Source of the DNA: a virus
Direction: 5' to 3' (one strand)
Length of the DNA stretch: 64,000 nucleotides
Virus record (IMG/VR): IMGVR_UViG_3300032238_000944
Location: 18,926-82,925 of that record
Below are positions 1 to 64,000 of this stretch, in pieces. The position numbers and the translations under genes were made by a program. Positions within the stretch are counted from its first letter, which is position 1; every line of letters begins with the position of its first letter. The notes beneath the pieces were generated by a model. It had not been told where the DNA came from. It searched no databases and saw nothing but the letters and a program-made list of their open reading frames with translations.

Positions 1-275
1 TTAAAGTTTATTCTCCACAAAATGTTAACATTATGTCAGGTGATTATAATTTGGCATCATTTAATAGTAATAGTGCAGCACAACTTTATAAAGGTGTAAT
101 AGTCACAGGATCAACTACTACAGATCAGTTAAGTGTTTCTGGTGTTTCTACTTGTACTGGAAGTGTAAGAGTTGGTGTTAGCACTGCTGCAGGTGTCATT
201 CTTACTTCACCTAATGGAACCAAGTATCAACTATTTGTTGAAAATGGTGGCACTTTGAAAACAGTTGCAGTATAA
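1..275 (+). CDS. C-terminal part of tail fibre-like protein (5' truncated)
   Basis: Frame is open from the window start; Ser/Thr/Gly-rich beta-type sequence ending ILTSPNGTKYQLFVENGGTL. Confidence 0.6.
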   Translation, partial: KVYSPQNVNIMSGDYNLASFNSNSAAQLYKGVIVTGSTTTDQLSVSGVSTCTGSVRVGVSTAAGVILTSPNGTKYQLFVENGGTLKTVAV

Positions 276-308
276 CATACCAATAAATAAAGATATCAGG
301 AGAAACCA

Positions 309-1664
309 ATGGCAGAAATAAGGAACAGAGAATTATCACAATTTAGTTCTTTTTTACACATTGAAGATGCTACACAAAGTATTGGTATCGCAACTGATGT
401 AACTCCTTTTGTTGGTATAGGAACCACAAGCCCAACATCAAAACTTACAGTCAATGGTGATGTTCTTGTATCTAGCGCATTAACTGCAACATCATCTAAT
501 TTTAATAATTTAACTGTCAACAGTTCTGGTAATATTGCAAATATTTCTGGATCTAATCTTTATTATGCTGGAATTGGTACAATCAATACTTTAAATTCTG
601 TTTCTGGAATTATTACCAATTTTACCAGCGGTATTGGTTCAATTACTCGACTCAATGCATATACTGGAATTGTAACCAATCTTTCTGGTACTGGAGTTAC
701 TTATACTTCTGGCAATTTAACAACACTAAATGCTACCACAGGAAATATTGTTACTGGAATTATCACAAATTTGACTGGTACTATCAATGCAAACATTGCG
801 ACATTAAATGCTACGACAGGAAATATTGTTACTGGTGTTGTTACAACTTTAACATCTACTAATGCATCTATAACAAATCTTACCATGGCTAGTATGAATT
901 ATACTGGTAGTGATATGAATATACCAACATTAAATGTCACTACAGGAAATATTGTTACTGGTGTTGTTACCACTCTTACTGGCAGTAGTATTAGTTACAG
1001 TGGTATTTCTACATTTAGTGGAGTTAAAATTTCTTCAGGTATTGTTACGGCTACAAACTCAGGAATTGTAACTTATTATGGAGATGGTAGTAAGTTACTT
1101 AATGTCACTGCATCTGTATATTTACAAAGCGATTCAAGTACTCCACTTTTAAATCCAACTGGAATTCTTTCCACATTCAATTTCGTAAATACAAATGGTG
1201 GCACAACGTACTCTGGGGGAATTGCATCAATTGATGTCGCTAGAGCCGCATCAGGTCCATCAAATGCAGTTCAATTTAAAAATGCTTCTGGTATTTTCTC
1301 CGGATCTTCAAACTTTACTTGGAATGGATCAATCGTATCGATTGCTGGAACTTGTGAGGCAACGAACTTTAATACAACATCAGATTTAAACTTTAAAGAA
1401 AATATCAAAACCGTTCAAGATGCATTGGCAATTGTATCAGATCTCCGTGGCGTAAGATTTGATTGGAAAACAACTCATCAACCAACAATTGGAGTGATTG
1501 CACAAGAAGTTGAAACCATTCTTCCAGAACTTGTAACAACTGCAGATCATAAAACGGTGAATTACAATGGTATTATTGGTGTTTTGATTGAGGCAATCAA
1601 AGAACTTAAAACTGAAGTTCAAACATTAAAAGACCAAATAAATAATCAGCAGGGAGGATTATAA
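309..1664 (+). CDS. Tail fibre protein with C-terminal intramolecular chaperone (peptidase S74-like)
   Basis: VGIGTTSP motif, repeated TLNATTGNIVTG, C-terminal TSDLNFKENI...IGVIAQEVE...VNYNGIIGVLIEAIKEL coiled coil; late-promoter-like AATAAATA at 282-289. Confidence 0.85.
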   Translation: MAEIRNRELSQFSSFLHIEDATQSIGIATDVTPFVGIGTTSPTSKLTVNGDVLVSSALTATSSNFNNLTVNSSGNIANISGSNLYYAGIGTINTLNSVSGIITNFTSGIGSITRLNAYTGIVTNLSGTGVTYTSGNLTTLNATTGNIVTGIITNLTGTINANIATLNATTGNIVTGVVTTLTSTNASITNLTMASMNYTGSDMNIPTLNVTTGNIVTGVVTTLTGSSISYSGISTFSGVKISSGIVTATNSGIVTYYGDGSKLLNVTASVYLQSDSSTPLLNPTGILSTFNFVNTNGGTTYSGGIASIDVARAASGPSNAVQFKNASGIFSGSSNFTWNGSIVSIAGTCEATNFNTTSDLNFKENIKTVQDALAIVSDLRGVRFDWKTTHQPTIGVIAQEVETILPELVTTADHKTVNYNGIIGVLIEAIKELKTEVQTLKDQINNQQGGL

Positions 1665-1665
1665 A

Positions 1666-2049
1666 ATGGCATTCAAAATTTCTGGTACTACAATTGTTAA
1701 TGATAGTAGAGGGATTATTGGTTATGCCGAAACTCTGAATAATCTTGGAAATACTGGAGCAAATCCAAATATAGATCTTTCAAATGGAAATTTTGTGGTA
1801 GCAACATTAAATCAAAATGCTACTTTTACATTTTCAAATCCACCTGCAGGTGCTTGGTCTTTTACATTATTCCTTACTAATGATGCAACACCATCCAGAG
1901 TAATTGCTTGGCCTGCATCAGTTGTTTGGCCAAGTGGTACAACTCCAGCAAGAACTACAACTGCAAGTAAAACTGATGTTTATACATTTTTCACTGTAAA
2001 TGGTGGAACAACCTGGTACGCAAACATAGCGCAATACAATTATAGTTAA
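1666..2049 (+). CDS. Tail fibre-associated beta-domain protein, paralogue of the C-terminus of 57052-62943
   Basis: [40 protein letters not shown] shared with 62617-62940. Confidence 0.75.
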   Translation: MAFKISGTTIVNDSRGIIGYAETLNNLGNTGANPNIDLSNGNFVVATLNQNATFTFSNPPAGAWSFTLFLTNDATPSRVIAWPASVVWPSGTTPARTTTASKTDVYTFFTVNGGTTWYANIAQYNYS

Positions 2050-2057
2050 TTTTAATC

Positions 2058-2648
2058 ATGAACGCACGATACAATGATTTCATTGGTATGTATCAGAACG
2101 TCTTTCCAGACGGGTTCTGTTCACATGTAATTTCAGAATTTGAGAGATTACTATCTTCTGGTTCTTGTGCAAATCGACAAGATGTAGAAGGTACTCCAAA
2201 AACAAGCAAAGAAGATTATCATTATTTCTTGAATATGAAAAATCATGTGATGTCACCATTTAATAATGTTGATGTAATGGATATTTTTATGAATTCATTA
2301 CAGAATTGCTTTGATGAGTATATAAGTGAATTTGATATTCTGAAGGACATTCCTTTGAGATGTACAGCAGTTAAAATGCAAAAAACAGATCCTGGTGCTG
2401 GATATCATGTTTGGCATGGCGAACAAGGTGAAGGTCAAGCTAGTGCAAGATGCCTAGTTTATTCAGCATATCTCAATGATATTGATGATGCAGGAGAAAC
2501 TGAGTTCTTATATCAAAGATTAAGAATTGCTCCCAAAGAAAATACTATGATCTTATGGCCTGCTGCATTTACTCATACTCATCGAGGTAACGTAGTTCAT
2601 GGAAATAAATCTAAATATATAATAACAGGTTGGTTTTATATAGAGTGA
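2058..2648 (+). CDS. 2OG-Fe(II) oxygenase (prolyl-4-hydroxylase-like)
   Basis: YHVWHGE, YLND..GETEF, HTHRG, KYIITGW motifs. Confidence 0.85.
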   Translation: MNARYNDFIGMYQNVFPDGFCSHVISEFERLLSSGSCANRQDVEGTPKTSKEDYHYFLNMKNHVMSPFNNVDVMDIFMNSLQNCFDEYISEFDILKDIPLRCTAVKMQKTDPGAGYHVWHGEQGEGQASARCLVYSAYLNDIDDAGETEFLYQRLRIAPKENTMILWPAAFTHTHRGNVVHGNKSKYIITGWFYIE

Positions 2649-2649
2649 T

Positions 2650-3552
2650 ATGAGTATTACTACCAGAAAAGTACTAAGTGGATCACAACAATATACAGGA
2701 AGTGTAACTTTCAATGCTCCGGGAACTTGGACTTCTCCAAATAGATTAGTTCAAGTTACAGTGCAGGGACGAGGCCAAGGTGGCAGCCCAGGAAATGCTG
2801 CAACAGCAGGAAATGCTGTCGCTCCTGGACAAGCAGGAACTGGCGGCGGCGCTGGCGGCGGCGGCGGCGGTGGCGGCGGTGGAGCCTCCAACCCCGGAAC
2901 TGCGGGAGGAAGTGTTGCTGGTGGTGGTAATGGTGGAGCAGCTGGTGGCGGTGGTGCTGCTGGCGTTCCTGGCCAGCCAGGTGGTGCTGGAAATCCAGGT
3001 AATGCTGGTGCCCCTGGTCCTATAAATCCAGCAATTCAGGGTAATCCCGGAAACACTGGACAAGCATCATCTGCATTTGGTTTAACATTTCCAGGTGGCC
3101 AACGTGGCAATGGCGGAACCGCAAATGCAGCACAACCAGGAGCTCCAGGACCTGCTGGCCAAGGAGGAGGTGGCGGAAATGGAGGCGGACCAGGATCTCA
3201 ACAAGGTACTGGAGGTGCTGGCGGAGTTCCTGGAGGCCAGCCTGGAAGTGGTACTGGTCCGGGTAGTACATTAAATTTTGTTGGAGGAACCGGTGGTGCT
3301 GGTGCTGCTACTGGTGGAAATGGTGGCCGAGCATCACCTGCCGCTAATTTTAGAGGTGGTGGCGGCGGTGGCGGCAGCGGCTCTGGTAGCGCAGGAGGAG
3401 CAGGAACCCCCGGCAATATTGCTACCAATCCAAACCCTGGCGTCTCAGCTCCGACAATCAATACACCAGGAGTTGTAGTTACTCCAGCAACTTCATATCC
3501 GATTACTGTAGGTCCAGGAGGTTCTGTTATTATCTCATGGAATACTCAATAA
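2650..3552 (+). CDS. Gly/Pro/Ala-rich virion-type protein
   Basis: GGGGG runs, GNPG/GAPG repeats, TFNAPGTWTSP N-terminus and YPITVG..GSVIISW C-terminus. Confidence 0.7.
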   Translation: MSITTRKVLSGSQQYTGSVTFNAPGTWTSPNRLVQVTVQGRGQGGSPGNAATAGNAVAPGQAGTGGGAGGGGGGGGGGASNPGTAGGSVAGGGNGGAAGGGGAAGVPGQPGGAGNPGNAGAPGPINPAIQGNPGNTGQASSAFGLTFPGGQRGNGGTANAAQPGAPGPAGQGGGGGNGGGPGSQQGTGGAGGVPGGQPGSGTGPGSTLNFVGGTGGAGAATGGNGGRASPAANFRGGGGGGGSGSGSAGGAGTPGNIATNPNPGVSAPTINTPGVVVTPATSYPITVGPGGSVIISWNTQ

Positions 3553-3578
3553 ATATAAAAAATATTTGAATTTTAATT

Positions 3579-3995
3579 ATGCCACAAAAGAAATTATCAA
3601 AAACTCGTCAAAAAATTCATGGTCTTTATGAAGAAGCTGAATATTATAATGTAAAATCAAATCAAACCAGAGCAAGATCTTTATCTGTAGGAACTTGTGG
3701 TGGTGGATTAATTGAAGTAAATATAAGAGGTGATATTGGAAATCTTTGGTATCAACTCCAACCAGCAGAAGCAGTAGAAATCATAGGTCAATTAGCAGCT
3801 GCTGCTGGTGTAGAAATTGCAATGAGGCCTAGACAAGATTTTGCTGCTTGGAGATCTTGGGACACTTCACTTCCTGCAAGTATTCAATGGATTGGTGCAG
3901 CACCTTGGCAATTATCTGAAGATCAAAGATTGGAATTAGAAGAAGCAAAAGCAAAAAATATTAAACCAATTGAAGGTACGAATGAATCTGAATAA
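3579..3995 (+). CDS. Hypothetical protein
   Basis: 138-aa ORF after AATAAATA at 3548-3555. Confidence 0.7.
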   Translation: MPQKKLSKTRQKIHGLYEEAEYYNVKSNQTRARSLSVGTCGGGLIEVNIRGDIGNLWYQLQPAEAVEIIGQLAAAAGVEIAMRPRQDFAAWRSWDTSLPASIQWIGAAPWQLSEDQRLELEEAKAKNIKPIEGTNESE

Positions 3996-4521
3996 TTTTT
4001 ATGTTTTAGTTGATAATGAAAGAAATCAAATTATTGACAAAATTCAAAAATTGCCTCAAAATTGGAAAAATATTGCAGGACTTCCTGGACTTACTGATGA
4101 AGAACTTTGTGATTTAAAATGGGCTGGGCATCATAATCTTGCATGGATCAATATTCATTCAGAAAAAATTAAAGAATATACATCATCATTACAAAATCTA
4201 GAGCTTAATAAAAATACATTTAAGTTATTAGTTTCAGATCTAAGAAAAGAGAAACAATCAGAACCAATTGATTACTACGGAGCAAAAATAAAATGTGATT
4301 TTAGAACTCGTTGTTCGTTATACGTTCTAAAAGAAAAAGAAAAAGTAAATTTTAAATGTATCAATGGATATTATACGTTTACTTCATTGCAAATTTCAGA
4401 AATTTATGATAAAATAGAAGCACAAATTCAAACTTTATTTGATCAAGAACTTGAAATTTACAATCAAATAGATAAATGTCAATCAATATCTGACTTTTTT
4501 AATGTAAAATATGACTTCTGA
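3982..4521 (+). CDS. Hypothetical protein, tail fibre assembly-like (DUF4376-like)
   Basis: LPQNWKNIAGL..DLKWAG motif, VNFKCINGYYTF; ATG 3982 is the likely start. Confidence 0.55.
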   Translation: MNLNNFYVLVDNERNQIIDKIQKLPQNWKNIAGLPGLTDEELCDLKWAGHHNLAWINIHSEKIKEYTSSLQNLELNKNTFKLLVSDLRKEKQSEPIDYYGAKIKCDFRTRCSLYVLKEKEKVNFKCINGYYTFTSLQISEIYDKIEAQIQTLFDQELEIYNQIDKCQSISDFFNVKYDF

Positions 4522-5158
4522 GTTTTTTTCAAATAAAAATTCTTTTGATATTATTCAAGATCCAATTAAAAATAGTTGGGGGCCATATTGGCATCTTAAT
4601 ACAAAAGAATATGAACCATATTGCTGGAATAATCAAGTATTCACTTGTGAAGAAATAGAAAGAATTAAAGTGATTGGATGTAGATTAGGAGTAGATAGGG
4701 CAACAACTGGCAATGGAAAGGATTGTCTAGATCACAGAAGATCTTTTACTTCTTGGATAAATCCAAATGAACATACAAGTTGGATTTATGAAAAATTAAC
4801 TCAATTGATAGATCAAAATAATCAACAATATTTCAATTTTGATTTAACTATGATTGAAACTTTACAATTTACTTATTATTCTTCACAAGAAGATGGTTGT
4901 TACAAAAGTCATATTGATCCCTTAAATTGGAGATTACCTCACAACAGAAAATTAAGTGTTGTAGTTCAACTTTCGGATCCGTCAGAGTATGAAGGAGGAG
5001 ATTTAAAGTTGCATAATTCTTATAATCCAGTGATAATTAATAAAGAAAAAGGTCTTATCATTACTTTTCCATCGTATACATTGCACGAAGTTACTCCAGT
5101 AACTAAAGGAGAAAGATATTCTTTAGTTGCTTGGGTTCATGGGCCTGCCTTTAGATAA
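4511..5158 (+). CDS. 2OG-Fe(II) oxygenase (PKHD-type)
   Basis: LQFTYY, HID, RKLSVVVQLSDPSEYEGGDL, HEVTPVTKGERYSLVAW. Confidence 0.9.
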   Translation: MTSEFFSNKNSFDIIQDPIKNSWGPYWHLNTKEYEPYCWNNQVFTCEEIERIKVIGCRLGVDRATTGNGKDCLDHRRSFTSWINPNEHTSWIYEKLTQLIDQNNQQYFNFDLTMIETLQFTYYSSQEDGCYKSHIDPLNWRLPHNRKLSVVVQLSDPSEYEGGDLKLHNSYNPVIINKEKGLIITFPSYTLHEVTPVTKGERYSLVAWVHGPAFR

Positions 5159-5163
5159 TTATT

Positions 5164-5730
5164 ATGACATTTAAAGAAGATGGATATCAAATTATTCGTG
5201 GTTTTCTAGAACCAGACTTCGTTAAGTTTATTAATCAATATTTTTTTACAAGAATTACTGCAGGTCAAGCAGTAATTGGTGACGTTCAAGCACCAAATTC
5301 TTATATTTTTTATGGTGATCCTTTGATGGATACAATTCTTGGGGAAGCAGCAACAAAACTGAGTGAAGTTGCTGGTTATTCGTTATTGCCAACCTATACA
5401 TATACAAGACTGTATGGTAAAAGTGATGAACTTGTGATTCATCGTGATAGACCTTCTTGTGAATTATCGGGAACATTAGCACTTGGATTTCCTGATGGAG
5501 AAGAAATAAATCCAATTTATTTTAGTAAAAATGAAGACAAATCTGATGCAATTGAGATTAGGTTAAACCCTGGTGATTTGTGTTTATATCATGGATGCGA
5601 TTTGTATCATTGGAGACCACCATTCACTCAACGTTGGTATCTTCAAGCATTTTTACATTATGTAAATGCAGAAGGTCCTCATAAAGACTTTTTATATGAT
5701 AAAAGAACTTATCTAGGAATGTCTAAATAA
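5164..5730 (+). CDS. 2OG-Fe(II) oxygenase-like protein
   Basis: PTYTYTRLY, HRDRPSCELS, GDLCLYHG..HWR, QAFLHYV. Confidence 0.8.
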   Translation: MTFKEDGYQIIRGFLEPDFVKFINQYFFTRITAGQAVIGDVQAPNSYIFYGDPLMDTILGEAATKLSEVAGYSLLPTYTYTRLYGKSDELVIHRDRPSCELSGTLALGFPDGEEINPIYFSKNEDKSDAIEIRLNPGDLCLYHGCDLYHWRPPFTQRWYLQAFLHYVNAEGPHKDFLYDKRTYLGMSK

Positions 5731-5743
5731 AAATAAAACCAAA

Positions 5744-6022
5744 ATGGATTACAAATTATATGCCATTGTAGATCAAGATAATTTAGTAATTAATTGCACA
5801 ACTTGGTTAATCAATGAAAACATTCAAGATCTGATTACAAATACATATTCTAGCAGATACAGTGCTATTGAATATTCTATGGATCAAAGTATTACCAAAA
5901 ATCCAGCTGGAATAGGACTTACTTATGACGAATCTTTAAACGCATTTATTCGTAAAAAACCTGGAGATAATTACACATTAAATACAGAAACATTTGAATG
6001 GGAACCTAATCAAACTAATTAA
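5744..6022 (+). CDS. Hypothetical tail-associated protein
   Basis: AGIGLTYDESLNAFI...LNTETFEWEP motif; TAAATA upstream. Confidence 0.6.
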   Translation: MDYKLYAIVDQDNLVINCTTWLINENIQDLITNTYSSRYSAIEYSMDQSITKNPAGIGLTYDESLNAFIRKKPGDNYTLNTETFEWEPNQTN

Positions 6023-6080
6023 CCACTTTACAAACTGTCCACTCAACCTCCCAGGGTCTCTGGGAGGTTTTATAATAGCT
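6023..6080 (+). promoter_or_regulatory. Early promoter cassette 1 with internal stem-loop
   Basis: CCACTT-N6-CTGTCCAC, hairpin 6045-6069, TATAAT 6071 then AGCT. Confidence 0.75.
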
Positions 6081-6098
6081 TCGTGAACTCAGTTTCCT

Positions 6099-6206
6099 AT
6101 GCCTCTGACTGCCACTGAAAAGTTAATTTTTATAGCATCATTCGTCAATTTTCTTCACTGGGGCGCAAAAGTCACGGAATCTGTACTGAATCATGCTATT
6201 TCTTGA
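6099..6206 (+). CDS. Small hypothetical protein (35 aa)
   Basis: MPLTATEKLIFIASFVNFLHWG..., first ORF after the promoter; not in ORF track. Confidence 0.5.
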   Translation: MPLTATEKLIFIASFVNFLHWGAKVTESVLNHAIS

Positions 6207-6612
6207 AATTACTGGTTATAACTGCTCTAAAAGGCGCTGTGAGAGCATTGTAGAGTGGTTCATAGGGAAATACCTTCCCAACCATAAATTGGACGTTGTA
6301 GTGAACCACAGAGGTCTTCTGAGGGAAGGTGTATATGGTTGGTGTACCGTACTAGATTGTGATCATCGTCCAAGGGCTTTTGAAATTGAAATGCATAATC
6401 GTCTGAATGTAGAAGATTATGCTAAGACTTTGTTTCATGAGCTTTGGCATGTGTATCAACATGTACATGGAGATCTTCGTGATAAGTATCAGAAACGTCT
6501 TTGGAAAGGTGTTGATTGTTCTGAGTTGGATTATGATGATCAACCATGGGAACAAGAAGCAAACTCAATGGAATCTCAACTGTACCTGATGTACTTGACA
6601 GAAACCTCATAA
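6193..6612 (+). CDS. Putative zinc metallopeptidase
   Basis: HELWHVYQH (HExxH) plus PWEQEA. Confidence 0.7.
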   Translation: MLFLEITGYNCSKRRCESIVEWFIGKYLPNHKLDVVVNHRGLLREGVYGWCTVLDCDHRPRAFEIEMHNRLNVEDYAKTLFHELWHVYQHVHGDLRDKYQKRLWKGVDCSELDYDDQPWEQEANSMESQLYLMYLTETS

Positions 6613-6623
6613 GTAATTAGAAT
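6595..6623 (+). promoter_or_regulatory. Sigma70-like promoter
   Basis: TTGACA-N17-TAGAAT. Confidence 0.7.
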
Positions 6624-6644
6624 TGCTTTGTCCGGGTTGATGAG

Positions 6645-7157
6645 ATGGCTATAAGTACTTTAGAGAGACACAAATATAATGGCAATGAGATCATCAAGAC
6701 TCGTACATTAACATACGAGCCTTACAGATATTGTGAATATAACATGGCACTGGTGATGGGTTTAATAAGACGCAAACTCACACCAGATTTGCTATCTACA
6801 AGATATCGGGAAGAAAACAAAACAAATCCAACATATGGACATTGCTATCACTCTACACAGGCATTGTTCTATCTGATGGATACTGATAAGTTACAACCAA
6901 TGAGTGGTATTGATTACCGTGGTGAAACTCATTGGTGGTTACAAGATGGAGATAACATTTATGATCTTACTGCGGAGCAGTATCTTTCCGTAGGAAAGTT
7001 GCCACCATATTCTGTAGGTAAGAAAAGTAAATGGTATGGTTGGAAAGGTCGTCCACATCAGAGATCATTGGATCTCATTGTGAGAGTTCTTGGCAATCGG
7101 GTGACAGACACTGTGACAGTTGCCGAAGTGGATGGGGCCTTGACACCTTTCTTTTGA
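6645..7157 (+). CDS. Hypothetical protein
   Basis: 170 aa; GHCYH and HWWL..DLTAEQ suggest a transglutaminase-like C/H/D triad (weak). Confidence 0.65.
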   Translation: MAISTLERHKYNGNEIIKTRTLTYEPYRYCEYNMALVMGLIRRKLTPDLLSTRYREENKTNPTYGHCYHSTQALFYLMDTDKLQPMSGIDYRGETHWWLQDGDNIYDLTAEQYLSVGKLPPYSVGKKSKWYGWKGRPHQRSLDLIVRVLGNRVTDTVTVAEVDGALTPFF

Positions 7158-7173
7158 TCCGTGTATAATAGCC
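7113..7173 (+). promoter_or_regulatory. Early promoter cassette 2
   Basis: GTGACAGTT-N6-GTGGAT, TTGACA 7140-N18-TATAAT 7164 then AGCC. Confidence 0.75.
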
Positions 7174-7239
7174 AGGTAAGCAACGGACGAGAACTTAGTT
7201 CTGCCTTGATTACACACTGTAGTTTACTTAGTTTAACTT

Positions 7240-8412
7240 ATGACAGTTCAAATCCCTTTTATGCCTAGCGAAACTCAACTTGTTTGGGATCGTGTGGCAC
7301 AAACTTGCAACAATCCTTTGGGATTGACCGAAGAGATTCTTCAACAATCTCTTGAAGTTTGTCCCGCTCCTGAATATCAAGGAGCAGAGTATATTGGTCG
7401 ATATCTGGTTCCTCGTTCTTTTGTTCGCTATGATCAAGAAGAACAACCCCGTGATAAAAGTAATGATGCTGATCACGTTAATAATCTAGTCAATAATTTT
7501 GAGACGATTGGTTATCGTCTGGATGCACAACCTCCCATCAGTTGTTTTGATACAAATGATGTAGCATCTACCAAACTCAAAGCACAATCGGGTTATAACC
7601 GAAATGAAGCTTTGGATCGGATTGGTCAAGAACTTTATATCTTCGATGTTTATAAGTTTGAGAGTAGGTTTTGGGAAATTGTTGCTCGCAACCAGTCAAA
7701 TCACCACTCCAATCCTCAACTTAGTCAGTCTATTCAAGACTACATCAAAGAAGTTTGCAATGCTGTGGAAAATGAAATCATTCCTGGTGATGCAGATGCT
7801 ATTTCTGATTTTGTAGATCTGATTGCTACAGATAAAACTGCTAAAGCTCGTAAAAAAATTAAAGTTACTTGCTTTAACAACTGTCAGGTATTTCCTAACT
7901 TCCGTACCTACAATTCTGTTGGTGCTGGTAAAAATACTTTGAATGGATTCATTAAAGAAAATGGATTTGTAAAACAAGGTGTTGAAGGTCGTACTGATGA
8001 AGAGTTGAAAGCACAAGGTTATATTACCTATTGTGCTGGCAATGGTGACAACAAAAGCAGTTGGATGCGAGCACTCTATCACGGAACTCGTTTGGGTCTT
8101 CCCGTGTGGATCTTTGGTTATGCAGCAAATCGTGTAGATAACCTAGAACAGTTCCGTGCAGAATACATCAATGATTTCAATGAATTGAAACAAGTGATGC
8201 TTGAGTTTGCTTTCTCGATTGCTGATGGTGGAGAGCAATCTTCGATTGATGAAGATGCTTTTTGTGTCAAACTCGCTGGATTTTTGCCTCAGTATGTGAA
8301 ACCCAATCCTCAAGATAGGGGTCGTCCTACTGAAAATACATTGGTTGATGTATATGGCAATTCTATTCGGTTTGATCCTGATGGAGATTGTCTGACACTT
8401 TCCCAACCCTGA
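7240..8412 (+). CDS. Hypothetical protein with ParB/Srx-like N-terminal domain
   Basis: QPR..HVNNLVNNFETIG..QPPI...SGYNRNEAL resembles the ParB-N GxxR motif. Confidence 0.55.
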   Translation: MTVQIPFMPSETQLVWDRVAQTCNNPLGLTEEILQQSLEVCPAPEYQGAEYIGRYLVPRSFVRYDQEEQPRDKSNDADHVNNLVNNFETIGYRLDAQPPISCFDTNDVASTKLKAQSGYNRNEALDRIGQELYIFDVYKFESRFWEIVARNQSNHHSNPQLSQSIQDYIKEVCNAVENEIIPGDADAISDFVDLIATDKTAKARKKIKVTCFNNCQVFPNFRTYNSVGAGKNTLNGFIKENGFVKQGVEGRTDEELKAQGYITYCAGNGDNKSSWMRALYHGTRLGLPVWIFGYAANRVDNLEQFRAEYINDFNELKQVMLEFAFSIADGGEQSSIDEDAFCVKLAGFLPQYVKPNPQDRGRPTENTLVDVYGNSIRFDPDGDCLTLSQP

Positions 8413-8413
8413 T

Positions 8414-8473
8414 CCAATTTGTGAACTGTCACACGGGGTCCACACGGACCCCTTTTTGCTGTATAATGGCCAT
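8414..8473 (+). promoter_or_regulatory. Early promoter cassette 3 with terminator-like stem-loop
   Basis: CCAATT-N6-CTGTCACA; GGGGTCC-acac-GGACCCC-TTTTT; TATAAT 8462 then GGCC. Confidence 0.8.
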
Positions 8474-8488
8474 ATCGAAACGAAAGCA

Positions 8489-9712
8489 ATGGAACTTCGC
8501 CCCCATCAACAACGTGCCCTAGATGCTCTCGTAAAGCATGTTATTGGGCAGGTGATCATCCCGACTGGCGGAGGTAAGACCAATGTTGCTATTTTTGATG
8601 CAATCCGTGAGTTTCAGTCTGATGCTCCTAAAACCATCGTAGTGGTTGCCCCGCGCATCCTTCTGGCAGAGCAGTTGTCTAGTGAGTTTCTTGAGTTTAT
8701 CACAAATGTTGCAGTATTGCACGTTCATAGTGGCGAAACTCATCACTTCAACACCACTAAACCTGCTGAGATCTACAACTGGTCTCGTCGTGCATACAAA
8801 CATCAACTGATCTTCACTACCTATAACTCACTCAAGCAACTTGTCACTGCTGGTATTCATGTTGATACCATCTATTTTGATGAGGCACATAATTCTGTGC
8901 AACGTCATTTCTATCCTGCCACTCAACATTTCAGTCAACATGCTGACCGCTGTTACTTTTTTACTGCTACTCCAAAGCATTCTCTTGCTGCTAGTAAACC
9001 TGGAATGAATGATACCCGAGTGTATGGCCAGGTGATTTGCAATGTACCTGCTCCCGAACTTGTAGATGGTGGTTATATTGTACCACCTAAAGTTGTGGTC
9101 AAACAACTACCGATGCTTGGCAAACATGCTCAGGTTGCTGATCGTGACAGCGAGAATCTGTTGGATACCATTGATGAACAAGGTGTCTCTAAGGTTCTCA
9201 TCTGTGCCAAAGCTGTCAAGCAGATTCTCAATCTGGTTGCAGAATCTGACTTCTGCCTGCAACTCCAACAGCGTGGATATTCCTATATGTACATCAGTGC
9301 AAAGACTGGTGGTGTGATTGATGGTCAGAAAGTCAATCGTGAGCAATTCTTTGACACTCTCACTGCATGGGGTAAGGATAACAATAAGAAGTTTGTTGTT
9401 CTACATCACTCCATTCTTTCTGAGGGTATCAATGTCAGTGGACTTGAGGCAGTGATTTTTATGCGCTCCATGGATTACATTGGTATCAGTCAGACTATTG
9501 GCCGTGTGATCCGTTTGCATCATGATGATGCTGCTGGACTGCGCTCTGGTCGTATTGCTCCTGGTGCTGTGCAAGACTATACTAAATCTTTTGGTCTTGT
9601 GTGCATTCCTGTGTTCAATAAGGTTGGCATCAGTACCGCGCAGAAAGTACAGTCGGTTGTTGATACCATCTTTGTTCAAGGTGAACCTGCAATCTCTACC
9701 GTAAGAAGATAA
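8489..9712 (+). CDS. Superfamily 2 (DEAH-type) helicase
   Basis: LRPHQ, PTGGGKT, DEAH, TATP, LSEGIN, QTIGRVIR; start moved to ATG 8489. Confidence 0.9.
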   Translation: MELRPHQQRALDALVKHVIGQVIIPTGGGKTNVAIFDAIREFQSDAPKTIVVVAPRILLAEQLSSEFLEFITNVAVLHVHSGETHHFNTTKPAEIYNWSRRAYKHQLIFTTYNSLKQLVTAGIHVDTIYFDEAHNSVQRHFYPATQHFSQHADRCYFFTATPKHSLAASKPGMNDTRVYGQVICNVPAPELVDGGYIVPPKVVVKQLPMLGKHAQVADRDSENLLDTIDEQGVSKVLICAKAVKQILNLVAESDFCLQLQQRGYSYMYISAKTGGVIDGQKVNREQFFDTLTAWGKDNNKKFVVLHHSILSEGINVSGLEAVIFMRSMDYIGISQTIGRVIRLHHDDAAGLRSGRIAPGAVQDYTKSFGLVCIPVFNKVGISTAQKVQSVVDTIFVQGEPAISTVRR

Positions 9713-9715
9713 CAT

Positions 9716-10156
9716 ATGGAAGTCAAATTCACGCAAAATCATTTTAAAAAGTGTAAAGAAGTAACTTGGGATGATATAGTTGAAAAAATTGATAATGAAT
9801 TTTTTCACCAAACTCATAAAATTATTTGCCCTTCAGATCGTGCTCCAACAATCATTCTTCATAATGATTACTATCCACTATCAATTAAATCTGCATATAA
9901 TGAAGTTGAAACCGAAACTGGTATAAAAGATATGCATATCTATACTTCATTGGGTAGAAATGCTTCAACATTTGGAAGACACTGTGACACAATGGATGTT
10001 TTGATTGTTCAATCTAAAGGAAAAATTGATTATGAATTTGATTGTGGTACAATTGTAAGGATGAGTCCAGGGGATTCTCTTCACATTCCCAAAGGAGTTT
10101 ATCACAATCCAATTGTATCCGAACCTAGAATTACATTGAGTTTCTCTTGGCAATAA
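9716..10156 (+). CDS. JmjC/cupin-like protein
   Basis: FGRHCD, PGDSLHIPKGVYH, RITLSF. Confidence 0.8.
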   Translation: MEVKFTQNHFKKCKEVTWDDIVEKIDNEFFHQTHKIICPSDRAPTIILHNDYYPLSIKSAYNEVETETGIKDMHIYTSLGRNASTFGRHCDTMDVLIVQSKGKIDYEFDCGTIVRMSPGDSLHIPKGVYHNPIVSEPRITLSFSWQ

Positions 10157-10159
10157 ATT

Positions 10160-10699
10160 ATGAAAGACTGGACAATCTACTGTGAGACTACCTACAACAG
10201 TCTCAGGGCCAATATTCACAACTGGGGTAAACCAGAGTTTGCTCGCCCCATCACCAGAATCTACTATATCGGTGTTTTTGATTGCGGTGTGCCCAATCCT
10301 ACGGGTCTGATCAGCGAAAATGCACTCAAAAACAAAAATATAAAACAGAAGGTCGTACATGACCATTATTTGTCTCCACAATTCATTGGACGGATGATTC
10401 TGGACAATCCTGAGGTGTATTTGACCGATTTTGACAAGTTCAAATCGATTTTTTGGCAGTCTTGTCAGACCATCGTGGTCACTCAGCAGGAAAACGATGC
10501 CCTGGCTGCTCTGACATCAAATGATGGTAACATATATAAAGTTCAAGTGCCAACCTATTTGAAGTACAATCATCTTAAGATTAAATTAAATAAACGTCCA
10601 GAAAATACAATCCGATGGAATACTTCAGTTCCAATTGAATCTAACATTCTAGAGGTTCCTGAAGAACTTACACAATATGAAAAGAGGTTTCTAGTATGA
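10160..10699 (+). CDS. Hypothetical protein
   Basis: 179-aa ORF with VVHDHYLSPQF motif. Confidence 0.7.
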   Translation: MKDWTIYCETTYNSLRANIHNWGKPEFARPITRIYYIGVFDCGVPNPTGLISENALKNKNIKQKVVHDHYLSPQFIGRMILDNPEVYLTDFDKFKSIFWQSCQTIVVTQQENDALAALTSNDGNIYKVQVPTYLKYNHLKIKLNKRPENTIRWNTSVPIESNILEVPEELTQYEKRFLV

Positions 10700-10869
10700 G
10701 AGAAGGATTCATCACGGCAGACGGTTATGCGGCTGTCCCCTGGGGCAAAAAAAACCTGATTATCCTGTATAATGGCCATCAGATAGAGACGGTAAGCACA
10801 CCGCTCCAAGCACAAAAGTTCATTAAAAACCACCGCACTAATCCATCCAAAGGAACAGTATTCCTATGA
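10696..10869 (+). CDS. Small hypothetical protein (57 aa)
   Basis: MREGFITADGYAAVPWG...; start and stop overlap both neighbours; not in ORF track. Confidence 0.65.
   Translation: MREGFITADGYAAVPWGKKNLIILYNGHQIETVSTPLQAQKFIKNHRTNPSKGTVFL
10733..10779 (+). promoter_or_regulatory. Early promoter cassette 4 (inside a coding region)
   Basis: CTGTCCCC starts 35 bp before TATAAT 10768, which is followed by GGCCAT. Confidence 0.5.
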
Positions 10870-11273
10870 AACTCCCAGCACTACTATCTCTTGCATTGTT
10901 TGCTCCAATGCCTGTGTTTGCACAACAGACAAACATCTATCAGGTATGTACAACCTATCAAGAGAACTATGCTCCTGGATATTATGATCAGTATGGTAAC
11001 TATCGTCAAGGAAATGTAAGCACTCAGGCTTATAATACTCAGTGTGGTACTGGTACATACTATCGCCCCAATACTGGTGGTACATATTATCCAACACCTG
11101 TTGTAGCTCCAGTTGCACAACCATATCGTAGGTCATGTGCTGCTGCTCCTATTGGCGCTATTCTTGGTGGTTTTGGTGCATACAAAGCAACCAGTAGTGT
11201 ACCCAATCGTTGGTGGTCTGTTCCTCTAGGTGTTGTAACTGGTGGAATTGTTGGAAATGCTCTCTGTAACTAA
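10866..11273 (+). CDS. Secreted/membrane protein with glycine zipper
   Basis: Signal peptide; C-terminal GAILGGFGA and GVVTGGIVGNAL. Confidence 0.7.
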   Translation: MKLPALLSLALFAPMPVFAQQTNIYQVCTTYQENYAPGYYDQYGNYRQGNVSTQAYNTQCGTGTYYRPNTGGTYYPTPVVAPVAQPYRRSCAAAPIGAILGGFGAYKATSSVPNRWWSVPLGVVTGGIVGNALCN

Positions 11274-11274
11274 A

Positions 11275-11469
11275 ATGAAAACTGAGTTTATTTGTGTCAA
11301 ACCTAAATCATCAAAAGCAAAGAATAGATTTGCAAATATGATGGATAGTCTTCATTCTTGTCGTGTTGAACAACGCAAGGATGGTAAAGTCTTTCTTGCA
11401 TCTATTAGTGGTAAATACTTCTTTTGGTTGAATGAAAGCGGTGATGATCATTGGGAAATTATAAAATAA
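11275..11469 (+). CDS. Hypothetical protein
   Basis: MKTEFICVKPKSSKAKNRFANMM..., likely start 11275. Confidence 0.7.
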   Translation: MKTEFICVKPKSSKAKNRFANMMDSLHSCRVEQRKDGKVFLASISGKYFFWLNESGDDHWEIIK

Positions 11470-12002
11470 TGGAACATATGTTCTATGTTCCATTATTTCA
11501 CTATAAAGTGGAAAATTGGACTTATAAAAAAAAATTTCTACTTGAACTATATGATTCAATTAAAACAGAATGTGAAATAAAAAAAGATACGACGGTAATT
11601 ACAAATTATCATCAAAATCATAAAAAATTAGTTCAAGATATTGCATATATTTTTTATTCCGAAATAAAAGAATTTGCTGAATCTGTTGAAATATCAAAAT
11701 ATGATGTTAAAGATGCTTGGTTTGAAAAATCTTACAGAAATAACTATCACGGGATTCATAATCACGGACCAATTGGTTATTCCTCAGTTTGTTTTATAAA
11801 TTATGATGAAAATGAACACAGTCCAACTCAATTTGTATCTCCGTTCAATAATTTTATGAATGGATCTACATTGATTCATAGTCCTCAAAATATAACAGAA
11901 GGATCTATTATATTTTTTCCATCTATTATAAATCATTATACAGATCCAAATCAATGCGATAAAGAAAGATTGATAGTATCTTTTAATTTAAACTTTACTT
12001 AA
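11469..12002 (+). CDS. Putative 2OG-Fe(II) oxygenase (TIGR02466-like)
   Basis: HGIHNH, YSSVCFI, EGSIIFFPS..HYT..N..ERLIVSFN. Confidence 0.8.
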   Translation: MEHMFYVPLFHYKVENWTYKKKFLLELYDSIKTECEIKKDTTVITNYHQNHKKLVQDIAYIFYSEIKEFAESVEISKYDVKDAWFEKSYRNNYHGIHNHGPIGYSSVCFINYDENEHSPTQFVSPFNNFMNGSTLIHSPQNITEGSIIFFPSIINHYTDPNQCDKERLIVSFNLNFT

Positions 12003-12179
12003 ATGGATAAATCAGAAAAACGTAACCGAGCACTAGGTCTTTTTGTTGAAAGTGTACTCAAACCAGATCCAGAACTTCGCCAATGCTCTCACAATCAAGA
12101 GTGCTTTAATGAACTGCTTGAATGGAGATCTGAAGTTCTTGAGTATCTACAAAAACGAAGAGAAGAGGAATTTGGTTAA
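12003..12179 (+). CDS. Hypothetical protein (58 aa)
   Basis: MDKSEKRNRALGLFVESVLKPD...; fits between neighbours better than the 12043 ORF. Confidence 0.65.
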   Translation: MDKSEKRNRALGLFVESVLKPDPELRQCSHNQECFNELLEWRSEVLEYLQKRREEEFG

Positions 12180-12421
12180 TGAGCCCATACTACATCTATT
12201 TCATCATTTTTACTTGTATCGCATACTTAATTGTAACTGATGCAAGTGTTGCAAGACTATTTGTTCTTCTGATGGGAATTGCAAGAATAGAGTATGAAAA
12301 GATAAAGTGGTGGGTTCTTCACAATCCTGCAAATCCGATTGTTAAGTATCTAATGTGGCGAAGATCTTGGAAACTTGCAAAAGAATTGGAGAAAGAATTT
12401 AGCTCTCGTAATGATATATGA
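12179..12421 (+). CDS. Hypothetical membrane protein
   Basis: Hydrophobic N-terminus. Confidence 0.65.
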   Translation: MSPYYIYFIIFTCIAYLIVTDASVARLFVLLMGIARIEYEKIKWWVLHNPANPIVKYLMWRRSWKLAKELEKEFSSRNDI

Positions 12422-12588
12422 AGCAGCAACCTTATCATGTCCTAGATAGTACGACACCTTGGTATGAACTCTTGAGTTATTTGGAATGTTGTGCTAGCCT
12501 GGGTGTTGAACCATCACTCACTAGATGGATTCGGTACACTAATTATTACAGGAGTGTGTCAAATGTCAAGAACATATCGCAAAGTTGA
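12418..12588 (+). CDS. Hypothetical protein (56 aa)
   Basis: MKQQPYHVLDSTTPWYE...; ATGA overlap. Confidence 0.6.
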   Translation: MKQQPYHVLDSTTPWYELLSYLECCASLGVEPSLTRWIRYTNYYRSVSNVKNISQS

Positions 12589-12799
12589 ATACATTCACAG
12601 TGGAGCATTTAGGCATCCACATACAGAGAATGAACGCAAACAACTTGACGGAATTATTCATGATGTAGAACTTGAATTAGACTATAAAGTTTCTGGATTG
12701 AACCACATGAAGGCACGGGAGCATCAGTTGCCTTCAACATATGATGACAAAGTAGTAAGTGCTTATTATGAATCTGACCACATGGCCTACGGAACCTAG
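12563..12799 (+). CDS. Hypothetical protein
   Basis: MSRTYRK...; start moved to 12563. Confidence 0.65.
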   Translation: MSRTYRKVEYIHSGAFRHPHTENERKQLDGIIHDVELELDYKVSGLNHMKAREHQLPSTYDDKVVSAYYESDHMAYGT

Positions 12800-13091
12800 T
12801 TTACTTGATCGCATAGCATCTTTAGAATATGAGAATGTTGAAACTTCCAACTGTCTCTATGAAATATATACATCCATAGAGACACTGGAGAATGTTAAAA
12901 TGTATGAAGAACTGACACAATTTGAAAGGGCATTGGCAAGATTTGGTGATAAAGTTGCTTTAATTGCTGGACTTGAAATTGCTGATAAAATTACTCCCGA
13001 AGATGCTTACCAACAAATTAAAACTCTTTATAAAGAACTCAAATCCCTTCGCAAAAAAGAACGTGATGATTGGGAATATCCCGACAATTAG
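12768..13091 (+). CDS. Hypothetical protein
   Basis: Helical ORF in operon. Confidence 0.65.
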   Translation: MNLTTWPTEPSLLDRIASLEYENVETSNCLYEIYTSIETLENVKMYEELTQFERALARFGDKVALIAGLEIADKITPEDAYQQIKTLYKELKSLRKKERDDWEYPDN

Positions 13092-13215
13092 ATCCTGTTC
13101 TAAATGTAAAGAAACCAAACCACTTGATTTAAATCATTATCAACAAGTGAAATACTTTTCAAGTGGTTTTTCCTATTATTGTAATGACTGTAACAAACCA
13201 AAGAAAAATGACTGA
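13066..13215 (+). CDS. Small Zn-finger-like protein
   Basis: CSKC...CNDC. Confidence 0.55.
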   Translation: MIGNIPTIRSCSKCKETKPLDLNHYQQVKYFSSGFSYYCNDCNKPKKND

Positions 13216-13375
13216 ACAAGATGATGGACTGAAGGTAACAGAGAATGGTGATGGATCATTCACTTTAGAGTGGGATGAAAAAGATCCACGCTGGTCAATG
13301 CTGAATGGGTTGACACAAGAAGAAGTTACTGCTATACTAACCGAAGGTCTTCAAAAAATGCTTGATAATGACTGA
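13208..13375 (+). CDS. Hypothetical protein
   Basis: MTEQDDGLKVTENGDGSFTLEWD. Confidence 0.6.
   Translation: MTEQDDGLKVTENGDGSFTLEWDEKDPRWSMLNGLTQEEVTAILTEGLQKMLDND
13310..13338 (+). promoter_or_regulatory. Sigma70-like promoter
   Basis: TTGACA-N17-TATACT. Confidence 0.65.
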
Positions 13376-13895
13376 CTACAAAAAATACTCATTGGGCCAA
13401 GTTGAGAACTTTCTGTATGATGCAATGAGTACAGATGCAACACCAAAAGAAATCTATGATGTCATTAAAGGTGTTGTTGAAGATAACTATAATACCTATA
13501 AGGTACAGACAGAAAAAGCGAGTGAACTTCTTGCTCTGCTGAATGGCCATCGTCCTGTAGATTTTGACTTTTGTGATAAAGATGACCCATCACCTGAATG
13601 TAAAAAGTCTTGGAATGACTTCTGGGAAGAAAATTACTGTTCAGAAGAACACCAACAGTACACAGAAGAAGAACTAAATGCAATGTGTGATGCTGCTGAA
13701 GCAAAAGATAAAGTAGTTAAGTGGTCTCTTCCTGTTGAAGCAGATCCAAGTGGTGAATACTTTGTAACTTTCCCTGATGATTTGTTAGAAGCAGCAGATC
13801 TTAAAGAGGGTGATCAAGTTGAATGGATTGCTCAAGATGGTGGATCTTATCTTCTTAAAAAAATAACTAACCCACTTGGAATGGAAAAATGTTGA
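13368..13895 (+). CDS. Protein with C-terminal AbrB/MazE-type DNA-binding domain
   Basis: GEYFVTFPDDLLEAADLKEGDQVEW. Confidence 0.7.
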   Translation: MTDYKKYSLGQVENFLYDAMSTDATPKEIYDVIKGVVEDNYNTYKVQTEKASELLALLNGHRPVDFDFCDKDDPSPECKKSWNDFWEENYCSEEHQQYTEEELNAMCDAAEAKDKVVKWSLPVEADPSGEYFVTFPDDLLEAADLKEGDQVEWIAQDGGSYLLKKITNPLGMEKC

Positions 13896-13928
13896 TGGTT
13901 TTTGGATTAAAGATTGGGAGTTGATAAA

Positions 13929-14552
13929 ATGGCTTTTCAATCTATATGGTATTATACAAATCTTGATCCTCGTATTGTAGATATTATTGAGGAAGATTTG
14001 AGCAAAACTTATGACTCATCTTTCACCGAATCCTTGATTAAACACAAAAATACTAGTATCTTAGACAAAAATGTGAGAAATTCTCATCATGCTTGGATTC
14101 CCACAAATCATTGGATATCTGGATTTATTTGGCATTATGCTCATAAAGCAAATAAAGAAAATTTTCTTTATGAATTGGATCATATTGTCACATCTTTACA
14201 ATATACCATATACCAACAAGGTCAGTTTTATAAATGGCATACTGATCAATCAACAGATAAGTTTTATAAACCTTTACCATCCAATACTGATGAAAATCTA
14301 AAAGAAAATTTTTTAAATCAAAATACAGAATCAGTTCGTAAATTGTCTGGTGTTTTGCAACTATCTGATCCCAATGATTATGAGGGTGGTGAATTGCAGA
14401 TTATGGCAGAAGATGGTAGTTCATATTTTGCTCCAAAGGAACAGGGAACAATAATTTTCTTTGATTCTAGATCTAATCATAGAGTTAGAAAAGTTGCCAA
14501 AGGAATTAGGAAAAGTTTAGTCTTTTGGGTAAAAGGCCCGAGATGGAAATGA
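13929..14552 (+). CDS. 2OG-Fe(II) oxygenase (PKHD-type)
   Basis: LQYTIY, WHTD, RKLSGVLQLSDPNDYEGG, HRVRKVAKGIRKSLVFW. Confidence 0.9.
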   Translation: MAFQSIWYYTNLDPRIVDIIEEDLSKTYDSSFTESLIKHKNTSILDKNVRNSHHAWIPTNHWISGFIWHYAHKANKENFLYELDHIVTSLQYTIYQQGQFYKWHTDQSTDKFYKPLPSNTDENLKENFLNQNTESVRKLSGVLQLSDPNDYEGGELQIMAEDGSSYFAPKEQGTIIFFDSRSNHRVRKVAKGIRKSLVFWVKGPRWK

Positions 14553-14729
14553 ATGATAAAGAGGAAGGAATCTATCCTACTGGTTTATCTGATGGATGTT
14601 CATGATTCTCTTTGGTTTTATTATCACAATAATTTTATTAAGTAGTGTAAAGCAATCCCAAAGAGAATCTTAAGCAATCTTCATTCTCCTAGATATTGTG
14701 TTAGGATAGCAACATAATACTTGGACACA

Positions 14730-14903
14730 ATGACACTTGCAAAAACTGGTTCGGCAGACCTTACAACCGAAGAATGGAATGAATTAGTTGCACTTAAAGA
14801 AGCAATTAACTATTCTCCACAAACTGTAAGTCCAGAGAAAATGGAAAAGTTTACTGAGCTTATGGTAAGATCCTTAGAAGGTAAAGGAAATAGGCCAGTT
14901 TAA
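14730..14903 (+). CDS. Hypothetical protein
   Basis: MTLAKTG...; 3' end overlaps promoter cassette 5. Confidence 0.65.
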   Translation: MTLAKTGSADLTTEEWNELVALKEAINYSPQTVSPEKMEKFTELMVRSLEGKGNRPV

Positions 14904-14962
14904 GAAGTGGCACATGGCAGTTCCACCTGCTCCCATTTTGCTGTATATTGGCCATGTTGAGA
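14893..14962 (+). promoter_or_regulatory. Early promoter cassette 5
   Basis: GGCCAGTT-N6-GTGGCACA; TATATT 14944 then GGCCATGTTGAGA. Confidence 0.8.
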
Positions 14963-14972
14963 TAAACACTAC

Positions 14973-15380
14973 ATGGCAACCCGCTCTCGCATTGGTATCG
15001 AACTTCGTGACGGTTCTATTCTGTCTGCCTATCATCATTGGGATGGCTATCCTTCCTGGTTGGGTCGCATTCTGAAGACTCACTACAATAGCAAAGAACT
15101 CGCTGCCGAACTGATTGATGGTGGCGATATGAGTTCTGCATGGACTAATGCAGGTTTCAAAAATGAAACTGTTGCTCAAGGTGCTCTTTATTATTCTTCC
15201 CGTGGTGAAGATTGCCCTCCTCGCCTTGATAAGAACTCAGGTGAGTTCTTGACTAAAGATGCTGAAGAATATGCATATCTTTATACTGAATCTGAAGGTT
15301 GGTTGTGCTATGATACTTGCGATTGGCATGAAACTTATCTTGAAAGTCAAGAAATCCCCTCTGTTGCTCTTGCTGTATGA
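14973..15380 (+). CDS. Conserved phage early hypothetical protein
   Basis: MATRSRIG..YHHWDGYP motif. Confidence 0.75.
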   Translation: MATRSRIGIELRDGSILSAYHHWDGYPSWLGRILKTHYNSKELAAELIDGGDMSSAWTNAGFKNETVAQGALYYSSRGEDCPPRLDKNSGEFLTKDAEEYAYLYTESEGWLCYDTCDWHETYLESQEIPSVALAV

Positions 15381-15538
15381 CTGAAACTTCAATTAAATTG
15401 AATAAAGATGAATTGACTGTGCTTATTAGTTCTCTGAACTATATGTCACAACCAAATGAAGTTTACTTGCAAATGAATTATACAAATGTCAATCGTCTGT
15501 ATAATAAACTATTCTCTTTGTATGAGGGCTTGAAATGA
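15377..15538 (+). CDS. Hypothetical protein (53 aa)
   Basis: ATGA overlaps at both ends; not in ORF track. Confidence 0.6.
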   Translation: MTETSIKLNKDELTVLISSLNYMSQPNEVYLQMNYTNVNRLYNKLFSLYEGLK

Positions 15539-16101
15539 CTTACAACGCAAAAGTAAAACTCTGTTACATCAATGATAGTGATGTAACTCCAAGTAAGTAT
15601 TTTCCTGAACTTGTTGATAGACAAACCATCACTGTAGAAGCACCTGCAAGTGACTTGAATGTTCATCAGTATTTTGAATTATTCAAGGGATTTCTTCGTG
15701 CTGTTGGATTTACTGATTATAACATTATGGATGCTGGATGTCGTCTGGCATTCAATGATAGTAATGATGAAGCACAGATGAAGAAGTTGATGGAAGAATA
15801 TGAACTGCAAGATAGGCAGGGATATGATGCTGACGATATTCTTGCTATGGAGGAAGAAATCCGCCAACTGAAAGAAAAACTTGCAAGGGTTCTTCCAGAG
15901 CAATATGTTGAGGAATATACTGATGAAGATGCTCCAAGAGATGATGGAACATCTTGGAATAAACCTTGGGGAGATTTAGTTCCTGGTTCAGATCAAGCAT
16001 ATAAAGCAGGTTGCAAGTGTCCAATTCTTGATAATCAAAATATGCCTGAAGGTAAAAAATGGGTGAATGGTGATTGTCCTCTTCATGGTAATGTAAAATG
16101 A
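15535..16101 (+). CDS. Hypothetical protein with C-terminal Cys/His module
   Basis: GCKCPILDN...DCPLHG. Confidence 0.7.
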   Translation: MTYNAKVKLCYINDSDVTPSKYFPELVDRQTITVEAPASDLNVHQYFELFKGFLRAVGFTDYNIMDAGCRLAFNDSNDEAQMKKLMEEYELQDRQGYDADDILAMEEEIRQLKEKLARVLPEQYVEEYTDEDAPRDDGTSWNKPWGDLVPGSDQAYKAGCKCPILDNQNMPEGKKWVNGDCPLHGNVK

Positions 16102-16316
16102 GATTTGAAAACCCAACAAAATGGGAACTTTTTCTTGATGGATTCCACTATATCTGCTCTGCCCTTGAAGCCTATAATGCTGGTGATTACTGGGGAATGA
16201 AAGAGTTTTGGGAAACTATCAATGTTGGATGGTATTATGAATATATCTACCCATATGATGACCCATTTGTTATACACATTCCTTCCCCTGAACGTAAACT
16301 AAGGTTAGCAGAATGA
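16098..16316 (+). CDS. Hypothetical protein
   Basis: ATGA-coupled ORF. Confidence 0.65.
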   Translation: MRFENPTKWELFLDGFHYICSALEAYNAGDYWGMKEFWETINVGWYYEYIYPYDDPFVIHIPSPERKLRLAE

Positions 16317-16525
16317 ACAATCTTGATTATTACAGGGCAGTATTATTTGGTGCTGTAGTTGCTGCATTCTTTCTTTCTATGTTTTATGTCTTCACAAGAG
16401 AAGATAAACCACAAAAACCTCAAAGCAACTTTGAGGTAGTGGATTCATACAAAGGATGTGATGTTGTGCGTTATACTAATCCAAATCTTGCAAACTATCA
16501 ATATTTCTTGGACTGCAGAAAATGA
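16313..16525 (+). CDS. Membrane-anchored hypothetical protein
   Basis: TM helix then FEVVDSYKGCDVVRY. Confidence 0.65.
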   Translation: MNNLDYYRAVLFGAVVAAFFLSMFYVFTREDKPQKPQSNFEVVDSYKGCDVVRYTNPNLANYQYFLDCRK

Positions 16526-16800
16526 AACTCTTTCAAGTAGCAAAGTTTTATGTAAGAGAGGATTATGGTAAGGAATATTGTCTATCACTCTTCCTTACAG
16601 AAAAATATTCACTCTTACAAGTTGCTTTTGATATTGGTGAGTATGGTTCTTGGATAGAGTTTCCTTATCTACAAATCTCTATGGGTTATGGAAAGTTATT
16701 CTCATTCTTATTCACTTTGGGAAAATTAGGTTTCACTTTTGATATTGCTGGTAGAAATTGGAGAGATAAGCACTTTTATGTTCAAGGAAGTGAAGAATGA
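16522..16800 (+). CDS. Hypothetical protein
   Basis: ATGA-coupled ORF. Confidence 0.65.
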   Translation: MKLFQVAKFYVREDYGKEYCLSLFLTEKYSLLQVAFDIGEYGSWIEFPYLQISMGYGKLFSFLFTLGKLGFTFDIAGRNWRDKHFYVQGSEE

Positions 16801-17075
16801 GTAGATTTCAAGAAAATCTTGATGAACAATTCTTAAAAGAAACGGCAACCAAAGTAGCAAATGTTCTTCATATGCCTTTAGGTGAAATTGAACCGTTAAA
16901 GCTTATAGAATTGTTCTCGTGTCTTTATATTCTTATGGGTGGTGATGAAGAACTTATGATACATTGGTTGAATACTCATAACAATCATCTTGGGTTTAAT
17001 CCTGCTGCAAGATTGACAGATGAACAATCTATGAATAAAATTATAGGATACTTAGAGAGTATGTGTTATCACTGA
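16797..17075 (+). CDS. Xre/MbcA/ParS-like antitoxin toxin-binding domain protein
   Basis: LMGGDEELMIHWLNTHNNHLGFNPAARL matches the W-L-x-x-x-N-x-x-L-G-x-x-P pattern. Confidence 0.65.
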   Translation: MSRFQENLDEQFLKETATKVANVLHMPLGEIEPLKLIELFSCLYILMGGDEELMIHWLNTHNNHLGFNPAARLTDEQSMNKIIGYLESMCYH

Positions 17076-17458
17076 TGACTTATTCTAAACCACTTCTAGG
17101 CACAAACAAAAAGAAAACCAAAATGACTTGGGCAGAGTATATCTTCACACATCTCATTCCTACTTGGTTTCAATCATTCAATGATAACTTTGTGATGTGG
17201 AGAGATCTTGTAACTGGTGATTATGAGAAGTATGTTCTTCTCAAAAATGATGATCCATTTCAAGAATGTTATGATTGGTTTTGGTGCAGTATCAATCTTG
17301 ATGAAACATATTCCAAAGAGTTTCTTGAGTATCTAATGCAAATGGTAGATGATATTGAAACTGGTAAAGAAAAAGTCTATCCGATGGATGAAGTTTTTGA
17401 TAGAGTTAGAAATCTTGTTGGAGATTTGATTGATGATGAAACCTCTAAACCAACTTAA
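17075..17458 (+). CDS. Hypothetical protein
   Basis: ORF in operon. Confidence 0.7.
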   Translation: MTYSKPLLGTNKKKTKMTWAEYIFTHLIPTWFQSFNDNFVMWRDLVTGDYEKYVLLKNDDPFQECYDWFWCSINLDETYSKEFLEYLMQMVDDIETGKEKVYPMDEVFDRVRNLVGDLIDDETSKPT

Positions 17459-17654
17459 ATCTGGTGATACTGGTGAGATTGTAAAGATTTCTTGTCCGCA
17501 TACTTTATTGTTTCGTATGAATGCATTAGGTATTCGTACTGGCCAAAAAATAAAAGTATTAAGAACTGGGTGGTTTCGTCCTATACATATTTGTATCTCC
17601 ACAACAGAGATGTTTATTCGCAGAAAAGATGCTAAAAACATTTGGATAGACTAA
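17436..17654 (+). CDS. feoA: FeoA-domain (ferrous iron transport A) protein
   Basis: PLNQLKSGDTGEIVKI..RMNALGIRTGQKIKVLR..PIHI...IRRKDAKNIWI, characteristic FeoA SH3-like pattern. Confidence 0.8.
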   Translation: MKPLNQLKSGDTGEIVKISCPHTLLFRMNALGIRTGQKIKVLRTGWFRPIHICISTTEMFIRRKDAKNIWID

Positions 17655-17854
17655 TGGCAAACTTCAATGTAGAACAACAAAAAATAATCTATAATGCTGT
17701 TCGTTATTATCAAATCAATCGCGTTACATTAGACAGCAAATTATATAAAGACTGCGATGCAATTCTAAATGAATTATTTCCAACTGTAATACAGCATGTG
17801 CCAGTTGATCAAGAGGCCCCTGCAAACACAACAAAACCTGGAACTACTGTATAG
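17654..17854 (+). CDS. Hypothetical protein
   Basis: MANFNVEQQKIIYNAVRYYQ. Confidence 0.65.
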   Translation: MANFNVEQQKIIYNAVRYYQINRVTLDSKLYKDCDAILNELFPTVIQHVPVDQEAPANTTKPGTTV

Positions 17855-17859
17855 TGGCT
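17798..17859 (+). promoter_or_regulatory. Early promoter cassette 6
   Basis: GTGCCAGTT-N6-GAGGCCCC; TATAGT 17850 then GGCT; ATG 17862 immediately downstream. Confidence 0.65.
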
Positions 17860-17861
17860 AC

Positions 17862-18032
17862 ATGGACAAACAAACTAAATTGTTATTTGCATTGTCACAA
17901 ATTGAAAATGTTTCTAATTTGATTAAAGACAATGAGTATGAAAGTTATCTCATTCGTCATATTATCTCTGTTCAATCTGAATTACAACGTCAGTTGACAA
18001 ATCTTACACAATCCATTACAATTAAGGAGTAA
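17862..18032 (+). CDS. Hypothetical protein
   Basis: MDKQTKLLFALSQIE... Confidence 0.65.
   Translation: MDKQTKLLFALSQIENVSNLIKDNEYESYLIRHIISVQSELQRQLTNLTQSITIKE
17994..18022 (+). promoter_or_regulatory. Sigma70-like promoter
   Basis: TTGACA-N17-TACAAT. Confidence 0.7.
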
Positions 18033-18045
18033 TTTACAAACACAA

Positions 18046-18279
18046 ATGAAACAGATTTATCTTGTTGACTACTGGGTTCCTTTTCCTTCCTCTGAATATG
18101 GTGGAATCATCAATGTCATTGCAGAAAATGATAATGAATGTCACGATCTGTTGGTAAACTATGGTGGTTTTGATGACATCTACAATGATCGCATCATGAC
18201 AAATGTAGCAAAAGCATCACGGTTTGAACTTGTTAATCAAGAAGAAGAATCTCGTATCGTTGACGCATTTTTGACCTAA
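18046..18279 (+). CDS. Hypothetical protein
   Basis: YLVDYWVPFPSSEYGG; AGGAG upstream. Confidence 0.75.
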   Translation: MKQIYLVDYWVPFPSSEYGGIINVIAENDNECHDLLVNYGGFDDIYNDRIMTNVAKASRFELVNQEEESRIVDAFLT

Positions 18280-18560
18280 TGGATTTTGAGTTTCCTCATA
18301 CTGCACCACAAGGATGTTACTATGAAATTGAACAATTCAAACGTAATGTTCTTTCTATTTGGTTGTGTAATAACCGCGAGTTTGATTACAATCTTGGTAA
18401 ACCAACAAAAACAATCTGGGGATTCTACAATTCAAAGAAACGTGAGTATTATGCACCAATCAATTCAAAAACAGTTGGTAAAGCAGTAGAAATCAATCAT
18501 ACTCGTAACTTTACGGCTATGCAAATCAAACAAACAGTTTTGGAACAATGCTTTTCGTAG
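18279..18560 (+). CDS. Hypothetical protein
   Basis: Translationally coupled ORF. Confidence 0.7.
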   Translation: MDFEFPHTAPQGCYYEIEQFKRNVLSIWLCNNREFDYNLGKPTKTIWGFYNSKKREYYAPINSKTVGKAVEINHTRNFTAMQIKQTVLEQCFS

Positions 18561-18724
18561 AAGGAACATCTGTATCATATAAAGATATTATTGGTGTTGT
18601 TTCGTTTTGTAGTAAAGGGTACGTTTCAATTTTAATCAAGAAAGGAAATCATCCTTCACAAGATGTAAATGTTGTGGTATATCAAAGTGATTTCAAAAAC
18701 ATTCATTTGCTTGACGAAAAATGA
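18548..18724 (+). CDS. Hypothetical protein (58 aa)
   Basis: MLFVEGTSVSYKDIIGVV...; not in ORF track. Confidence 0.6.
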   Translation: MLFVEGTSVSYKDIIGVVSFCSKGYVSILIKKGNHPSQDVNVVVYQSDFKNIHLLDEK

Positions 18725-19308
18725 ATATAATCAACTATACACTATTTCCAACGATTGTCACTGAAGTTGAATGTGATCTATTCAAATACATTCAAGGTGA
18801 TTTAATTCGTTGGATTTATAACTACAAATCTAAAACTGAAAGTGTAGTGTATAGTAATCGTGGAGGGTGGCAATCTCCAAACGATTTTCACAATGATCCT
18901 TCGTTTTCTGAGTTTAGAAATTATATTGTAACAAATGCAAATCATGCACTTTGTTATTATAATTGCCAATTTAGTTTAGACAACATGTGGATCAATATAA
19001 ACAAAAAAGGTGATTATAACATTTGCCATGATCATCCTGCATCCACAATGTCAGGTGTAATCTGGATTAAAACACCAGAAAATTGTGGTAAATTGAGTTT
19101 TCGTTCACCTCACGAATATGTTGAACATTCTTTATTAAAATGTGCTGATGAAGATGTAAAAAAAGAAAGAAATTATCGTGATACATTTGATTTTATGCCA
19201 AAAGAAGGAACTATGATATTATTTGCATCACATTTAATGCATTGGGTAGAGATGAATGAATCTGATGAGGATAGAATCTCAATTGCATTTAATTTGAATA
19301 TTGTATGA
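18721..19308 (+). CDS. Putative 2OG-Fe(II) oxygenase (TIGR02466-like)
   Basis: SNRGGWQS, WININ, HDH, LMHWVEMN..DRISIAFN. Confidence 0.85.
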   Translation: MNIINYTLFPTIVTEVECDLFKYIQGDLIRWIYNYKSKTESVVYSNRGGWQSPNDFHNDPSFSEFRNYIVTNANHALCYYNCQFSLDNMWININKKGDYNICHDHPASTMSGVIWIKTPENCGKLSFRSPHEYVEHSLLKCADEDVKKERNYRDTFDFMPKEGTMILFASHLMHWVEMNESDEDRISIAFNLNIV

Positions 19309-19544
19309 AACAACGTAAAAACTTGTGGAGATTGTGGGCAAAATCATTAGGTGAAAAAGCATCTAAATGTGATCGTGAGAGTGACACAATCGCTTTCATT
19401 CGTTCTTTCATCTTTATCACATATCTTATCACCAACTGTTTTATCATTTATGGTGTAGTTCGTACTCATATATTTCCAAAAACACAAAATCCAATTAAAT
19501 GTATTGTCATTAATAAATATGAATACGCTAAGAAAGTTCTATGA
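19305..19544 (+). CDS. Hypothetical membrane protein
   Basis: WRLWAKSLGEKAS plus TM segment. Confidence 0.7.
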   Translation: MKQRKNLWRLWAKSLGEKASKCDRESDTIAFIRSFIFITYLITNCFIIYGVVRTHIFPKTQNPIKCIVINKYEYAKKVL

Positions 19545-19744
19545 AATCCTTCCATCAATTTTTTGAAGATTTGGGTGAAAGAAGGCAACAACTTGCTCAA
19601 AGACAAAGAGATAAAGTTGTTGCATTCAAAGATAGAGCAAAAGCAAACATACAAAAACAAGCAGCAACTCATGCGGCTATTAAAAAACGTTATGATGCTA
19701 TGCAACAAGAAAGAGCAGAAAGAATGGCAAACAAATCTAGATAA
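19541..19744 (+). CDS. Putative capsid internal protein
   Basis: N-terminus MKSFHQFFE resembles T4 capsid-targeting MKTYQEFIAE; ATAAATA 19513-19519. Confidence 0.55.
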   Translation: MKSFHQFFEDLGERRQQLAQRQRDKVVAFKDRAKANIQKQAATHAAIKKRYDAMQQERAERMANKSR

Positions 19745-19751
19745 ATAATGG

Positions 19752-19806
19752 TGCTTATGTGTTTGGCGACTTATAAGCAGAAAGGGGGCAGAAATGCTCC
19801 TTTTCT
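19752..19806 (+). ncRNA. Candidate small RNA / regulatory leader complementary to the endonuclease 5' UTR
   Basis: Late-promoter-like ATAAATA 19741-19747, hairpin 19752-19779, GAAA-loop terminator-like stem 19779-19806; 16-bp complement to 19822-19838. Confidence 0.6.
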
Positions 19807-19808
19807 TG

Positions 19809-19816
19809 TATAAATA
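19809..19816 (+). promoter_or_regulatory. T4-type late promoter
   Basis: Perfect TATAAATA. Confidence 0.8.
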
Positions 19817-19839
19817 CTAATGCCAAACATATAAAGCAG

Positions 19840-20466
19840 ATGGAATACTACACTTACGCTTATTTGCGTGAAAATAGAACACCTTACTACATTGGTAAAG
19901 GTAAAGGTAATAGAGTTTACCAAAAAAATAGAAAATCAATAAACCCACCAAAAGATAAATCTAGAATAATATTTCTAAAACGAAATTTAACTGAAAAGGA
20001 AGCATTTAAACATGAAGTTTATATGATTTCTGTGTTTGGTAGAAAAGATTTGGGTACAGGTATTCTTTATAATCTTACAAATGGTGGAGAGGGAACTTCT
20101 GGAGCAAATAATTCGGGAAAAAGAAACGGTTTCTATCAAAAATCTCATACGGAAGAAACAAAACTAAAAATATCTAAAGCAAAAATTGGAACCAAGTTTC
20201 CTGAAGAATTAAAACCATTAGTATCCAAGAGAACTAAAAAAATGTGGGAAGATGGTGGTGTGTTTTCTACACCAAAGTTTAGACAAAAACTATCACAATC
20301 TTTATGCAAAAAGCAATATCAACTTACTAATGAAGAAGGGGAGGTATATTATACTAATAACATAGTGCTATTTTCCAAAGAACACAATTTAGATTACAGT
20401 TCAATGTACAAAGTTGTTAAAGGAAAACTAAAGTATTATAAAGGATGGGTAGGAAAAATCATATGA
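19840..20466 (+). CDS. GIY-YIG (Seg-like) homing endonuclease with NUMOD3 motif
   Basis: YYTYAYLRE..PYYIGKG..R, YNLTNGGEG, HTEETKLKISKA. Confidence 0.85.
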   Translation: MEYYTYAYLRENRTPYYIGKGKGNRVYQKNRKSINPPKDKSRIIFLKRNLTEKEAFKHEVYMISVFGRKDLGTGILYNLTNGGEGTSGANNSGKRNGFYQKSHTEETKLKISKAKIGTKFPEELKPLVSKRTKKMWEDGGVFSTPKFRQKLSQSLCKKQYQLTNEEGEVYYTNNIVLFSKEHNLDYSSMYKVVKGKLKYYKGWVGKII

Positions 20467-20498
20467 CTGGAACGATAAATATATAAAAAACGAAATAA

Positions 20499-20717
20499 AT
20501 GAAAACGTTTCAACAATTTCAAGAACAGTTGGAAAGAGGTAGATTAACTCCAGCAACACCTGCACAAACACAACAACAACGTGTTTCAAGTGTAAAGAGA
20601 GCAAGCATGATTGCTACAAAGATGCGTGGTCGTGCATCAGATGAATTAGATTCTCATCAATCCAACATGAGAACACTACTCAAAAAGTCTGGAGAAGATA
20701 TTAAAGGGGCCCACTAA
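20499..20717 (+). CDS. Putative capsid internal protein
   Basis: MKTFQQFQE N-terminus; ATAAATA 20475-20481. Confidence 0.55.
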   Translation: MKTFQQFQEQLERGRLTPATPAQTQQQRVSSVKRASMIATKMRGRASDELDSHQSNMRTLLKKSGEDIKGAH

Positions 20718-20780
20718 TCAGGCTGTCCACTATTCTCCCCAAATGCCCTCAGAACCTGTATATTGGCCATGTTCTGAGGG
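20711..20780 (+). promoter_or_regulatory. Early promoter cassette 7
   Basis: CCACTA-N6-CTGTCCAC; TATATT 20759 then GGCC; 10-bp inverted repeat flanks the -10. Confidence 0.8.
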
Positions 20781-20787
20781 ATTTCTA

Positions 20788-20922
20788 ATGTTTGAAGAAC
20801 TTTGGTCTGAGATTGCTGATGCTCCTGGCGAGATCTATGATCTACCCGAGATGCGTGAGTTTGATGACAACTACGATGATAAATCGTTCGCTACACTACT
20901 TGAAACTTCCTACGATTTCTGA
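20788..20922 (+). CDS. Small acidic early protein (44 aa)
   Basis: MFEELWSEIADAPGEIYDLPE...; not in ORF track. Confidence 0.6.
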   Translation: MFEELWSEIADAPGEIYDLPEMREFDDNYDDKSFATLLETSYDF

Positions 20923-21047
20923 TGCCTGACACCTATTCGTTCTCTGGTGATGCTGTAACATTCCTGGGCCTGGTTGGAGTTATCTCCACGGCAATTATTA
21001 TGGTTACAGTGTATAAACGTTACTGGAACTCTCCCTACCGCAAATAA
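20922..21047 (+). CDS. Small membrane protein (41 aa)
   Basis: MPDTYSFSGDAVTFLGLVGVISTAII...; not in ORF track. Confidence 0.6.
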   Translation: MPDTYSFSGDAVTFLGLVGVISTAIIMVTVYKRYWNSPYRK

Positions 21048-21049
21048 TC

Positions 21050-21358
21050 ATGGCAACTTGGCAAGCAGATGTATTCGTAAACTCACAAGTTGGGCGAATC
21101 AAAACTGAAGTAGAGGCAGCATCATTTGCTGGTGCCAAACAACAAATCTATGCAAAGCATGGTGATGTTCAGCAAATCACTAATTTACAACAAGTAAGGT
21201 CATCTTCGTTATCTTCGAGTTCTAGCAGCTCAGATAGTGGTGGCGGAGCAATCTTGTTACTCGGATTCATTGTCATTGCGTTAATTATGAACTATTGGTA
21301 TTATATTGTACCAGCAGCTATTATAATTGGTTTGCTTTGGTGGTTTGCAAATAAATGA
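21050..21358 (+). CDS. Hypothetical membrane protein
   Basis: Ser linker then two TM segments. Confidence 0.7.
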   Translation: MATWQADVFVNSQVGRIKTEVEAASFAGAKQQIYAKHGDVQQITNLQQVRSSSLSSSSSSSDSGGGAILLLGFIVIALIMNYWYYIVPAAIIIGLLWWFANK

Positions 21359-21537
21359 CAATGAATGTAACCGAACATAACATCAGTGATTGGGAGTTGA
21401 GTAATAGTGAAATTGAAGAGATCATTCGTCTCACTAAACTTGAGATGAAAAAGTATCCTGAAGATAAAGAAACTCAAATGTTCTATGGTATGATAGTTGG
21501 AAAGCTTATGATCATGAAGAATAATGAGGACACTTGA
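21355..21537 (+). CDS. Hypothetical protein
   Basis: ATGA-coupled. Confidence 0.65.
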   Translation: MTMNVTEHNISDWELSNSEIEEIIRLTKLEMKKYPEDKETQMFYGMIVGKLMIMKNNEDT

Positions 21538-21590
21538 AGAACTGTCACAAGGGCCCTTGCAAGAGGGTCTTTTTGCTGTATGATGGCCAC
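21528..21590 (+). promoter_or_regulatory. Early promoter cassette 8 with stem-loop
   Basis: GGACACTT-N6-CTGTCACA; GGGCCCT/AGGGTCT hairpin plus T-run; TATGAT 21579 then GGCC. Confidence 0.8.
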
Positions 21591-22487
21591 ATGAAGAACA
21601 CACACCTTAACCATCCTGAAGATGAAGTTCTTAATGGCAAAGATGCTGCCAAAAATGTTATTAAGTTTTTGCGTGAACGTAACTCTACATTGAGTGTAAA
21701 ATACGATGGAAGTCCAGCTGTAGTTTGGGGCACTTGTCCTTTCACTGGTTGGTTCTTTGTAGGCACAAAAAGTGTCTTCAACAAGAAGAAAATCAAGATC
21801 AATTATTCTCACTATGATATTGAAGTAAATCATGGTGATGTACCAAAGGTTGCATCAATTCTTCATGTTTGCTTTGACAATCTTCCTCGCATCAAAGGTA
21901 TTGTCCAGGGTGATTTCATCGGTTTCGGTGGTAATGACTTCTACAAGCCTAACACGATTGAGTATAACTTCGGTCGTCTTGTGAATGAGAATGTAATCAT
22001 TGCTGCTCATACATCCTACAACAGTTCTACTCATCTCAAAGATGCAATTGCGTCATTCGGTGTCAATGAGGAACTGCAATCTCCCAATGTTAAGTTTCTG
22101 AATACCAATGCACAGTTTGCCTCCCGTCGTCGTAGAATTGATTTGCTTTGTAGTCTTGCAAGTGTGGCTATCAATTTTGTTAAGTTCCCTGATGCAAAAG
22201 AGGGACAAGAACTCAAGATAGCCATCAATCGTTGTATTCGTGAACAACGTGACATTGCAGAGTCTGGTATGAACAACAATCTCGCAATTCTCTACAAACT
22301 GATCATTGAGATCAAAGAATTGCTGATGGAAGGTATTGTATCTGATGAAAATGTTGAGTGTTACATTGGCAATGACAAATGTGATCATGAGGGTTATGTC
22401 ATGACCAATGAGTTTGGTACATTCAAATTTGTCAATCGTGAAGTCTTCAGTTATAATAACTTTGTGCGTCCTAAGAGTTGGTCATGA
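21591..22487 (+). CDS. Ligase-like covalent nucleotidyltransferase (DUF6267-like)
   Basis: SVKYDG (motif I KxDG), QGD, HEGYV, FKFVNR; start moved to ATG 21591. Confidence 0.6.
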   Translation: MKNTHLNHPEDEVLNGKDAAKNVIKFLRERNSTLSVKYDGSPAVVWGTCPFTGWFFVGTKSVFNKKKIKINYSHYDIEVNHGDVPKVASILHVCFDNLPRIKGIVQGDFIGFGGNDFYKPNTIEYNFGRLVNENVIIAAHTSYNSSTHLKDAIASFGVNEELQSPNVKFLNTNAQFASRRRRIDLLCSLASVAINFVKFPDAKEGQELKIAINRCIREQRDIAESGMNNNLAILYKLIIEIKELLMEGIVSDENVECYIGNDKCDHEGYVMTNEFGTFKFVNREVFSYNNFVRPKSWS

Positions 22488-23041
22488 AATATAAAAATGT
22501 ATCTACAAGTGATGGAAAAGTTATTCACATTTATGATGAGGTTTTTTCTGAATTTGAAAAAAGTTTTCATGAAAAGTTTTGTTTTGAATCTAATTTTAGA
22601 TTAAGTTGGCAGTCATTTTTGTTGCCTTATTTTAGATGTAATCTTAGTGAAGAAGATGTAAAAAACTTTCGTTTTTTTGATAATGAAAACATCGTTAATA
22701 TAATTAAAAATCATGTGGGGGAAAATGTTAAAGTAATTGCAAGCTGGATTATTGTTACAACACCCTCTTTGATTCCTTACAATTTTCATCATGATGCCAC
22801 TGATGATGATAAAGATAATCAAAAAATCATTTTATATTATGTAAATAATGAATGGAATCGTAATTGGCACGGTCAAACATTATATGCAAATGACAATGGT
22901 GAATGTGAAATTGCAGTAGAATATAAACCGGGAAGAATTACTGTATATGATGCAAAAACTTGTCACGCTTCGGGTCCAATTACAAGTCCTACTTCTAAAC
23001 CAAAGTTTATTTTTGCGATGCACTTAGAATCTCAATCTTAA
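22484..23041 (+). CDS. 2OG-Fe(II) oxygenase
   Basis: FHHD, ILYYVNNEW..WHGQT, PGRITVYD..H. Confidence 0.8.
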   Translation: MKYKNVSTSDGKVIHIYDEVFSEFEKSFHEKFCFESNFRLSWQSFLLPYFRCNLSEEDVKNFRFFDNENIVNIIKNHVGENVKVIASWIIVTTPSLIPYNFHHDATDDDKDNQKIILYYVNNEWNRNWHGQTLYANDNGECEIAVEYKPGRITVYDAKTCHASGPITSPTSKPKFIFAMHLESQS

Positions 23042-23072
23042 AATGGTAAATAGAAAATAAAGAGTATCACAA

Positions 23073-23366
23073 ATGGAAGAACAGATTGAGATTACAAATG
23101 GCATCAATCATCACACTTGTTCATCACTTGAGGAAGCATACATTCTAGGGCAGCATTATGCAACAGAATTGCAAGGGGAAATCACAATTTTCGTAAATGG
23201 TGCAAAAGTTGATACAATCGCACCACAAAATAGATCATCTGAATTGTTTGGAGAGATTCCACCTAATCTAGAAGAAATGATTGCTGATGGTTATAATCCT
23301 AACGCAAAAGATGGTGACGGTGATGGACTCTTACAGGATGGCACAAAATGGGAAAGGCCAGTTTGA
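23073..23366 (+). CDS. Acidic protein with DxDxDG loop
   Basis: KDGDGDGLLQDGT; TAAATA at 23047. Confidence 0.65.
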   Translation: MEEQIEITNGINHHTCSSLEEAYILGQHYATELQGEITIFVNGAKVDTIAPQNRSSELFGEIPPNLEEMIADGYNPNAKDGDGDGLLQDGTKWERPV

Positions 23367-23434
23367 GGGCTGTCCACCATTTCACCCACTGGCAGCCAAA
23401 TGATGTATATTGGCCATGTTGAGAGATGAATCAC
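23356..23434 (+). promoter_or_regulatory. Early promoter cassette 9 (direct repeat copy A)
   Basis: GGCCAGTT-N6-CTGTCCAC; TATATT 23406 then GGCC; 59/64 identical to 24175-24238. Confidence 0.85.
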
Positions 23435-23665
23435 ATGGATCGCAAGTTTCACACCGTCAGCATTGAAGATCGTGAGATGTTTGCTTATAATGCTGCCTAC
23501 AACAAATCGAAGGCAGAGATTGCACGAATCAACGCACATCCTGAACAGCGTATGAAATATTGTTTTGAGTTTATGACACATGCTGATGACGAAATGCGTG
23601 TGAAATGCTACAACGCAATCGCAAAGTATTCCGCACAACTTGACTACTCCGAAGCACACTTCTGA
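23426..23665 (+). CDS. Hypothetical early protein
   Basis: First ORF after the promoter; start 23426 or 23435. Confidence 0.7.
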   Translation: MNHMDRKFHTVSIEDREMFAYNAAYNKSKAEIARINAHPEQRMKYCFEFMTHADDEMRVKCYNAIAKYSAQLDYSEAHF

Positions 23666-23686
23666 ATCCTTCACTAACACAAATCC

Positions 23687-23962
23687 ATGCTCGATTACCT
23701 CTGCATTTGTTTCGGTCATTCTGACATTCCGAACCACTGGTATAACATGAAGAGTCGTCATTCGACTGCTCGTGCTGCTGAAAGATTCGGTCTTGATAAT
23801 ATGTGTGTGGCAGGACAATTTGGTTTCGTTGTGATTGAAGAGACCAAAGATACCTGGAAGGTGTTAGATGATCGTTCGATGTTGCCTCCTTCTGGTTATA
23901 GTATTGGTTGCAACAATACCAACCTTTATGTTCAACCTGCTCCCCAACTTGTTCTTGTTTGA
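23687..23962 (+). CDS. Hypothetical early protein
   Basis: 91-aa ORF. Confidence 0.7.
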   Translation: MLDYLCICFGHSDIPNHWYNMKSRHSTARAAERFGLDNMCVAGQFGFVVIEETKDTWKVLDDRSMLPPSGYSIGCNNTNLYVQPAPQLVLV

Positions 23963-24102
23963 TGATGATGATGACTGATGATGAACTGTTTCGTAATCTC
24001 CTTGCCACATTGATTTGTGAGGATAAGTTAGAAGAATGGGAAACAAAAGCCGCTGAGTTAGAGTTACCATTGGACTACTACATTCAGGAGTTTGTAGGAT
24101 GA
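23962..24102 (+). CDS. Small acidic protein
   Basis: MMMMTDDELF...AAELELPLDYYIQEFV. Confidence 0.6.
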   Translation: MMMMTDDELFRNLLATLICEDKLEEWETKAAELELPLDYYIQEFVG

Positions 24103-24158
24103 AAGCTACGGTCTTTGCATTAGTCTGTCTTGGAATTGGTCAGGCAATTCTAATCAGT

Positions 24159-24238
24159 GTGCCAGTTCCCGAAGTGTCCACCATTTCACCCACTGGGTCT
24201 CAAATGATGTATATTGGCCATGTTAAGAGATGAATCAC
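24159..24238 (+). promoter_or_regulatory. Early promoter cassette 10 (direct repeat copy B)
   Basis: GTGCCAGTT-N6-GTGTCCAC; TATATT 24210 then GGCC. Confidence 0.85.
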
Positions 24239-24241
24239 CAA

Positions 24242-24406
24242 ATGCGAATTGATGTCAAATGCCATGCTGCTCCCTGGGAGAATACCACCACTGATGTGGA
24301 TCGTGCCTATGATCTCGCATATGATTTGAGTGAAGAATACCAATGCGATGTGGATCTTCGCTATAATGAAACTGGCATCATTTTCACCACTGTTTCTAAC
24401 TATTGA
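24242..24406 (+). CDS. Hypothetical early protein (54 aa)
   Basis: MRIDVKCHAAPWENTTTD..AYDLAYDLSEEY; not in ORF track. Confidence 0.65.
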   Translation: MRIDVKCHAAPWENTTTDVDRAYDLAYDLSEEYQCDVDLRYNETGIIFTTVSNY

Positions 24407-24409
24407 ATC

Positions 24410-24610
24410 ATGAAAAACATGACTTTTGTTGAAGGATTGATCGCATCTGGTTATGTATTTGATGATGAGAACTATGATGGTTGTTATGTAAAACAAGATG
24501 CAGATGGTTTCATTCATTGTTATCAAGAAGGAGAAGATGAAGGTGAATGGAATTATGTGAAAATGACTGATGAGTTTGATATTATCACTGAGAAAACATT
24601 TGCACTCTGA
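24410..24610 (+). CDS. Acidic hypothetical protein
   Basis: 66 aa, D/E-rich. Confidence 0.7.
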   Translation: MKNMTFVEGLIASGYVFDDENYDGCYVKQDADGFIHCYQEGEDEGEWNYVKMTDEFDIITEKTFAL

Positions 24611-24873
24611 TGATCTATTCAAATCTGTCAAAGATCAAACCAAAACTGAGAACAACTGGTCGCGTCTCTGGTAACTTTGGACGCAACAAAGTTCAAGCAG
24701 GTTCTTCACTTAATGAGATTGGAATGAGTACCAAAGAGACAATCAAATGTACCACACAAGATGAATATCTGAAGCGTCTACATGATGCCTTTGATCATAC
24801 CACAGATTCAAAACTGCGTCAGTTCATTTATACTGAGATTCGCAAGATTCATGTTCAACGCGGGACATGGTGA
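24610..24873 (+). CDS. Hypothetical protein
   Basis: Coupled ORF. Confidence 0.7.
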   Translation: MIYSNLSKIKPKLRTTGRVSGNFGRNKVQAGSSLNEIGMSTKETIKCTTQDEYLKRLHDAFDHTTDSKLRQFIYTEIRKIHVQRGTW

Positions 24874-24939
24874 CAGTCTGACAAGTGGCACAAGGCCCCT
24901 TGTGGACAGCCCCCATCTCATGTATTATGGCCACATGAG
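24870..24939 (+). promoter_or_regulatory. Early promoter cassette 11
   Basis: GTGACAGTC-N6-GTGGCACA; TATTAT 24923 then GGCC. Confidence 0.8.
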
Positions 24940-24986
24940 GGAAAGGGATTGCCCCAAACCTCACACTTCACTCGCTAATCACTCTC

Positions 24987-25310
24987 ATGCGTAAGATTGA
25001 ACAACTGATGAATGATGCAATTTCCAACAAGAAAGATTGGAAACTTGCTAACACTTGTGTCGAGTATTTCAGTGGTCATGATATTTCTCGTGTGTATCTG
25101 CATGACAATTTGATTGCTGAGATTGGTCCTACTTATGTTCAACTGTTCGATGGTGGATGGCAAACCAACACCACCAAATCGCGTCTCAATGCTATTCTTT
25201 CTGCACACGGATTGCCTGGAGAAGGTGTATTCCAAAAGAACTTTAATTGGTTCTTTCAGTCTCATGACTATGGCACGATTCCTTTCTTTTCAGGTATGCG
25301 AATTGCCTGA
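24987..25310 (+). CDS. Conserved phage early hypothetical protein
   Basis: MRKIE..VYLHDNLIA..DGGWQTNTTKSRLNAIL. Confidence 0.75.
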   Translation: MRKIEQLMNDAISNKKDWKLANTCVEYFSGHDISRVYLHDNLIAEIGPTYVQLFDGGWQTNTTKSRLNAILSAHGLPGEGVFQKNFNWFFQSHDYGTIPFFSGMRIA

Positions 25311-25348
25311 TTCTTTGTTCACCTTTTTCACAAACTTCGATTGATAAA

Positions 25349-25522
25349 ATGACTGACAACAAACTTGAAATGTTGAGTGCTCGTGAACAACTTATGAGCG
25401 ATATTGATTGTATCATCGAAAGTTTCTTTTATGATACCTGGGGCGATGAATACAACGAAGAACAACAAGAATTGGTGAAAACCTTGTGTGATGCTGTCTG
25501 TGCAAACTTTCCTTCTAAATGA
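25349..25522 (+). CDS. Hypothetical protein (57 aa)
   Basis: MTDNKLEMLSAREQLMSDID...LCDAVCANFP; not in ORF track. Confidence 0.65.
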   Translation: MTDNKLEMLSAREQLMSDIDCIIESFFYDTWGDEYNEEQQELVKTLCDAVCANFPSK

Positions 25523-25686
25523 CAATGACTAACACCAAAGATCTTTATTATACTGATGCCAAAGATGGCAAAGAACGTATGATTCAAGTTCCCGAAAATC
25601 TTGCATGGATTATGGTTCAGTCAATGCACATTGCTGGTGTTGATGCTTATATTGATCTCACTCCTACTGATACCATTGCTGCCTAA
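25519..25686 (+). CDS. Hypothetical protein (55 aa)
   Basis: ATGA-coupled; not in ORF track. Confidence 0.55.
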   Translation: MTMTNTKDLYYTDAKDGKERMIQVPENLAWIMVQSMHIAGVDAYIDLTPTDTIAA

Positions 25687-25690
25687 TCTC

Positions 25691-25924
25691 ATGATCATTC
25701 CAATTCTAAACAAACGTGGAAACACTCCCAAACCTTATCAAATCTCAAAGGAGAAAGTAGATCATAAAGAAGGAAGATTTATCGTCTGGAAGTATCACAA
25801 AAAAGTCATTGTGAATCATCAAGTGATGTACAAGTATTCACCGATTCGATATGATCAAGAACTCGCAAGGTTTAAGACAATGAAAGATGCAAAAGAGTTT
25901 GGACGTTATATCGTAGGACTATGA
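25691..25924 (+). CDS. Basic hypothetical protein
   Basis: MIIPILNKRG...; start moved to 25691. Confidence 0.6.
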   Translation: MIIPILNKRGNTPKPYQISKEKVDHKEGRFIVWKYHKKVIVNHQVMYKYSPIRYDQELARFKTMKDAKEFGRYIVGL

Positions 25925-26091
25925 GTAAGGTTATCGCATTGCATCACACAGAGGTTATACTTCTGAGAACAGATCAGGTTCATTTTATCAAGAATCTGTT
26001 ACGAGACTATGTGATAAGAACTGATAACAAAAGAAAATGTAATGATGCCATTCACATTCTTACTACTATTAGTAAGCAGTTAAATGATTAA
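25921..26091 (+). CDS. Hypothetical protein (56 aa)
   Basis: ATGA-coupled; not in ORF track. Confidence 0.5.
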   Translation: MSKVIALHHTEVILLRTDQVHFIKNLLRDYVIRTDNKRKCNDAIHILTTISKQLND

Positions 26092-26126
26092 AAAAGCCTT
26101 TTTTTAATTAAGCTGAGTTTAAGAAG

Positions 26127-26168
26127 TTTTCCACAAGCTGTTGAAAATTATGTGTTAATTGTGGAAAA
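26127..26168. promoter_or_regulatory. Cluster of DnaA-box-like 9-mers
   Basis: TTTTCCACA 26127-35 (+), TTTTCAACA 26139-47 (-), TTTTCCACA 26160-68 (-). Confidence 0.55.
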
Positions 26169-26246
26169 CATTGATACTTTAAAGCCCTTGGTTGTTGTGC
26201 ATTAGGACCCTTATAAACCCTTCTAGTCCTTGTGATCTTTGCGTGC

Positions 26247-26275
26247 AAGCTATCACAACCGCACAAAAATGTCAA
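26247..26275 (-). promoter_or_regulatory. Minus-strand sigma70-like promoter
   Basis: TTGACA-N17-TAGCTT with extended TGn. Confidence 0.55.
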
Positions 26276-26302
26276 GGCCCCTGATAAATACTCCCATGCC
26301 CC

Positions 26303-26336
26303 TTGACATAACCGCACAGGGGGGATTATACTGGCC
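26303..26336 (+). promoter_or_regulatory. Sigma70-like early promoter 12 (no upstream palindrome)
   Basis: TTGACA-N18-TATACT then GGCC. Confidence 0.75.
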
Positions 26337-26363
26337 ACAGTACAACAAACCCTCCGAGGTCTT

Positions 26364-26531
26364 ATGTCAGTTTCCTACCTTCAAGCTCAGAAAAAGCATG
26401 TGCGTGTGACACTGGATCTTTCAGTTTACAGTGACTTCGATGCCCGACAGATTGACTATGCAAAACTATTCGGATTGGATGGAGATGAGTCAGTCTCAGT
26501 ATACGTGGAGGACATGGAGATTGACTGGTAG
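26364..26531 (+). CDS. Hypothetical protein (55 aa)
   Basis: MSVSYLQAQKKHVRVTLDL...; GAGG RBS; not in ORF track. Confidence 0.65.
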   Translation: MSVSYLQAQKKHVRVTLDLSVYSDFDARQIDYAKLFGLDGDESVSVYVEDMEIDW

Positions 26532-26541
26532 CTTATAACGA

Positions 26542-26614
26542 TGTGACAGTTGTAGAAGTGTCACAGTAAATGAGCACAACCCCCTCAGATGATGTATATT
26601 AGCCATGTTGAGAG
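26542..26614 (+). promoter_or_regulatory. Early promoter cassette 13
   Basis: TGTGACAGTTgtagaaGTGTCACA; TATATT 26595 then AGCCATGTTGAGAG. Confidence 0.85.
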
Positions 26615-26659
26615 GAACACCCAATGCCCACCACACTTTCCACCTCTTCCGAAACTTTC

Positions 26660-26911
26660 ATGACCTCTGCCACTTATAACGGTTGGGCAAATTATGAGAC
26701 CTGGAATGTATCTCTGTGGATTCAGAATGATCAATTCCTTTATAACACTGCAAAAGCATGTGTAGAGTATTGCGGCAAAGATGAAACCCCTTATGATAAG
26801 TTCGTCCGCTGCATGTTCAATGGCGGAATGAACAAAACTCGTGATGGTGTTTCGTATTCGTCCTCAAAGCTAGATCATCAGGAACTCAACGAAATGCTGA
26901 AAGATATCTGA
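26660..26911 (+). CDS. Conserved phage early hypothetical protein
   Basis: TYNGWANYETWNVSLWIQND; start 26624 or 26660. Confidence 0.75.
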   Translation: MTSATYNGWANYETWNVSLWIQNDQFLYNTAKACVEYCGKDETPYDKFVRCMFNGGMNKTRDGVSYSSSKLDHQELNEMLKDI

Positions 26912-26976
26912 GATCTTATAAGGAATGAGATGCGCCTTAAAGACACTCAACCCCGTACACTAACTAACACTTAACA

Positions 26977-27117
26977 ATGTCTACTTCTGTGATGATCTCC
27001 CTGCTGGATCGTGCTAACACTGGCAACGAACTCCTGCAGATTCTTGATAGTCTCGTGACGGACAGTGAGCAACAGTCTGCCAGCGAAACTGCATACGTGG
27101 AGGGTATCGCTATCTGA
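26977..27117 (+). CDS. Hypothetical protein (46 aa)
   Basis: MSTSVMISLLDRANTGNELLQILDSL; not in ORF track. Confidence 0.6.
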   Translation: MSTSVMISLLDRANTGNELLQILDSLVTDSEQQSASETAYVEGIAI

Positions 27118-27126
27118 TGACATCTG

Positions 27127-27159
27127 CGGGTGCTGCTTATAACAGTGGCACCCGTTATT
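27127..27159 (+). terminator. Stem-loop at the end of the early region
   Basis: CGGGTGCTGCT-tataac-AGTGGCACCCG then TTATT. Confidence 0.55.
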
Positions 27160-27312
27160 CGTATTGACAGTTATTCGTGAGCCCAGTTATTTGGCGGTTG
27201 CGGTTATACGGGGCGGGCGGCGTACCCGTTATAAAAAGCTATAAGTCCCTAACCTACAGAGGTGACAAAACGACCTAGCTATATCATTCTATAAAAAAAT
27301 TCCCGGAGAAAA

Positions 27313-27432
27313 ATGGCACCCAAAAAACCAAAAAAGAATCCTACATTTGGCAATGGGGACAAAAGAAAAGCAACAGGTCAATGTAGATCCACGGCACAGA
27401 AGAATGCATCGAACAAGAGGAAGAAGAAATAA
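27313..27432 (+). CDS. Small Lys-rich protein (39 aa)
   Basis: GGAG RBS; MAPKKPKKNPTFG...KRKKK; not in ORF track. Confidence 0.5.
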   Translation: MAPKKPKKNPTFGNGDKRKATGQCRSTAQKNASNKRKKK

Positions 27433-27550
27433 ACCATATTGGAATTTTTTCCGAGTTGTTCTTGCAGGATGGATGATACGGTATCCACGACCATTCTTTG
27501 TGACTCTTGGTATTGTTATAGTGACCATATATAATGCAGTCACAAAATAA
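27404..27550 (+). CDS. Small membrane protein
   Basis: PYWNFFRVVLAGWMIRYP plus TM segment. Confidence 0.6.
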   Translation: MHRTRGRRNKPYWNFFRVVLAGWMIRYPRPFFVTLGIVIVTIYNAVTK

Positions 27551-27555
27551 TTTTC

Positions 27556-27747
27556 GTGGAAAAAATTTATCACATCTATGCAAAGGATAGATGTTTATTC
27601 CATTCGATTAAAGAAGAAGAATTTCAGACGACATGGAATACGATTAAGAATATGGTTGGTATTATGAAGACTGACTATAATGAAAGTGATTTGTCCTATG
27701 AAGAACTGATTGTAAATAAAGAACTTGCAAGAACTTCTTCACATTGA
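27556..27747 (+). CDS. Hypothetical protein
   Basis: KIYHIYAKDRCL; GTG start. Confidence 0.7.
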   Translation: MEKIYHIYAKDRCLFHSIKEEEFQTTWNTIKNMVGIMKTDYNESDLSYEELIVNKELARTSSH

Positions 27748-27772
27748 CAAATCATATATACTCTGATAAAAT
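27744..27772 (+). promoter_or_regulatory. Sigma70-like promoter
   Basis: TTGACA-N17-TAAAAT. Confidence 0.7.
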
Positions 27773-27794
27773 TGATCTGAAGTGATTTCAACTT

Positions 27795-28562
27795 ATGGCA
27801 AAAGGATTTACTGTTAAAGCAAATACTCCCAAACCAAAAACAGAGGAATGGGATTATGATGCAATCAAAGAAAGAATGAGAGGTAAGAGTATTGTCTTCT
27901 GTCTTCCAGGAAGAGGATGCTCATATGTATTTCTCAAGGCATTTGTACAACTGTGTTTTGATCTTGTACAAAATCAGATGAGTATTCAGATTTCTCAGGA
28001 TTACTCATCCATGGTAAACTTTGCACGTTGTAAAGTTCTTGGGGCTAATGTATTGCGTGGTCCAAAGCAAGTACCTTGGGATGGTAAACTGAATTATGAT
28101 TATCAACTCTGGATTGATAATGACATTGTATTCAACACAGAAAAGTTCTGGCAACTCTGTGATTTGGCTCTGAATGCAGAAGGAGAAGAGAAAGGTATTG
28201 TTGCTGGATGGTATGCCACAGAAGATGGGCACACGACCTCAGTAGCACACTGGTTAGAAGAAGATGATTTCCGCCGTAATGGTGGTGTGATGAATCACGA
28301 AAATGTGGAGAGTATCTCGAAACGTCGTAAGCCTTTCACAGTTGATTATACTGGTTTTGGTTGGGTTCTGATTCAGAAAGGTGTCTTTGAATCTCTTGAG
28401 TATCCTTGGTTTGCACCAAAGATGCAAGTCTTTGAATCTGGTGCGGTTCAGGATATGTGTGGAGAAGATGTTTCATTCTGTCTCGATGCAAAAGAAAAAG
28501 GATTTGAGATCTGGTGTGATCCCAGAATTCGTGTGGGGCACGAAAAAACTCGCGTAATCTGA
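27795..28562 (+). CDS. GT-A fold glycosyltransferase-like protein
   Basis: NFARCK, LWIDND (DxD), GFGWVLI, GEDVSFC, VGHEK. Confidence 0.75.
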   Translation: MAKGFTVKANTPKPKTEEWDYDAIKERMRGKSIVFCLPGRGCSYVFLKAFVQLCFDLVQNQMSIQISQDYSSMVNFARCKVLGANVLRGPKQVPWDGKLNYDYQLWIDNDIVFNTEKFWQLCDLALNAEGEEKGIVAGWYATEDGHTTSVAHWLEEDDFRRNGGVMNHENVESISKRRKPFTVDYTGFGWVLIQKGVFESLEYPWFAPKMQVFESGAVQDMCGEDVSFCLDAKEKGFEIWCDPRIRVGHEKTRVI

Positions 28563-28711
28563 TGAATAAGTTTAATATCTTATACAAAGGTAGAAAGATC
28601 TATCAGAATCTCTCACATGAAGAATGTAGTGAGATTCTGATGAATCTCTCAGAAACTTATTATAATGATGAAACTTTTGATGTTAATGAAATTGAATTGG
28701 AGGAAATTTAA
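28562..28711 (+). CDS. Hypothetical protein (49 aa)
   Basis: MNKFNILYKGRKIY...; coupled; not in ORF track. Confidence 0.65.
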   Translation: MNKFNILYKGRKIYQNLSHEECSEILMNLSETYYNDETFDVNEIELEEI

Positions 28712-28855
28712 ATGGCAAAAGGTGGATCGATGAATAAGGTGCTTCATGTACCTGGAGCTCCGAAAAAAACTCGTCAAGGACGATCAGCACGCACTCTTCT
28801 CTCGGCTACTTCTCGTAATGGTCGTAAAAAAAAGTATAGAGGTCAAGGTCGGTGA
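28712..28855 (+). CDS. Small basic protein (47 aa)
   Basis: GGAGG RBS; PKKTRQG..SRNGRKKKYRGQGR; not in ORF track. Confidence 0.7.
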   Translation: MAKGGSMNKVLHVPGAPKKTRQGRSARTLLSATSRNGRKKKYRGQGR

Positions 28856-29070
28856 TTCAATTGAATCCTCAAATCCCAGTTCTGACTCCGAAAGGATCAG
28901 GCTGGGCATTTTTTTTGATTGATCGTTCACAAGAACATGACCTTGAGTGGGTTGTGTTCCTAGATAATGGTGGGTATTGTTGGACTTTTCGCAATTCTGA
29001 CATTCGAATACAAAAAAACTTAACTCATCATCGTTCAAATATAGCAGATTTCGGGATAGCAACCCCGTAA
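28852..29070 (+). CDS. Hypothetical protein
   Basis: IQLNPQIPVLTPKG..LIDRSQEHDLEW. Confidence 0.7.
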   Translation: MIQLNPQIPVLTPKGSGWAFFLIDRSQEHDLEWVVFLDNGGYCWTFRNSDIRIQKNLTHHRSNIADFGIATP

Positions 29071-29102
29071 AAAGTTCTGATTTACTTAAATCAGGAGCTA
29101 AA

Positions 29103-29264
29103 ATGGAACAAAGAATGCTTAGAGAGATCAATAATGATGATCTTACGCCAAAAAAACATGATTTTTGGCATCAAAATGAAATTCATGAGAAAATTCGTAA
29201 TGATGAGGACTATGATGACTGGGAATATGGTACAGAACCCCTTTATGAAGTCAAAAAAGTCTAA
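29103..29264 (+). CDS. Small acidic protein (53 aa)
   Basis: AGGAG RBS; MEQRMLREI...DDWEYGTEP; not in ORF track. Confidence 0.65.
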   Translation: MEQRMLREINNDDLTPKKHDFWHQNEIHEKIRNDEDYDDWEYGTEPLYEVKKV

Positions 29265-29291
29265 TAAATAAGTTATGTTTATTACTTTTGT

Positions 29292-29693
29292 ATGCCTGTA
29301 GAACGAGTTAGTAAGGCATTTAAGGACATTAGTGCATCTTTTCAGGTTAATCCCCTGAATTATGACCTAATTGCGATTAAAAATGAGACTGCAATTGCTC
29401 GTTCTATTCGAAATTTGGTTCTTACACTTCCTGGAGAACGATTTTTTAATCAAAATCTAGGTTCTAGAGTTTCGAGAGCACTTTTTAACAATATTGATAG
29501 CGTTTCAGCATCAATTATTCAGGATGAAATTGAAAATACTATCAAAAATTATGAACCACGAGTGAATTTAACTGAAGTTAATGTAGCTCCAGACTATGAT
29601 AACAATAATTTTAATGTAACTATCAGATATACGATTGTAGGAATTGATGTATTACCGCAACAATTGGCATTTGCTTTACAACAAACTCGATAA
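29292..29693 (+). CDS. gp25: Baseplate wedge subunit gp25
   Basis: FKDIS..AIARSIRNLVLT.PGERFF..YEPRV; late promoter AATAAATA 29263-29270. Confidence 0.9.
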   Translation: MPVERVSKAFKDISASFQVNPLNYDLIAIKNETAIARSIRNLVLTLPGERFFNQNLGSRVSRALFNNIDSVSASIIQDEIENTIKNYEPRVNLTEVNVAPDYDNNNFNVTIRYTIVGIDVLPQQLAFALQQTR

Positions 29694-31607
29694 ATGGCAC
29701 TAGTAAACTTCAGTAATTTAGATTTCGATCAAATTAAGACTTCGATTAAGGATTACCTTAGGTCGAATTCAAATTTTACTGATTATGATTTTGAAGGATC
29801 TAACTTATCGACGATTGTTGATATGTTAGCCTATAACACTTATATTACCTCATACAATGCTAACATGATTAGCAATGAGGTTTTTATTGATAGTGCAACA
29901 TTAAGAGAGAATGTTGTTTCTTTAGCAAGAAATATTGGATATGTTCCAAGATCAAGAAGAGCATCTGTATCAAATATTTCATTTTTTGTAGATACAACCG
30001 CATTTACAACAAATCCAATTTCCTTAACTCTACAAAAAGGAATTGTTTGTACTAGTGCATCCTCTTTTGGAGGAGATAGTTATACATTTACAATTCAAGA
30101 TGATGTTACCGCAAATGTTATTGATGGAATTGCATCCTTCAATAATATTGCAGTTTATGAGGGAACATATCTTACTCAAAATTTTACTGTAAATGCAAAC
30201 GATCCAAATCAAAGATTTATTTTAAACAATCCAAATATTGATACAAAGACAATTCGAGTTACAGTTAGAAATACTCAACAAAGCACAATTACTCGTAAAT
30301 TCACTCTTGCTGAAAATTTAATTGATATTGATGGCACATCTTTAGTATTTTTCATTCAAGAAATCGAAGATCAAAGATATGAATTAATTTTTGGTGATGA
30401 TGTATTTGGTAAAAAACTTGATAGTTCCAATTATATTCAAGTTTCCTATGTGGTTACAAATGGAAAAGATGCAAATGGAATTCCAGCATTTACCTATAGT
30501 GGAAGAATTTTTGATAATAATGGAGCAATTGTTGCATCAGGCATTTCTTTAATTACAACAGATGCTGCATCACAAGGAGGAACTGAAATTGAATCGGTAA
30601 ATTCAATTAAAAGATATGCTCCAAGAATATATTCCTCTCAAAATAGAGCAGTAACTGCTACAGATTACGAAACCATTATTCCAACCATTTATCCTGAAAC
30701 TGAATCTATTTCCGTATTTGGTGGCGAAGATTTAAATCCACCAAAATATGGCAAAGTCTTTATTTCTATTAAGCCATATAATGGAACCTTTATTTCAAAT
30801 CCAATCAAAGATAATATAAAGGCAGCACTTAGAAAATATAGCGTTGCTGGAATTGTTCCTGAGATTTTAGATCTCAAATATCTTTATGTTGAATTTGATT
30901 CAACAGTTTATTATAACACAAATACTTCTCCTGGAGCAAGTACTGTAAAATCAATCATTTCATCAAACATTGAAAAATATTCGGATTCCAGTGAATTAAA
31001 CAAATATGGAGCAAGATTTAAATATAGCAAATTTCAAAAAATCATTGATGATAGCCACCAATCAATAACGTCTAATATTACCAAAATTACAATGCGTCGT
31101 GATCTTCAAATTAAAGTAAATCAACTTGCAACATATGAAATTTGTTTTGGAAATCAATTCCATATTCGAAATTTCAAAAATGGATATAATATTAAATCCT
31201 CTGGATTTACTATTGCTGGTTCATCAGATACTTTATACCTATCAGATTTGCCAAATTCTGATGGTAAAAATGGAACAATATTTTTCTTTAAATTAAAGTC
31301 ACCAACAGAACCCATTATTATTAAAAATAATGCCGGAACCATTAATTATGATCGTGGAGAGATTAATTTGTCCGTAGTTAATTTTTCTTCGGCATTAAAA
31401 AACAATGGTGGAGTTCCGATTATTCAAATTTCATCTATTCCACAATCAAATGATGTAATCGGATTACAGGATCTTTATTTGCAACTAGATATTAATAACA
31501 GTGTATTAAATATGCAATCAGATGCTATCTCATCTGGTGCTGATATTTCTGGATCATCTTATACAGTAACTTCAAGTTACACAAACGGAGCCCTCGTAAG
31601 ATCATAA
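29694..31607 (+). CDS. gp6: Baseplate wedge subunit gp6
   Basis: LDFDQIK..DYDFEGS..LAYNT..FIDSATLRENVVSLAR..QNRAVT. Confidence 0.92.
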   Translation: MALVNFSNLDFDQIKTSIKDYLRSNSNFTDYDFEGSNLSTIVDMLAYNTYITSYNANMISNEVFIDSATLRENVVSLARNIGYVPRSRRASVSNISFFVDTTAFTTNPISLTLQKGIVCTSASSFGGDSYTFTIQDDVTANVIDGIASFNNIAVYEGTYLTQNFTVNANDPNQRFILNNPNIDTKTIRVTVRNTQQSTITRKFTLAENLIDIDGTSLVFFIQEIEDQRYELIFGDDVFGKKLDSSNYIQVSYVVTNGKDANGIPAFTYSGRIFDNNGAIVASGISLITTDAASQGGTEIESVNSIKRYAPRIYSSQNRAVTATDYETIIPTIYPETESISVFGGEDLNPPKYGKVFISIKPYNGTFISNPIKDNIKAALRKYSVAGIVPEILDLKYLYVEFDSTVYYNTNTSPGASTVKSIISSNIEKYSDSSELNKYGARFKYSKFQKIIDDSHQSITSNITKITMRRDLQIKVNQLATYEICFGNQFHIRNFKNGYNIKSSGFTIAGSSDTLYLSDLPNSDGKNGTIFFFKLKSPTEPIIIKNNAGTINYDRGEINLSVVNFSSALKNNGGVPIIQISSIPQSNDVIGLQDLYLQLDINNSVLNMQSDAISSGADISGSSYTVTSSYTNGALVRS

Positions 31608-31611
31608 TAAA

Positions 31612-34600
31612 ATGACAGAAACAAGAGTAAAGATCAGTCAAGTTGTAGACAGTCAACTTCCAAATTTTATTAAAGAAGAGTTTCCATTAGTATCTGAATT
31701 TTTATCTCAATACTATCTTTCTTTAGAATATCAAAGTGGACCTTCTGACCTTTTTCAAAATATTGATCAATATGTAAAAGTTGACACTTTAGCAAATTTA
31801 ACAGATTCAACTACTCTTAGTTCTGATATAACTTTTGGCGATAGCACGATTTCTGTAGAATCAACCTATGGATTCCCAAATTCATACGGTTTACTTTTAA
31901 TCGATGGTGAGATCATTACATATACATCAAAGACTTCAACCGCCTTCCAGGGGTGTATAAGAGGGTTTAGTGGCGTTACATCATACAATGATCCAACAAC
32001 TCCAGATCAACTTATATTTACAGAATCTGATTCTGCAGATCATACTTCTGGATCAACAGTCTCAAATTTGAGTATTCTTTTCCTAAAAGAATTTTTTAAT
32101 AAAGTTAAAAAACAAGTTAGTCCAGGATTTGAAAGTAGAAAATTATATTCTGGATTAAATGAGGCTTTGTTTGTAAAGCAGTCTAAAGATTTTTATTCTA
32201 CTAAAGGAACTGATAATTCATTTAAAATTCTTTTTAGAGCACTCTATGGTGTAGATGTTGAGGTCATTAAACCAAGAGATTATTTGATCCAACCATCAGA
32301 TGCTCAATATAGAATTACAAAAGATTTGGCTGTTCAGGCATTATCTGGAAATCCTTTAGATCTTTTGAATAAAACATTCTATCAAGATCAAATTGGCAGT
32401 ATCAATAAAGCAGAAGGTACAATATCGAATGTACAAAAGATTAATCGCGGATCAAAAGATTATTATATAATCAGTGTTGATTATGATTATGATAAAGATA
32501 TCACAGTTTCGGGAACAGTAACAGGAGAATTTTCTATTCATCCAATCACCCAATTGGTTACTAATGCTAGTATTGGTGATACTACTCTTGATGTAGATTC
32601 TACAGTTGGATTTCCTTCATCAGGTGAATTAGTAATAGATCTTTCAAATGGATCTTCATTAACTGTCAATTATACTTCAAAATCATTAAATCAATTTTTT
32701 GGATGTTCTGGAATTACTCAAACAATTTCTGAGAAACAAGAATTAAGATTAAACGTTTTTGCATATGGATATTCTGGAAATACAACTGACGATATAGTCA
32801 AAGTCAGAATTACTGGAGTACTTTCTGATCTTTCAATTCCAACCAAAAATTATTATTATGAAAAAAATGATCTTATTCAAGTAAAAACTCTTGGAATAGA
32901 TTTAAAGGATCCAAAATCAAATAATTGGTTTTTTAATATTTCTACGAGATATGATGTAAAATCGATTGCTTTGCTTGATCAATCAGATTATACTTATCGG
33001 GTAACTTTATATGATCCACATACATTTAATGTTGGAGACTCTATAGTATTAATTTCTTCAACCAATCAAGAATTTTTTGGCAGTATTATTGAGGAAAATA
33101 TTGATTTAACATCAAGTTCAAATGTCATTTCATTCCAAAATACAACTTCATTTGATATCAAAGGTCAAGGACCATTGAATGTTAATTTATTTTATACGAT
33201 CAAAAAGAATATTTTAAAAGTCAATTCATCTAATCATCCAGAATTAAACAAATATTCTGCAGATATTCAAAATCTTTATAGTGATTTAAATGATTCTTTA
33301 TATGTAGCTGCACCTTCTCTTCCAAACTATATCAATTTGCCAATTTCAATTGATGATAGATCAATAACTTTTTCTGGAACTTTTGAAGGTACTGATTTGC
33401 AAATTGGAACTCATGGATTATATACTGGAGATGCAATTGTTTATAATCCAGAAGGTGAATCGAATAAACTTGATATGCTGAAAGGAATTTATTTTGTAAA
33501 AAAAGTTGATGAGACTACAATTAAACTGGCCAGAAGTAAGCAAAATATATTTTCAGAAAATTTTGTATCTGTAGCATCTACAACTATTTCGAATAATCAA
33601 TTTTATTTTTACAATTTTTCAGATTCAAATTTAAATTTAAAAACTGTACAAACTCAAAAATTAATTAGAAAATTATCTCCTGCAGTTGAAGATAGTTTTG
33701 ATTATGAAACTCTTCCAGGAACAACTGGAATTTTTATTAATGGCGTCGAACTTTTAAATTATAAATCTGACGATGTTGTCTATTATGGAGAAATTAAAAC
33801 CATTTCTCCAACTGCACCCGGTAAGGGATACGATATCGTAAATCCACCAATATTATCAATTCAAGATAATATTGGATCTGGAGCAGCTGCATATTGTTCA
33901 GTTATTGGTAATCTTGAAAGAATTAATATTGTTGATCCTGGATTCGATTATCTTCAAGAACCAGTTATTACAATTTCTGGAGGTAATGGTTCTGGTGCGA
34001 AAGTAAAGGCAAATTTAATTGAATTTGATCATTCTGCAGAATTTAATTCTATTGCCTCTGCACTTCAAGTAGATTTATCAAATGATACTATTGGATTTTC
34101 TAGTTATCATAAATTTAGAGATTCTGAAAAAGTAATTTATTCCTCGGAAGGTCAAACAGATGTTGGAGGCCTTTACTCTGGAGCATTTTATTTTGTTTCT
34201 GTTCAAGATGCATATACAATTAAACTTCATAAAACTTTTGATGATTCTGCAGTAGGAATTAATACAATCAATTTAACTTCTTATGGTACTGGAAACCATA
34301 AATTTTTATCAATTAATAAAAAGAAAAAAATTGGATCAATATCAGTTATTGATTCTGGATCAAATTATCAAAACAAAAAATTAACTGCTTCAGTATCAGG
34401 AATCAATACTGCATCCAATACAATTTTTGTTAGAGAACATGGATTACAAAGTGGTGAAATTGTAACGTATGATTATACAGAAACTCCTATAGAAGGATTA
34501 TCTCAATCGTCATATTATGTTACCAAAGTTTCAAATGATGAATTTAAATTATCAGAATTGGGAACAGGAACTTATTCTGAAGATTTCTACTATAAAACAA

Positions 34601-37600
34601 ATCAATATGTTAATTTAATTTCAACTGGAACTGGAACTCATATTTTTAATTATCCAGAAATACAAATTAATATTCAAGGGAGTATTGGCGTATCTACTCT
34701 TTCTGGACAAGATTTTAATGCAATTTTAGAACCAATTTTTAGAGGAAAAATTAATTCTGTTCACGTATCTGTTGGCGGAAATTCTTACGGTTCTGAAGAT
34801 ATTCTAAATTATAATCGTCAACCATTGTTCACTTTAATTAATGGTTCTGGAGCTCAAGTTACTCCTGTCATTTCTAATGGAAAAATAGAACAAGTTTTTG
34901 TAGTAAATGGGGGAAGTGGATATAATTCTATTCCAAATTTAATTATTGATGGTGCAGGTTCAGGAGCATCTTTAATTCCGATTGTTTCAAATGGATCCTT
35001 AGTGGATGTAAAAGTTGTTTCTAAAGGAAATGGTTATTCATCATCAAATACTTCAATCAATGTAGTTTCTGCAGGATCTGAAGCTTTATTCGAGGCAAAA
35101 ATTAAATCTTGGAGAATTAATATAATTGAACGTCTTATAGATTCAAATTATATTACTGCTGATGATGGTATTGTCCATCGTTCTTTAAATGAATCTTATG
35201 GATTACAGTATACTCATGCATATTCTCCAAGAAAACTAAGATCTTCAGTATTGGCAACCAAATATAAGGATGGTTTGCCAATTTTTGTGCCAGATTTGCA
35301 AGTTTCTTCTGGTCTTGAAATAGCCTCTGATGCACATTCTCCAATTATTGGTTGGGCATATGATGGAAATCCAATTTATGGGCCATATGGATATACATCT
35401 CCTTCTGGCGGAACTGTTCGATCAATGGTTTCAGGTTATGAACTTTCTTTACAAGAGGGTCGTCCAAGCACCTCATTGTATCCAGTTGGATTCTTTATTG
35501 AAGATTATCAATTTAAAAATTCTGGAGATTTAGATGATCATAATGGAAGATTTTGTGTGACCCCAGAATATCCAAATGGAATTTATGCATATTTTCTTAC
35601 GATTAATCCTCTTGCAGCAGAATCGGTAGGACCATTTAAAGGATATAAAAAACCAACATTTCCATATGCAATTGGAAATCTATATAAATCAAAATTAATA
35701 GACTTTAATCTGTCAAAAAAATCTAATCAAGATGATATTGATATTAATGAAACCGGTTGGATTAGAAATACCACTCCATACAATTTAACCAATAATAGAA
35801 GTTATTATGATTATCTGATTGATCCAAATAAAATTAAAAAACAATTTTCTATAGTCAAAAATTCCACCAAAGGTGGAATCAATTCAATTGGAATATTGAC
35901 TGGTGGTAGAGATTATCAAGTTGGCGATGAAATTATTTTTGATAACACAGGATCTGGTGGTCAAGGATTAATTGCAAATGTTTCTAAAGTTTCTGGAAAA
36001 GAAATAACTCAAGTTAGTGTTGCAAATTCTACTTTATATAATGTCGAATTTGTTCCTTTAGCAAATCAAAATTACTTCGTTGGTTTTGCAACTTTGCCAC
36101 ATTTGTTTGCAAATAATGATTTGGTAACGATTAGTTCTTTATATGATTATCAAAAATCTGGAAATATAAAAGTTACAAGTAATGCTCTTACTTTAGTTTC
36201 TGGAATTGGTTCTGTTGGGTATACTGGATTAGTAACTTATTTAAATGTTCAAGGAAATTTAACATTCCCAAATATCAAAGAAAATGACATCTATCAAATT
36301 GGAAGTGAACAAGTAAAGATTTTAAACATTGATACATTATCTTCAAGAATTAAAGTACTTCGTAATCAAAACGGAACTACTGGATTAACTACATCTTCTG
36401 CTGGTATTGCTTTAACAGAAATTACAAGAAAACTTCAACTTACTTTTGGAATTTCAACATCTTATCAATTTGATTTAAATTCACAAATATATTTTGATCC
36501 TTCAGAATCTGTTGGATTAGGAACAACTTCTGGCCCAGGAATTGGATATACACTTTCTTTCACAAATCCTGGAGCAGGAATTACTCAGATCAATATTCCA
36601 ACTAGAGCAATTTATTTGCAAAATCATAATCTTCAAACAGGAACTCAATTAATCTATTCCTCAAATGGAGGAACTCCATTATCAGTTTCCACAAATGGAG
36701 TTTCTAGTTTTTCATTAGGTGAACAATCTATAGTATATGCTACTAAATTCACAAATGATCTGATTGGAATTTCTACAGTTAAAGTTGGTCTTGGATCCAC
36801 TGGAACTTATGTTGGAATTGGTAGTACAGCAGCAGCATTACTATACTTCACCAATGTGGGTGTTGGGAATACACATAATTTCAAAACAAATTATTCAAAT
36901 ATATTAAATGCAACTGTTAGTAAAAATATAGTAACAGTATCAACAGCATCTTCTCATGGACTGCAAACCGATGATATAGTAACAATTTCAGCGAAGGCTG
37001 AAGGAACAACTACTTCTGTAGTTGCATATGATGATTACAATAGAAGATTAGTAATTAATCCAACAAATTTTGTTGCAACTAATATCAATGTTGATGAAGA
37101 TACTATTGAAATTGATGATCACAAATATTTTACGGGACAAAAAGTTATTCATACTTCAAATTCTCCATCAGGAGGATTAATCAATGAAGCAATTTATTAT
37201 GTTGTAGTTGTTGATAACAATAAATTTAAATTATCAGAAACTTATTATGAAGCAACAAAAATAAATCCAAATGTTGTTGGAATTTCTTCAGCATCTACAG
37301 GAACAATTTCTTTAGTCAATCCACAAATTTTATTGACTAAGAACAATAATTTAATTTTTGATTTATCAGATTCTTCTTTATCATTTACAAAAAATTCGAT
37401 CAAATATTCTGCGTTTGAATTAGAATTTTATACCGATCCTTATTTCCAAAATATATTTAATTCATCATCTTCATCAAGTTCCTTCGAAGTTATTAGAACA
37501 GGCAACGTTGGAATAGATTCCTATGCAAAAGTTATTCTAAAAGCAAATGATTTTATTCCAAAAACTCTTTATTATAGATTAAATCCAATCGATCTTGCAA

Positions 37601-40600
37601 ATAATTTAGATGTTAAAAAAGAAATCATCATTGATGATGAAATTTTAGGAAATAGTCAAGTGGTATTGGTTGATAGTTTATATTCGGGAACTTATAAAAT
37701 TGCCGGAATTTCATCAACTCAATTTACTTATAATGTATTAAACAATCCAGAAGTATCTCAATACAATTCTGATGAAGCAAAATTATATTATTCTACAAAT
37801 TCTCCAACTGCTTATGGACCTATAAATTCAATTTCGATTAAATCTTCTGGAAGAAATTATCAAAAACTGCCACATATAACTAAAGTCGTTTCTGGATTGG
37901 GTACAGATGCAATTTTAACCGTATTTGGAGATAATGTTGGATCCATCAATAAAATTGAAATTCAAGATATTGGATTTGATTATCCATCAGATTTAAGTAT
38001 TAGAGCAACAGCAAAACTTCCAGAAGTCTTAAAAATTGAAACACTATCTTCATTTAAATCTATTGGGATTTCTTCAGTTGGCAAAAACTATATAATTGCT
38101 CCAAATTTAGTTGTTCTGGATGCGATTACAAATGAAGTTATTTCTGATGTCGATTTATCATATAAAGTTGGAGATTCTCAAGTATCTATTTTAAAAAATA
38201 CAAAAGGAATTAGTAGTGCAATTCCAACAATTATTCCAATAAACAATTGTAATGGAGTTGGAATCAGTACAATTAAATTTATTTCATCTTCAAAAGATGT
38301 AGTTGTAACATTAGGAGCTAGTTTTAGCAATCTATCGGATTTTCCATTTGAAATCGGAGATCGAGTACTTATCGAAAATATTAGTGTAGGAACTGCTTCT
38401 ACAGTAAAAGGATATAATTCTGAAAATTACAATTATGCTTTATTTACGATTGTAAACATTGATCCAAATATTGGTGGAATAGGAGCTACTATATCGTACA
38501 ATATTTCAAACTATATTTCATCATCAGAAATTCCTGGAACTTATGATCCAGTAAATTCTTATGGCAGAATTATTCCAGAAAAACATTTCCCAATCTTTAA
38601 TATTGAACTTAAAAGAAATCAATTTTTTATTGGTGAAAATGTTATATCTTCATCTGCAGATGGAATTGTTCAAAACTTTGATGAAATTAATGGATATTTA
38701 AAAGTTTCAACTAATAAAGATTTTGTAATTGGAGAAACTATTGTTGGAGAATCTTCTTTTACTGAAGCAAAAATTGAAAACATTATCAAATTCAATAGTG
38801 TTTATTCAACCAAAGCATTTTCTATTGTTAAAGAGGGATGGAAAAGAGAAACCGGATTCTTAAATAATAGTCTACAAAGAATTCACGACAATGATTATTA
38901 TCAGTATTTTTCATATTCATTAAAATCAGCAATTCCTTTTGATACTTGGAATAGTGCCGTAAGTGATCTGAATCATACTGCAGGTTTTAAAAAATTTAGT
39001 GATTTAATTATTGAAAATGGAGATCTTTCTTCTGGTATTGCAACATCTCAGGATAATGGAGATTTTACTGGAGTTGTAGATTATTCTTCGTTTATTGATT
39101 TAAATTGTTATTCAGACTTTGACTTAGCTACAGAAAATAATTTAATGCTGAATGGCAACATCAAATCAAATGAAATAATTTTTAATTCTACAATCGTTCA
39201 AGATTATTTTGAATCTATTGGTAACAGAGTTCTTATGATTGATGATCTAAGTACTCAATTCAATAGTAGTCCCAGAACTACTAATTTTAGTATTGTTGAT
39301 CAATTTTCTGTAGATACTTATGGTCTAGATACCATTAGATTTAGAAAATATATTTCATTAGTAATAGATAGAATTTATACTTATCAAAGACAAACATCTT
39401 TAATATCTCTTTTACATGATGGAACGTTTGGATATTTGAATCAATATGCGACAGTTTATAGTGATACTGATTTGGGATCGTTTGATTTTTCAATTTCTGG
39501 TACGCAAGCAAACTTCTTATTTTATCCATTTTACAGTTCAATTAATAACTATGATGTTAGTTTGGCATCATATGATCTTTATGATTCTATAAGTGGTATT
39601 GGATCAGTATCTATTGGAAATATTGCAAAAATTCAAACCTCTACAAAAACTATTTCAATAGGATCAACTTCAGCATCGACTATTGTTGGAATTGCTTCTA
39701 CTTATAGAGCATCAAAAGTTTTAGTTCTTTTAGAGGCTTCAGATAAATCGTGGTTTGGAATTGATGAGTTAACAACAATTCATGATGGAACAAATGTCAA
39801 TTTGCTTGAATATGGCCAACTCTCGACAAATAATTTAAATCCTTATGAATCTGCTGGATTAGGAACTTATAGTGCTTATATTTCTGGATCTAATTTAAAC
39901 ATTGATTTGACACCTTATTCTGGATTGTCCACGAATTTTTATATTAATGCACTTGCAGTTTCTATTGGCAGCACACTATCTACAACAGCAGGAAATCAAG
40001 CAATTACTGATTCTGTTCTGAGTACTTCAATTACTTCAATTGCATCTTCTACATCTCCAACACAAAATTTAGTATCAACTTATACTAATGAATCTTGTGC
40101 ATATTATATTGCAGTTGTAGAAGATACTGTCAATAACAAGCATCAGATATCAGAATTGATGTCAATTACTAATGGGACTGATTGTGGGTTAACTGAATTT
40201 GGTATTGTTGAAACATCTTCTTCTTTAGGTGAATTTTCAATTAGCATATCTGGTTCCGATACAAATCTTTATTTCACTCCAATAGCAAATGTTGGCGTTA
40301 CAGTTCGTGTTTTTCAACATTCATTAAACAATCAACACAACCTAACTTTACCATCAACTATTAATTTAATTAATGGCGAAATTGATTCTGGTTTTGGTTC
40401 CTATGAAGGAACTGATTTAGATGTTAGAAAATCTTTCAATTTAACTTATAAACAACATCCAATTTTTGAAAGATATTTTGATGGAAGCAATTCATCAATT
40501 GTAGATGTTACAAACAATGACATTAAAATTCCATCCAACTTCTTTGTAACTGGAGAAGAAATCGTTTATTCTCATATTGGTGCAGGAAGTTCAAATGCAA

Positions 40601-43600
40601 TCGGAATTACTACTACAACAATTGTTGGAATTGGAACAACAGATAAACTTCCAGAAAAACTTTATGTTGTCAAAAAGAATGATTTATCAATTCAAGTTGC
40701 AGCTTCAGCTTCAGAGGCATTAAAGTCAGTTCCATCAGTATTAACACTTTCAAGTGTTGGTATTGGCACATCACATGTATTCCGTGCTAAAAATCAAAAT
40801 GCAAAATCACTAATTGCAATTGATAATTTAATTCAATCTCCAATTGTTGCAACTTCAGTAACTACAACTTTATCAAATAATGTATCATTATCTGATAGTC
40901 TAATTACAGTTTCCGGAATAACTTCATTCTCAGGTGGAGATTTAATTAAAATTGATAATGAAATTATGAGAATTACTGCAGTTGGTTATGGCGCAACTAA
41001 TGTCATTCAAATTTTCAGACCTTATATGGGTACTGGAATTTCAACTCATGGTGCAGGAAGTGTTGTTTATAAAGTTCTTGGTTCATATAATATTGTTAAT
41101 AATGTTATTAATTTTGTTGACGCACCATACGGGAAAGTTCCTTTTCCAAATCCATCAACTCGTGCAGATGAACAAGATTATGTTGGATTAGAAACATCAT
41201 CTACTTTTGATGGAAGAATTTTCTTAAAATCTGGAACTCCTAACACTGTTCAAGAACCTTATTATAGAAATTATATTTTTGATGATATATCATATAATTT
41301 CAGTGGAATTAAAACGGATTTTATTCTGAAATCAAATGGATCGGATATTACTGGAATTTCAACAAGTAATGCAATTGTTTTAATTAATAATATATTCCAA
41401 AGCCCAGCAAGAAACACTGCAGTTAATATTTCTGGAGATTATTCGATTAAAGAATCTTCTGGAATTAGTACAATCAGTTTTGTTGGGTCAGCAACATCAA
41501 TTTCATCAAAAGATGTTAATACAGCAGCATTTCCTCGTGGGGGTGTAATTGTTTCGGTAGCATCCACACCAGGATTTGGATATCAACCATTAGTTGCTGC
41601 TGGAGGAACCGCAACTGTTTCTATTGCGGGAACAATTTCTGCAATTAGTATTGGAAATAGTGGTTCTGGATATAGATCTGGAGTTCAAACTGTTAGAGTT
41701 GGTGTAGCGACATCATCAACGGGAATTCAAAATATTACTTATATTGGTATTGCTTCAATCGGTACAACAACTAATCAAGGTCGTATTGTAAGTATTGCAA
41801 TCACTAACCCAGGAACTGGATTTACTTCTACAAATCCACCATATGTCATTTTTGATTCTCCATTATCGTATTCAAATATTCCACTAATTTATAGTTCTTC
41901 GTCAAGAAGTGGAGTTGGAACAGCAGCATATGTTGATATTGTTGTTGGCCAAGGATCAAGCGTAACTAATTTTGAAATTAGAAATACTGGGTATTCTTAT
42001 GGGCAAGGAGAAATTTTAACCTTTGCATCTGGAGGCACATCTGGAATTCCAACAAATACAAGTTTAACATTCAAAGAATTCCAACTTACAGTAGATCAAA
42101 TTTATAATGATAGTTTTGCTGGGTGGACAATTGGAGATCTTCAAGTTTTTGATATTATTGACCAATTATTTGATGGACAACAACAAGCTTTCCCACTTTC
42201 AATTGATGGTTTACAAACTACGATCAAATCTAAAAAAGGATCTAATATTGATGTTCAAGCAACGCTTTTAGTGTTTATTAATGATGTTCTTCAAGTTCCT
42301 GGTCAAGGTTACATATTCACTGGCGGCAGTATTATCAGATTCCCAGAACCACCTAAACAAGGAGATACTTGCAAAATTATTTTCTATAAGGGAAATAGTG
42401 AAATTGATGTTGTATTTGTTGATGTTCTTGATAATATTAAAGTTGGAGATGATTTAACCTTATATTCGCAAAATACTGCATTCAATGAAAATCAAAGATT
42501 GGTTACTCAAATTAAATCTTCTGATAGTGTTTTGACCAATTTGTATTCGGGTCCAGGAATCAGTGAAGATCCATTTTTAGAAAGATCTGTTACCTGGTGT
42601 AAACAAAGTGAAGATATGATAATTGATGGGCAACAGGTTGGAAAAGATAGAGTTCTTTATGAACCTTTAATTCAACCAACCACAAATATTATTCAAAGTG
42701 TAGGAATTAGTTCTAATGTAATCTTTGTTGAAAGTGTTAAAACTTTCTTTGACAACTCGAAAGAATATACGACAATAGATAAATTACCTAAGAAAATAAC
42801 TCTCATTTCTCAAGACATAAGAGTTGCAGCAGCTGCAACGGCTATTGTTTCTATTGCAGGAACAATTAGTTCAATTGCTATTTCTGATGGCGGCGTCGGT
42901 TATTCAACTACACCATCAGTGACAATTGCAAGTGCAGTTGGATTTGGAACTACTCAAAGAGCAGCTGCGGCTGCAACTTTAACAGGAGATTATGTATCTT
43001 CAATCTCAATTACAAATCCTGGGACTGGATATACTACAACAAATCCACCGCAAGTTTTGATTGAGTCTCCATCTCCAAAAATAGAAGTAATTACAAATGC
43101 AAGTTATGAAGGTGATTTTGGAGTTATCACTGGGATTAAAACAACTTCTGTCGGAGTTGCTTCAACTGGAATTATCTTTGATTTCTTCATTCCCAAAAAT
43201 TCTTTCTTAAGAGACTTAAGTGTAAATTCTGTAGGAATTGCAACTACGGGAGTAAGCGGAATTCAAACTGGTTATTATTTCGTAGTATCAAATTCAAATG
43301 TTGGTAGAGGAATTACTTCACTTTATCAAAATGGATCTGTAGTTGGATTTGGTAGTACTTTCATAGATAACATCTATGAAGTTGCTGCAGTTTCAATTGC
43401 ACAAACAAGCGTAACTGGAGTTGGTTTAACTTATGTTGCAAAAGTAACTGTAAGTGTTGCCAATTATAATGGATTGACTGGTCTTGGATTTAGTAATTTT
43501 TATGGCGAATATAGTTGGGGTAGGATTACTAATATAACAAGAAGCAATCCAAAATCATTTACGATTTATAATACTGGACTTTCTGGAATTTCTACTTCAC

Positions 43601-43650
43601 CTATAGTCCAAAGATATAATCCCCTTAAGTATCGTAATTACTATACATAA
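31612..43650 (+). CDS. gp7: Giant baseplate wedge initiator (gp7-like)
   Basis: Lies between gp6 and gp8; KDFYSTKGT..FKILFRALYG; DNDYYQYFSYSLKS..HTAGFKKFSD. Confidence 0.8.
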   Translation: MTETRVKISQVVDSQLPNFIKEEFPLVSEFLSQYYLSLEYQSGPSDLFQNIDQYVKVDTLANLTDSTTLSSDITFGDSTISVESTYGFPNSYGLLLIDGEIITYTSKTSTAFQGCIRGFSGVTSYNDPTTPDQLIFTESDSADHTSGSTVSNLSILFLKEFFNKVKKQVSPGFESRKLYSGLNEALFVKQSKDFYSTKGTDNSFKILFRALYGVDVEVIKPRDYLIQPSDAQYRITKDLAVQALSGNPLDLLNKTFYQDQIGSINKAEGTISNVQKINRGSKDYYIISVDYDYDKDITVSGTVTGEFSIHPITQLVTNASIGDTTLDVDSTVGFPSSGELVIDLSNGSSLTVNYTSKSLNQFFGCSGITQTISEKQELRLNVFAYGYSGNTTDDIVKVRITGVLSDLSIPTKNYYYEKNDLIQVKTLGIDLKDPKSNNWFFNISTRYDVKSIALLDQSDYTYRVTLYDPHTFNVGDSIVLISSTNQEFFGSIIEENIDLTSSSNVISFQNTTSFDIKGQGPLNVNLFYTIKKNILKVNSSNHPELNKYSADIQNLYSDLNDSLYVAAPSLPNYINLPISIDDRSITFSGTFEGTDLQIGTHGLYTGDAIVYNPEGESNKLDMLKGIYFVKKVDETTIKLARSKQNIFSENFVSVASTTISNNQFYFYNFSDSNLNLKTVQTQKLIRKLSPAVEDSFDYETLPGTTGIFINGVELLNYKSDDVVYYGEIKTISPTAPGKGYDIVNPPILSIQDNIGSGAAAYCSVIGNLERINIVDPGFDYLQEPVITISGGNGSGAKVKANLIEFDHSAEFNSIASALQVDLSNDTIGFSSYHKFRDSEKVIYSSEGQTDVGGLYSGAFYFVSVQDAYTIKLHKTFDDSAVGINTINLTSYGTGNHKFLSINKKKKIGSISVIDSGSNYQNKKLTASVSGINTASNTIFVREHGLQSGEIVTYDYTETPIEGLSQSSYYVTKVSNDEFKLSELGTGTYSEDFYYKTNQYVNLISTGTGTHIFNYPEIQINIQGSIGVSTLSGQDFNAILEPIFRGKINSVHVSVGGNSYGSEDILNYNRQPLFTLINGSGAQVTPVISNGKIEQVFVVNGGSGYNSIPNLIIDGAGSGASLIPIVSNGSLVDVKVVSKGNGYSSSNTSINVVSAGSEALFEAKIKSWRINIIERLIDSNYITADDGIVHRSLNESYGLQYTHAYSPRKLRSSVLATKYKDGLPIFVPDLQVSSGLEIASDAHSPIIGWAYDGNPIYGPYGYTSPSGGTVRSMVSGYELSLQEGRPSTSLYPVGFFIEDYQFKNSGDLDDHNGRFCVTPEYPNGIYAYFLTINPLAAESVGPFKGYKKPTFPYAIGNLYKSKLIDFNLSKKSNQDDIDINETGWIRNTTPYNLTNNRSYYDYLIDPNKIKKQFSIVKNSTKGGINSIGILTGGRDYQVGDEIIFDNTGSGGQGLIANVSKVSGKEITQVSVANSTLYNVEFVPLANQNYFVGFATLPHLFANNDLVTISSLYDYQKSGNIKVTSNALTLVSGIGSVGYTGLVTYLNVQGNLTFPNIKENDIYQIGSEQVKILNIDTLSSRIKVLRNQNGTTGLTTSSAGIALTEITRKLQLTFGISTSYQFDLNSQIYFDPSESVGLGTTSGPGIGYTLSFTNPGAGITQINIPTRAIYLQNHNLQTGTQLIYSSNGGTPLSVSTNGVSSFSLGEQSIVYATKFTNDLIGISTVKVGLGSTGTYVGIGSTAAALLYFTNVGVGNTHNFKTNYSNILNATVSKNIVTVSTASSHGLQTDDIVTISAKAEGTTTSVVAYDDYNRRLVINPTNFVATNINVDEDTIEIDDHKYFTGQKVIHTSNSPSGGLINEAIYYVVVVDNNKFKLSETYYEATKINPNVVGISSASTGTISLVNPQILLTKNNNLIFDLSDSSLSFTKNSIKYSAFELEFYTDPYFQNIFNSSSSSSSFEVIRTGNVGIDSYAKVILKANDFIPKTLYYRLNPIDLANNLDVKKEIIIDDEILGNSQVVLVDSLYSGTYKIAGISSTQFTYNVLNNPEVSQYNSDEAKLYYSTNSPTAYGPINSISIKSSGRNYQKLPHITKVVSGLGTDAILTVFGDNVGSINKIEIQDIGFDYPSDLSIRATAKLPEVLKIETLSSFKSIGISSVGKNYIIAPNLVVLDAITNEVISDVDLSYKVGDSQVSILKNTKGISSAIPTIIPINNCNGVGISTIKFISSSKDVVVTLGASFSNLSDFPFEIGDRVLIENISVGTASTVKGYNSENYNYALFTIVNIDPNIGGIGATISYNISNYISSSEIPGTYDPVNSYGRIIPEKHFPIFNIELKRNQFFIGENVISSSADGIVQNFDEINGYLKVSTNKDFVIGETIVGESSFTEAKIENIIKFNSVYSTKAFSIVKEGWKRETGFLNNSLQRIHDNDYYQYFSYSLKSAIPFDTWNSAVSDLNHTAGFKKFSDLIIENGDLSSGIATSQDNGDFTGVVDYSSFIDLNCYSDFDLATENNLMLNGNIKSNEIIFNSTIVQDYFESIGNRVLMIDDLSTQFNSSPRTTNFSIVDQFSVDTYGLDTIRFRKYISLVIDRIYTYQRQTSLISLLHDGTFGYLNQYATVYSDTDLGSFDFSISGTQANFLFYPFYSSINNYDVSLASYDLYDSISGIGSVSIGNIAKIQTSTKTISIGSTSASTIVGIASTYRASKVLVLLEASDKSWFGIDELTTIHDGTNVNLLEYGQLSTNNLNPYESAGLGTYSAYISGSNLNIDLTPYSGLSTNFYINALAVSIGSTLSTTAGNQAITDSVLSTSITSIASSTSPTQNLVSTYTNESCAYYIAVVEDTVNNKHQISELMSITNGTDCGLTEFGIVETSSSLGEFSISISGSDTNLYFTPIANVGVTVRVFQHSLNNQHNLTLPSTINLINGEIDSGFGSYEGTDLDVRKSFNLTYKQHPIFERYFDGSNSSIVDVTNNDIKIPSNFFVTGEEIVYSHIGAGSSNAIGITTTTIVGIGTTDKLPEKLYVVKKNDLSIQVAASASEALKSVPSVLTLSSVGIGTSHVFRAKNQNAKSLIAIDNLIQSPIVATSVTTTLSNNVSLSDSLITVSGITSFSGGDLIKIDNEIMRITAVGYGATNVIQIFRPYMGTGISTHGAGSVVYKVLGSYNIVNNVINFVDAPYGKVPFPNPSTRADEQDYVGLETSSTFDGRIFLKSGTPNTVQEPYYRNYIFDDISYNFSGIKTDFILKSNGSDITGISTSNAIVLINNIFQSPARNTAVNISGDYSIKESSGISTISFVGSATSISSKDVNTAAFPRGGVIVSVASTPGFGYQPLVAAGGTATVSIAGTISAISIGNSGSGYRSGVQTVRVGVATSSTGIQNITYIGIASIGTTTNQGRIVSIAITNPGTGFTSTNPPYVIFDSPLSYSNIPLIYSSSSRSGVGTAAYVDIVVGQGSSVTNFEIRNTGYSYGQGEILTFASGGTSGIPTNTSLTFKEFQLTVDQIYNDSFAGWTIGDLQVFDIIDQLFDGQQQAFPLSIDGLQTTIKSKKGSNIDVQATLLVFINDVLQVPGQGYIFTGGSIIRFPEPPKQGDTCKIIFYKGNSEIDVVFVDVLDNIKVGDDLTLYSQNTAFNENQRLVTQIKSSDSVLTNLYSGPGISEDPFLERSVTWCKQSEDMIIDGQQVGKDRVLYEPLIQPTTNIIQSVGISSNVIFVESVKTFFDNSKEYTTIDKLPKKITLISQDIRVAAAATAIVSIAGTISSIAISDGGVGYSTTPSVTIASAVGFGTTQRAAAAATLTGDYVSSISITNPGTGYTTTNPPQVLIESPSPKIEVITNASYEGDFGVITGIKTTSVGVASTGIIFDFFIPKNSFLRDLSVNSVGIATTGVSGIQTGYYFVVSNSNVGRGITSLYQNGSVVGFGSTFIDNIYEVAAVSIAQTSVTGVGLTYVAKVTVSVANYNGLTGLGFSNFYGEYSWGRITNITRSNPKSFTIYNTGLSGISTSPIVQRYNPLKYRNYYT

Positions 43651-43670
43651 ATAGATAAAAAAACGGCAAA

Positions 43671-45224
43671 ATGTCAGCAATTATAACTGATCAACTAAGA
43701 ATTTTGAATGCGAAGAACTTTGTTGCTGCAGCAACTTCTTCCACTAATGCATATTATACTTTTGTTGGTCTACCCAATGCAACTGATTATTCTTCCAGCT
43801 GGGATTCAAATCCACCTGCACCAAAAGATAGTTTTGATCAAGAAAATGATTATTGGGATACTACTATTGCATTAAAAAAAATTAAAGCAGATGACGTAAA
43901 ACAAGTAGTTAAGAAAAATACTTGGTTATCTGGAACAACTTATGATATGTATCGTCATGATATTAGTAGAACCAATACTTCAAAACCTTCTGGAGCTACA
44001 CATTTATACTCTGCAAATTATTATGTTGTAAATAGCGATTATAAAGTTTATATTTGTATTTGTAATGGCACTGATCCCGAAAATCCTGAAGGAAAACCTT
44101 CATTAGATGAGCCAACTTTTACAGATCTCGAACCAAGATCTGCTGGCAATAGTGGAGATGGATATCTTTGGAAATATCTTTACACAATTAAACCTAGCGA
44201 TATTGTAAAATTTGATTCTATTAATTTTATGCCAGTCCCTAAAGACTGGGAAAATAATTCTACAGATTCTGCCGTAAGAAATAATGCTGCAACAAGTGGA
44301 CAACTTAAAGTTGCAGTAATTACAAATCGTGGAGTAGGAATTGGTACTGCCAATAAAACTTATAGTAGAGTTCCGATCAAAGGTGATGGATCTGGAGCTG
44401 AAGCCACAATTGTTGTAAATAATGATTCTAAAGTAGAATCAATAACTATTTCTAATGGGGGATCTGGATATACTTATGGATCTGTAGATTTGGTTGCTGG
44501 AAATATTCCAACTGCAACAACAAATCCATCTTTTGACGTAATTATTCCACCTAAAGGCGGACACGGTGCTGACATCTATAGAGAACTTGGTGCTTATAAT
44601 GTTTTAATTTATTCAAGGATTGAGAATGATAATCAAAATCCAGATTTTATAATCGGAAATCAAATTGCAAGAGTTGGAATCGTTGAAAATCCTCAAGCAT
44701 ATTCTTCAACTTCATTATTGGGTTTAGATAAAGCAAGTGCTGTGTATGCATTAAAACTTACTGGAGTTGGATATAGTGCTGCCACATTTGTAGGTGATAG
44801 TAGGATTACGCAAACAATTGGAATAGGATCTACATCTGTTGGCAGAGTGATTTCTTATGATCAAAATACTGGAGTATTAAAATATTGGCAAGATAGGAGT
44901 TTGGTTGGATTTAACACCGATGGAACTCAAAATACTTCACCAACATATGGATTTAGATTAAATCAATTTACATCAGTACCAGGTGTTGGTGGTACAACAA
45001 TTATTCAAGGTGGTAGTACCAATTTGTCAATTGATACTGGATTTAGTGGTCTATCAACGTCAATAAATAGTAAGACATATTACCTTGGTCAATCTTTTAC
45101 TAGTGGTGTTGCAAATCCAGAAGTTAAAAAATATTCTGGAAATATAATTTACGTTGATAATAGACCTTCGATTACTAGGTCAACAAACCAAAAAGAAGAT
45201 ATTAAAGTCATTTTGCAATTTTAA
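43671..45224 (+). CDS. gp8: Baseplate wedge subunit gp8
   Basis: MSAIITDQLRILNA, YDMYRHD, YKVYICI, DGYLWKYLY; CATAAATA 43646. Confidence 0.9.
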   Translation: MSAIITDQLRILNAKNFVAAATSSTNAYYTFVGLPNATDYSSSWDSNPPAPKDSFDQENDYWDTTIALKKIKADDVKQVVKKNTWLSGTTYDMYRHDISRTNTSKPSGATHLYSANYYVVNSDYKVYICICNGTDPENPEGKPSLDEPTFTDLEPRSAGNSGDGYLWKYLYTIKPSDIVKFDSINFMPVPKDWENNSTDSAVRNNAATSGQLKVAVITNRGVGIGTANKTYSRVPIKGDGSGAEATIVVNNDSKVESITISNGGSGYTYGSVDLVAGNIPTATTNPSFDVIIPPKGGHGADIYRELGAYNVLIYSRIENDNQNPDFIIGNQIARVGIVENPQAYSSTSLLGLDKASAVYALKLTGVGYSAATFVGDSRITQTIGIGSTSVGRVISYDQNTGVLKYWQDRSLVGFNTDGTQNTSPTYGFRLNQFTSVPGVGGTTIIQGGSTNLSIDTGFSGLSTSINSKTYYLGQSFTSGVANPEVKKYSGNIIYVDNRPSITRSTNQKEDIKVILQF

Positions 45225-45230
45225 CGAGTC

Positions 45231-48200
45231 ATGCCCCAGCAAACCAATCTCAACGTATCGCCATATTTTGACGATTTTGACGCAAATAAAAATTATCATA
45301 GAGTTTTATTTAAACCGGGGTATCCTGTTCAAGCTAGAGAATTAACTACACTACAGTCAATTCTTCAAAATCAAATTGAACAGCAAGGTAATTTTACCTT
45401 TAAAGAAGGATCTATTGTAATTCCAGGACAAATTAATTACAATGATCGTTTTAATGCAGTAAAAATTGAAAATTCTTATTTGGGAGTGGATGTAGGATTA
45501 TATGCAAATGATCTAGTTGGGAAGAAGATTAAAGGAGATACTTCAAAGGTTGAAGCAAAAATTGCATATGTTATTAGTGAAAATGAAATAGGAAATGAAT
45601 ATACAACTTTATATGTTTCTTATTTGGCTTCTGGTATTAATAATGATCAATCAAAATTTTCAGATCAAGAAAAATTAGTTCTTGAGGAATCTTTTACTAA
45701 AGATGGAATTAATATTCAATCTGGGGAGGGATTTGCAAACACCACAATTGATTCTACTGCGATAGGATCAGCAGCCATTTTATCTTCAGGAGTTTATTTT
45801 CTAAGAGGAACTTTTGTTAATGTTGAAGATCAAATTTTAATTCTTGATCCATATTCAAATACACCTTCTTATAAGGTCGGTTTTGATGTCATTGAAGAAA
45901 TTATTACTTCGGATGAAGATGATTCATTAAATGATAATGCACAAGGATTTTCAAATTATGCCGCTCCAGGGGCAGACAGATTTAAAATTAGTGCTGTACT
46001 AAGCAAAAGAGAATTAACTGATACAAATACAGAAAACTTTGTAGGTCTTTTAGAAGTAAGAGATGGCAATTTAATTAAAAATTCAGCAACTGATCCAACT
46101 TTAAATATCTTAGCATCAGAATTAGCTAAAAGAACCTCCGATGAGTCTGGAGATTATTATGTAAAACCACTAGATGTTTCTTCAAAAGAAACTTTAAATG
46201 ATAGGTTGGGAAATAGTGGAGTTTTTACTGAAAATCAATTAACCTATGATAACAATACCCCAAGGGAAGATCTAGGCACATATAGAATTTCGCCAGGAAA
46301 AGCATACATTCAAGGTTTTGAAGTTGAAAATATTTCTGCAACATATGTAGATTTTGAAAAACCAAGAACAACAAATACAAATACAGATGTTAATGTTACA
46401 TATTTAACTGGACCAACATATACTTTAAATAGGGTCACTGGAGCACCAAATTTAAATCTTGCAAGTCCTTTTATTGTAAGTTTACAAAATTCTAGAGTAG
46501 GAATTTCTTCCACAACAGCAGGAGGAAAAGAAATTGGTCTCGCCAGAGTCTATGATTTTGCATTAGAATCCGGATCATATAGTGCTTCAAATCCAAATTT
46601 AAATCAATGGGATCTTGCATTATTTGACATTGATGTTTATACTGAAATTGTATTAAATCAAAATACAACTTTAACAACTCCAACTTATATTCAAGGAAAA
46701 TCTAGTGGAGCCACAGCACATTTAAGATATAATGTTAATAATGCAGGAATTATGACTGCATATGGAGTTAAAGGGTCATTTGTAGTTGGTGAAAAATTTA
46801 TCTTCAACGGTGTAGAAACAACTAGTAGAGTATCAATTGCAGTTACTGAGTACACAACAAAAGATATTCAATCAGTATGTCAAGTAAGCACATCATCTAC
46901 AATTTTTACTGGTGATGTTATTCCATCAAGTCAATATTTTGTAGGACTTTCTTCAATTACTGCAAGATCTGACTCGGGGATTAGTAGCATTTCTGTTTCT
47001 ACAAATACAAACTTTACATTTACAAATAATGTAAAAGTAGGTGGATTGGTTGGATTTACTGCATCAGGATCAACCGTTCCAACATATTGTAAAGTAGTAT
47101 CAGTATCTGATAAATCAATCACCGTAACCGGAGTAACAACAGTAACTGGAATTTGTGAAGGATCAGCACCATCATCCTCTGCAACACTCAATGATCTTAA
47201 AATTTTAGGATCCAGTTTTCAATCTTCTACAGATAATACATTATATACATATCTCAAAAAACCAGTTGTTAAATCTGTAGATCTTACAAGTTCATCTCTT
47301 ACTATTAAAAAAGAATTTGCTGTAACAATTACAAGTAATCAATCAAATACAATTACTGCAGAATCTAATCAATTTTTCTTGCCATTTGATGAAGAAAGAT
47401 ATGTCTTAACTCGCTCAGATGGATCTTTTGAAAATTTAAGTTCGGATAAATTAGTATTTGATGAGCAAGCAAAGCAACTCACAATTTATGGTCTTGGATC
47501 AAATGACAGTAATGCAAGATTAATTGCAACTTTAAGAAAAGAAAAAGTAACTTCAAAAGTTAAAAATAAAAATAGAATTGTATCTTTAGTAGTAGATAAG
47601 TCAAAATATAGTTCTTCTGGAATTGGATCTACAACTACAAATGATGGATTAAGTTATGGTTCTTTCCCATATGGAACTAGAGTTCAAGATAATGAAATTT
47701 CATTGAATACTGCTGATGTTACAAAAATATATGGTATTTTTGAATCTAGCGGCACATCAGCAGCTGCATTACCAAAAATAACTTTCAATAGTTTGAATGG
47801 TCCTACTAATAAAACTACTGATTTATTGGTAGGTGAACAATTTATTGGACAAACTAGTGGATCAGTTGGCGTATACGTTGTAAGGAATAATGATTTGCAA
47901 ATTGATTTTGTCTATCTAAATGATATTTCCTTCTTGATAGGCGAATCAGTAAAATTTAAAGATTCTGGAATAACTGCAATTATTTCAGCAGTTACTTTGT
48001 CTGACAAAGATATTACCGACAATTATACGATTGACTCTTCTAGAAAAGATACAATTCTTGATTATTCTAGAATTATTAGAAAACCAAATACAAAAGAACC
48101 TGTAAGACAGATTAAAGTTATTTTTGAATCTGCAAGTTTCTTATCATCTGATTTGGGAGATATTACAACAGCAAACTCTTATGATCAGTTTGATTATGGC

Positions 48201-51200
48201 ACACTTCCTCTTGTAACTGATAGAAGCACAAGAACAAATGCTGATATTTTAGATATTAGACCGATAGTTTCAAATTATACTGTTACTTCTGGTTCTCGTT
48301 CTCCATTTGAATTTTTATCAAGATCATTTTCAACAGTTTCAAATAGTGGCAGAAATATTTTAGCATCAGATGAATCTATTATTTTATCTTATGATAATTA
48401 TTTGGGTAGAATTGATAGAATTTTCTTGAACAAAAATGGACAATTTCAATTAATTAAAGGAGAACCATCTGAAAATCCTCAAACACCAAAATCTATAGAT
48501 GATGCATTAGAAATAGCATCTATAGAACTGCCACCATATCTTGCAGATGCAACTAAGACTTCAATAACACTTTATGATTATAAGCGATATCAAATGAAAG
48601 ATATTGCAAAACTTGAGACAAGAATTAAAAATCTTGAAAATTATACAACATTGAATCTTTTAGAAGTAAATGCAAATAATTTTAAAGTAAAAGATGTCAA
48701 TGGATTGGATAGATTTAAATCAGGATTTTTTGTTGATAATTTTAGAACTACAGATTATCAAAACAAATCTACAATAATTAAAAATTCTATTGATGTTGCA
48801 AACTCCGAATTAAGGCCAGCGCCATATGTAACATCATTAGATTTGCTAATTGGATCTAAATCTTTGGTTGGAATTGGACAATCCGTAGATCCAACTGCTG
48901 ATGCAAAATTTGTTACTGATTTAGTTGCTAACAATATTCGAAGAACTGGACAAGTAATTACATTAGACTATACTGATGAATCCTATATTATTCAACCATA
49001 TGCAACAAGATCCGAAAATGTAACTCCATATCTGGTTACAAAATATGTTGGATCAATTGAGTTATATCCAACATCTGATACTTGGACAGATCAGGTAAGA
49101 CTTGCACCTAAAACAATTGCAGTTGATAATTATACACCTTCAGTTGAGCAGTTAAATGCTCAAGGTTATGATCCTCAATCTGGTGGTGGATTTATTCAAT
49201 GGTCAGATTGGGAAACTACTTGGTCGGGTGTTACTAGAACACAACGTGTTAGAACTAGAGGTGGAAAAATTCAAAGATTCGATACAATTACTACAAATCA
49301 AATAAAAGTAGGAACAGAACTTCAAGTAACAGAAAATGTTACAACAACTTCTTTGGGAGACAAAGTTGTCTCAACTGAACTTGTGAAGTATATGAGGTCT
49401 AGAAATGTTGAGTTTACGGCAAGAAGATTTAGACCATTTACAAGAGTATATTCCTTCTTTGATGGTAAAGATGTAAACAATTATATTGTTCCAAAACTTC
49501 TTGAAATTACAATGCAATCTGGCGTTTTCCAAGTTGGAGAAACTGTTATTGGAACTTTCTCATCATCCTACACAGATTCAAATAAAACTCCTGGACAAAC
49601 AACAACTGAAATTTCATTCAGAGTTGCAACAGCAAATCATAAATACGGTCCTTATAATACTCCAATCGACATTTACACAAGAAATCCATATGATCAGCAA
49701 AATACTGCATCTCTCCCCTCAATTTATTCATCAACATCAACAATATTAAATGTTGATACTAGCAGTCTTTCTGCAGAAGTTGAAGGACAATTTTATGGTA
49801 GAGTTTTAAGTGGACTTACCTTAAAAGGTCAAACTAGTGGAGCGCAGGCAGTCATTAATAATGTAAGATTGACTGCCGATAATGTAGGTACTGTAATTGG
49901 ATCTTTTTATATTCCAAATCCAAATACAGCATCAAACCCATCTTTTGAATCAGGTACTAAAACATTTAAACTCACAAGTAATTCATCCAATTCCTCAATA
50001 GAAGGAGATGCAGATTCTATAGGTGAAACTAATTATTCTTCTTCTGGATTAATTACCACTGTTCAACAAGAAATTCTTTCAGTAAGAGAAGCAATTGTAA
50101 CTCCAACAACTGTAACAGACACTAGAACTCTAACTACAAAAGTTCCTGTTGGACGACCATATGATCCACTAGCACAATCTTTTCTTGTTACTGATGAAAC
50201 TGGAATTTTTGTTACTAAAGCTGACATTTATGTCAGAACTAAAGATGATACATTGCCATTGATTGTTCAATTGAGGCCTATGGAACTTGGAATACCAAAG
50301 GCAACAATTTATCCATTTAGTGAGGTTATAATAGATCCAAAAGATATTAATATTTCTCAAGATGGTTCTGTTGCAACTACTGTTACATTCCCATCACCAA
50401 TTTATTTACAAGGTGGAAAAGAACACGCTATTGTTCTTTTATCTGAGGCAAATACTTATAATGTTTGGATTTCTCGATTAGGTGAAACAGAAATTTCAAC
50501 TATAAATCTAGCAGAATCTCAAAAAATTGTTGTATATGAACAACCAAATTTAGGATCCTTATTTAAATCTCAAAATGGATCAACCTGGGATCCAAGTCAA
50601 TATGAAGATTTAAAATTCTCAATATATCAAGCTAAATTTACAACTAATCCTGGAGATATTAATTTCTATAATCCAAAACTTGACATTGGAAACAGACAAA
50701 TTGCAAATCTTTTAAATAATTCTTTTGAATTTAATGCAAGAAAAGTTGTTGTTGGTCTTGGAACAACTGTAACTGATACAAACCTAACTTTAGGTAATAC
50801 TATTATTCAAAGAAATTCAAATGCTACAGGAAAATATGTTGGCGCCGCTGGGTCAGCAACTGGAACACTGAATTTGATTAATACTGGTATTGGGTATTCA
50901 AACGGAGCATTTACAAATCTTACTTTAAAAAATCTCACTGGTTCTGGCATAAATGCAACAGCAAATATTACGATTGCTAACGGAGTAGCAGTTGGTGCCA
51001 CAATTAATAGTGGTGGTTCTGGTTATAGTGTTGGTGATGTATTGACAATTACCAATTTCAATGGAAGTACTCTTGGAAGTAATTTAAAACTTTCTGTCCA
51101 ACAAATTTTTGGAGTTAATCAATTAATTCTTGATAATGTTCAGGGAACATTTACAACAGGTGCAGGAAGCACACTTGCTTTTGTAGGAACTGCTACTACA

Positions 51201-52634
51201 AATATTAATGGCACAAATGGAAATGTTACAGCTTCATCTGTAGGTGTTGTTTCAGAAGAAAAACAAGGACTTTATATTAAAGTAAATCATAAAAATCACG
51301 GAATGTATGCATTGAATAATGATGTTATTATTCGTGATGTGTACTCTGATATTAATCCAACCAAACTTGCTGCTGCATATTCAAATCAAGATAGTGGAGT
51401 TATCACACTTTCTGATATGATTATCGATCCATCTACTTCATTGAGTACTTTTAATACATTTGAAAATGTCAGTGTAAGTTCAACAAATCCAGGATATATT
51501 CGCATTGAAGATGAAATTATTTCTTATGAGGGAGTGAGTGGAAGCACTTTAACAGGAATTACAAGACAAATTGATCAAACTCCAAAATTCTCATATGCCG
51601 TAGGAACACCTGTATTTAAATATGAGTTGAATGGAATTTCCTTAAGAAGAATTAATAAAACACATTCTCTTCAAGATTCTGACATTGATAGATCAATTGA
51701 TTTAGATTATTATTACATAAAAATCGATCCAAGTGCTTCTGGAATTGATAGAAGTGTTGGAACTAGTTTCCCACTTCTATACATTAAAGAAACTAAATCC
51801 ACTGGCGGTCCAAATGCTTATGCTACACAAAATATTCCATTTGAAATTGTAAGACCAAATATTCAAACATTAACTTTAACAGGAACTTCTGTTTCTGGAA
51901 GAATCCAAACAACTAGTGGAAGTAGTGTTGATGGAACTGAAGAATCCTATAATAATCAAGGATTTGAACAAATTTCTTTAGATGAAAATAATTATCTTTC
52001 TTCACCAAGAATTGTTGCATCTCAAGTAAATGAAACAGCAAGACTCAAATCTTTACCTGGAAATAAATCATTTACTCTCAACTTAGTTTTAAATACAAAC
52101 AATTCTAATATTTCTCCTGTAATTGATCTTGAAAGAGTAAATATGATTTTTGTCAGCAATAGGGTTAACAGTCCTATTGCAGATTATACTGCAGATTTTA
52201 GAACTTCTACATTACAAGAAGATCCATCTTCGTTTGTTTACGCTTCAAATCCAGTTTCTCTTCAGGCCGCAGCATCATCAATTAAAATAATTGCATCTGC
52301 ATATGTAAATAGAGTTAATGACTTGAGAGCATTTTATGCAATTATGAAAGATCCAAATGAAACTCCAGTTTATTATCCTTTCCCAGGATATAGTAATTTA
52401 AGTAGTAATGGTACAATTATTAATGTATCTGCTAGTGATGGAACTTCGGATACAAATATTTCTAAATCTGATAATTTTAATTTCTTATCGGAAGATTTGG
52501 AATTTGTAGATTATGAATTTACTAGAAACAATCTTCCAGAATTTAGATATTTTAGTATTAAATTAGTTGGAACTTCTACTAATATGGCTCATCCTCCAAG
52601 AGTAAAAGATCTTCGCGTAATTGCTTTGGCATAA
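45231..52634 (+). CDS. Large virion structural protein (VrlC/DUF4815-like)
   Basis: NLNVSPYFDDF..VLFKPG..QARELT, APGADR, RFKSGFFVDNF, DPLAQSF. Confidence 0.85.
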   Translation: MPQQTNLNVSPYFDDFDANKNYHRVLFKPGYPVQARELTTLQSILQNQIEQQGNFTFKEGSIVIPGQINYNDRFNAVKIENSYLGVDVGLYANDLVGKKIKGDTSKVEAKIAYVISENEIGNEYTTLYVSYLASGINNDQSKFSDQEKLVLEESFTKDGINIQSGEGFANTTIDSTAIGSAAILSSGVYFLRGTFVNVEDQILILDPYSNTPSYKVGFDVIEEIITSDEDDSLNDNAQGFSNYAAPGADRFKISAVLSKRELTDTNTENFVGLLEVRDGNLIKNSATDPTLNILASELAKRTSDESGDYYVKPLDVSSKETLNDRLGNSGVFTENQLTYDNNTPREDLGTYRISPGKAYIQGFEVENISATYVDFEKPRTTNTNTDVNVTYLTGPTYTLNRVTGAPNLNLASPFIVSLQNSRVGISSTTAGGKEIGLARVYDFALESGSYSASNPNLNQWDLALFDIDVYTEIVLNQNTTLTTPTYIQGKSSGATAHLRYNVNNAGIMTAYGVKGSFVVGEKFIFNGVETTSRVSIAVTEYTTKDIQSVCQVSTSSTIFTGDVIPSSQYFVGLSSITARSDSGISSISVSTNTNFTFTNNVKVGGLVGFTASGSTVPTYCKVVSVSDKSITVTGVTTVTGICEGSAPSSSATLNDLKILGSSFQSSTDNTLYTYLKKPVVKSVDLTSSSLTIKKEFAVTITSNQSNTITAESNQFFLPFDEERYVLTRSDGSFENLSSDKLVFDEQAKQLTIYGLGSNDSNARLIATLRKEKVTSKVKNKNRIVSLVVDKSKYSSSGIGSTTTNDGLSYGSFPYGTRVQDNEISLNTADVTKIYGIFESSGTSAAALPKITFNSLNGPTNKTTDLLVGEQFIGQTSGSVGVYVVRNNDLQIDFVYLNDISFLIGESVKFKDSGITAIISAVTLSDKDITDNYTIDSSRKDTILDYSRIIRKPNTKEPVRQIKVIFESASFLSSDLGDITTANSYDQFDYGTLPLVTDRSTRTNADILDIRPIVSNYTVTSGSRSPFEFLSRSFSTVSNSGRNILASDESIILSYDNYLGRIDRIFLNKNGQFQLIKGEPSENPQTPKSIDDALEIASIELPPYLADATKTSITLYDYKRYQMKDIAKLETRIKNLENYTTLNLLEVNANNFKVKDVNGLDRFKSGFFVDNFRTTDYQNKSTIIKNSIDVANSELRPAPYVTSLDLLIGSKSLVGIGQSVDPTADAKFVTDLVANNIRRTGQVITLDYTDESYIIQPYATRSENVTPYLVTKYVGSIELYPTSDTWTDQVRLAPKTIAVDNYTPSVEQLNAQGYDPQSGGGFIQWSDWETTWSGVTRTQRVRTRGGKIQRFDTITTNQIKVGTELQVTENVTTTSLGDKVVSTELVKYMRSRNVEFTARRFRPFTRVYSFFDGKDVNNYIVPKLLEITMQSGVFQVGETVIGTFSSSYTDSNKTPGQTTTEISFRVATANHKYGPYNTPIDIYTRNPYDQQNTASLPSIYSSTSTILNVDTSSLSAEVEGQFYGRVLSGLTLKGQTSGAQAVINNVRLTADNVGTVIGSFYIPNPNTASNPSFESGTKTFKLTSNSSNSSIEGDADSIGETNYSSSGLITTVQQEILSVREAIVTPTTVTDTRTLTTKVPVGRPYDPLAQSFLVTDETGIFVTKADIYVRTKDDTLPLIVQLRPMELGIPKATIYPFSEVIIDPKDINISQDGSVATTVTFPSPIYLQGGKEHAIVLLSEANTYNVWISRLGETEISTINLAESQKIVVYEQPNLGSLFKSQNGSTWDPSQYEDLKFSIYQAKFTTNPGDINFYNPKLDIGNRQIANLLNNSFEFNARKVVVGLGTTVTDTNLTLGNTIIQRNSNATGKYVGAAGSATGTLNLINTGIGYSNGAFTNLTLKNLTGSGINATANITIANGVAVGATINSGGSGYSVGDVLTITNFNGSTLGSNLKLSVQQIFGVNQLILDNVQGTFTTGAGSTLAFVGTATTNINGTNGNVTASSVGVVSEEKQGLYIKVNHKNHGMYALNNDVIIRDVYSDINPTKLAAAYSNQDSGVITLSDMIIDPSTSLSTFNTFENVSVSSTNPGYIRIEDEIISYEGVSGSTLTGITRQIDQTPKFSYAVGTPVFKYELNGISLRRINKTHSLQDSDIDRSIDLDYYYIKIDPSASGIDRSVGTSFPLLYIKETKSTGGPNAYATQNIPFEIVRPNIQTLTLTGTSVSGRIQTTSGSSVDGTEESYNNQGFEQISLDENNYLSSPRIVASQVNETARLKSLPGNKSFTLNLVLNTNNSNISPVIDLERVNMIFVSNRVNSPIADYTADFRTSTLQEDPSSFVYASNPVSLQAAASSIKIIASAYVNRVNDLRAFYAIMKDPNETPVYYPFPGYSNLSSNGTIINVSASDGTSDTNISKSDNFNFLSEDLEFVDYEFTRNNLPEFRYFSIKLVGTSTNMAHPPRVKDLRVIALA

Positions 52635-52638
52635 AATT

Positions 52639-52872
52639 ATGAATTCAAATCATTATAAAGTGGAAGGTCATAATGACCTAATAAGAGATATAAAAACAAA
52701 TGCAATTATAAACACAAATATGAATGAATATGAAAATTATAAAATTCTTAAAAAAATAAAAGAACAAGAAAAACAAAGAATGGAATGTCTTGAAAATGAT
52801 GTAAGTGAAATGAAAAATGATTTGAATGAAATTAAAAATCTTTTGAGGGATTTAGCAAATGGATCCAACTAG
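52639..52872 (+). CDS. Hypothetical coiled-coil protein
   Basis: KVEGHNDLIRD..TNAIIN; start 52639. Confidence 0.75.
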   Translation: MNSNHYKVEGHNDLIRDIKTNAIINTNMNEYENYKILKKIKEQEKQRMECLENDVSEMKNDLNEIKNLLRDLANGSN

Positions 52873-53023
52873 TATTACGTTAGAAGACATTAATAAACTT
52901 TTTGAATATGAAAAAATTGTTAGGGATATAGATAGTATAGATGATATTGAAACCGTAAGGAACTTTGCAAAAGCATATGTTAGATTATACTTGAAACAAC
53001 AAGAAATAGTAGCTAAATTCTAA
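52859..53023 (+). CDS. Small helical protein (54 aa), possibly NblA-like
   Basis: MDPTSITLEDINKLFEYEKIVRDIDSIDDIETVRNFAKAYVRLYLKQQEIVAKF; GAGG RBS; coupled to gp13; not in ORF track. Confidence 0.6.
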   Translation: MDPTSITLEDINKLFEYEKIVRDIDSIDDIETVRNFAKAYVRLYLKQQEIVAKF

Positions 53024-53871
53024 TGGCACAACCATCTACAAGACAAGAACTCATTGATTATTGCAAGAGAAAACTGGGATATCCAGTTTTGGAAATCAAT
53101 GTTGCTGATGAGCAAATTGAAGACCTTGTAGATGATGCTATTCAATTCTTTCAAGAAAGACACTTCGATGGTGTTTTTCAAACTTATTTGAAATATCAAA
53201 TTACTCAGGATGATATTGATAGGGGTAGGGCAAGAGGTGCAAATAATAATAGTAAAGTGGGAATTACAACTACTACTGTAAATGAGTCAGTTGGTCTCAG
53301 CACATCATTTAAATATGAAGAAAATGGAAATTATTTGCCTGTTCCACCATCAGTAATTGGTGTCAATAAAATATTTCATTTTGATGGTGTAAATAGCATC
53401 ACCAATAATATGTTTAGTGTCAAATATCAATTATTCTTAAATGATGTTTATTATTGGGGATCAACAGAGCTTTTGACTTATGCGATGGTCAAAACATATC
53501 TTGAGGATATTGAATTCTTACTTACTACACAAAAACAAATTAGATTTAATAAAAGACAAGATAGACTTTATTTGGACATTGATTGGATGAGTGTAAATGT
53601 TGGAAGTTATCTTGTAATCGATTGTTTTAGAACAATGGATCCAAATGATTATCCAAGAGTTTGGAATGATTCTTTTCTAAAACCATATCTGACCGCATTA
53701 ATCAAACGTCAATGGGGTCAGAATCTTATTAAATTCCAAGGAGTAAAACTTCCTGGAGGTGTAGAACTAAATGGGAGACAATTTTATGAAGATGCTCAAA
53801 GAGAAATTGATATTATTATGGAAAGAATGTCTAATACTTACGAACTACCACCATTAGATATGATAGGTTAA
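53023..53871 (+). CDS. gp13: Neck protein gp13
   Basis: LIDYCKRKLGYPVLEINV..Q, KRQWGQNLIKF.GVKLPGG. Confidence 0.92.
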   Translation: MAQPSTRQELIDYCKRKLGYPVLEINVADEQIEDLVDDAIQFFQERHFDGVFQTYLKYQITQDDIDRGRARGANNNSKVGITTTTVNESVGLSTSFKYEENGNYLPVPPSVIGVNKIFHFDGVNSITNNMFSVKYQLFLNDVYYWGSTELLTYAMVKTYLEDIEFLLTTQKQIRFNKRQDRLYLDIDWMSVNVGSYLVIDCFRTMDPNDYPRVWNDSFLKPYLTALIKRQWGQNLIKFQGVKLPGGVELNGRQFYEDAQREIDIIMERMSNTYELPPLDMIG

Positions 53872-53872
53872 T

Positions 53873-55252
53873 ATGCTCAATCCATTTTTCTTACAAGGAT
53901 CAAAAACAGAGCAATCGTTAGTTCAAGATTTGATTAACGAACAACTTCGCATGTATGGAGTTGAAATTTATTATGTGCCAAGACAATATATCACCAAAAA
54001 AACAGTAATTAGGGAAGTTATTGAATCTAAGTTTCAACATGCATATCCACTTGAGGCTTATGTGGATACTTATGATGGATACGAGGGACAGGGAACTATT
54101 CTATCAAAATTTGGCGTTCAACCATTAACAGATTTGACTTTGACAATTTCAAAGGAAAGATATGAAACATATATTACACCTTTAATTGAAAATATACCAA
54201 ACATTGAATTGCCAACAAGACCAAAAGAAGGAGATTTGATTTATTTTCCTCTTGGTGATCGTTTATTTGAGATTAAATTTGTTGAACATGAAAAACCATT
54301 TTATCAACTTCAAAAAACTTATGTTTATCAATTGAAATGTGAACTCTTCCGTTATGAGGATGAAATTGTTGATACTGGAATTGAAGAATTGGACGATAAT
54401 ATTAAAAAAGAAGGATATATTCAAACACTTAACTTAATTGGATCTGGTGTAACCGCAACTGCGTTTACTAGCGTTGTAAATGGTGGTGTGAGATATGTGA
54501 CCGTTACAAATCGAGGAAATGGATATACATCAACTCCTAGGGTTGCAATTTCTTCTTCTCCAAGTGGAGGATTAACGGCTGTTGGTATAGCAACAATGAT
54601 CGGAGGTATTATAGATTGCAATGGAACTACATCTCTCAAAGTTCAAGGAGTCGAAGTCATAAATCCTGGTTATGGCTATACTGTCGCACCATCAGTGATA
54701 TTTTTGGGTGGTGGGGGATCAGGTGCTGCTGCAACAGCAATTATTGGGACTGGAATTGTTGGTATTATAACAGTATCAAATGGAGGATCTGGATATGCAA
54801 ATGCACCCGCTGTTACAATTAGTGCTCCTGGACCTGGAGGAATAACAGCAACGGCAAAGGCAAAAATTAATAGTGTTGGGATTGTTACTCAAATTGCAAT
54901 CACAAATGCTGGATCTGGTTATACATCCACTCCAACAATTTCAATTTCTTCTCCATATATGATCGGAGTAGGTACATACATTTACAATGAAATTGTAACC
55001 GGCAGTATTAGCAATACAACAGCAAGAGTAAGAAATTGGAATGTACCAACCGGACAACTTGAAGTTTATGAAATTGATGGAACTTTTGTTGATGGTGATG
55101 TCATTACAGGCACAGGATCTTCTGCTGTTTATAAATTAAGAGCATTAACTACTGATAATATTGAAGATGCATTTGCGGAAAATGCAGAAATAGAAGAAGA
55201 GTCGGATTTGATTATTGATTTTACCGAAAAAAATCCATTTGGAATTCCATAA
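53873..55252 (+). CDS. gp14: Neck protein gp14 with inserted GSGY-repeat domain
   Basis: RPKEGDLIYFP..LFEIKFVEHEKPFYQL; NPFG C-terminus. Confidence 0.9.
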   Translation: MLNPFFLQGSKTEQSLVQDLINEQLRMYGVEIYYVPRQYITKKTVIREVIESKFQHAYPLEAYVDTYDGYEGQGTILSKFGVQPLTDLTLTISKERYETYITPLIENIPNIELPTRPKEGDLIYFPLGDRLFEIKFVEHEKPFYQLQKTYVYQLKCELFRYEDEIVDTGIEELDDNIKKEGYIQTLNLIGSGVTATAFTSVVNGGVRYVTVTNRGNGYTSTPRVAISSSPSGGLTAVGIATMIGGIIDCNGTTSLKVQGVEVINPGYGYTVAPSVIFLGGGGSGAAATAIIGTGIVGIITVSNGGSGYANAPAVTISAPGPGGITATAKAKINSVGIVTQIAITNAGSGYTSTPTISISSPYMIGVGTYIYNEIVTGSISNTTARVRNWNVPTGQLEVYEIDGTFVDGDVITGTGSSAVYKLRALTTDNIEDAFAENAEIEEESDLIIDFTEKNPFGIP

Positions 55253-55277
55253 ATAGTAAATATCAGGATTTCATAAT

Positions 55278-56267
55278 ATGTTTGAATATTTTTACCACGA
55301 AATTATAAGAAATACAATCATTGGATTTGGCACGTTATTTAACAATATTTCAATCAAACATGTAAATGATCAGGATCAAACTGTAAGTGTAATAAAAGTT
55401 CCTATTGCATATGGTCCGACACAGAAATTTTTAGCAAGATTACAGCAGGTTCCAAATCTTAATAAACCTGTTCAAATTTCAGTACCCAGAATGTCTTTTG
55501 AGTTTACTGGATTAACTTATGATGCAACAAGAAAAACTACAACAACTCAAACATTTTTAAGCGGCCTTGCTTCTGACGGAAAGCAAATTAGAAAAACATA
55601 TATGCCCGTTCCATATAATATGCAATTTGAACTTGCAATTTTTACAAAATTGAATGATGATATGCTTCAAATTGTTGAACAAATTTTACCATATTTCCAA
55701 CCAGCATATACTTTATCAATTAAGTTGGTTGATACAATTAATGAAAAAAGAGATATACCAATTGTTTTTGAAGGAATTTCGATGGATGACGATTATGAAG
55801 GGAATTATGAGACAAGAAGATCTTTAATTTATACTCTTCGTTTTACTGCAAAGACTTATTTGTTTGGCCCAGTTTCCGACGTTTCAAAAGATATTATTTC
55901 CAAGGTTTCTATCGGTTTTGTTGCTGGTGGTGCTGGTGGAAGAGATGTTACTTATTCAGTTGAACCAAGAGCAATTCAAAATTATAGTGGAGATGCAACA
56001 ACAACTTTAACTGATGATATCGACGATACCACTAAATTTATATCTGTAAATGATAGTTCGTCAATTAATGTTGGAGATTATATTACAATAGATACTGAGG
56101 AAATGTATGTTGAATCAAAATCTGGAAATAATCTAACTGTTAAACGTGGTGCAGATAATACAATTATAACTCCACACGTATCTGGAACTGGAGTAGGATT
56201 AATTACTGCTGCTGACACAGCATTAATTCCTGCAGGCGATGATTTTGGATTTAATGGTGATCTATGA
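55278..56267 (+). CDS. gp15: Tail sheath stabiliser/terminator gp15
   Basis: YFYHEIIR..FGTLFN..VPIAYGP..PRMSFE..QIVEQILPYFQP; CATAAATA 55248. Confidence 0.92.
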   Translation: MFEYFYHEIIRNTIIGFGTLFNNISIKHVNDQDQTVSVIKVPIAYGPTQKFLARLQQVPNLNKPVQISVPRMSFEFTGLTYDATRKTTTTQTFLSGLASDGKQIRKTYMPVPYNMQFELAIFTKLNDDMLQIVEQILPYFQPAYTLSIKLVDTINEKRDIPIVFEGISMDDDYEGNYETRRSLIYTLRFTAKTYLFGPVSDVSKDIISKVSIGFVAGGAGGRDVTYSVEPRAIQNYSGDATTTLTDDIDDTTKFISVNDSSSINVGDYITIDTEEMYVESKSGNNLTVKRGADNTIITPHVSGTGVGLITAADTALIPAGDDFGFNGDL

Positions 56268-56698
56268 AAATGACGAAAAAATTTGATAATCTAAATGATA
56301 CTTTCAATGTTGCAGGAGAAATTGTTTCTGCAGAAGTAGAAACTGTTGAAGAAAAGATTGAAAAAGTCGCAGCAGTATCTGATGATATAAAAAAAGATTA
56401 TGATTATACAAGAGGTAATTTATATTCTCTTATAGAAAAAGGACAAGAAGCAATTAATGGTATTTTAGAACTTGCTGGAGAAAGTGAAATGCCTCGGGCA
56501 TATGAAGTTGCCGGACAATTAATTAAAAATGTTGCCGACGCTACAGATAAATTAATGGATCTCCAAAAGAAACTTAAAGATATTGATGAAACCAAGAGTT
56601 CTAAGGGCCCAACAAATGTTACAAATGCACTATTTGTTGGGTCAACTGCGGAATTATCTAAACTTTTGAAAAATGGATTGAACGCAGAAGATAAATAA
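56264..56698 (+). CDS. gp16: Terminase small subunit gp16
   Basis: DYDYTRGNL..PRAYEVAGQL..NALFVGSTAEL. Confidence 0.92.
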   Translation: MKMTKKFDNLNDTFNVAGEIVSAEVETVEEKIEKVAAVSDDIKKDYDYTRGNLYSLIEKGQEAINGILELAGESEMPRAYEVAGQLIKNVADATDKLMDLQKKLKDIDETKSSKGPTNVTNALFVGSTAELSKLLKNGLNAEDK

Positions 56699-56713
56699 TT
56701 AAAAAAAGGGAAA

Positions 56714-57052
56714 ATGGCAGTACCAGCAGTTAATATTACAATAGAGCAAGGTACAGATTTTGAAAACGTTTATACCGTTACAAATCCTGATGGTACTCCT
56801 TTGGATTTAACTGGATATACTGCTGCTGCAAAAATTATAAAATTCCCAGGATCATCAACTACATCTTCATCATTTAGTGTTGGAATTATAACTTCTGCTG
56901 GCCAAGTTCTTGTATCTATGGCACATACAGTTAGTAGTGAATTAAATGCCGGTAGATATTACTATGATGTAATTATAACATCGGGTATAAGTGGCAAAAA
57001 AACTAAAATTATTGACGGAATGGCTCTTGTAACTCCATCTGCATCAATCTAA
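56714..57052 (+). CDS. Hypothetical virion protein (BppU-N-like Ig fold)
   Basis: [23 protein letters not shown]; GATAAATA 56690. Confidence 0.65.
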
Positions 57053-60000
57053 TGCCTACAGTATCAGTCGCAAGCACTAGTTATAACGTTACAGTAGGTT
57101 ATCAACCTAGTCTGGGAGTAACTCAGGCTGCTAGATCATTGCAAGGTGTTCAGGGATTGCAGGGAAGTCAAGGAACACAAGGATTTACAGGTAGTCAAGG
57201 TAGTCAAGGTCTTCAAGGTCTCGACGGTGCTTTTGCCGGACAAGGTGTACAAGGAACCCAAGGTAGGCAAGGAACCCAAGGATCACAAGGTCTTCAAGGT
57301 CTTCAAGGTACTTTAGGTTCTCAAGGACTTCAAGGACTGCAAGGTCTTCAAGGAACTCAAGGAACTCAAGGTGTTCAAGGTGGATTAAGTGCTCAAGGAT
57401 CTATCGGTATTCAAGGAAATTCTGGAACACAAGGATCACAGGGCGTTCAAGGTGGATTAAGTGCTCAAGGAAGAGTAGGTATTCAGGGATCACAAGGTCT
57501 TCAAGGAACTCAAGGACTTCAGGGGCATCAAGGAATTCAAGGTCTTCAAGGATCTCAAGGTGGACAAGGAACTTTTGGAATTCAGGGTAGTATTGGATAT
57601 CAAGGAACATCTGGGGCTCAAGGATTAAAAGGAGTTCAAGGCCTTCAAGGAACTCAAGGTCTCCAAGGTGTTCAAGGACAATTAGGTTCTCAAGGAACTC
57701 AAGGTCTTCAAGGAACTCAAGGTCTCCAAGGTCTTCAAGGTCTTCAGGGAACTCAAGGTCTCCAAGGTCTTCAAGGTCTTCAGGGAACTCAGGGTCTTCA
57801 GGGTCTTCAAGGTTTACAAGGGCTCCAGGGTCTTCAGGGTACACAGGGAACTCAAGGACTTCAAGGTTTACAAGGTCTTCAAGGTCTTCAGGGAACTCAG
57901 GGACTTCAGGGTCTTCAAGGAACTCAAGGACTTCAGGGTCTTCAGGGTACACAAGGTACTCAAGGTCTCTGGGGTGCTCAAGGAACACAAGGAGCATTAG
58001 GTCTTCAAGGAACCACCGGATCTCAGGGTTCAGTGGGAATTCAAGGTGCATTTGGTTCTCAAGGAACACAAGGTCTTCAGGGAACTCAAGGAACTCAAGG
58101 ACACCAAGGCACTCAAGGACTTCAAGGACTTCAAGGTTTACAGGGTGTTCAGGGATTAAGTAATCAAGGTGTTCAAGGTACTCAAGGTTTGCAAGGTTTG
58201 CAAGGTCTTCAGGGAACCCAGGGTCTTCAAGGTTTACAAGGTCTTCAAGGTCTCCAGGGTCTGCAAGGATTACAAGGTGTTCAAGGAACTCAAGGACTTC
58301 AAGGTGTTCAGGGTGAAGTAGGTAGTTTTGGTGGTGCTACGTTTGATTACACATTTAGCACCAATACATCAGATTCTGATCCTGGAACTGGAAAATTAAG
58401 ATTTGATAATTCTAATATTTCTTCAGCATTACATCTTTATATCAATGAATATGATGATGGTGGAGTCTATATTCACAATTTCTTACAGACAATTGATGAT
58501 AGTACATCAACAATTAAAGGACATTTTAAAGTTTCTGAAAAATTAAATGCAGAAAATTTTGCTTTATATACAATATCAGCTCTCACATATACTACAACAT
58601 ATTTTAAAGTTGATTGTGCATATGTTTCTGGAAGCGTAATAACATTTCCAAACCTTGATGATGTCATTATTACCTTCGCAAGAACTGGTGATAAAGGTGA
58701 TACAGGTTCTCAAGGAATTCAAGGAACTCAAGGGACCCAAGGCCTTTGGGGTGCTCAAGGAACTCAAGGTCTCCAAGGTCTCCAAGGTCTTCAGGGAACA
58801 CAAGGACTTCAAGGTCTTCAAGGTCTTTGGGGTGCTCAAGGAACACAAGGACTTCAAGGTTTACAAGGTCTTCAGGGTGTTCAGGGTACACAGGGAACTC
58901 AAGGTCTTCAAGGACTTCAGGGACTTCAGGGTACTCAAGGACTTCAAGGAACTCAAGGTCTTCAGGGTCTTCAAGGTCTTTGGGGTGCTCAAGGAACTAC
59001 AGGTGCTCAAGGATCTACAGGTTCTCAGGGATCTACAGGTTCTCAAGGAACTCAAGGAACATTGGGTCTTCAAGGAACCACCGGATCTCAAGGATCAGTA
59101 GGAATTCAGGGTGCTGTTGGTTCTCAAGGTGCAGTGGGATCTCAAGGATCTCAAGGACTCCAAGGACTCCAAGGACTCCAAGGACTCCAAGGTCTTCAAG
59201 GAACACAAGGACTTCAAGGTGTTCAAGGTTTAAGTAATCAAGGTGTTCAAGGAACACAAGGTCTTCAAGGTTTACAAGGTGTTCAAGGAACTCAAGGTTT
59301 ACAAGGTCTTCAAGGAGCTCAAGGACACCAAGGAACACAAGGAACTCAAGGTTTACAAGGTGTTCAAGGAACACAAGGTCTTCAAGGTTTACAAGGTCTT
59401 CAAGGAACTCAAGGTTTACAAGGTCTTCAAGGAACTCAAGGTTTACAAGGTGTTCAAGGTTTACAAGGTGTTCAAGGAACACAAGGAACTCAAGGACTTC
59501 AAGGTGTTCAGGGTCTTGTGGGTGGAAATGCAGGTAAAATTTATTACTTTGATAAGACTGCTTCAGGTGTTGGAACTTATTATGAAGCATTAGAAAGTCC
59601 ATCAATAAATGGAATTCAGACTACATCAGTCACAGTCAATACATCCGTTGCATTAGTTTATGTTGATTCATTTATCACACCTTCAGGTTCTCCAGGTGTT
59701 CTTTCTTTACCAACAGGAGAAGGTGAAATTAGTGTTTATACCACATTAAGTAATGCAAATGGTGTTGCATCATTAACACTTGAAGTTCTTAAATGCAATA
59801 ATGACGGAACTGGTTTAACAACAGTTTCATCATCAACTTCAAATAGTTTTGCAGGAAACACAAGACAAGACATTCATTTTAATTATCTCATATCTACTGC
59901 AATACCATTATTAATTACAGACCGTCTTGTTTTTAGACTTTATGCAACAAGAATAAGTGGTCCAAATAGTTTTGATGTACTTGTTAATTATGCAGATAAT

Positions 60001-62943
60001 ACTGAAAGTAATATCAAAACTACGATTAGTGCTGGTGCAGTAGGTGCTCAGGGCGCTCAAGGTATTCAAGGTTTACAAGGTCTTCAAGGAACTCAAGGTC
60101 TTCAGGGAACACAAGGTTTAATTGGACCATTACCAGAAACTGTAACATATTATCCAAATAATGTTGCTATGGAACCTGGATTTGGTTCTTATAGTTCTGG
60201 ATCTCTTGTTGGAATTCAAACATTTAATGATTGGCCACAAGGATATTTTTATGGTCTTTATGATACTGCAACAACTCCTGGATTTGATGTTCGTGTTGGG
60301 TTTACGAGTGTAACAAAATTTAACAAAGTTGTCTTATTCGTAAATTATCAGGGATCTTCATCTCATACTGTTGACGTTGATCTATACAACTGGACCAATA
60401 GTACTTGGGATACGGTTCAAACATATAGTGGATTGGGAACTTTTACTCAGTTCCAACCTGGAGTCATTGATAGTGCTCCATATATTAATGCGGGTATTGT
60501 TTCTGCAAGACTTTATCATATATCTACTGGTTTTCCATCACATTATACTCAAATTGATTATTTTGCACTTGAAGACTCAATTGCTGGAGGTCAAGGACCT
60601 AGAGGAGCGCAAGGAAAAACTGGTGCTCAAGGAACACAAGGTCTTCAGGGAACTCAAGGACTACAAGGTCTTCAAGGAACACAAGGTCTTCAGGGTGTTC
60701 AGGGACTTCAAGGAACTCAAGGTCTTCAGGGTGTTCAAGGAACCCAAGGTCTTCAAGGAACACAAGGTCTTCAGGGTGTTCAGGGACTCCAAGGACTCCA
60801 AGGACTCCAAGGTCTTCAGGGTGTTCAGGGACTTCAAGGAACACAAGGTCTTCAGGGTCTTCAGGGTGTTCAAGGAACTCAAGGTCTTCAAGGAACTCAA
60901 GGCCTTTGGGGAGCACAAGGAACTCAAGGAACGTTAGGTGTTCAAGGAACTACAGGTTCACAAGGATCTACAGGAATTCAAGGGGATGTTGGATCTCAAG
61001 GAACTCAAGGAACATTAGGTATTCAAGGATCTACAGGTTCTCAAGGTTCTACTGGAATTCAAGGGGATGTTGGTTCTCAAGGTACAATAGGTTCTCAAGG
61101 AACACAAGGACTTCAGGGTCTTCAAGGTTTACAAGGTCTTCAAGGAGAATTAGGTGCTCAAGGAATTCAAGGACTTCAAGGTACTTTAGGTTCTCAAGGT
61201 ATTCAAGGTTTACAGGGACTTCAAGGCACTCAAGGACATCAAGGAACTCAAGGTGGATTAAGTGCTCAAGGAACTCAAGGAACTCAAGGAACATTAGGGT
61301 CTCAAGGTACTCAAGGACTTCAAGGAACTCAAGGTGTACAAGGACAGGTAGGTAGTTTTGGTGGTGCCACTTTTGATTATACTTTTGATAGTTCTACTAC
61401 AGATTCTGATCCAGGAACAGGAAAATTAAGATTCAGCAATTCAAATATTACTTCTGCACTTCATCTTTATATTAGTGATAGTGATGATGGTGGAATTAAT
61501 ATTGATAGTTTTATGCAAACGATTGATGATAGTACATCAAATATTAAGGGACACTTCAAAGTTTCAAATAAAACAAATGCAGAAAACTTTGTTCTGTTCA
61601 CAATTGCAGCATTATCAGACAATGGAACTTATTATGATGTTGATTGTGCATATGTTTCGGGTAGTCTAACAACCTTTAGTGATACTGATGTTATTATTAC
61701 CTTTGCAAGAACTGGCGATAAAGGTGATACAGGTTCTCAAGGATCTACTGGATCTCAAGGTACTGTAGGATCTCAAGGAGAAATTGGTTCTCAGGGTGCT
61801 GTAGGATCTCAAGGAGCAATTGGTTCTCAGGGTGCTGTAGGATCTCAAGGTGCAATAGGATCTCAAGGAACTCAAGGTATTCAGGGCGGTTTAAGTGCTC
61901 AAGGTGCTGTAGGCTCTCAAGGTGCGGTAGGTTCTCAAGGATCTGTTGGATATGTTGGTGCCGATGGGGCTCAAGGTAATGTAGGATCTCAGGGTGCAAC
62001 AGGAACTCAAGGTGCATCAGGTGCTCAAGGAACACAAGGAGCATTAGGTGCTCAAGGAACTACAGGTGCTCAAGGATCTACAGGTTCTCAAGGATCTACA
62101 GGTTCTCAAGGAACACAAGGAGCATTAGGTACTCAAGGTAATTCTGGTGCTCAAGGTTCCACTGGTATTCAAGGCACATCTGGTACGGTAGGCTCTCAGG
62201 GTTCATCAGGTTCTCAAGGATCTAAAGGAATTCAAGGGGATGTTGGTTCTCAAGGTACTTCAGGACCATCAACAACAATTAATGCTGCTGATGATACTAC
62301 AACCACAACTCTTTATCCTGTTATGGTTGCAGCAACCGGAAGCAACCAAACTGCAAAAGCAAGAAGTACTGCTACTGCATTTAGTTTTAATGCAAGCACT
62401 AATACATTATCTGCATCTGCAGTAAATGCATCTGGAGGTCTTACTAATGGTGGATTTGATTTTATATTAGGTAATACAGACCAATCATCAAGGGGAAATA
62501 GTGCCAATTCTAGAGCACTCGTTAAAGATAGCAATGCAACTCTTGTAATTAATTATGCTGGTGATTTTGGTGGTGGTGTAAGAGTTGATAGTAGTATGAT
62601 TGCAACTTTAAAGAATTATGCAGAAACAATCAACGCAGTTGGAAACACTGGAACCGCAGCAACAATCAACCTTGCAAATGGAAACTTTGTTACTGCAACT
62701 CTTACAGGTAACTGTACATTCACATTTACTACAGGAATAACAAGTGGCGCAGTTTCATTCACATTATTCCTTACTAATGATGGCACAGCGGGTAGAACAA
62801 TTGCATGGCCTGCAGCAGTTGTTTGGCCTGGAGGAACAGTTCCTACCAGAACTACAACAGCAAATAAAACTGATGTTTATACATTCTTTACCACCAATAA
62901 TGGAAGTACTTGGTACGGAAACCTTGCTCAATACAACTACTAA
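57052..62943 (+). CDS. Giant collagen-like (Gly-X-Gln) fibre protein
   Basis: Hundreds of [12 protein letters not shown] triplets in several blocks separated by globular domains. Confidence 0.85.
58321..61740 (+). repeat. Duplicated globular domain inside the collagen gene (58321-58710 and 61351-61740)
   Basis: [61 protein letters not shown] occurs twice. Confidence 0.9.
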
Positions 62944-62967
62944 ATAATTGAAACAATTTACTTTGTT

Positions 62968-63933
62968 ATGAATTTTGTACAACGTGCTCTAGAGCATGGT
63001 GGAAGCATTAAACCTCTGATTATTCCATCTGAACTTACAAATGGAACTGGTCTTTGCAATCCATCAGTATTTGTAGAAGACGATAAAATATTTCTAAATC
63101 TTCGTCATATTCAATATACACTTTACCATTCTGAACTCTGCAACTATGAGCATCAGTATGGTCCTTTGGTGTATCTCAATCCAGAGAATGATATCACACT
63201 TACAACCACAAATTATCTTTGTCAGTTGAATGACAATCTTGATATTGTCCATTATGCAAAAGTGGATACATCTGCTTTTGATAAGAAACCATTATGGGAA
63301 TTTGTTGGACTTGAGGATGCAAGACTTGTAAAATGGAACAATAAGTATTATCTTTCAGGAGTTCGTAGAGATTTAGATACGATTGGTACTGGAAGAATGG
63401 AATTAAGTGAAATTGAAATTACTGATACTGAAGTCAAAGAAATTTCAAGATTTCGCATTCCAGCTCCTGGAGATGACAATTCTTATTGCGAAAAGAACTG
63501 GATGCCAATCCTAGACCAACCATTTCATTATGTAAAATGGACAAATGGAACAGAAGTTGTAAAAGTAGATCCTGAAAATAAAACATGCGAGACTGTAGTA
63601 TTAAAAGATTGGACTTGGGCTCCTAAAGATTTACGTGGTGGTTCTCAGGTGATTCCCTATAAAGATGGATACTTAACACTCAATCATGAAACTGATTTGT
63701 ATAAGTCAGAAGCAGGTAGAAAGGATGCAACGTATAGACATAAGTTTACTTACTGGGATAAGAACTGGAACATTCGAAAGTTCTCTGAGGTGTTTTCATT
63801 TTTAGATGCAAAGATTGAGTTTGCTTGTGGTATGGCAAAATATAAAAATGATTATCTGATTTCTTTTGGATATCAAGATAATGCTGCATATATTCTTCGT
63901 GTTCCTGGAAATTTATTTGAGGAGTTTGTATGA
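62968..63933 (+). CDS. Beta-propeller glycoside hydrolase/transferase-like protein (GH130-like)
   Basis: NPSVF, GLEDARL, CEKNWMP, LRGGSQ, IEFACG, ISFGYQD; ACTAAATA 62939. Confidence 0.65.
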   Translation: MNFVQRALEHGGSIKPLIIPSELTNGTGLCNPSVFVEDDKIFLNLRHIQYTLYHSELCNYEHQYGPLVYLNPENDITLTTTNYLCQLNDNLDIVHYAKVDTSAFDKKPLWEFVGLEDARLVKWNNKYYLSGVRRDLDTIGTGRMELSEIEITDTEVKEISRFRIPAPGDDNSYCEKNWMPILDQPFHYVKWTNGTEVVKVDPENKTCETVVLKDWTWAPKDLRGGSQVIPYKDGYLTLNHETDLYKSEAGRKDATYRHKFTYWDKNWNIRKFSEVFSFLDAKIEFACGMAKYKNDYLISFGYQDNAAYILRVPGNLFEEFV

Positions 63934-64000
63934 ATAAGTTAGAAGGATTTCCGTCAGTTTATTATTTGAGTTTAGAAGAAAGTCTTGATAGAAGAACTGA
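63930..64000 (+). CDS. Glycosyltransferase family 25-like protein (3' truncated)
   Basis: MNKLEGFPSVYYLSLEESLDRR resembles the GT25 N-terminus; only 23 codons visible. Confidence 0.5.
   Translation, partial: MNKLEGFPSVYYLSLEESLDRRT

What the first reader, a model, noticed from the sequence alone, without database searches (positions are those of the whole stretch)
6023..26614. Early promoters with an invariant RGCY (mostly GGCC) directly after the -10 box: possible methylation-controlled switch
Seen: in all 13 promoters of this family the 4 bp after the -10 hexamer are RGCY. GGCC occurs at 8468, 10774, 14950, 20765, 21585, 23412, 24216, 24929 and 26333; AGCC at 7170 and 26601; GGCT at 17856; AGCT at 6077. 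The -10 itself varies (TATAAT/TATATT/TATGAT/TATTAT/TATAGT/TATACT), and the genome is AT-rich. Four ordinary TTGACA promoters (6595, 13310, 17994, 27744) lack the site. Known: GGCC is methylated by a conserved cyanobacterial methyltransferase (M.Ssp6803II, m4C), and GC-rich discriminators also confer stringent control. Inference: early transcription could be gated by the methylation state of incoming versus newly replicated DNA, or by host methylase status.
Basis: partly seen in the sequence, partly recalled or inferred. Interest (0 to 1): 0.85.

Follow-up and report, generated by a model that had tools for sequence, protein, structure and literature searches.

The report
Cyanophage early promoters with RGCY discriminator
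A freshwater T4-like cyanophage repeats an early-promoter cassette in which the four bases after the -10 box are always purine-G-C-pyrimidine; the pattern is real and selected, but it more likely tunes how host RNA polymerase opens these promoters than acts as a GGCC-methylation switch.

Summary
Observation confirmed. All 13 sites are as described, and a 14th lies upstream of the window. Of 28 TGTATNNT words on the coding strand, 11 are followed by RGCY (0.08 expected); none of 41 on the other strand is.

The sites belong to an early-promoter cassette (two upstream boxes, weak -35, TG, -10, RGCY, A-Y-R start) that is widespread in T4-like cyanophages and resembles PeSLs.

The conserved unit is RGCY, not GGCC. 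Freshwater relatives carry AGCC, AGCT or GGCT at orthologous promoters, and a complete 249-kb relative uses mostly AGCC. Marine orthologues carry AT-rich 4-mers instead.

I found no cytosine methyltransferase in this fragment or in the complete relative. Such enzymes are sporadic in the likely host family, Cyanobiaceae.

Positions -6 to -3 are exactly the cyanobacterial 'GC discriminator', which governs supercoiling and ppGpp sensitivity. That is my best reading (about 0.45). A methylation switch gets about 0.15.

New and unexplained: RGCY words are among the most avoided 4-mers in marine relatives. This phage avoids AGCY but not GGCC, which may explain its GGCC bias.

The scan found the same pattern earlier on another genome (e1-5904456) and reached a similar verdict.

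The parts
6011..6083 (+). Cassette 1: box CTGTCCAC, hairpin plus T-run, -10 TATAAT 6071-6076, AGCT 6077-6080. Weakest member: no TG and no -35.
   Evidence: hairpin -17.6 kcal/mol, z -3.2
7104..7176 (+). Cassette 2: TTGACA-N18-TG-TATAAT 7164-7169, AGCC 7170-7173. The -35 lies inside the 3' end of ORF 6645-7157.
8402..8474 (+). Cassette 3: box CTGTCACA, terminator hairpin, TG-TATAAT 8462-8467, GGCC 8468-8471. Lies upstream of the helicase gene (ATG 8489).
   Evidence: hairpin z -3.3; orthologues in 9 freshwater relatives carry AGCT
10708..10780 (+). Cassette 4: box CTGTCCCC, TG-TATAAT 10768-10773, GGCC 10774-10777.
14884..14956 (+). Cassette 5: boxes GGCCAGTT and GTGGCACA, TG-TATATT 14944-14949, GGCC 14950-14953, then ATGTTGAGA.
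   Evidence: orthologues carry AGCC
17790..17862 (+). Cassette 6: TG-TATAGT 17850-17855, GGCT 17856-17859, then AC and ATG at 17862 (candidate leaderless start).
20699..20771 (+). Cassette 7: box CTGTCCAC, TG-TATATT 20759-20764, GGCC 20765-20768.
21519..21593 (+). Cassette 8: box CTGTCACA, hairpin plus T-run, TG-TATGAT 21579-21584, GGCC 21585-21588, AC, then ATG 21591 of a DUF6267 gene. The 6-nt gap between the -10 and the ATG is kept in many relatives, which suggests a leaderless mRNA.
23346..23418 (+). Cassette 9: boxes GGCCAGTT and CTGTCCAC, TG-TATATT 23406-23411, GGCC 23412-23415, then ATGTTGAGAG.
   Evidence: orthologues keep GGCC
24150..24222 (+). Cassette 10: boxes GTGCCAGTT and GTGTCCAC, TG-TATATT 24210-24215, GGCC 24216-24219, then ATGTTAAGAG.
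   Evidence: GGCC kept in 5 relatives while the spacer diverges
24863..24935 (+). Cassette 11: boxes GTGACAGTC and GTGGCACA, -35-like TTGTGG, TG-TATTAT 24923-24928, GGCC 24929-24932. Lies upstream of the Kyano_Gp96 gene.
   Evidence: the G001 orthologue carries AGCC
26267..26339 (+). Cassette 12: TTGACA-N17-TATACT 26327-26332 (no TG), GGCC 26333-26336.
26535..26607 (+). Cassette 13: boxes GTGACAGTT and GTGTCACA, TG-TATATT 26595-26600, AGCC 26601-26604, then ATGTTGAGAG.
   Evidence: the G001 orthologue also carries AGCC

Best explanation
The sites are core parts of a repeated early-promoter cassette in a freshwater T4-like cyanophage (family Kyanoviridae; likely host Cyanobium-type picocyanobacteria). 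Host RNA polymerase with its main sigma factor is inferred to read the cassette.

Cassette layout: box A (GNCAGTT), 6 nt, box B (CTGKCACA or CTGTCCAC, at about -48 to -41), a G-rich run, a weak -35 (TTGnnn), TG, the -10 hexamer, RGCY at -6 to -3, A at -2, and a pyrimidine-purine start.

RGCY is the discriminator. The purine at -6 is common to all cyanomyovirus cassettes. The G-C-pyrimidine at -5 to -3 is specific to the freshwater clade and is kept by selection.

Inferred mechanism: a GC-rich block without any pyrimidine-purine step, placed right after the -10, raises the cost of extending the transcription bubble, while G at -5 and -6 offers the usual contact for sigma region 1.2. This would set the early promoters apart as one kinetic class whose firing depends on negative supercoiling and on ppGpp or energy state, as GC discriminators do in bacteria including Synechocystis.

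This phage's preference for GGCC among the four RGCY words most likely follows from its own genome-wide avoidance of AGCC, GGCT and AGCT, not from GGCC methylation.

Shown: the anatomy, the conservation, the interchange among RGCY words, and the word statistics. Inferred: promoter activity, start sites, and the kinetic role.
For: Positional enrichment: p 3e-21, coding strand only.

Intergenic placement before small ORFs, in a block syntenic with Syn9 gp69-gp93, which sits ahead of the baseplate genes.

Promoter logic: 11 of 14 copies have TG, and two of the three without it have a perfect TTGACA at 17 nt.

The cassette recurs as 94 distinct copies across relatives and Syn9.

Anchoring only on the downstream ATGTTGAGA module, 27 of 27 distinct freshwater promoters are RGCY, while the -10 and spacers vary. 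Marine copies of the same module carry ATAA.

Orthologous promoters swap only within RGCY.

The purine at -6 is general: 78 of 87 non-RGCY cassettes have it. RGCY promoters rarely have the consensus -10 (5 of 27 TATAAT, against 51 of 87), which suggests the -10 and discriminator interact.

In Synechocystis the 'GC discriminator' is exactly -6 to -3. AT there marks relaxation-induced promoters; GC marks supercoiling dependence and ppGpp repression (PMC9825172; PMC8422995).

Variant use tracks word avoidance. G000 has AGCC and AGCT at O/E 0.52 and GGCC at 1.38, with 10 of 14 promoters GGCC. G001 has 0.82, 1.05 and 1.06, and most of its promoters are AGCC.
Against: There are no start-site or expression data: no RNA run holds this DNA.

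GC-richness alone does not explain why only RGCY occurs and never GCGC, GGGC or CCGG.

C at -4 is not the sigma 1.2 optimum known from E. coli and Thermus (GGG).

Host promoters of Synechocystis show no GGCC enrichment in the discriminator.

The same relative, G001, also runs a second cassette family with ACTC, and marine relatives use AT-rich 4-mers, so RGCY is not needed for promoter function.

The exact match between the promoter word and the word class purged from marine relatives (RGCY) would be a coincidence under this reading.

It is uncertain whether injected linear phage DNA is supercoiled.

Part of the conservation could come from gene conversion between cassettes.
Confidence: 0.45

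Rival explanations
1. Methylation gate. A host methyltransferase modifies the cytosine in GGCC, or in all RGCY. Methylated virion DNA fires its early promoters, and newly replicated unmethylated DNA fires them less, which gives an automatic early shut-off or a readout of the previous host.
For: Direct precedent at the same promoter position: hemJ of Synechocystis needs GG(m4)CC in its discriminator, and promoters with GGCC in the discriminator are consistently down in the methylase knockout.

All four RGCY words are strongly avoided in marine relatives, so some enzyme in this phage-host world reads RGCY as a unit.

G000 avoids AGCY but not GGCC, as expected if GGCC were protected by methylation.
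Against: GGCC is interchangeable with AGCC, AGCT and GGCT at orthologous promoters. 17 of 27 distinct clade promoters, and 8 of 13 in G001, are not GGCC.

No PF01555 or PF00145 methylase in G000 or in the complete relative G001.

These families occur in only 18 and 9 of 81 sampled Cyanobiaceae genomes.

I know of no bacterial RGCY methylase; the known one is the chlorovirus M.CviJI (from memory).

The effect size in Synechocystis is modest, about -0.5 log2.
Confidence: 0.15
2. Protein site. RGCY, or the degenerate palindrome T-RGCY-A that includes the last -10 base, is bound, nicked or cut by a dedicated phage or host protein. That protein could be a repressor that ends early transcription, or a nuclease that promotes recombination between cassettes (modular shuffling).
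For: The degeneracy is symmetric: R at -6, Y at -3, flanked by T at -7 and A at -2 in 13 of 14 copies.

RGCY as a set is purged from marine relatives.

In RGCY-poor relatives, nearly all remaining RGCY sit at one fixed position of a second early-gene motif.

Cassettes bound the gene modules, and a NUMOD3-type endonuclease gene lies in the region.
Against: No candidate protein was identified.

The purine at -6 is general to all cassette families, so the symmetry may be accidental.

Usage is asymmetric: A at -6 in 17 of 27 copies but T at -3 in only 4 of 27.

A nuclease that cuts its own early promoters is hard to reconcile with an intact packaged genome.
Confidence: 0.12
3. No function of its own. 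RGCY is carried along because the stretch from the -10 to about +12 is homogenised among cassettes by gene conversion or recombination, as proposed for PeSLs. Each family then simply keeps its founder's 4-mer.
For: Other families also keep a family-typical 4-mer next to a family-typical leader, for example ACTC plus TCATACACA in G001.

The conserved block runs on into ATGTTGAGAG.
Against: Within the block, -10 positions 4 and 5 and the purine and pyrimidine ends of RGCY vary freely, while G at -5 and C at -4 never do in more than 40 distinct promoters.

The marine family keeps its leader but lets the 4-mer vary.

Orthologues keep RGCY across genomes whose spacers have diverged.

RGCY is kept in G000 against a two-fold genome-wide avoidance of AGCY.
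Confidence: 0.15

Closest known systems
PeSLs (promoter-early stem-loops) of T4-like phages RB49/phi1, PST/T4 and nt-1/KVP40 (Arbiol 2010, PMC2839356; Comeau 2014, PMC4122927)
   Same: A short composite regulatory cassette with a sigma-70-type early promoter, repeated many times between small non-essential ORFs of a hyperplastic region. It has family-specific consensus sequences and is sometimes fused to a terminator hairpin.
   Different: Only 3 of 13 copies here have a strong hairpin plus T-run. Two extra upstream boxes and a fixed discriminator are not part of the PeSL description. PeSL-mediated recombination was not tested. A paper on S-PM2 found few PeSLs in that cyanophage (PMC4503421).
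Early-gene regulatory element of cyanophage Syn9 and P-TIM40 (Doron et al. 2016, ISME J 10:1437; paper not held, abstract recalled from memory)
   Same: T4-like cyanophages. The element sits in front of clusters of small early ORFs. Syn9 carries box A, box B, TG-TATTCT, ATAA, GAGTCAAAG copies at 48574, 51016 and 53012, in the syntenic gp69-gp93 block.
   Different: I could not read the published motif, so identity with box A and box B is not shown. Syn9 has ATAA or ATAG, not RGCY, after the -10.
Synechocystis hemJ (slr1790) promoter with GG(m4)CC in the discriminator, methylated by M.Ssp6803II (bioRxiv 10.1101/2024.08.20.608618 and 10.64898/2026.10.20.760421)
   Same: GGCC lies directly after the -10 and before the start site, and promoter output depends on what sits there.
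   Different: That is a host gene with strictly GGCC and a known cognate methylase. Here the unit is RGCY, no methylase was found in the phage, and the host's methylases are unknown.
GC-rich discriminator of stringent and supercoiling-sensitive promoters (Travers 1980; Forquet 2021, PMC8422995; Behle 2022, PMC9825172)
   Same: Same positions (-6 to -3, after the conserved T at -7). High GC in an AT-rich setting.
   Different: The classical element is defined by composition. Here the sequence is fixed base by base (R-G-C-Y).
CviJI-type recognition site RG^CY of chlorovirus restriction-modification systems (from memory)
   Same: The same degenerate 4-mer. All four words are jointly avoided in marine cyanomyoviruses.
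   Different: No CviJI-like enzyme was identified in cyanophages or their hosts. The link is by word only.

Membership tests
PeSL (promoter-early stem-loop cassette) | Strong sigma-70-like early promoter | tested here: inconclusive
   The -10 is good (TATAAT-like with an adjacent TG), but the -35 is consensus in only 3 of 14 copies. The generic scan picks out only 7170 and 8468. There are no start-site data.
PeSL (promoter-early stem-loop cassette) | Adjacent stem-loop that can terminate transcription | tested here: not met
   Only 3 of 13 copies (6077, 8468, 21585) fold better than shuffles and carry a T-run. The other ten have z between -1.1 and +2.4. Relatives have hairpins more often.
PeSL (promoter-early stem-loop cassette) | Many copies between small ORFs of a hyperplastic region | tested here: met
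   13 copies in 21 kb of small, mostly unassigned ORFs, all in intergenic gaps on the coding strand. The block is syntenic with Syn9 gp69-gp93.
PeSL (promoter-early stem-loop cassette) | Indels and gene swaps between close relatives bounded by the cassettes | not tested
   I saw only that orthologous genes sit behind different cassette types in different relatives. Breakpoints were not mapped.
Methylation-sensitive promoter of the hemJ / M.Ssp6803II type | GGCC within the discriminator | tested here: met
   9 of 13 copies in the window, plus the 14th copy.
Methylation-sensitive promoter of the hemJ / M.Ssp6803II type | The methylatable word is what is conserved | tested here: not met
   Orthologues carry AGCT, AGCC or GGCT. 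The clade tally is AGCC 13, GGCC 10, AGCT 4.
Methylation-sensitive promoter of the hemJ / M.Ssp6803II type | Cognate cytosine methyltransferase present in phage or host | tested here: inconclusive
   Phage: none in G000 or the complete G001. Host family: PF01555 in 18 of 81 genomes and PF00145 in 9 of 81. The actual host and the enzymes' specificities are unknown.
Methylation-sensitive promoter of the hemJ / M.Ssp6803II type | Site methylated in vivo and activity dependent on it | not testable with these tools
   Only assembled contigs are available. There are no kinetic or modified-base data.
GC-discriminator (supercoiling- and ppGpp-sensitive) promoter | GC-rich -6 to -3 after the conserved T at -7 | tested here: met
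   75-100% GC at -6 to -3 in 13 of 14 copies (AGCT at 6077 is 50%), in a 35% GC genome. The positions match the Synechocystis definition.
GC-discriminator (supercoiling- and ppGpp-sensitive) promoter | Unstable open complex; response to relaxation or ppGpp | not testable with these tools
   Needs in vitro transcription or reporters.

The most novel reading that the evidence does not exclude
RGCY is read as one word by a dedicated enzyme of the cyanophage-host world: a methyltransferase, a nuclease, or a derived DNA-binding protein. That is why marine cyanomyoviruses purge all four RGCY words while still keeping them at fixed places in early-gene control motifs. In this freshwater clade, the modification or occupancy state of RGCY at -6 to -3 would then gate early transcription, for example incoming versus newly replicated DNA.
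Probability: 0.15. Interest if true: 0.85.

Novelty: new variant of a known kind. Interest (0 to 1): 0.5.

Why it matters
How T4-like cyanophages start and stop early transcription is poorly understood, because they lack the T4 proteins Alt, Mod, AsiA and MotA. This work points to a clade-wide, base-specific discriminator at exactly the positions that set supercoiling and ppGpp sensitivity in cyanobacteria. That gives a concrete, testable handle on whether early phage transcription is tied to host energy state, light or dark, or DNA modification.

The joint avoidance of all four RGCY words in marine relatives points to an unidentified RGCY-specific enzyme that shapes cyanophage genomes. The way promoter spelling tracks that avoidance supports this. 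I found no report of it: one full-text search for 'cyanophage' plus 'GGCC' returned nothing relevant.

Tried and rejected
- RNA evidence: no RNA holder was listed for this DNA, so there are no start sites.
- Rfam, window 5500-28500 at E up to 0.1: no match.
- The generic promoter/terminator scan does not discriminate: 90 promoter-like sites against 74 in shuffles.
- Doron 2016 could not be read by DOI or PMC id. Papers that cite it gave no motif.
- A second GGCC 33-57 nt upstream in 8 cassettes is not special. GGCC (8) is no commoner there than CCCC (12), GGGG (8) or GCCC (8).
- The few remaining RGCY sites in 12 marine loci do not cluster behind -10 boxes.
- I tried to find the M.Ssp6803II orthologue through Synechocystis salina as a yardstick for host enzymes. 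Only a weak 28-bit PF01555 match turned up, so the specificity of host methylases could not be assigned.
- Host psbA upstream regions gave no informative discriminator.
- No further family members exist in the contig beyond the 14.

Full report
**What the DNA is.** The window is bases 18926-82925 of an 82,925-bp IMG/VR virus record that CheckV rates 38% complete. GC content is 35%. It encodes T4-type baseplate and tail-fibre proteins. Its gp6 is at most 60% identical to those of Synechococcus and Prochlorococcus myoviruses. Its words recur in freshwater metagenomes from several studies. A close relative, G001, is a complete 248,835-bp genome. The psbA of G001 is 94% identical to that of freshwater Cyanobium MAGs. 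So this is a fragment of a freshwater T4-like cyanophage, probably infecting picocyanobacteria of the family Cyanobiaceae.

**Observation.** A 14th copy lies 10.8 kb upstream of the window.
- Of 28 TGTATNNT words on the coding strand, 11 are followed by RGCY, against 0.08 expected (p 3e-21). None of 41 on the other strand is.
- RGCY peaks sharply at offset 0 after TATNNT.
- All copies lie in short gaps between + strand ORFs.
- The copies are not recent duplicates. Their spacers cannot be aligned, while G at -5 and C at -4 never vary.

**Anatomy.** The alignment and relatives show a longer cassette:
- box A (GNCAGTT), into which upstream ORFs often run and stop;
- 6 nt, then box B (CTGKCACA or CTGTCCAC) at about -48 to -41;
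- a G-rich run and a weak -35 (TTGnnn) 16-18 nt before the -10;
- TG abutting the -10 hexamer;
- RGCY, then A, then a pyrimidine-purine start.

Two of the three copies without TG have a perfect TTGACA, which is the classic compensation. Downstream there is either a shared leader (ATGTTGAGAG, which contains a Shine-Dalgarno-like GAGAGG) or an ATG exactly 6 nt after the -10. That 6-nt spacing is kept in many relatives of the gene at 21591, which suggests a leaderless mRNA. Only 3 of 13 copies have a strong hairpin plus T-run. There is no Rfam match.

**Relatives.** Anchoring on box A plus box B finds 94 distinct cassette promoters in 80 related loci, G001 and Syn9. In Syn9 the copies sit in the syntenic block of small ORFs gp69-gp93, ahead of the baseplate genes. 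The 4-mer after the -10 depends on lineage.
- In the freshwater clade it is always RGCY. Anchoring only on the downstream ATGTTGAGA module gives AGCC 13, GGCC 10 and AGCT 4 among 27 distinct promoters, plus one GGTCG variant in L058.
- Marine copies of the same module carry ATAA. Other marine families carry variable purine-led, AT-rich 4-mers.
- G001 has two families side by side: TATAAT-ACTC-TCATACACA and TATCTT-RGCC-ATGTTGAGAG.
- At orthologous promoters the words swap only within RGCY. Site 8468 (GGCC here) is AGCT in nine relatives. Sites 14950 and 24929 are AGCC. Site 21585 is GGCC or GGCT. Sites 23412 and 24216 stay GGCC, and 26601 stays AGCC.

The conserved unit is therefore RGCY, not GGCC.

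**Methylation.** The idea has a real precedent at the same promoter position. The Synechocystis hemJ promoter needs GG(m4)CC in its discriminator. Promoters with GGCC in the discriminator are consistently down in the M.Ssp6803II knockout. Against the idea here:
- most clade promoters are AGCY, which a GGCC methylase cannot modify;
- neither PF01555 nor PF00145 occurs in this fragment or in the complete relative;
- in 81 genomes of the likely host family, these families reach their cut-offs in only 18 and 9 genomes.

Methylation itself cannot be tested with these tools.

**Discriminator reading.** A purine at -6 is general to all cassette families: 78 of 87 non-RGCY cassettes have it. RGCY promoters seldom have the consensus -10 (5 of 27 TATAAT, against 51 of 87), which points to an interplay inside the polymerase-promoter contact. 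In Synechocystis the 'GC discriminator' is defined as exactly -6 to -3, after the conserved T at -7. AT there marks relaxation-induced promoters, and GC goes with supercoiling dependence and ppGpp repression. Supercoiling also varies over the day in cyanobacteria (PMC9825172; PMC8422995).

RGCY is the class of GC-core 4-mers without any weak pyrimidine-purine step, which would explain a strand-symmetric rule without a dedicated protein; this point is my inference. I therefore read RGCY as a base-specific GC discriminator that makes the early promoters one kinetic class tied to host DNA topology and energy state. This reading does not explain why other GC-rich words never occur. It also rests on no expression data.

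**An unexpected link.** All four RGCY words are among the most avoided 4-mers in marine relatives (Markov-2 O/E).

| Sequence set | RGCY O/E | Other notes |
|---|---|---|
| 185 kb of marine early-region loci | AGCC/GGCT 0.04, GGCC 0.08, AGCT 0.09 | |
| Syn9 | 0.24-0.34 | |
| Two further marine genomes | 0.41-0.68, ranks 2-7 of 136 | |
| All three marine genomes (Syn9 and the two above) | | CCGG is almost absent |

In several RGCY-poor relatives, nearly all remaining RGCY sit at one fixed place in a second early-gene motif, CTG-R-RGCY-YY-TAAASTGTCC-N-RTAGT-ATG.

This phage itself avoids AGCC/GGCT and AGCT two-fold (ranks 2 and 3 of 136) but not GGCC. The same holds inside and outside the early region. 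G001 avoids none of them and spells most of its promoters AGCC.

What reads RGCY is unknown.

**Comparison and verdict.** The nearest described architecture is the PeSL cassette of T4-like phages. The hairpin criterion is met by only a minority of copies here, and recombination was not tested. The scan had already met this pattern on another genome (e1-5904456), and that follow-up reached a similar conclusion. My analysis agrees and adds four things: the two-family contrast, the marine ATAA counterparts, the RGCY avoidance, and the match to the cyanobacterial GC discriminator.

The finding is real and selected, but it is a new variant of a known kind. The methylation switch is possible but unlikely.

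Noticed in passing
Relatives L019, L022, L025, L028, L033, L053, L056, L064, L067 (IMG/VR); Syn9 (W01); G004; G005: All four RGCY words are jointly among the most avoided 4-mers in marine cyanomyoviruses: O/E 0.04-0.09 in early-region loci and 0.24-0.68 genome-wide. CCGG is almost absent (0-10 counts, both strands, per genome). This suggests an RGCY-specific and a CCGG-specific nuclease pressure of unknown source.
   Followed up: partly
Whole contig G000 (window and 18.9 kb upstream): This phage avoids AGCC/GGCT (O/E 0.52), AGCT (0.52) and CATG (0.46; 0.30 outside the early region), but not GGCC (1.38). CGATCG occurs once in 83 kb.
   Followed up: partly
window 21579-21593 and 17850-17864; relatives L007-L086: The ATG lies exactly 6 nt after the -10 hexamer. 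For the DUF6267 gene this spacing is kept across relatives with quite different promoters, which suggests leaderless early mRNAs.
   Followed up: partly
L012-L016, L047, L050-L053, L056, L068, L072-L077, L081-L084: A second promoter-like motif sits directly before the same orthologous early genes: CTG-R-RGCY-YY-TAAA(G/C)TGTCC-N-(A/G)TAGT-ATG. It shares the TGTCC core with box B. In RGCY-poor loci it holds nearly all remaining RGCY words. It may be the published early element of Syn9-type phages, but I could not check this.
   Followed up: partly
G001 (L087-L099), reverse-strand coordinates 640-10690 and 247327: The complete relative has a second cassette family (box CTGGCACA, TATAAT, ACTC, TCATACACA; 8 copies) next to the RGCC family. 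That gives two promoter classes in one genome, possibly different timing classes.
   Followed up: no
window 6011-26607, box A of each cassette: Upstream ORFs tend to end inside box A (for example TGA in GTGTGACAG, or TAA/TGA in CAGTTTAA/CAGTTTGA). At 7170 the -35 TTGACA lies inside the coding end of ORF 6645-7157. The cassette seems to supply stop codons in several frames.
   Followed up: partly
window 19840-20466: ORF with a NUMOD3 motif (homing-endonuclease-type DNA-binding module) inside the early region. It has no RGCY cassette in front of it.
   Followed up: no
window 31612-43650: A single 4012-aa ORF directly after the gp6 baseplate gene. Not examined.
   Followed up: no

What the first reader, a model, noticed from the sequence alone, without database searches (positions are those of the whole stretch)
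19741..20466. GIY-YIG endonuclease preceded by its own complementary small RNA unit (RNA-antitoxin-like module)
Seen, in order: late-type promoter ATAAATA (19741-47); hairpin TGCTTAT..ATAAGCA (19752-79); 12-bp GAAA-tetraloop terminator-like stem (19779-19806); second promoter TATAAATA (19809-16); leader GCCAAACATATAAAGCA (19822-38); ATG 19840. The 5' 16 nt of the upstream unit (UGCUUAUGUGUUUGGC) pair with nearly the whole leader with one bulge and one G-U, and the loop-proximal UUUGGC is poised to seed pairing. Known: T4 homing endonucleases such as I-TevI are silenced in read-through transcripts by RBS-sequestering hairpins. Inference: a separate promoter plus terminator points to a discrete ~55-nt trans-acting antisense RNA that restrains the nuclease, making a mobile nuclease + sRNA element. 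A guide role cannot be excluded, but nothing here supports one.
Basis: partly seen in the sequence, partly recalled or inferred. Interest (0 to 1): 0.8.

Follow-up and report, generated by a model that had tools for sequence, protein, structure and literature searches.

The report
Homing-endonuclease control cassette, candidate antisense RNA
A selfish DNA-cutting gene in this cyanophage arrives with a conserved ~100-base control unit whose upstream RNA arm pairs with the gene's own leader, as in a known phage T4 trick. The arm also has its own promoter-like box and terminator, so it may be released as a ~57-base antisense RNA that nobody has yet observed.

Summary
GATAAATA (P1, 19740-47) is followed by a 5' stem-loop (19753-78), a GAAA-tetraloop terminator hairpin (19779-19806), TATAAATA (P2, 19809-16), a leader (19821-38) complementary to 19752-68, and ATG 19840 of a GIY-YIG/NUMOD3 homing endonuclease.

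The unit is a portable cassette. More than 110 distinct copies occur in cyanophage contigs, in unrelated contexts, in front of several GIY-YIG types and one HNH gene. Arm pairing is kept by compensatory changes (92.6% of cells paired against 77.2% in shuffles, 0 of 500 shuffles as high). G.U outnumbers A.C by 91 to 10, so selection acts on plus-strand RNA.

The core logic is already known: a leader-masking hairpin that encloses a late promoter, as in T4 I-TevI and Aeh1 mobE, and Dassa 2009 for marine metagenomes. I found no description of three further features:
- P1 is near-invariant and lies 4 nt before the arm (62 of 90 copies; invariant in alignment A1).
- The 5' stem-loop covaries.
- A terminator sits between the arms.

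Together these predict a 51-73-nt RNA. No RNA data could be obtained, so trans action stays unproven. This scan found the same cassette on at least 8 other genomes, with the same verdict.

The parts
19740..19747 (+). P1: late-promoter-type box GATAAATA at the 5' edge of the cassette. It contains the TAA stop (19742-44) of the upstream ORF 19541-19744.
   Evidence: Sequence. The same octamer precedes ORFs at 20474 and 56690. All 17 N[AC]TAAATA sites in the window are on the + strand, and 13 lie 14-32 nt before an ORF start. The TAAATA hexamer is intact upstream of arm 1 in about 112 of 115 homologous cassettes that sit in unrelated contexts.
19752..19768 (+). Arm 1: 17 nt complementary to the endonuclease leader. 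It begins at about +1 of a P1 transcript (predicted start G19753).
   Evidence: Fold. Duplex -21.6 kcal/mol. Covariation with arm 2.
19753..19778 (+). SL1: 5'-terminal stem-loop. The 7-bp stem is GCUUAUG with UAUAAGC, and the loop carries the complement of the first nucleotides of the leader. It is mutually exclusive with the arm 1:arm 2 helix.
   Evidence: Fold of 19753-19812. SL1 is predicted in 50 of 50 cassettes. Cognate stems average -6.0 against -2.6 kcal/mol for non-cognate ones, across 17 stem types.
19779..19808 (+). Intrinsic-terminator-like hairpin: 12 bp with a GAAA tetraloop at 19791-94, and a U-rich tail UUUUCUUGU that is partly paired with the 5' A-tract.
   Evidence: Stem pairs covary (helix 3). 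Near-identical hairpins follow genes and precede late promoters in P-RSM4 and Syn33. The simple consensus scan did not call it, because part of the T-run is counted as stem.
19809..19816 (+). P2: perfect T4-type late promoter TATAAATA, the only copy in the window. The predicted start is G19822.
   Evidence: 1 found against 6.8 expected. P2 is TATAAATA in 112 of 116 cassettes.
19821..19838 (+). Arm 2: the leader of the endonuclease mRNA, complementary to arm 1, with a bulged A at 19833. It ends 1 nt before the ATG.
   Evidence: The leader is fully unpaired in the fold of the P2 transcript alone.
19840..20466 (+). Free-standing GIY-YIG/NUMOD3 homing endonuclease gene (208 aa).
20474..20481 (+). 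GATAAATA late-promoter box for the downstream small ORF 20499-20717. This is context, lying just past the 3' edge of the insert.

Best explanation
This is the self-contained 5' control cassette of a mobile homing-endonuclease gene.

Shown: an upstream RNA segment (arm 1, 19752-68) and the endonuclease leader (arm 2, 19821-38) are kept complementary by selection on plus-strand RNA.

Inferred from the T4 precedent:
- On any transcript that holds both arms (read-through from upstream genes or from P1), the 17-bp helix buries the leader up to 1 nt before the AUG and blocks initiation.
- The terminator between the arms stops most incoming transcription.
- P2, which lies inside the loop, starts late transcripts at the first base of arm 2. 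These transcripts lack arm 1 and can be translated.
- The nuclease is therefore made only late and at a low dose.

Inferred from conservation only:
- P1 is also a working late promoter.
- P1 and the terminator together release a ~57-nt RNA made of the 5' stem-loop SL1 plus the terminator hairpin.
- This RNA can pair in trans with the free 5' leader of P2 transcripts and damp translation further.

My odds are about 0.8 that the cis mask operates, about 0.6 that a discrete P1 RNA exists, and about 0.4-0.5 that it regulates in trans.
For: Pairing is real and acts at the RNA level:
- Cognate arm-leader duplexes average -19.9 kcal/mol, against -10.1 for non-cognate pairs.
- RNAalifold recovers the long-range helix, and 8 of 9 pairs show double changes.
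- 92.6% of cells are paired against 77.2% in shuffles (0 of 500 as high). The covariation score is 0.498 against 0.211, and at most 0.125 in the slid controls.
- Inside the arm duplexes there are 91 G.U pairs against 10 A.C.

Cis mask:
- The minimum-energy fold of the read-through RNA pairs nt 1-4 of arm 1 next to the ATG in 50 of 50 cassettes.
- P2 lies inside the loop.
- The leader is unpaired in the P2 RNA alone.
- Precedent exists in I-TevI, I-TevII, I-TevIII, segB and Aeh1 mobE (PMC2988022) and in marine metagenomic endonucleases (PMC2677866).

Discrete RNA:
- A P1 box ([AC]TAAATA) is found in 48 of 50 cassettes located without requiring it; the TAAATA hexamer is intact in about 112 of 115.
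- P1 sits 4 nt before the arm in 62 of 90 copies and in all 50 rows of A1, while the 4-nt spacer and the flanks vary.
- P1 variants (NATAAATA, NCTAAATA) match this phage's resident late promoters.
- SL1 plus terminator is predicted in 50 of 50 cassettes, and SL1 starts at nt 1-2.
- SL1 covaries.
- The net gain on forming the dimer is -13.3 +/- 1.8 kcal/mol in 111 cassettes.
- Direct repeats flank the segment from P1 to the endonuclease stop in L035 and L017, so P1 belongs to the insert.
Against: - There is no transcript evidence of any kind. No RNA run was listed, and no paper I found reports such an RNA.
- P1 has another possible reason to be conserved: it supplies the stop codon of the upstream ORF in 64 of 89 contexts.
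- P1 is rarely the full TATAAATA (9 of 90) whereas P2 nearly always is (112 of 116), so P1 may be weak.
- P1-SL1-terminator units almost never occur away from their target (1 orphan type among 111), so nothing requires action in trans.
- Three cassettes have a poor U-tract after the hairpin.
- The leader has no recognisable Shine-Dalgarno sequence, so 'RBS sequestration' is inferred from position only.
Confidence: 0.55

Rival explanations
1. Cis-only mask. The arms serve solely to silence read-through transcripts, exactly as in T4 I-TevI and Aeh1 mobE. P1 is not a functional promoter, or its product is an irrelevant by-product. P1 is conserved as the cassette's A/T-rich 5' edge, which gives the interrupted upstream gene a stop codon. 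SL1 is only a co-transcriptional folding intermediate or a 3'-end stabiliser for upstream mRNAs.
For: - The mechanism is established and has been proposed before for marine endonucleases.
- The cis helix is the minimum-energy fold in 50 of 50 cassettes.
- The upstream stop codon lies in or at P1 in 64 of 89 contexts.
- The unit is virtually always adjacent to its target.
- Two cassettes in one contig share the same arm (L205), so orthogonality is not enforced.
Against: - P1 stays intact where it does not supply the stop (25 of the 89 contexts with a long upstream ORF, plus 15 contexts with none).
- P1 covers only two reading frames.
- P1 varies only in the ways that resident late promoters vary.
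- The P1-arm spacing is fixed although other spacers in the cassette vary in length.
- SL1 is kept by compensatory and G-U changes, which a cis-only mask does not need.
- A terminator between the arms lowers the share of transcripts on which a cis helix could ever form.
Confidence: 0.35
2. DNA-level element. The inverted repeat (arm 1/arm 2) acts as a pair of protein operators, for example endonuclease autorepression at both promoters as I-TevI does at its late promoter. Alternatively it acts as a recombination or cruciform site used for cassette mobility.
For: - I-TevI binds an operator that overlaps its late promoter.
- Each arm sits at the same distance downstream of a promoter box.
- The arm sequence tracks the endonuclease lineage in most cases.
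Against: - G.U outnumbers A.C by 91 to 10 in the arm duplex, so the constraint is strand-specific and acts on RNA.
- A conserved bulge and the wobble pairs break the DNA symmetry.
- The same arm type is found with different endonuclease types (L100 against L107).
- SL1 and the terminator are RNA features.
Confidence: 0.05
3. The short RNA is a guide or specificity factor for the nuclease.
For: None beyond physical linkage.
Against: - The only complement of arm 1 in the 82.9-kb record is the adjacent leader.
- The same cassette serves unrelated nuclease families, GIY-YIG and HNH.
- The protein carries its own DNA-binding modules: NUMOD3 and an I-HmuI-like C-terminal part.
Confidence: 0.02

Closest known systems
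Late-promoter-in-hairpin translational masks of T4-family genes (I-TevI, I-TevII, I-TevIII, segB, Aeh1 mobE; also T4 e, soc, 49)
   Same: - A stable helix buries the translation start on transcripts that come from upstream.
- A TATAAATA late promoter inside the hairpin starts transcripts that lack the 5' arm.
- The regulated gene is a homing endonuclease in a T4-like phage (PMC2988022).
   Different: - Here an intrinsic terminator sits between the arms.
- A second, conserved late-promoter box sits 4 nt before the 5' arm.
- The 5' arm folds into its own covarying stem-loop.
- The leader has no clear Shine-Dalgarno sequence.
- The whole unit is portable and shared by several endonuclease families.
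5'-UTR hairpins of free-standing GIY-YIG/Vsr endonucleases in marine metagenomes (Dassa et al. 2009, PMC2677866)
   Same: This is probably the same element class. [quoted passage not shown] The authors read this as a cis translational hairpin.
   Different: The passages I retrieved by term search do not mention an upstream second promoter, a terminator in the loop, a 5' stem-loop or a released RNA; neither 'terminator' nor 'antisense' occurs in its main text. The figures are not held, so I could not check them.
Antisense-RNA control with a stem-loop-presented seed and intrinsic terminator (type I toxin-antitoxin RNAs, plasmid copy-number RNAs, P22 sar)
   Same: - A short two-hairpin RNA is predicted.
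- The loop carries the complement of the target's single-stranded 5' end.
- The target is the translation start region of a potentially harmful gene.
   Different: - The RNA is encoded in tandem on the same strand, so complementarity comes from an inverted repeat rather than from overlapping transcription.
- Its existence is unproven.
- The regulated product is a 208-aa nuclease of a mobile element, not a small toxin.
- There is no evidence of differential RNA stability or of post-segregational killing.
CfrI antisense RNA of cyanophage S-PM2 (Millard et al. 2010, cited in PMC2984593)
   Same: It is a cyanophage non-coding RNA linked to a homing endonuclease gene.
   Different: CfrI is about 225 nt, is transcribed from the opposite strand across the endonuclease gene and psbA, and has no sequence or architectural relation to this cassette.

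Membership tests
T4-type late-promoter-in-hairpin translational mask | A stable helix covers the translation initiation region on upstream-initiated transcripts | tested here: met
   A 17-bp helix, 19752-68 with 19821-38, ends 1 nt before the ATG. It is the minimum-energy fold in the window and in 50 of 50 homologues and is supported by covariation.
T4-type late-promoter-in-hairpin translational mask | A late promoter lies inside the hairpin, so late transcripts lack the 5' arm | tested here: met
   TATAAATA at 19809-16 lies between the arms. The predicted start at 19822 is the first base of arm 2. The leader is unpaired in that RNA.
T4-type late-promoter-in-hairpin translational mask | Upstream transcription actually reads through into the gene | tested here: inconclusive
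   A terminator-like hairpin with a U-rich tail lies between the arms. Its efficiency is unknown, and no RNA data were available.
T4-type late-promoter-in-hairpin translational mask | Translation is repressed on long transcripts and relieved on late transcripts | not testable with these tools
   This needs reporter fusions or toeprinting.
GIY-YIG homing endonuclease (Seg/I-TevI-like, free-standing) | GIY-YIG catalytic domain with the conserved Tyr, Tyr, Arg, Glu and Asn | tested here: met
   Y6, Y17-I18-G19, R25, E59 and N78 are invariant or nearly so in 38 homologues. The Pfam LEM-3 GIY-YIG hit is below the cut-off (18 against 27 bits). The model resembles UvrC and PD-T4-3 GIY-YIG domains only weakly (probability 0.8-0.94, E = 0.15-0.3).
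GIY-YIG homing endonuclease (Seg/I-TevI-like, free-standing) | Modular DNA-binding region (NUMOD motifs or a helix-turn-helix) | tested here: met
   NUMOD3 scores 21.6 bits against a cut-off of 20.4. PHROG 314 'homing endonuclease' matches at E = 6e-15. The C-terminal part resembles the I-HmuI DNA-binding region, E = 4.5e-4.
GIY-YIG homing endonuclease (Seg/I-TevI-like, free-standing) | Intergenic insertion that is present or absent among related genomes, and homing activity | tested here: inconclusive
   The gene lies between two paralogous small ORFs. Homologues sit in many unrelated contexts, with flanking target duplications in L035 and L017. No empty site was found for this particular locus. 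Cleavage activity was not testable.
Type I toxin-antitoxin system | A small toxic protein whose mRNA is neutralised by an unstable antisense RNA made from its own promoter | tested here: not met
   The product is a 208-aa homing endonuclease. Its toxicity is unknown, RNA stabilities are unknown, and the RNA is unproven. The resemblance is one of working principle only.
Trans-acting antisense small RNA | Own promoter | tested here: inconclusive
   The P1 box is conserved in about 112 of 115 cassettes and is of the same form as resident late promoters. Promoter activity was not measured, and P1 doubles as a stop codon.
Trans-acting antisense small RNA | Defined 3' end at an intrinsic terminator and a stable fold | tested here: met
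   A two-hairpin fold is predicted in 50 of 50 cassettes. The window RNA folds at -25.5 kcal/mol, z = -5.2.
Trans-acting antisense small RNA | A discrete transcript is detected and has an effect in trans | not testable with these tools
   No RNA run was listed, and no report was found in the literature searched.

The most novel reading that the evidence does not exclude
T4-like cyanophage homing endonucleases carry a dedicated small RNA encoded on the same strand, directly upstream. It consists of a late promoter, a 5' stem-loop that presents a seed, and a terminator, and is 51-73 nt long. It base-pairs in trans with the 5' end of the endonuclease's late mRNA and sets the nuclease dose. This would be a portable nuclease-plus-antisense-RNA module, and the first trans-acting regulatory RNA class described for T4-like phages. 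Orphan copies, such as the one in L132/L137, could then silence the matching endonuclease of a co-infecting phage.
Probability: 0.4. Interest if true: 0.75.

Novelty: new variant of a known kind. Interest (0 to 1): 0.55.

Why it matters
Homing endonucleases are the main mobile elements of T4-like phages, and how their dose is kept harmless is only partly understood. This cassette shows that marine and freshwater cyanophage endonucleases of several families share one portable, insulated control unit. It consists of a terminator at the 5' side, a late promoter with a masked leader and, in many copies, a sigma-70-type promoter at or just after the endonuclease stop codon.

If P1 really produces the predicted RNA, it would add a trans-acting antisense layer to a textbook cis mechanism. 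It would also define a widespread small-RNA class in abundant ocean viruses. The module is compact and modular, with a constant scaffold and a variable 15-17-nt specificity segment. That makes it easy to test by compensatory mutation, and possibly useful as a programmable translational switch.

Tried and rejected
- **RNA evidence.** The look-up of sequencing runs (kind rna) on 19400-20700 listed no RNA holder.
- **Rfam.** Nothing near significance was found in 19600-20000; the best hit had E = 3.4.
- **Empty site for this locus.** The 67-aa upstream ORF has no relatives in IMG/VR by the pattern search. The S-SSM7 match to 19317-19448 is not syntenic.
- **Flanking late-promoter repeats as recombination junctions.** I considered that P1 and the GATAAATA at 20474 mark a cassette bounded by late promoters. 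I rejected this as a general rule, because only 2 of 51 homologous endonucleases are followed by such a box.
- **Isolates with transcriptomes.** The terminator-like matches in P-RSM4, S-TIM4, Syn33 and S-RIM12 are ordinary terminator-plus-late-promoter junctions without arms.
- **Other targets of the RNA.** There is no other complement of arm 1 in the 82.9-kb record.
- **Selection for orthogonal arms within a genome.** Multi-cassette genomes mostly have different arms, but L205 has two with the same leader, so no claim is made.
- **Column-wise counts for SL1.** The MAFFT alignment A1 shifts the 3' strand by two columns in about 20 rows. I therefore tested SL1 per sequence instead.
- **Consensus terminator scan.** It did not call the hairpin, because it counts part of the T-run as stem.
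- **PDB sequence search.** It gave only chance-level hits for the protein.

Full report
**What is in the window**

The window is part of an 82.9-kb IMG/VR record of a T4-like cyanophage. From 19740 to 19842 the plus strand reads, in order:
- GATAAATA (P1, 19740-47). It contains the TAA stop of ORF 19541-19744.
- Four variable bases.
- Arm 1 (19752-68). Its 5' half closes a local stem-loop, SL1 (19753-78).
- A 12-bp hairpin with a GAAA tetraloop and a U-rich tail (19779-19808).
- TATAAATA (P2, 19809-16).
- Five bases.
- Arm 2, which is the leader (19821-38).
- ATG at 19840.

The 208-aa ORF matches PHROG 314 'homing endonuclease' (E = 6e-15) and NUMOD3. The GIY-YIG hallmark residues are invariant in 38 homologues. 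Its model resembles GIY-YIG domains weakly, and the DNA-binding part of I-HmuI in its C-terminal half.

**Folding**

- The region 19741-19860 folds at -37.6 kcal/mol (z = -5.5). Arm 1 pairs with arm 2 around the terminator hairpin and P2.
- An RNA from the predicted P1 start to the U-tract (19753-19812) folds as SL1 plus terminator at -25.5 kcal/mol (z = -5.2).
- An RNA from the predicted P2 start has its first 20 nt unpaired.

**It is a portable cassette**

A protein-based search of IMG/VR gave 80 loci, and S-SRM01 holds several copies. About 50 distinct upstream regions show the same order of parts, while the sequence 5' of P1 is unrelated between loci.

A second probe was independent of the protein: the exact 29-mer spanning the terminator and P2. 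It hit 114 contigs. Of 62 distinct loci analysed, 60 have a complementary arm and leader. The downstream ORFs include at least four GIY-YIG N-terminal types and one HNH enzyme. In all, 122 distinct cassettes were collected.

In L035 and L017, a 22-28-nt direct repeat of the upstream gene's 3' end brackets the segment from P1 to the endonuclease stop. P1 therefore belongs to the insert.

Many copies carry a sigma-70-like promoter (TTGAAA-17-TATAAT type) at or just after the endonuclease stop. Only 2 of 51 are followed by a late-type box. The element therefore looks like an insulated unit: a terminator at its 5' side, its own late promoter and, in many copies, a sigma-70-type promoter for the gene that follows it.

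**Pairing is under selection, on RNA**

- Cognate arm-leader duplexes average -19.9 kcal/mol, against -10.1 for non-cognate pairs.
- Even on a plain MAFFT alignment, RNAalifold recovers the long-range helix, with 8 of 9 pairs showing double changes.
- With the terminator core added, 92.6% of cells pair against 77.2% in shuffles (0 of 500 as high). The covariation score is 0.498 against 0.211, and at most 0.125 when partners are slid. Thirteen of 16 pairs change on both sides.
- Inside the arm duplexes there are 91 G.U pairs against 10 A.C. This argues against a purely DNA-level inverted repeat.

**What is already known**

Leader-masking hairpins with the late promoter inside are the established control for T4 I-TevI, I-TevII, I-TevIII, segB and Aeh1 mobE (PMC2988022). 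Dassa et al. 2009 reported hairpins enclosing TATAAATA, with two complementary motifs, upstream of free-standing endonucleases in marine metagenomes (PMC2677866). The cis reading of arm 1:arm 2 is therefore not new.

**What goes beyond that**

1. P1.
   - When cassettes are found without requiring it, 48 of 50 have [AC]TAAATA directly before arm 1. About 112 of 115 keep the hexamer.
   - P1 lies 4 nt before the arm in 62 of 90 copies, and in all 50 rows of A1, although that spacer and other spacers vary.
   - P1 octamers are GATAAATA, AATAAATA, ACTAAATA and the like. P2 is TATAAATA in 112 of 116.
   - In the window, all 17 N[AC]TAAATA sites are on the plus strand. Thirteen lie 14-32 nt before an ORF start, and the resident ones have the same variants as P1. 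NATAAATA is the published cyanophage late-promoter form (PMC2984593).
2. SL1. It is predicted in 50 of 50 cassettes and starts at nt 1-2 of a P1 transcript. It is kept through 17 stem types, with cognate stems at -6.0 against -2.6 kcal/mol for non-cognate ones. Its loop carries the complement of the first bases of the P2 transcript.
3. The terminator. A terminator-like hairpin lies between the arms in all 50 cassettes folded and in the 111 units found by the architecture scan.

Together these features predict a 51-73-nt two-hairpin RNA. Pairing it with the leader gains -13.3 +/- 1.8 kcal/mol net.

**Cautions**

- No RNA data could be obtained.
- P1 also supplies the stop codon of the upstream ORF in 64 of 89 contexts. 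That gives it a second reason to be conserved, but it does not explain the intact hexamer in the other contexts.
- An architecture scan of 1.37 Mb found 111 P1-SL1-terminator units, of which 107 are followed by P2 and a complementary leader. Only one type is an orphan, so nothing forces a trans role.
- The arm has no other complement in this record.

**Verdict**

The element is a member of the known class of late-promoter-in-hairpin masks, elaborated with a conserved upstream promoter box, a 5' stem-loop and an internal terminator. These additions make a discrete antisense RNA plausible (about 0.6) and trans regulation possible (about 0.4-0.5). The 'antitoxin' label is only an analogy, and a guide role has no support.

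This scan has already found the same cassette on at least eight other genomes, with the same verdict and likewise without RNA evidence.

Noticed in passing
window, whole (sites listed): The late-promoter motif N[AC]TAAATA occurs 17 times, always on the + strand and never on the - strand. About 22 sites are expected on both strands together for VATAAATA alone. Thirteen of the 17 sit 14-32 nt before an ORF start. The perfect TATAAATA occurs only once, inside the endonuclease cassette.
   Followed up: partly
window 19541-19744 and 20499-20717: The endonuclease separates two small paralogous ORFs (both begin MK[ST]F.QF.E.L). Each has its own late-promoter box, at 19512 and 20474. Neither has a Pfam or PHROG match.
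   Followed up: partly
L003:1390-1496 (S-SRM01); L099, L130, L164, L190: This is a second cassette design. Arm 1 sits in the apical loop of a terminator-like hairpin (GTGGGCAGCAAC ... GTTGCGTAAGTCCCAC, then TTTT). TATAAATA and the complementary leader follow. The upstream promoter box is less regular here.
   Followed up: partly
L132:2980-3120 (same in L137): This is an orphan unit: TATAAATA, SL1, terminator and TATAAATA, followed by a non-complementary leader. It lies between a tail-tube-like gene and a T4_baseplate gene. Its arm would match the leader type AACCACCAGTTTAAG seen before other endonucleases (L098, L189). It may be a relic of a lost endonuclease or a free-standing RNA gene.
   Followed up: partly
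L030, L001, L004, L009 and others, just after the endonuclease stop: Many cassettes end with a sigma-70-type promoter (TTGAAA, about 17 nt, TATAAT) that would restart early transcription of the downstream gene.
   Followed up: no
L035:1373-1394 with 2093-2114; L017:1248-1275 with 2006-2033: Direct repeats of 22-28 nt (71-82% identical), copied from the upstream gene's 3' end, flank the insert from P1 to the endonuclease stop. This looks like a target-site duplication that keeps both neighbouring genes intact.
   Followed up: partly
L001 (MW015081 62515-63273); also B3, B23, Sf-CH5: GenBank annotates these homologous endonuclease genes as 'translation initiation factor 2'. This looks like a mis-annotation.
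   Followed up: no
L161 (minus strand, near 5140): The same cassette precedes an HNH-type endonuclease, and it starts directly after a tRNA-like sequence.
   Followed up: no
L119:4401 and 5934; L158:848: In one contig, the upstream box of three cassette copies reads CTAATATA or CTAATAATA instead of CTAAATA, while P2 stays perfect. These are the only clear P1 variants seen.
   Followed up: no
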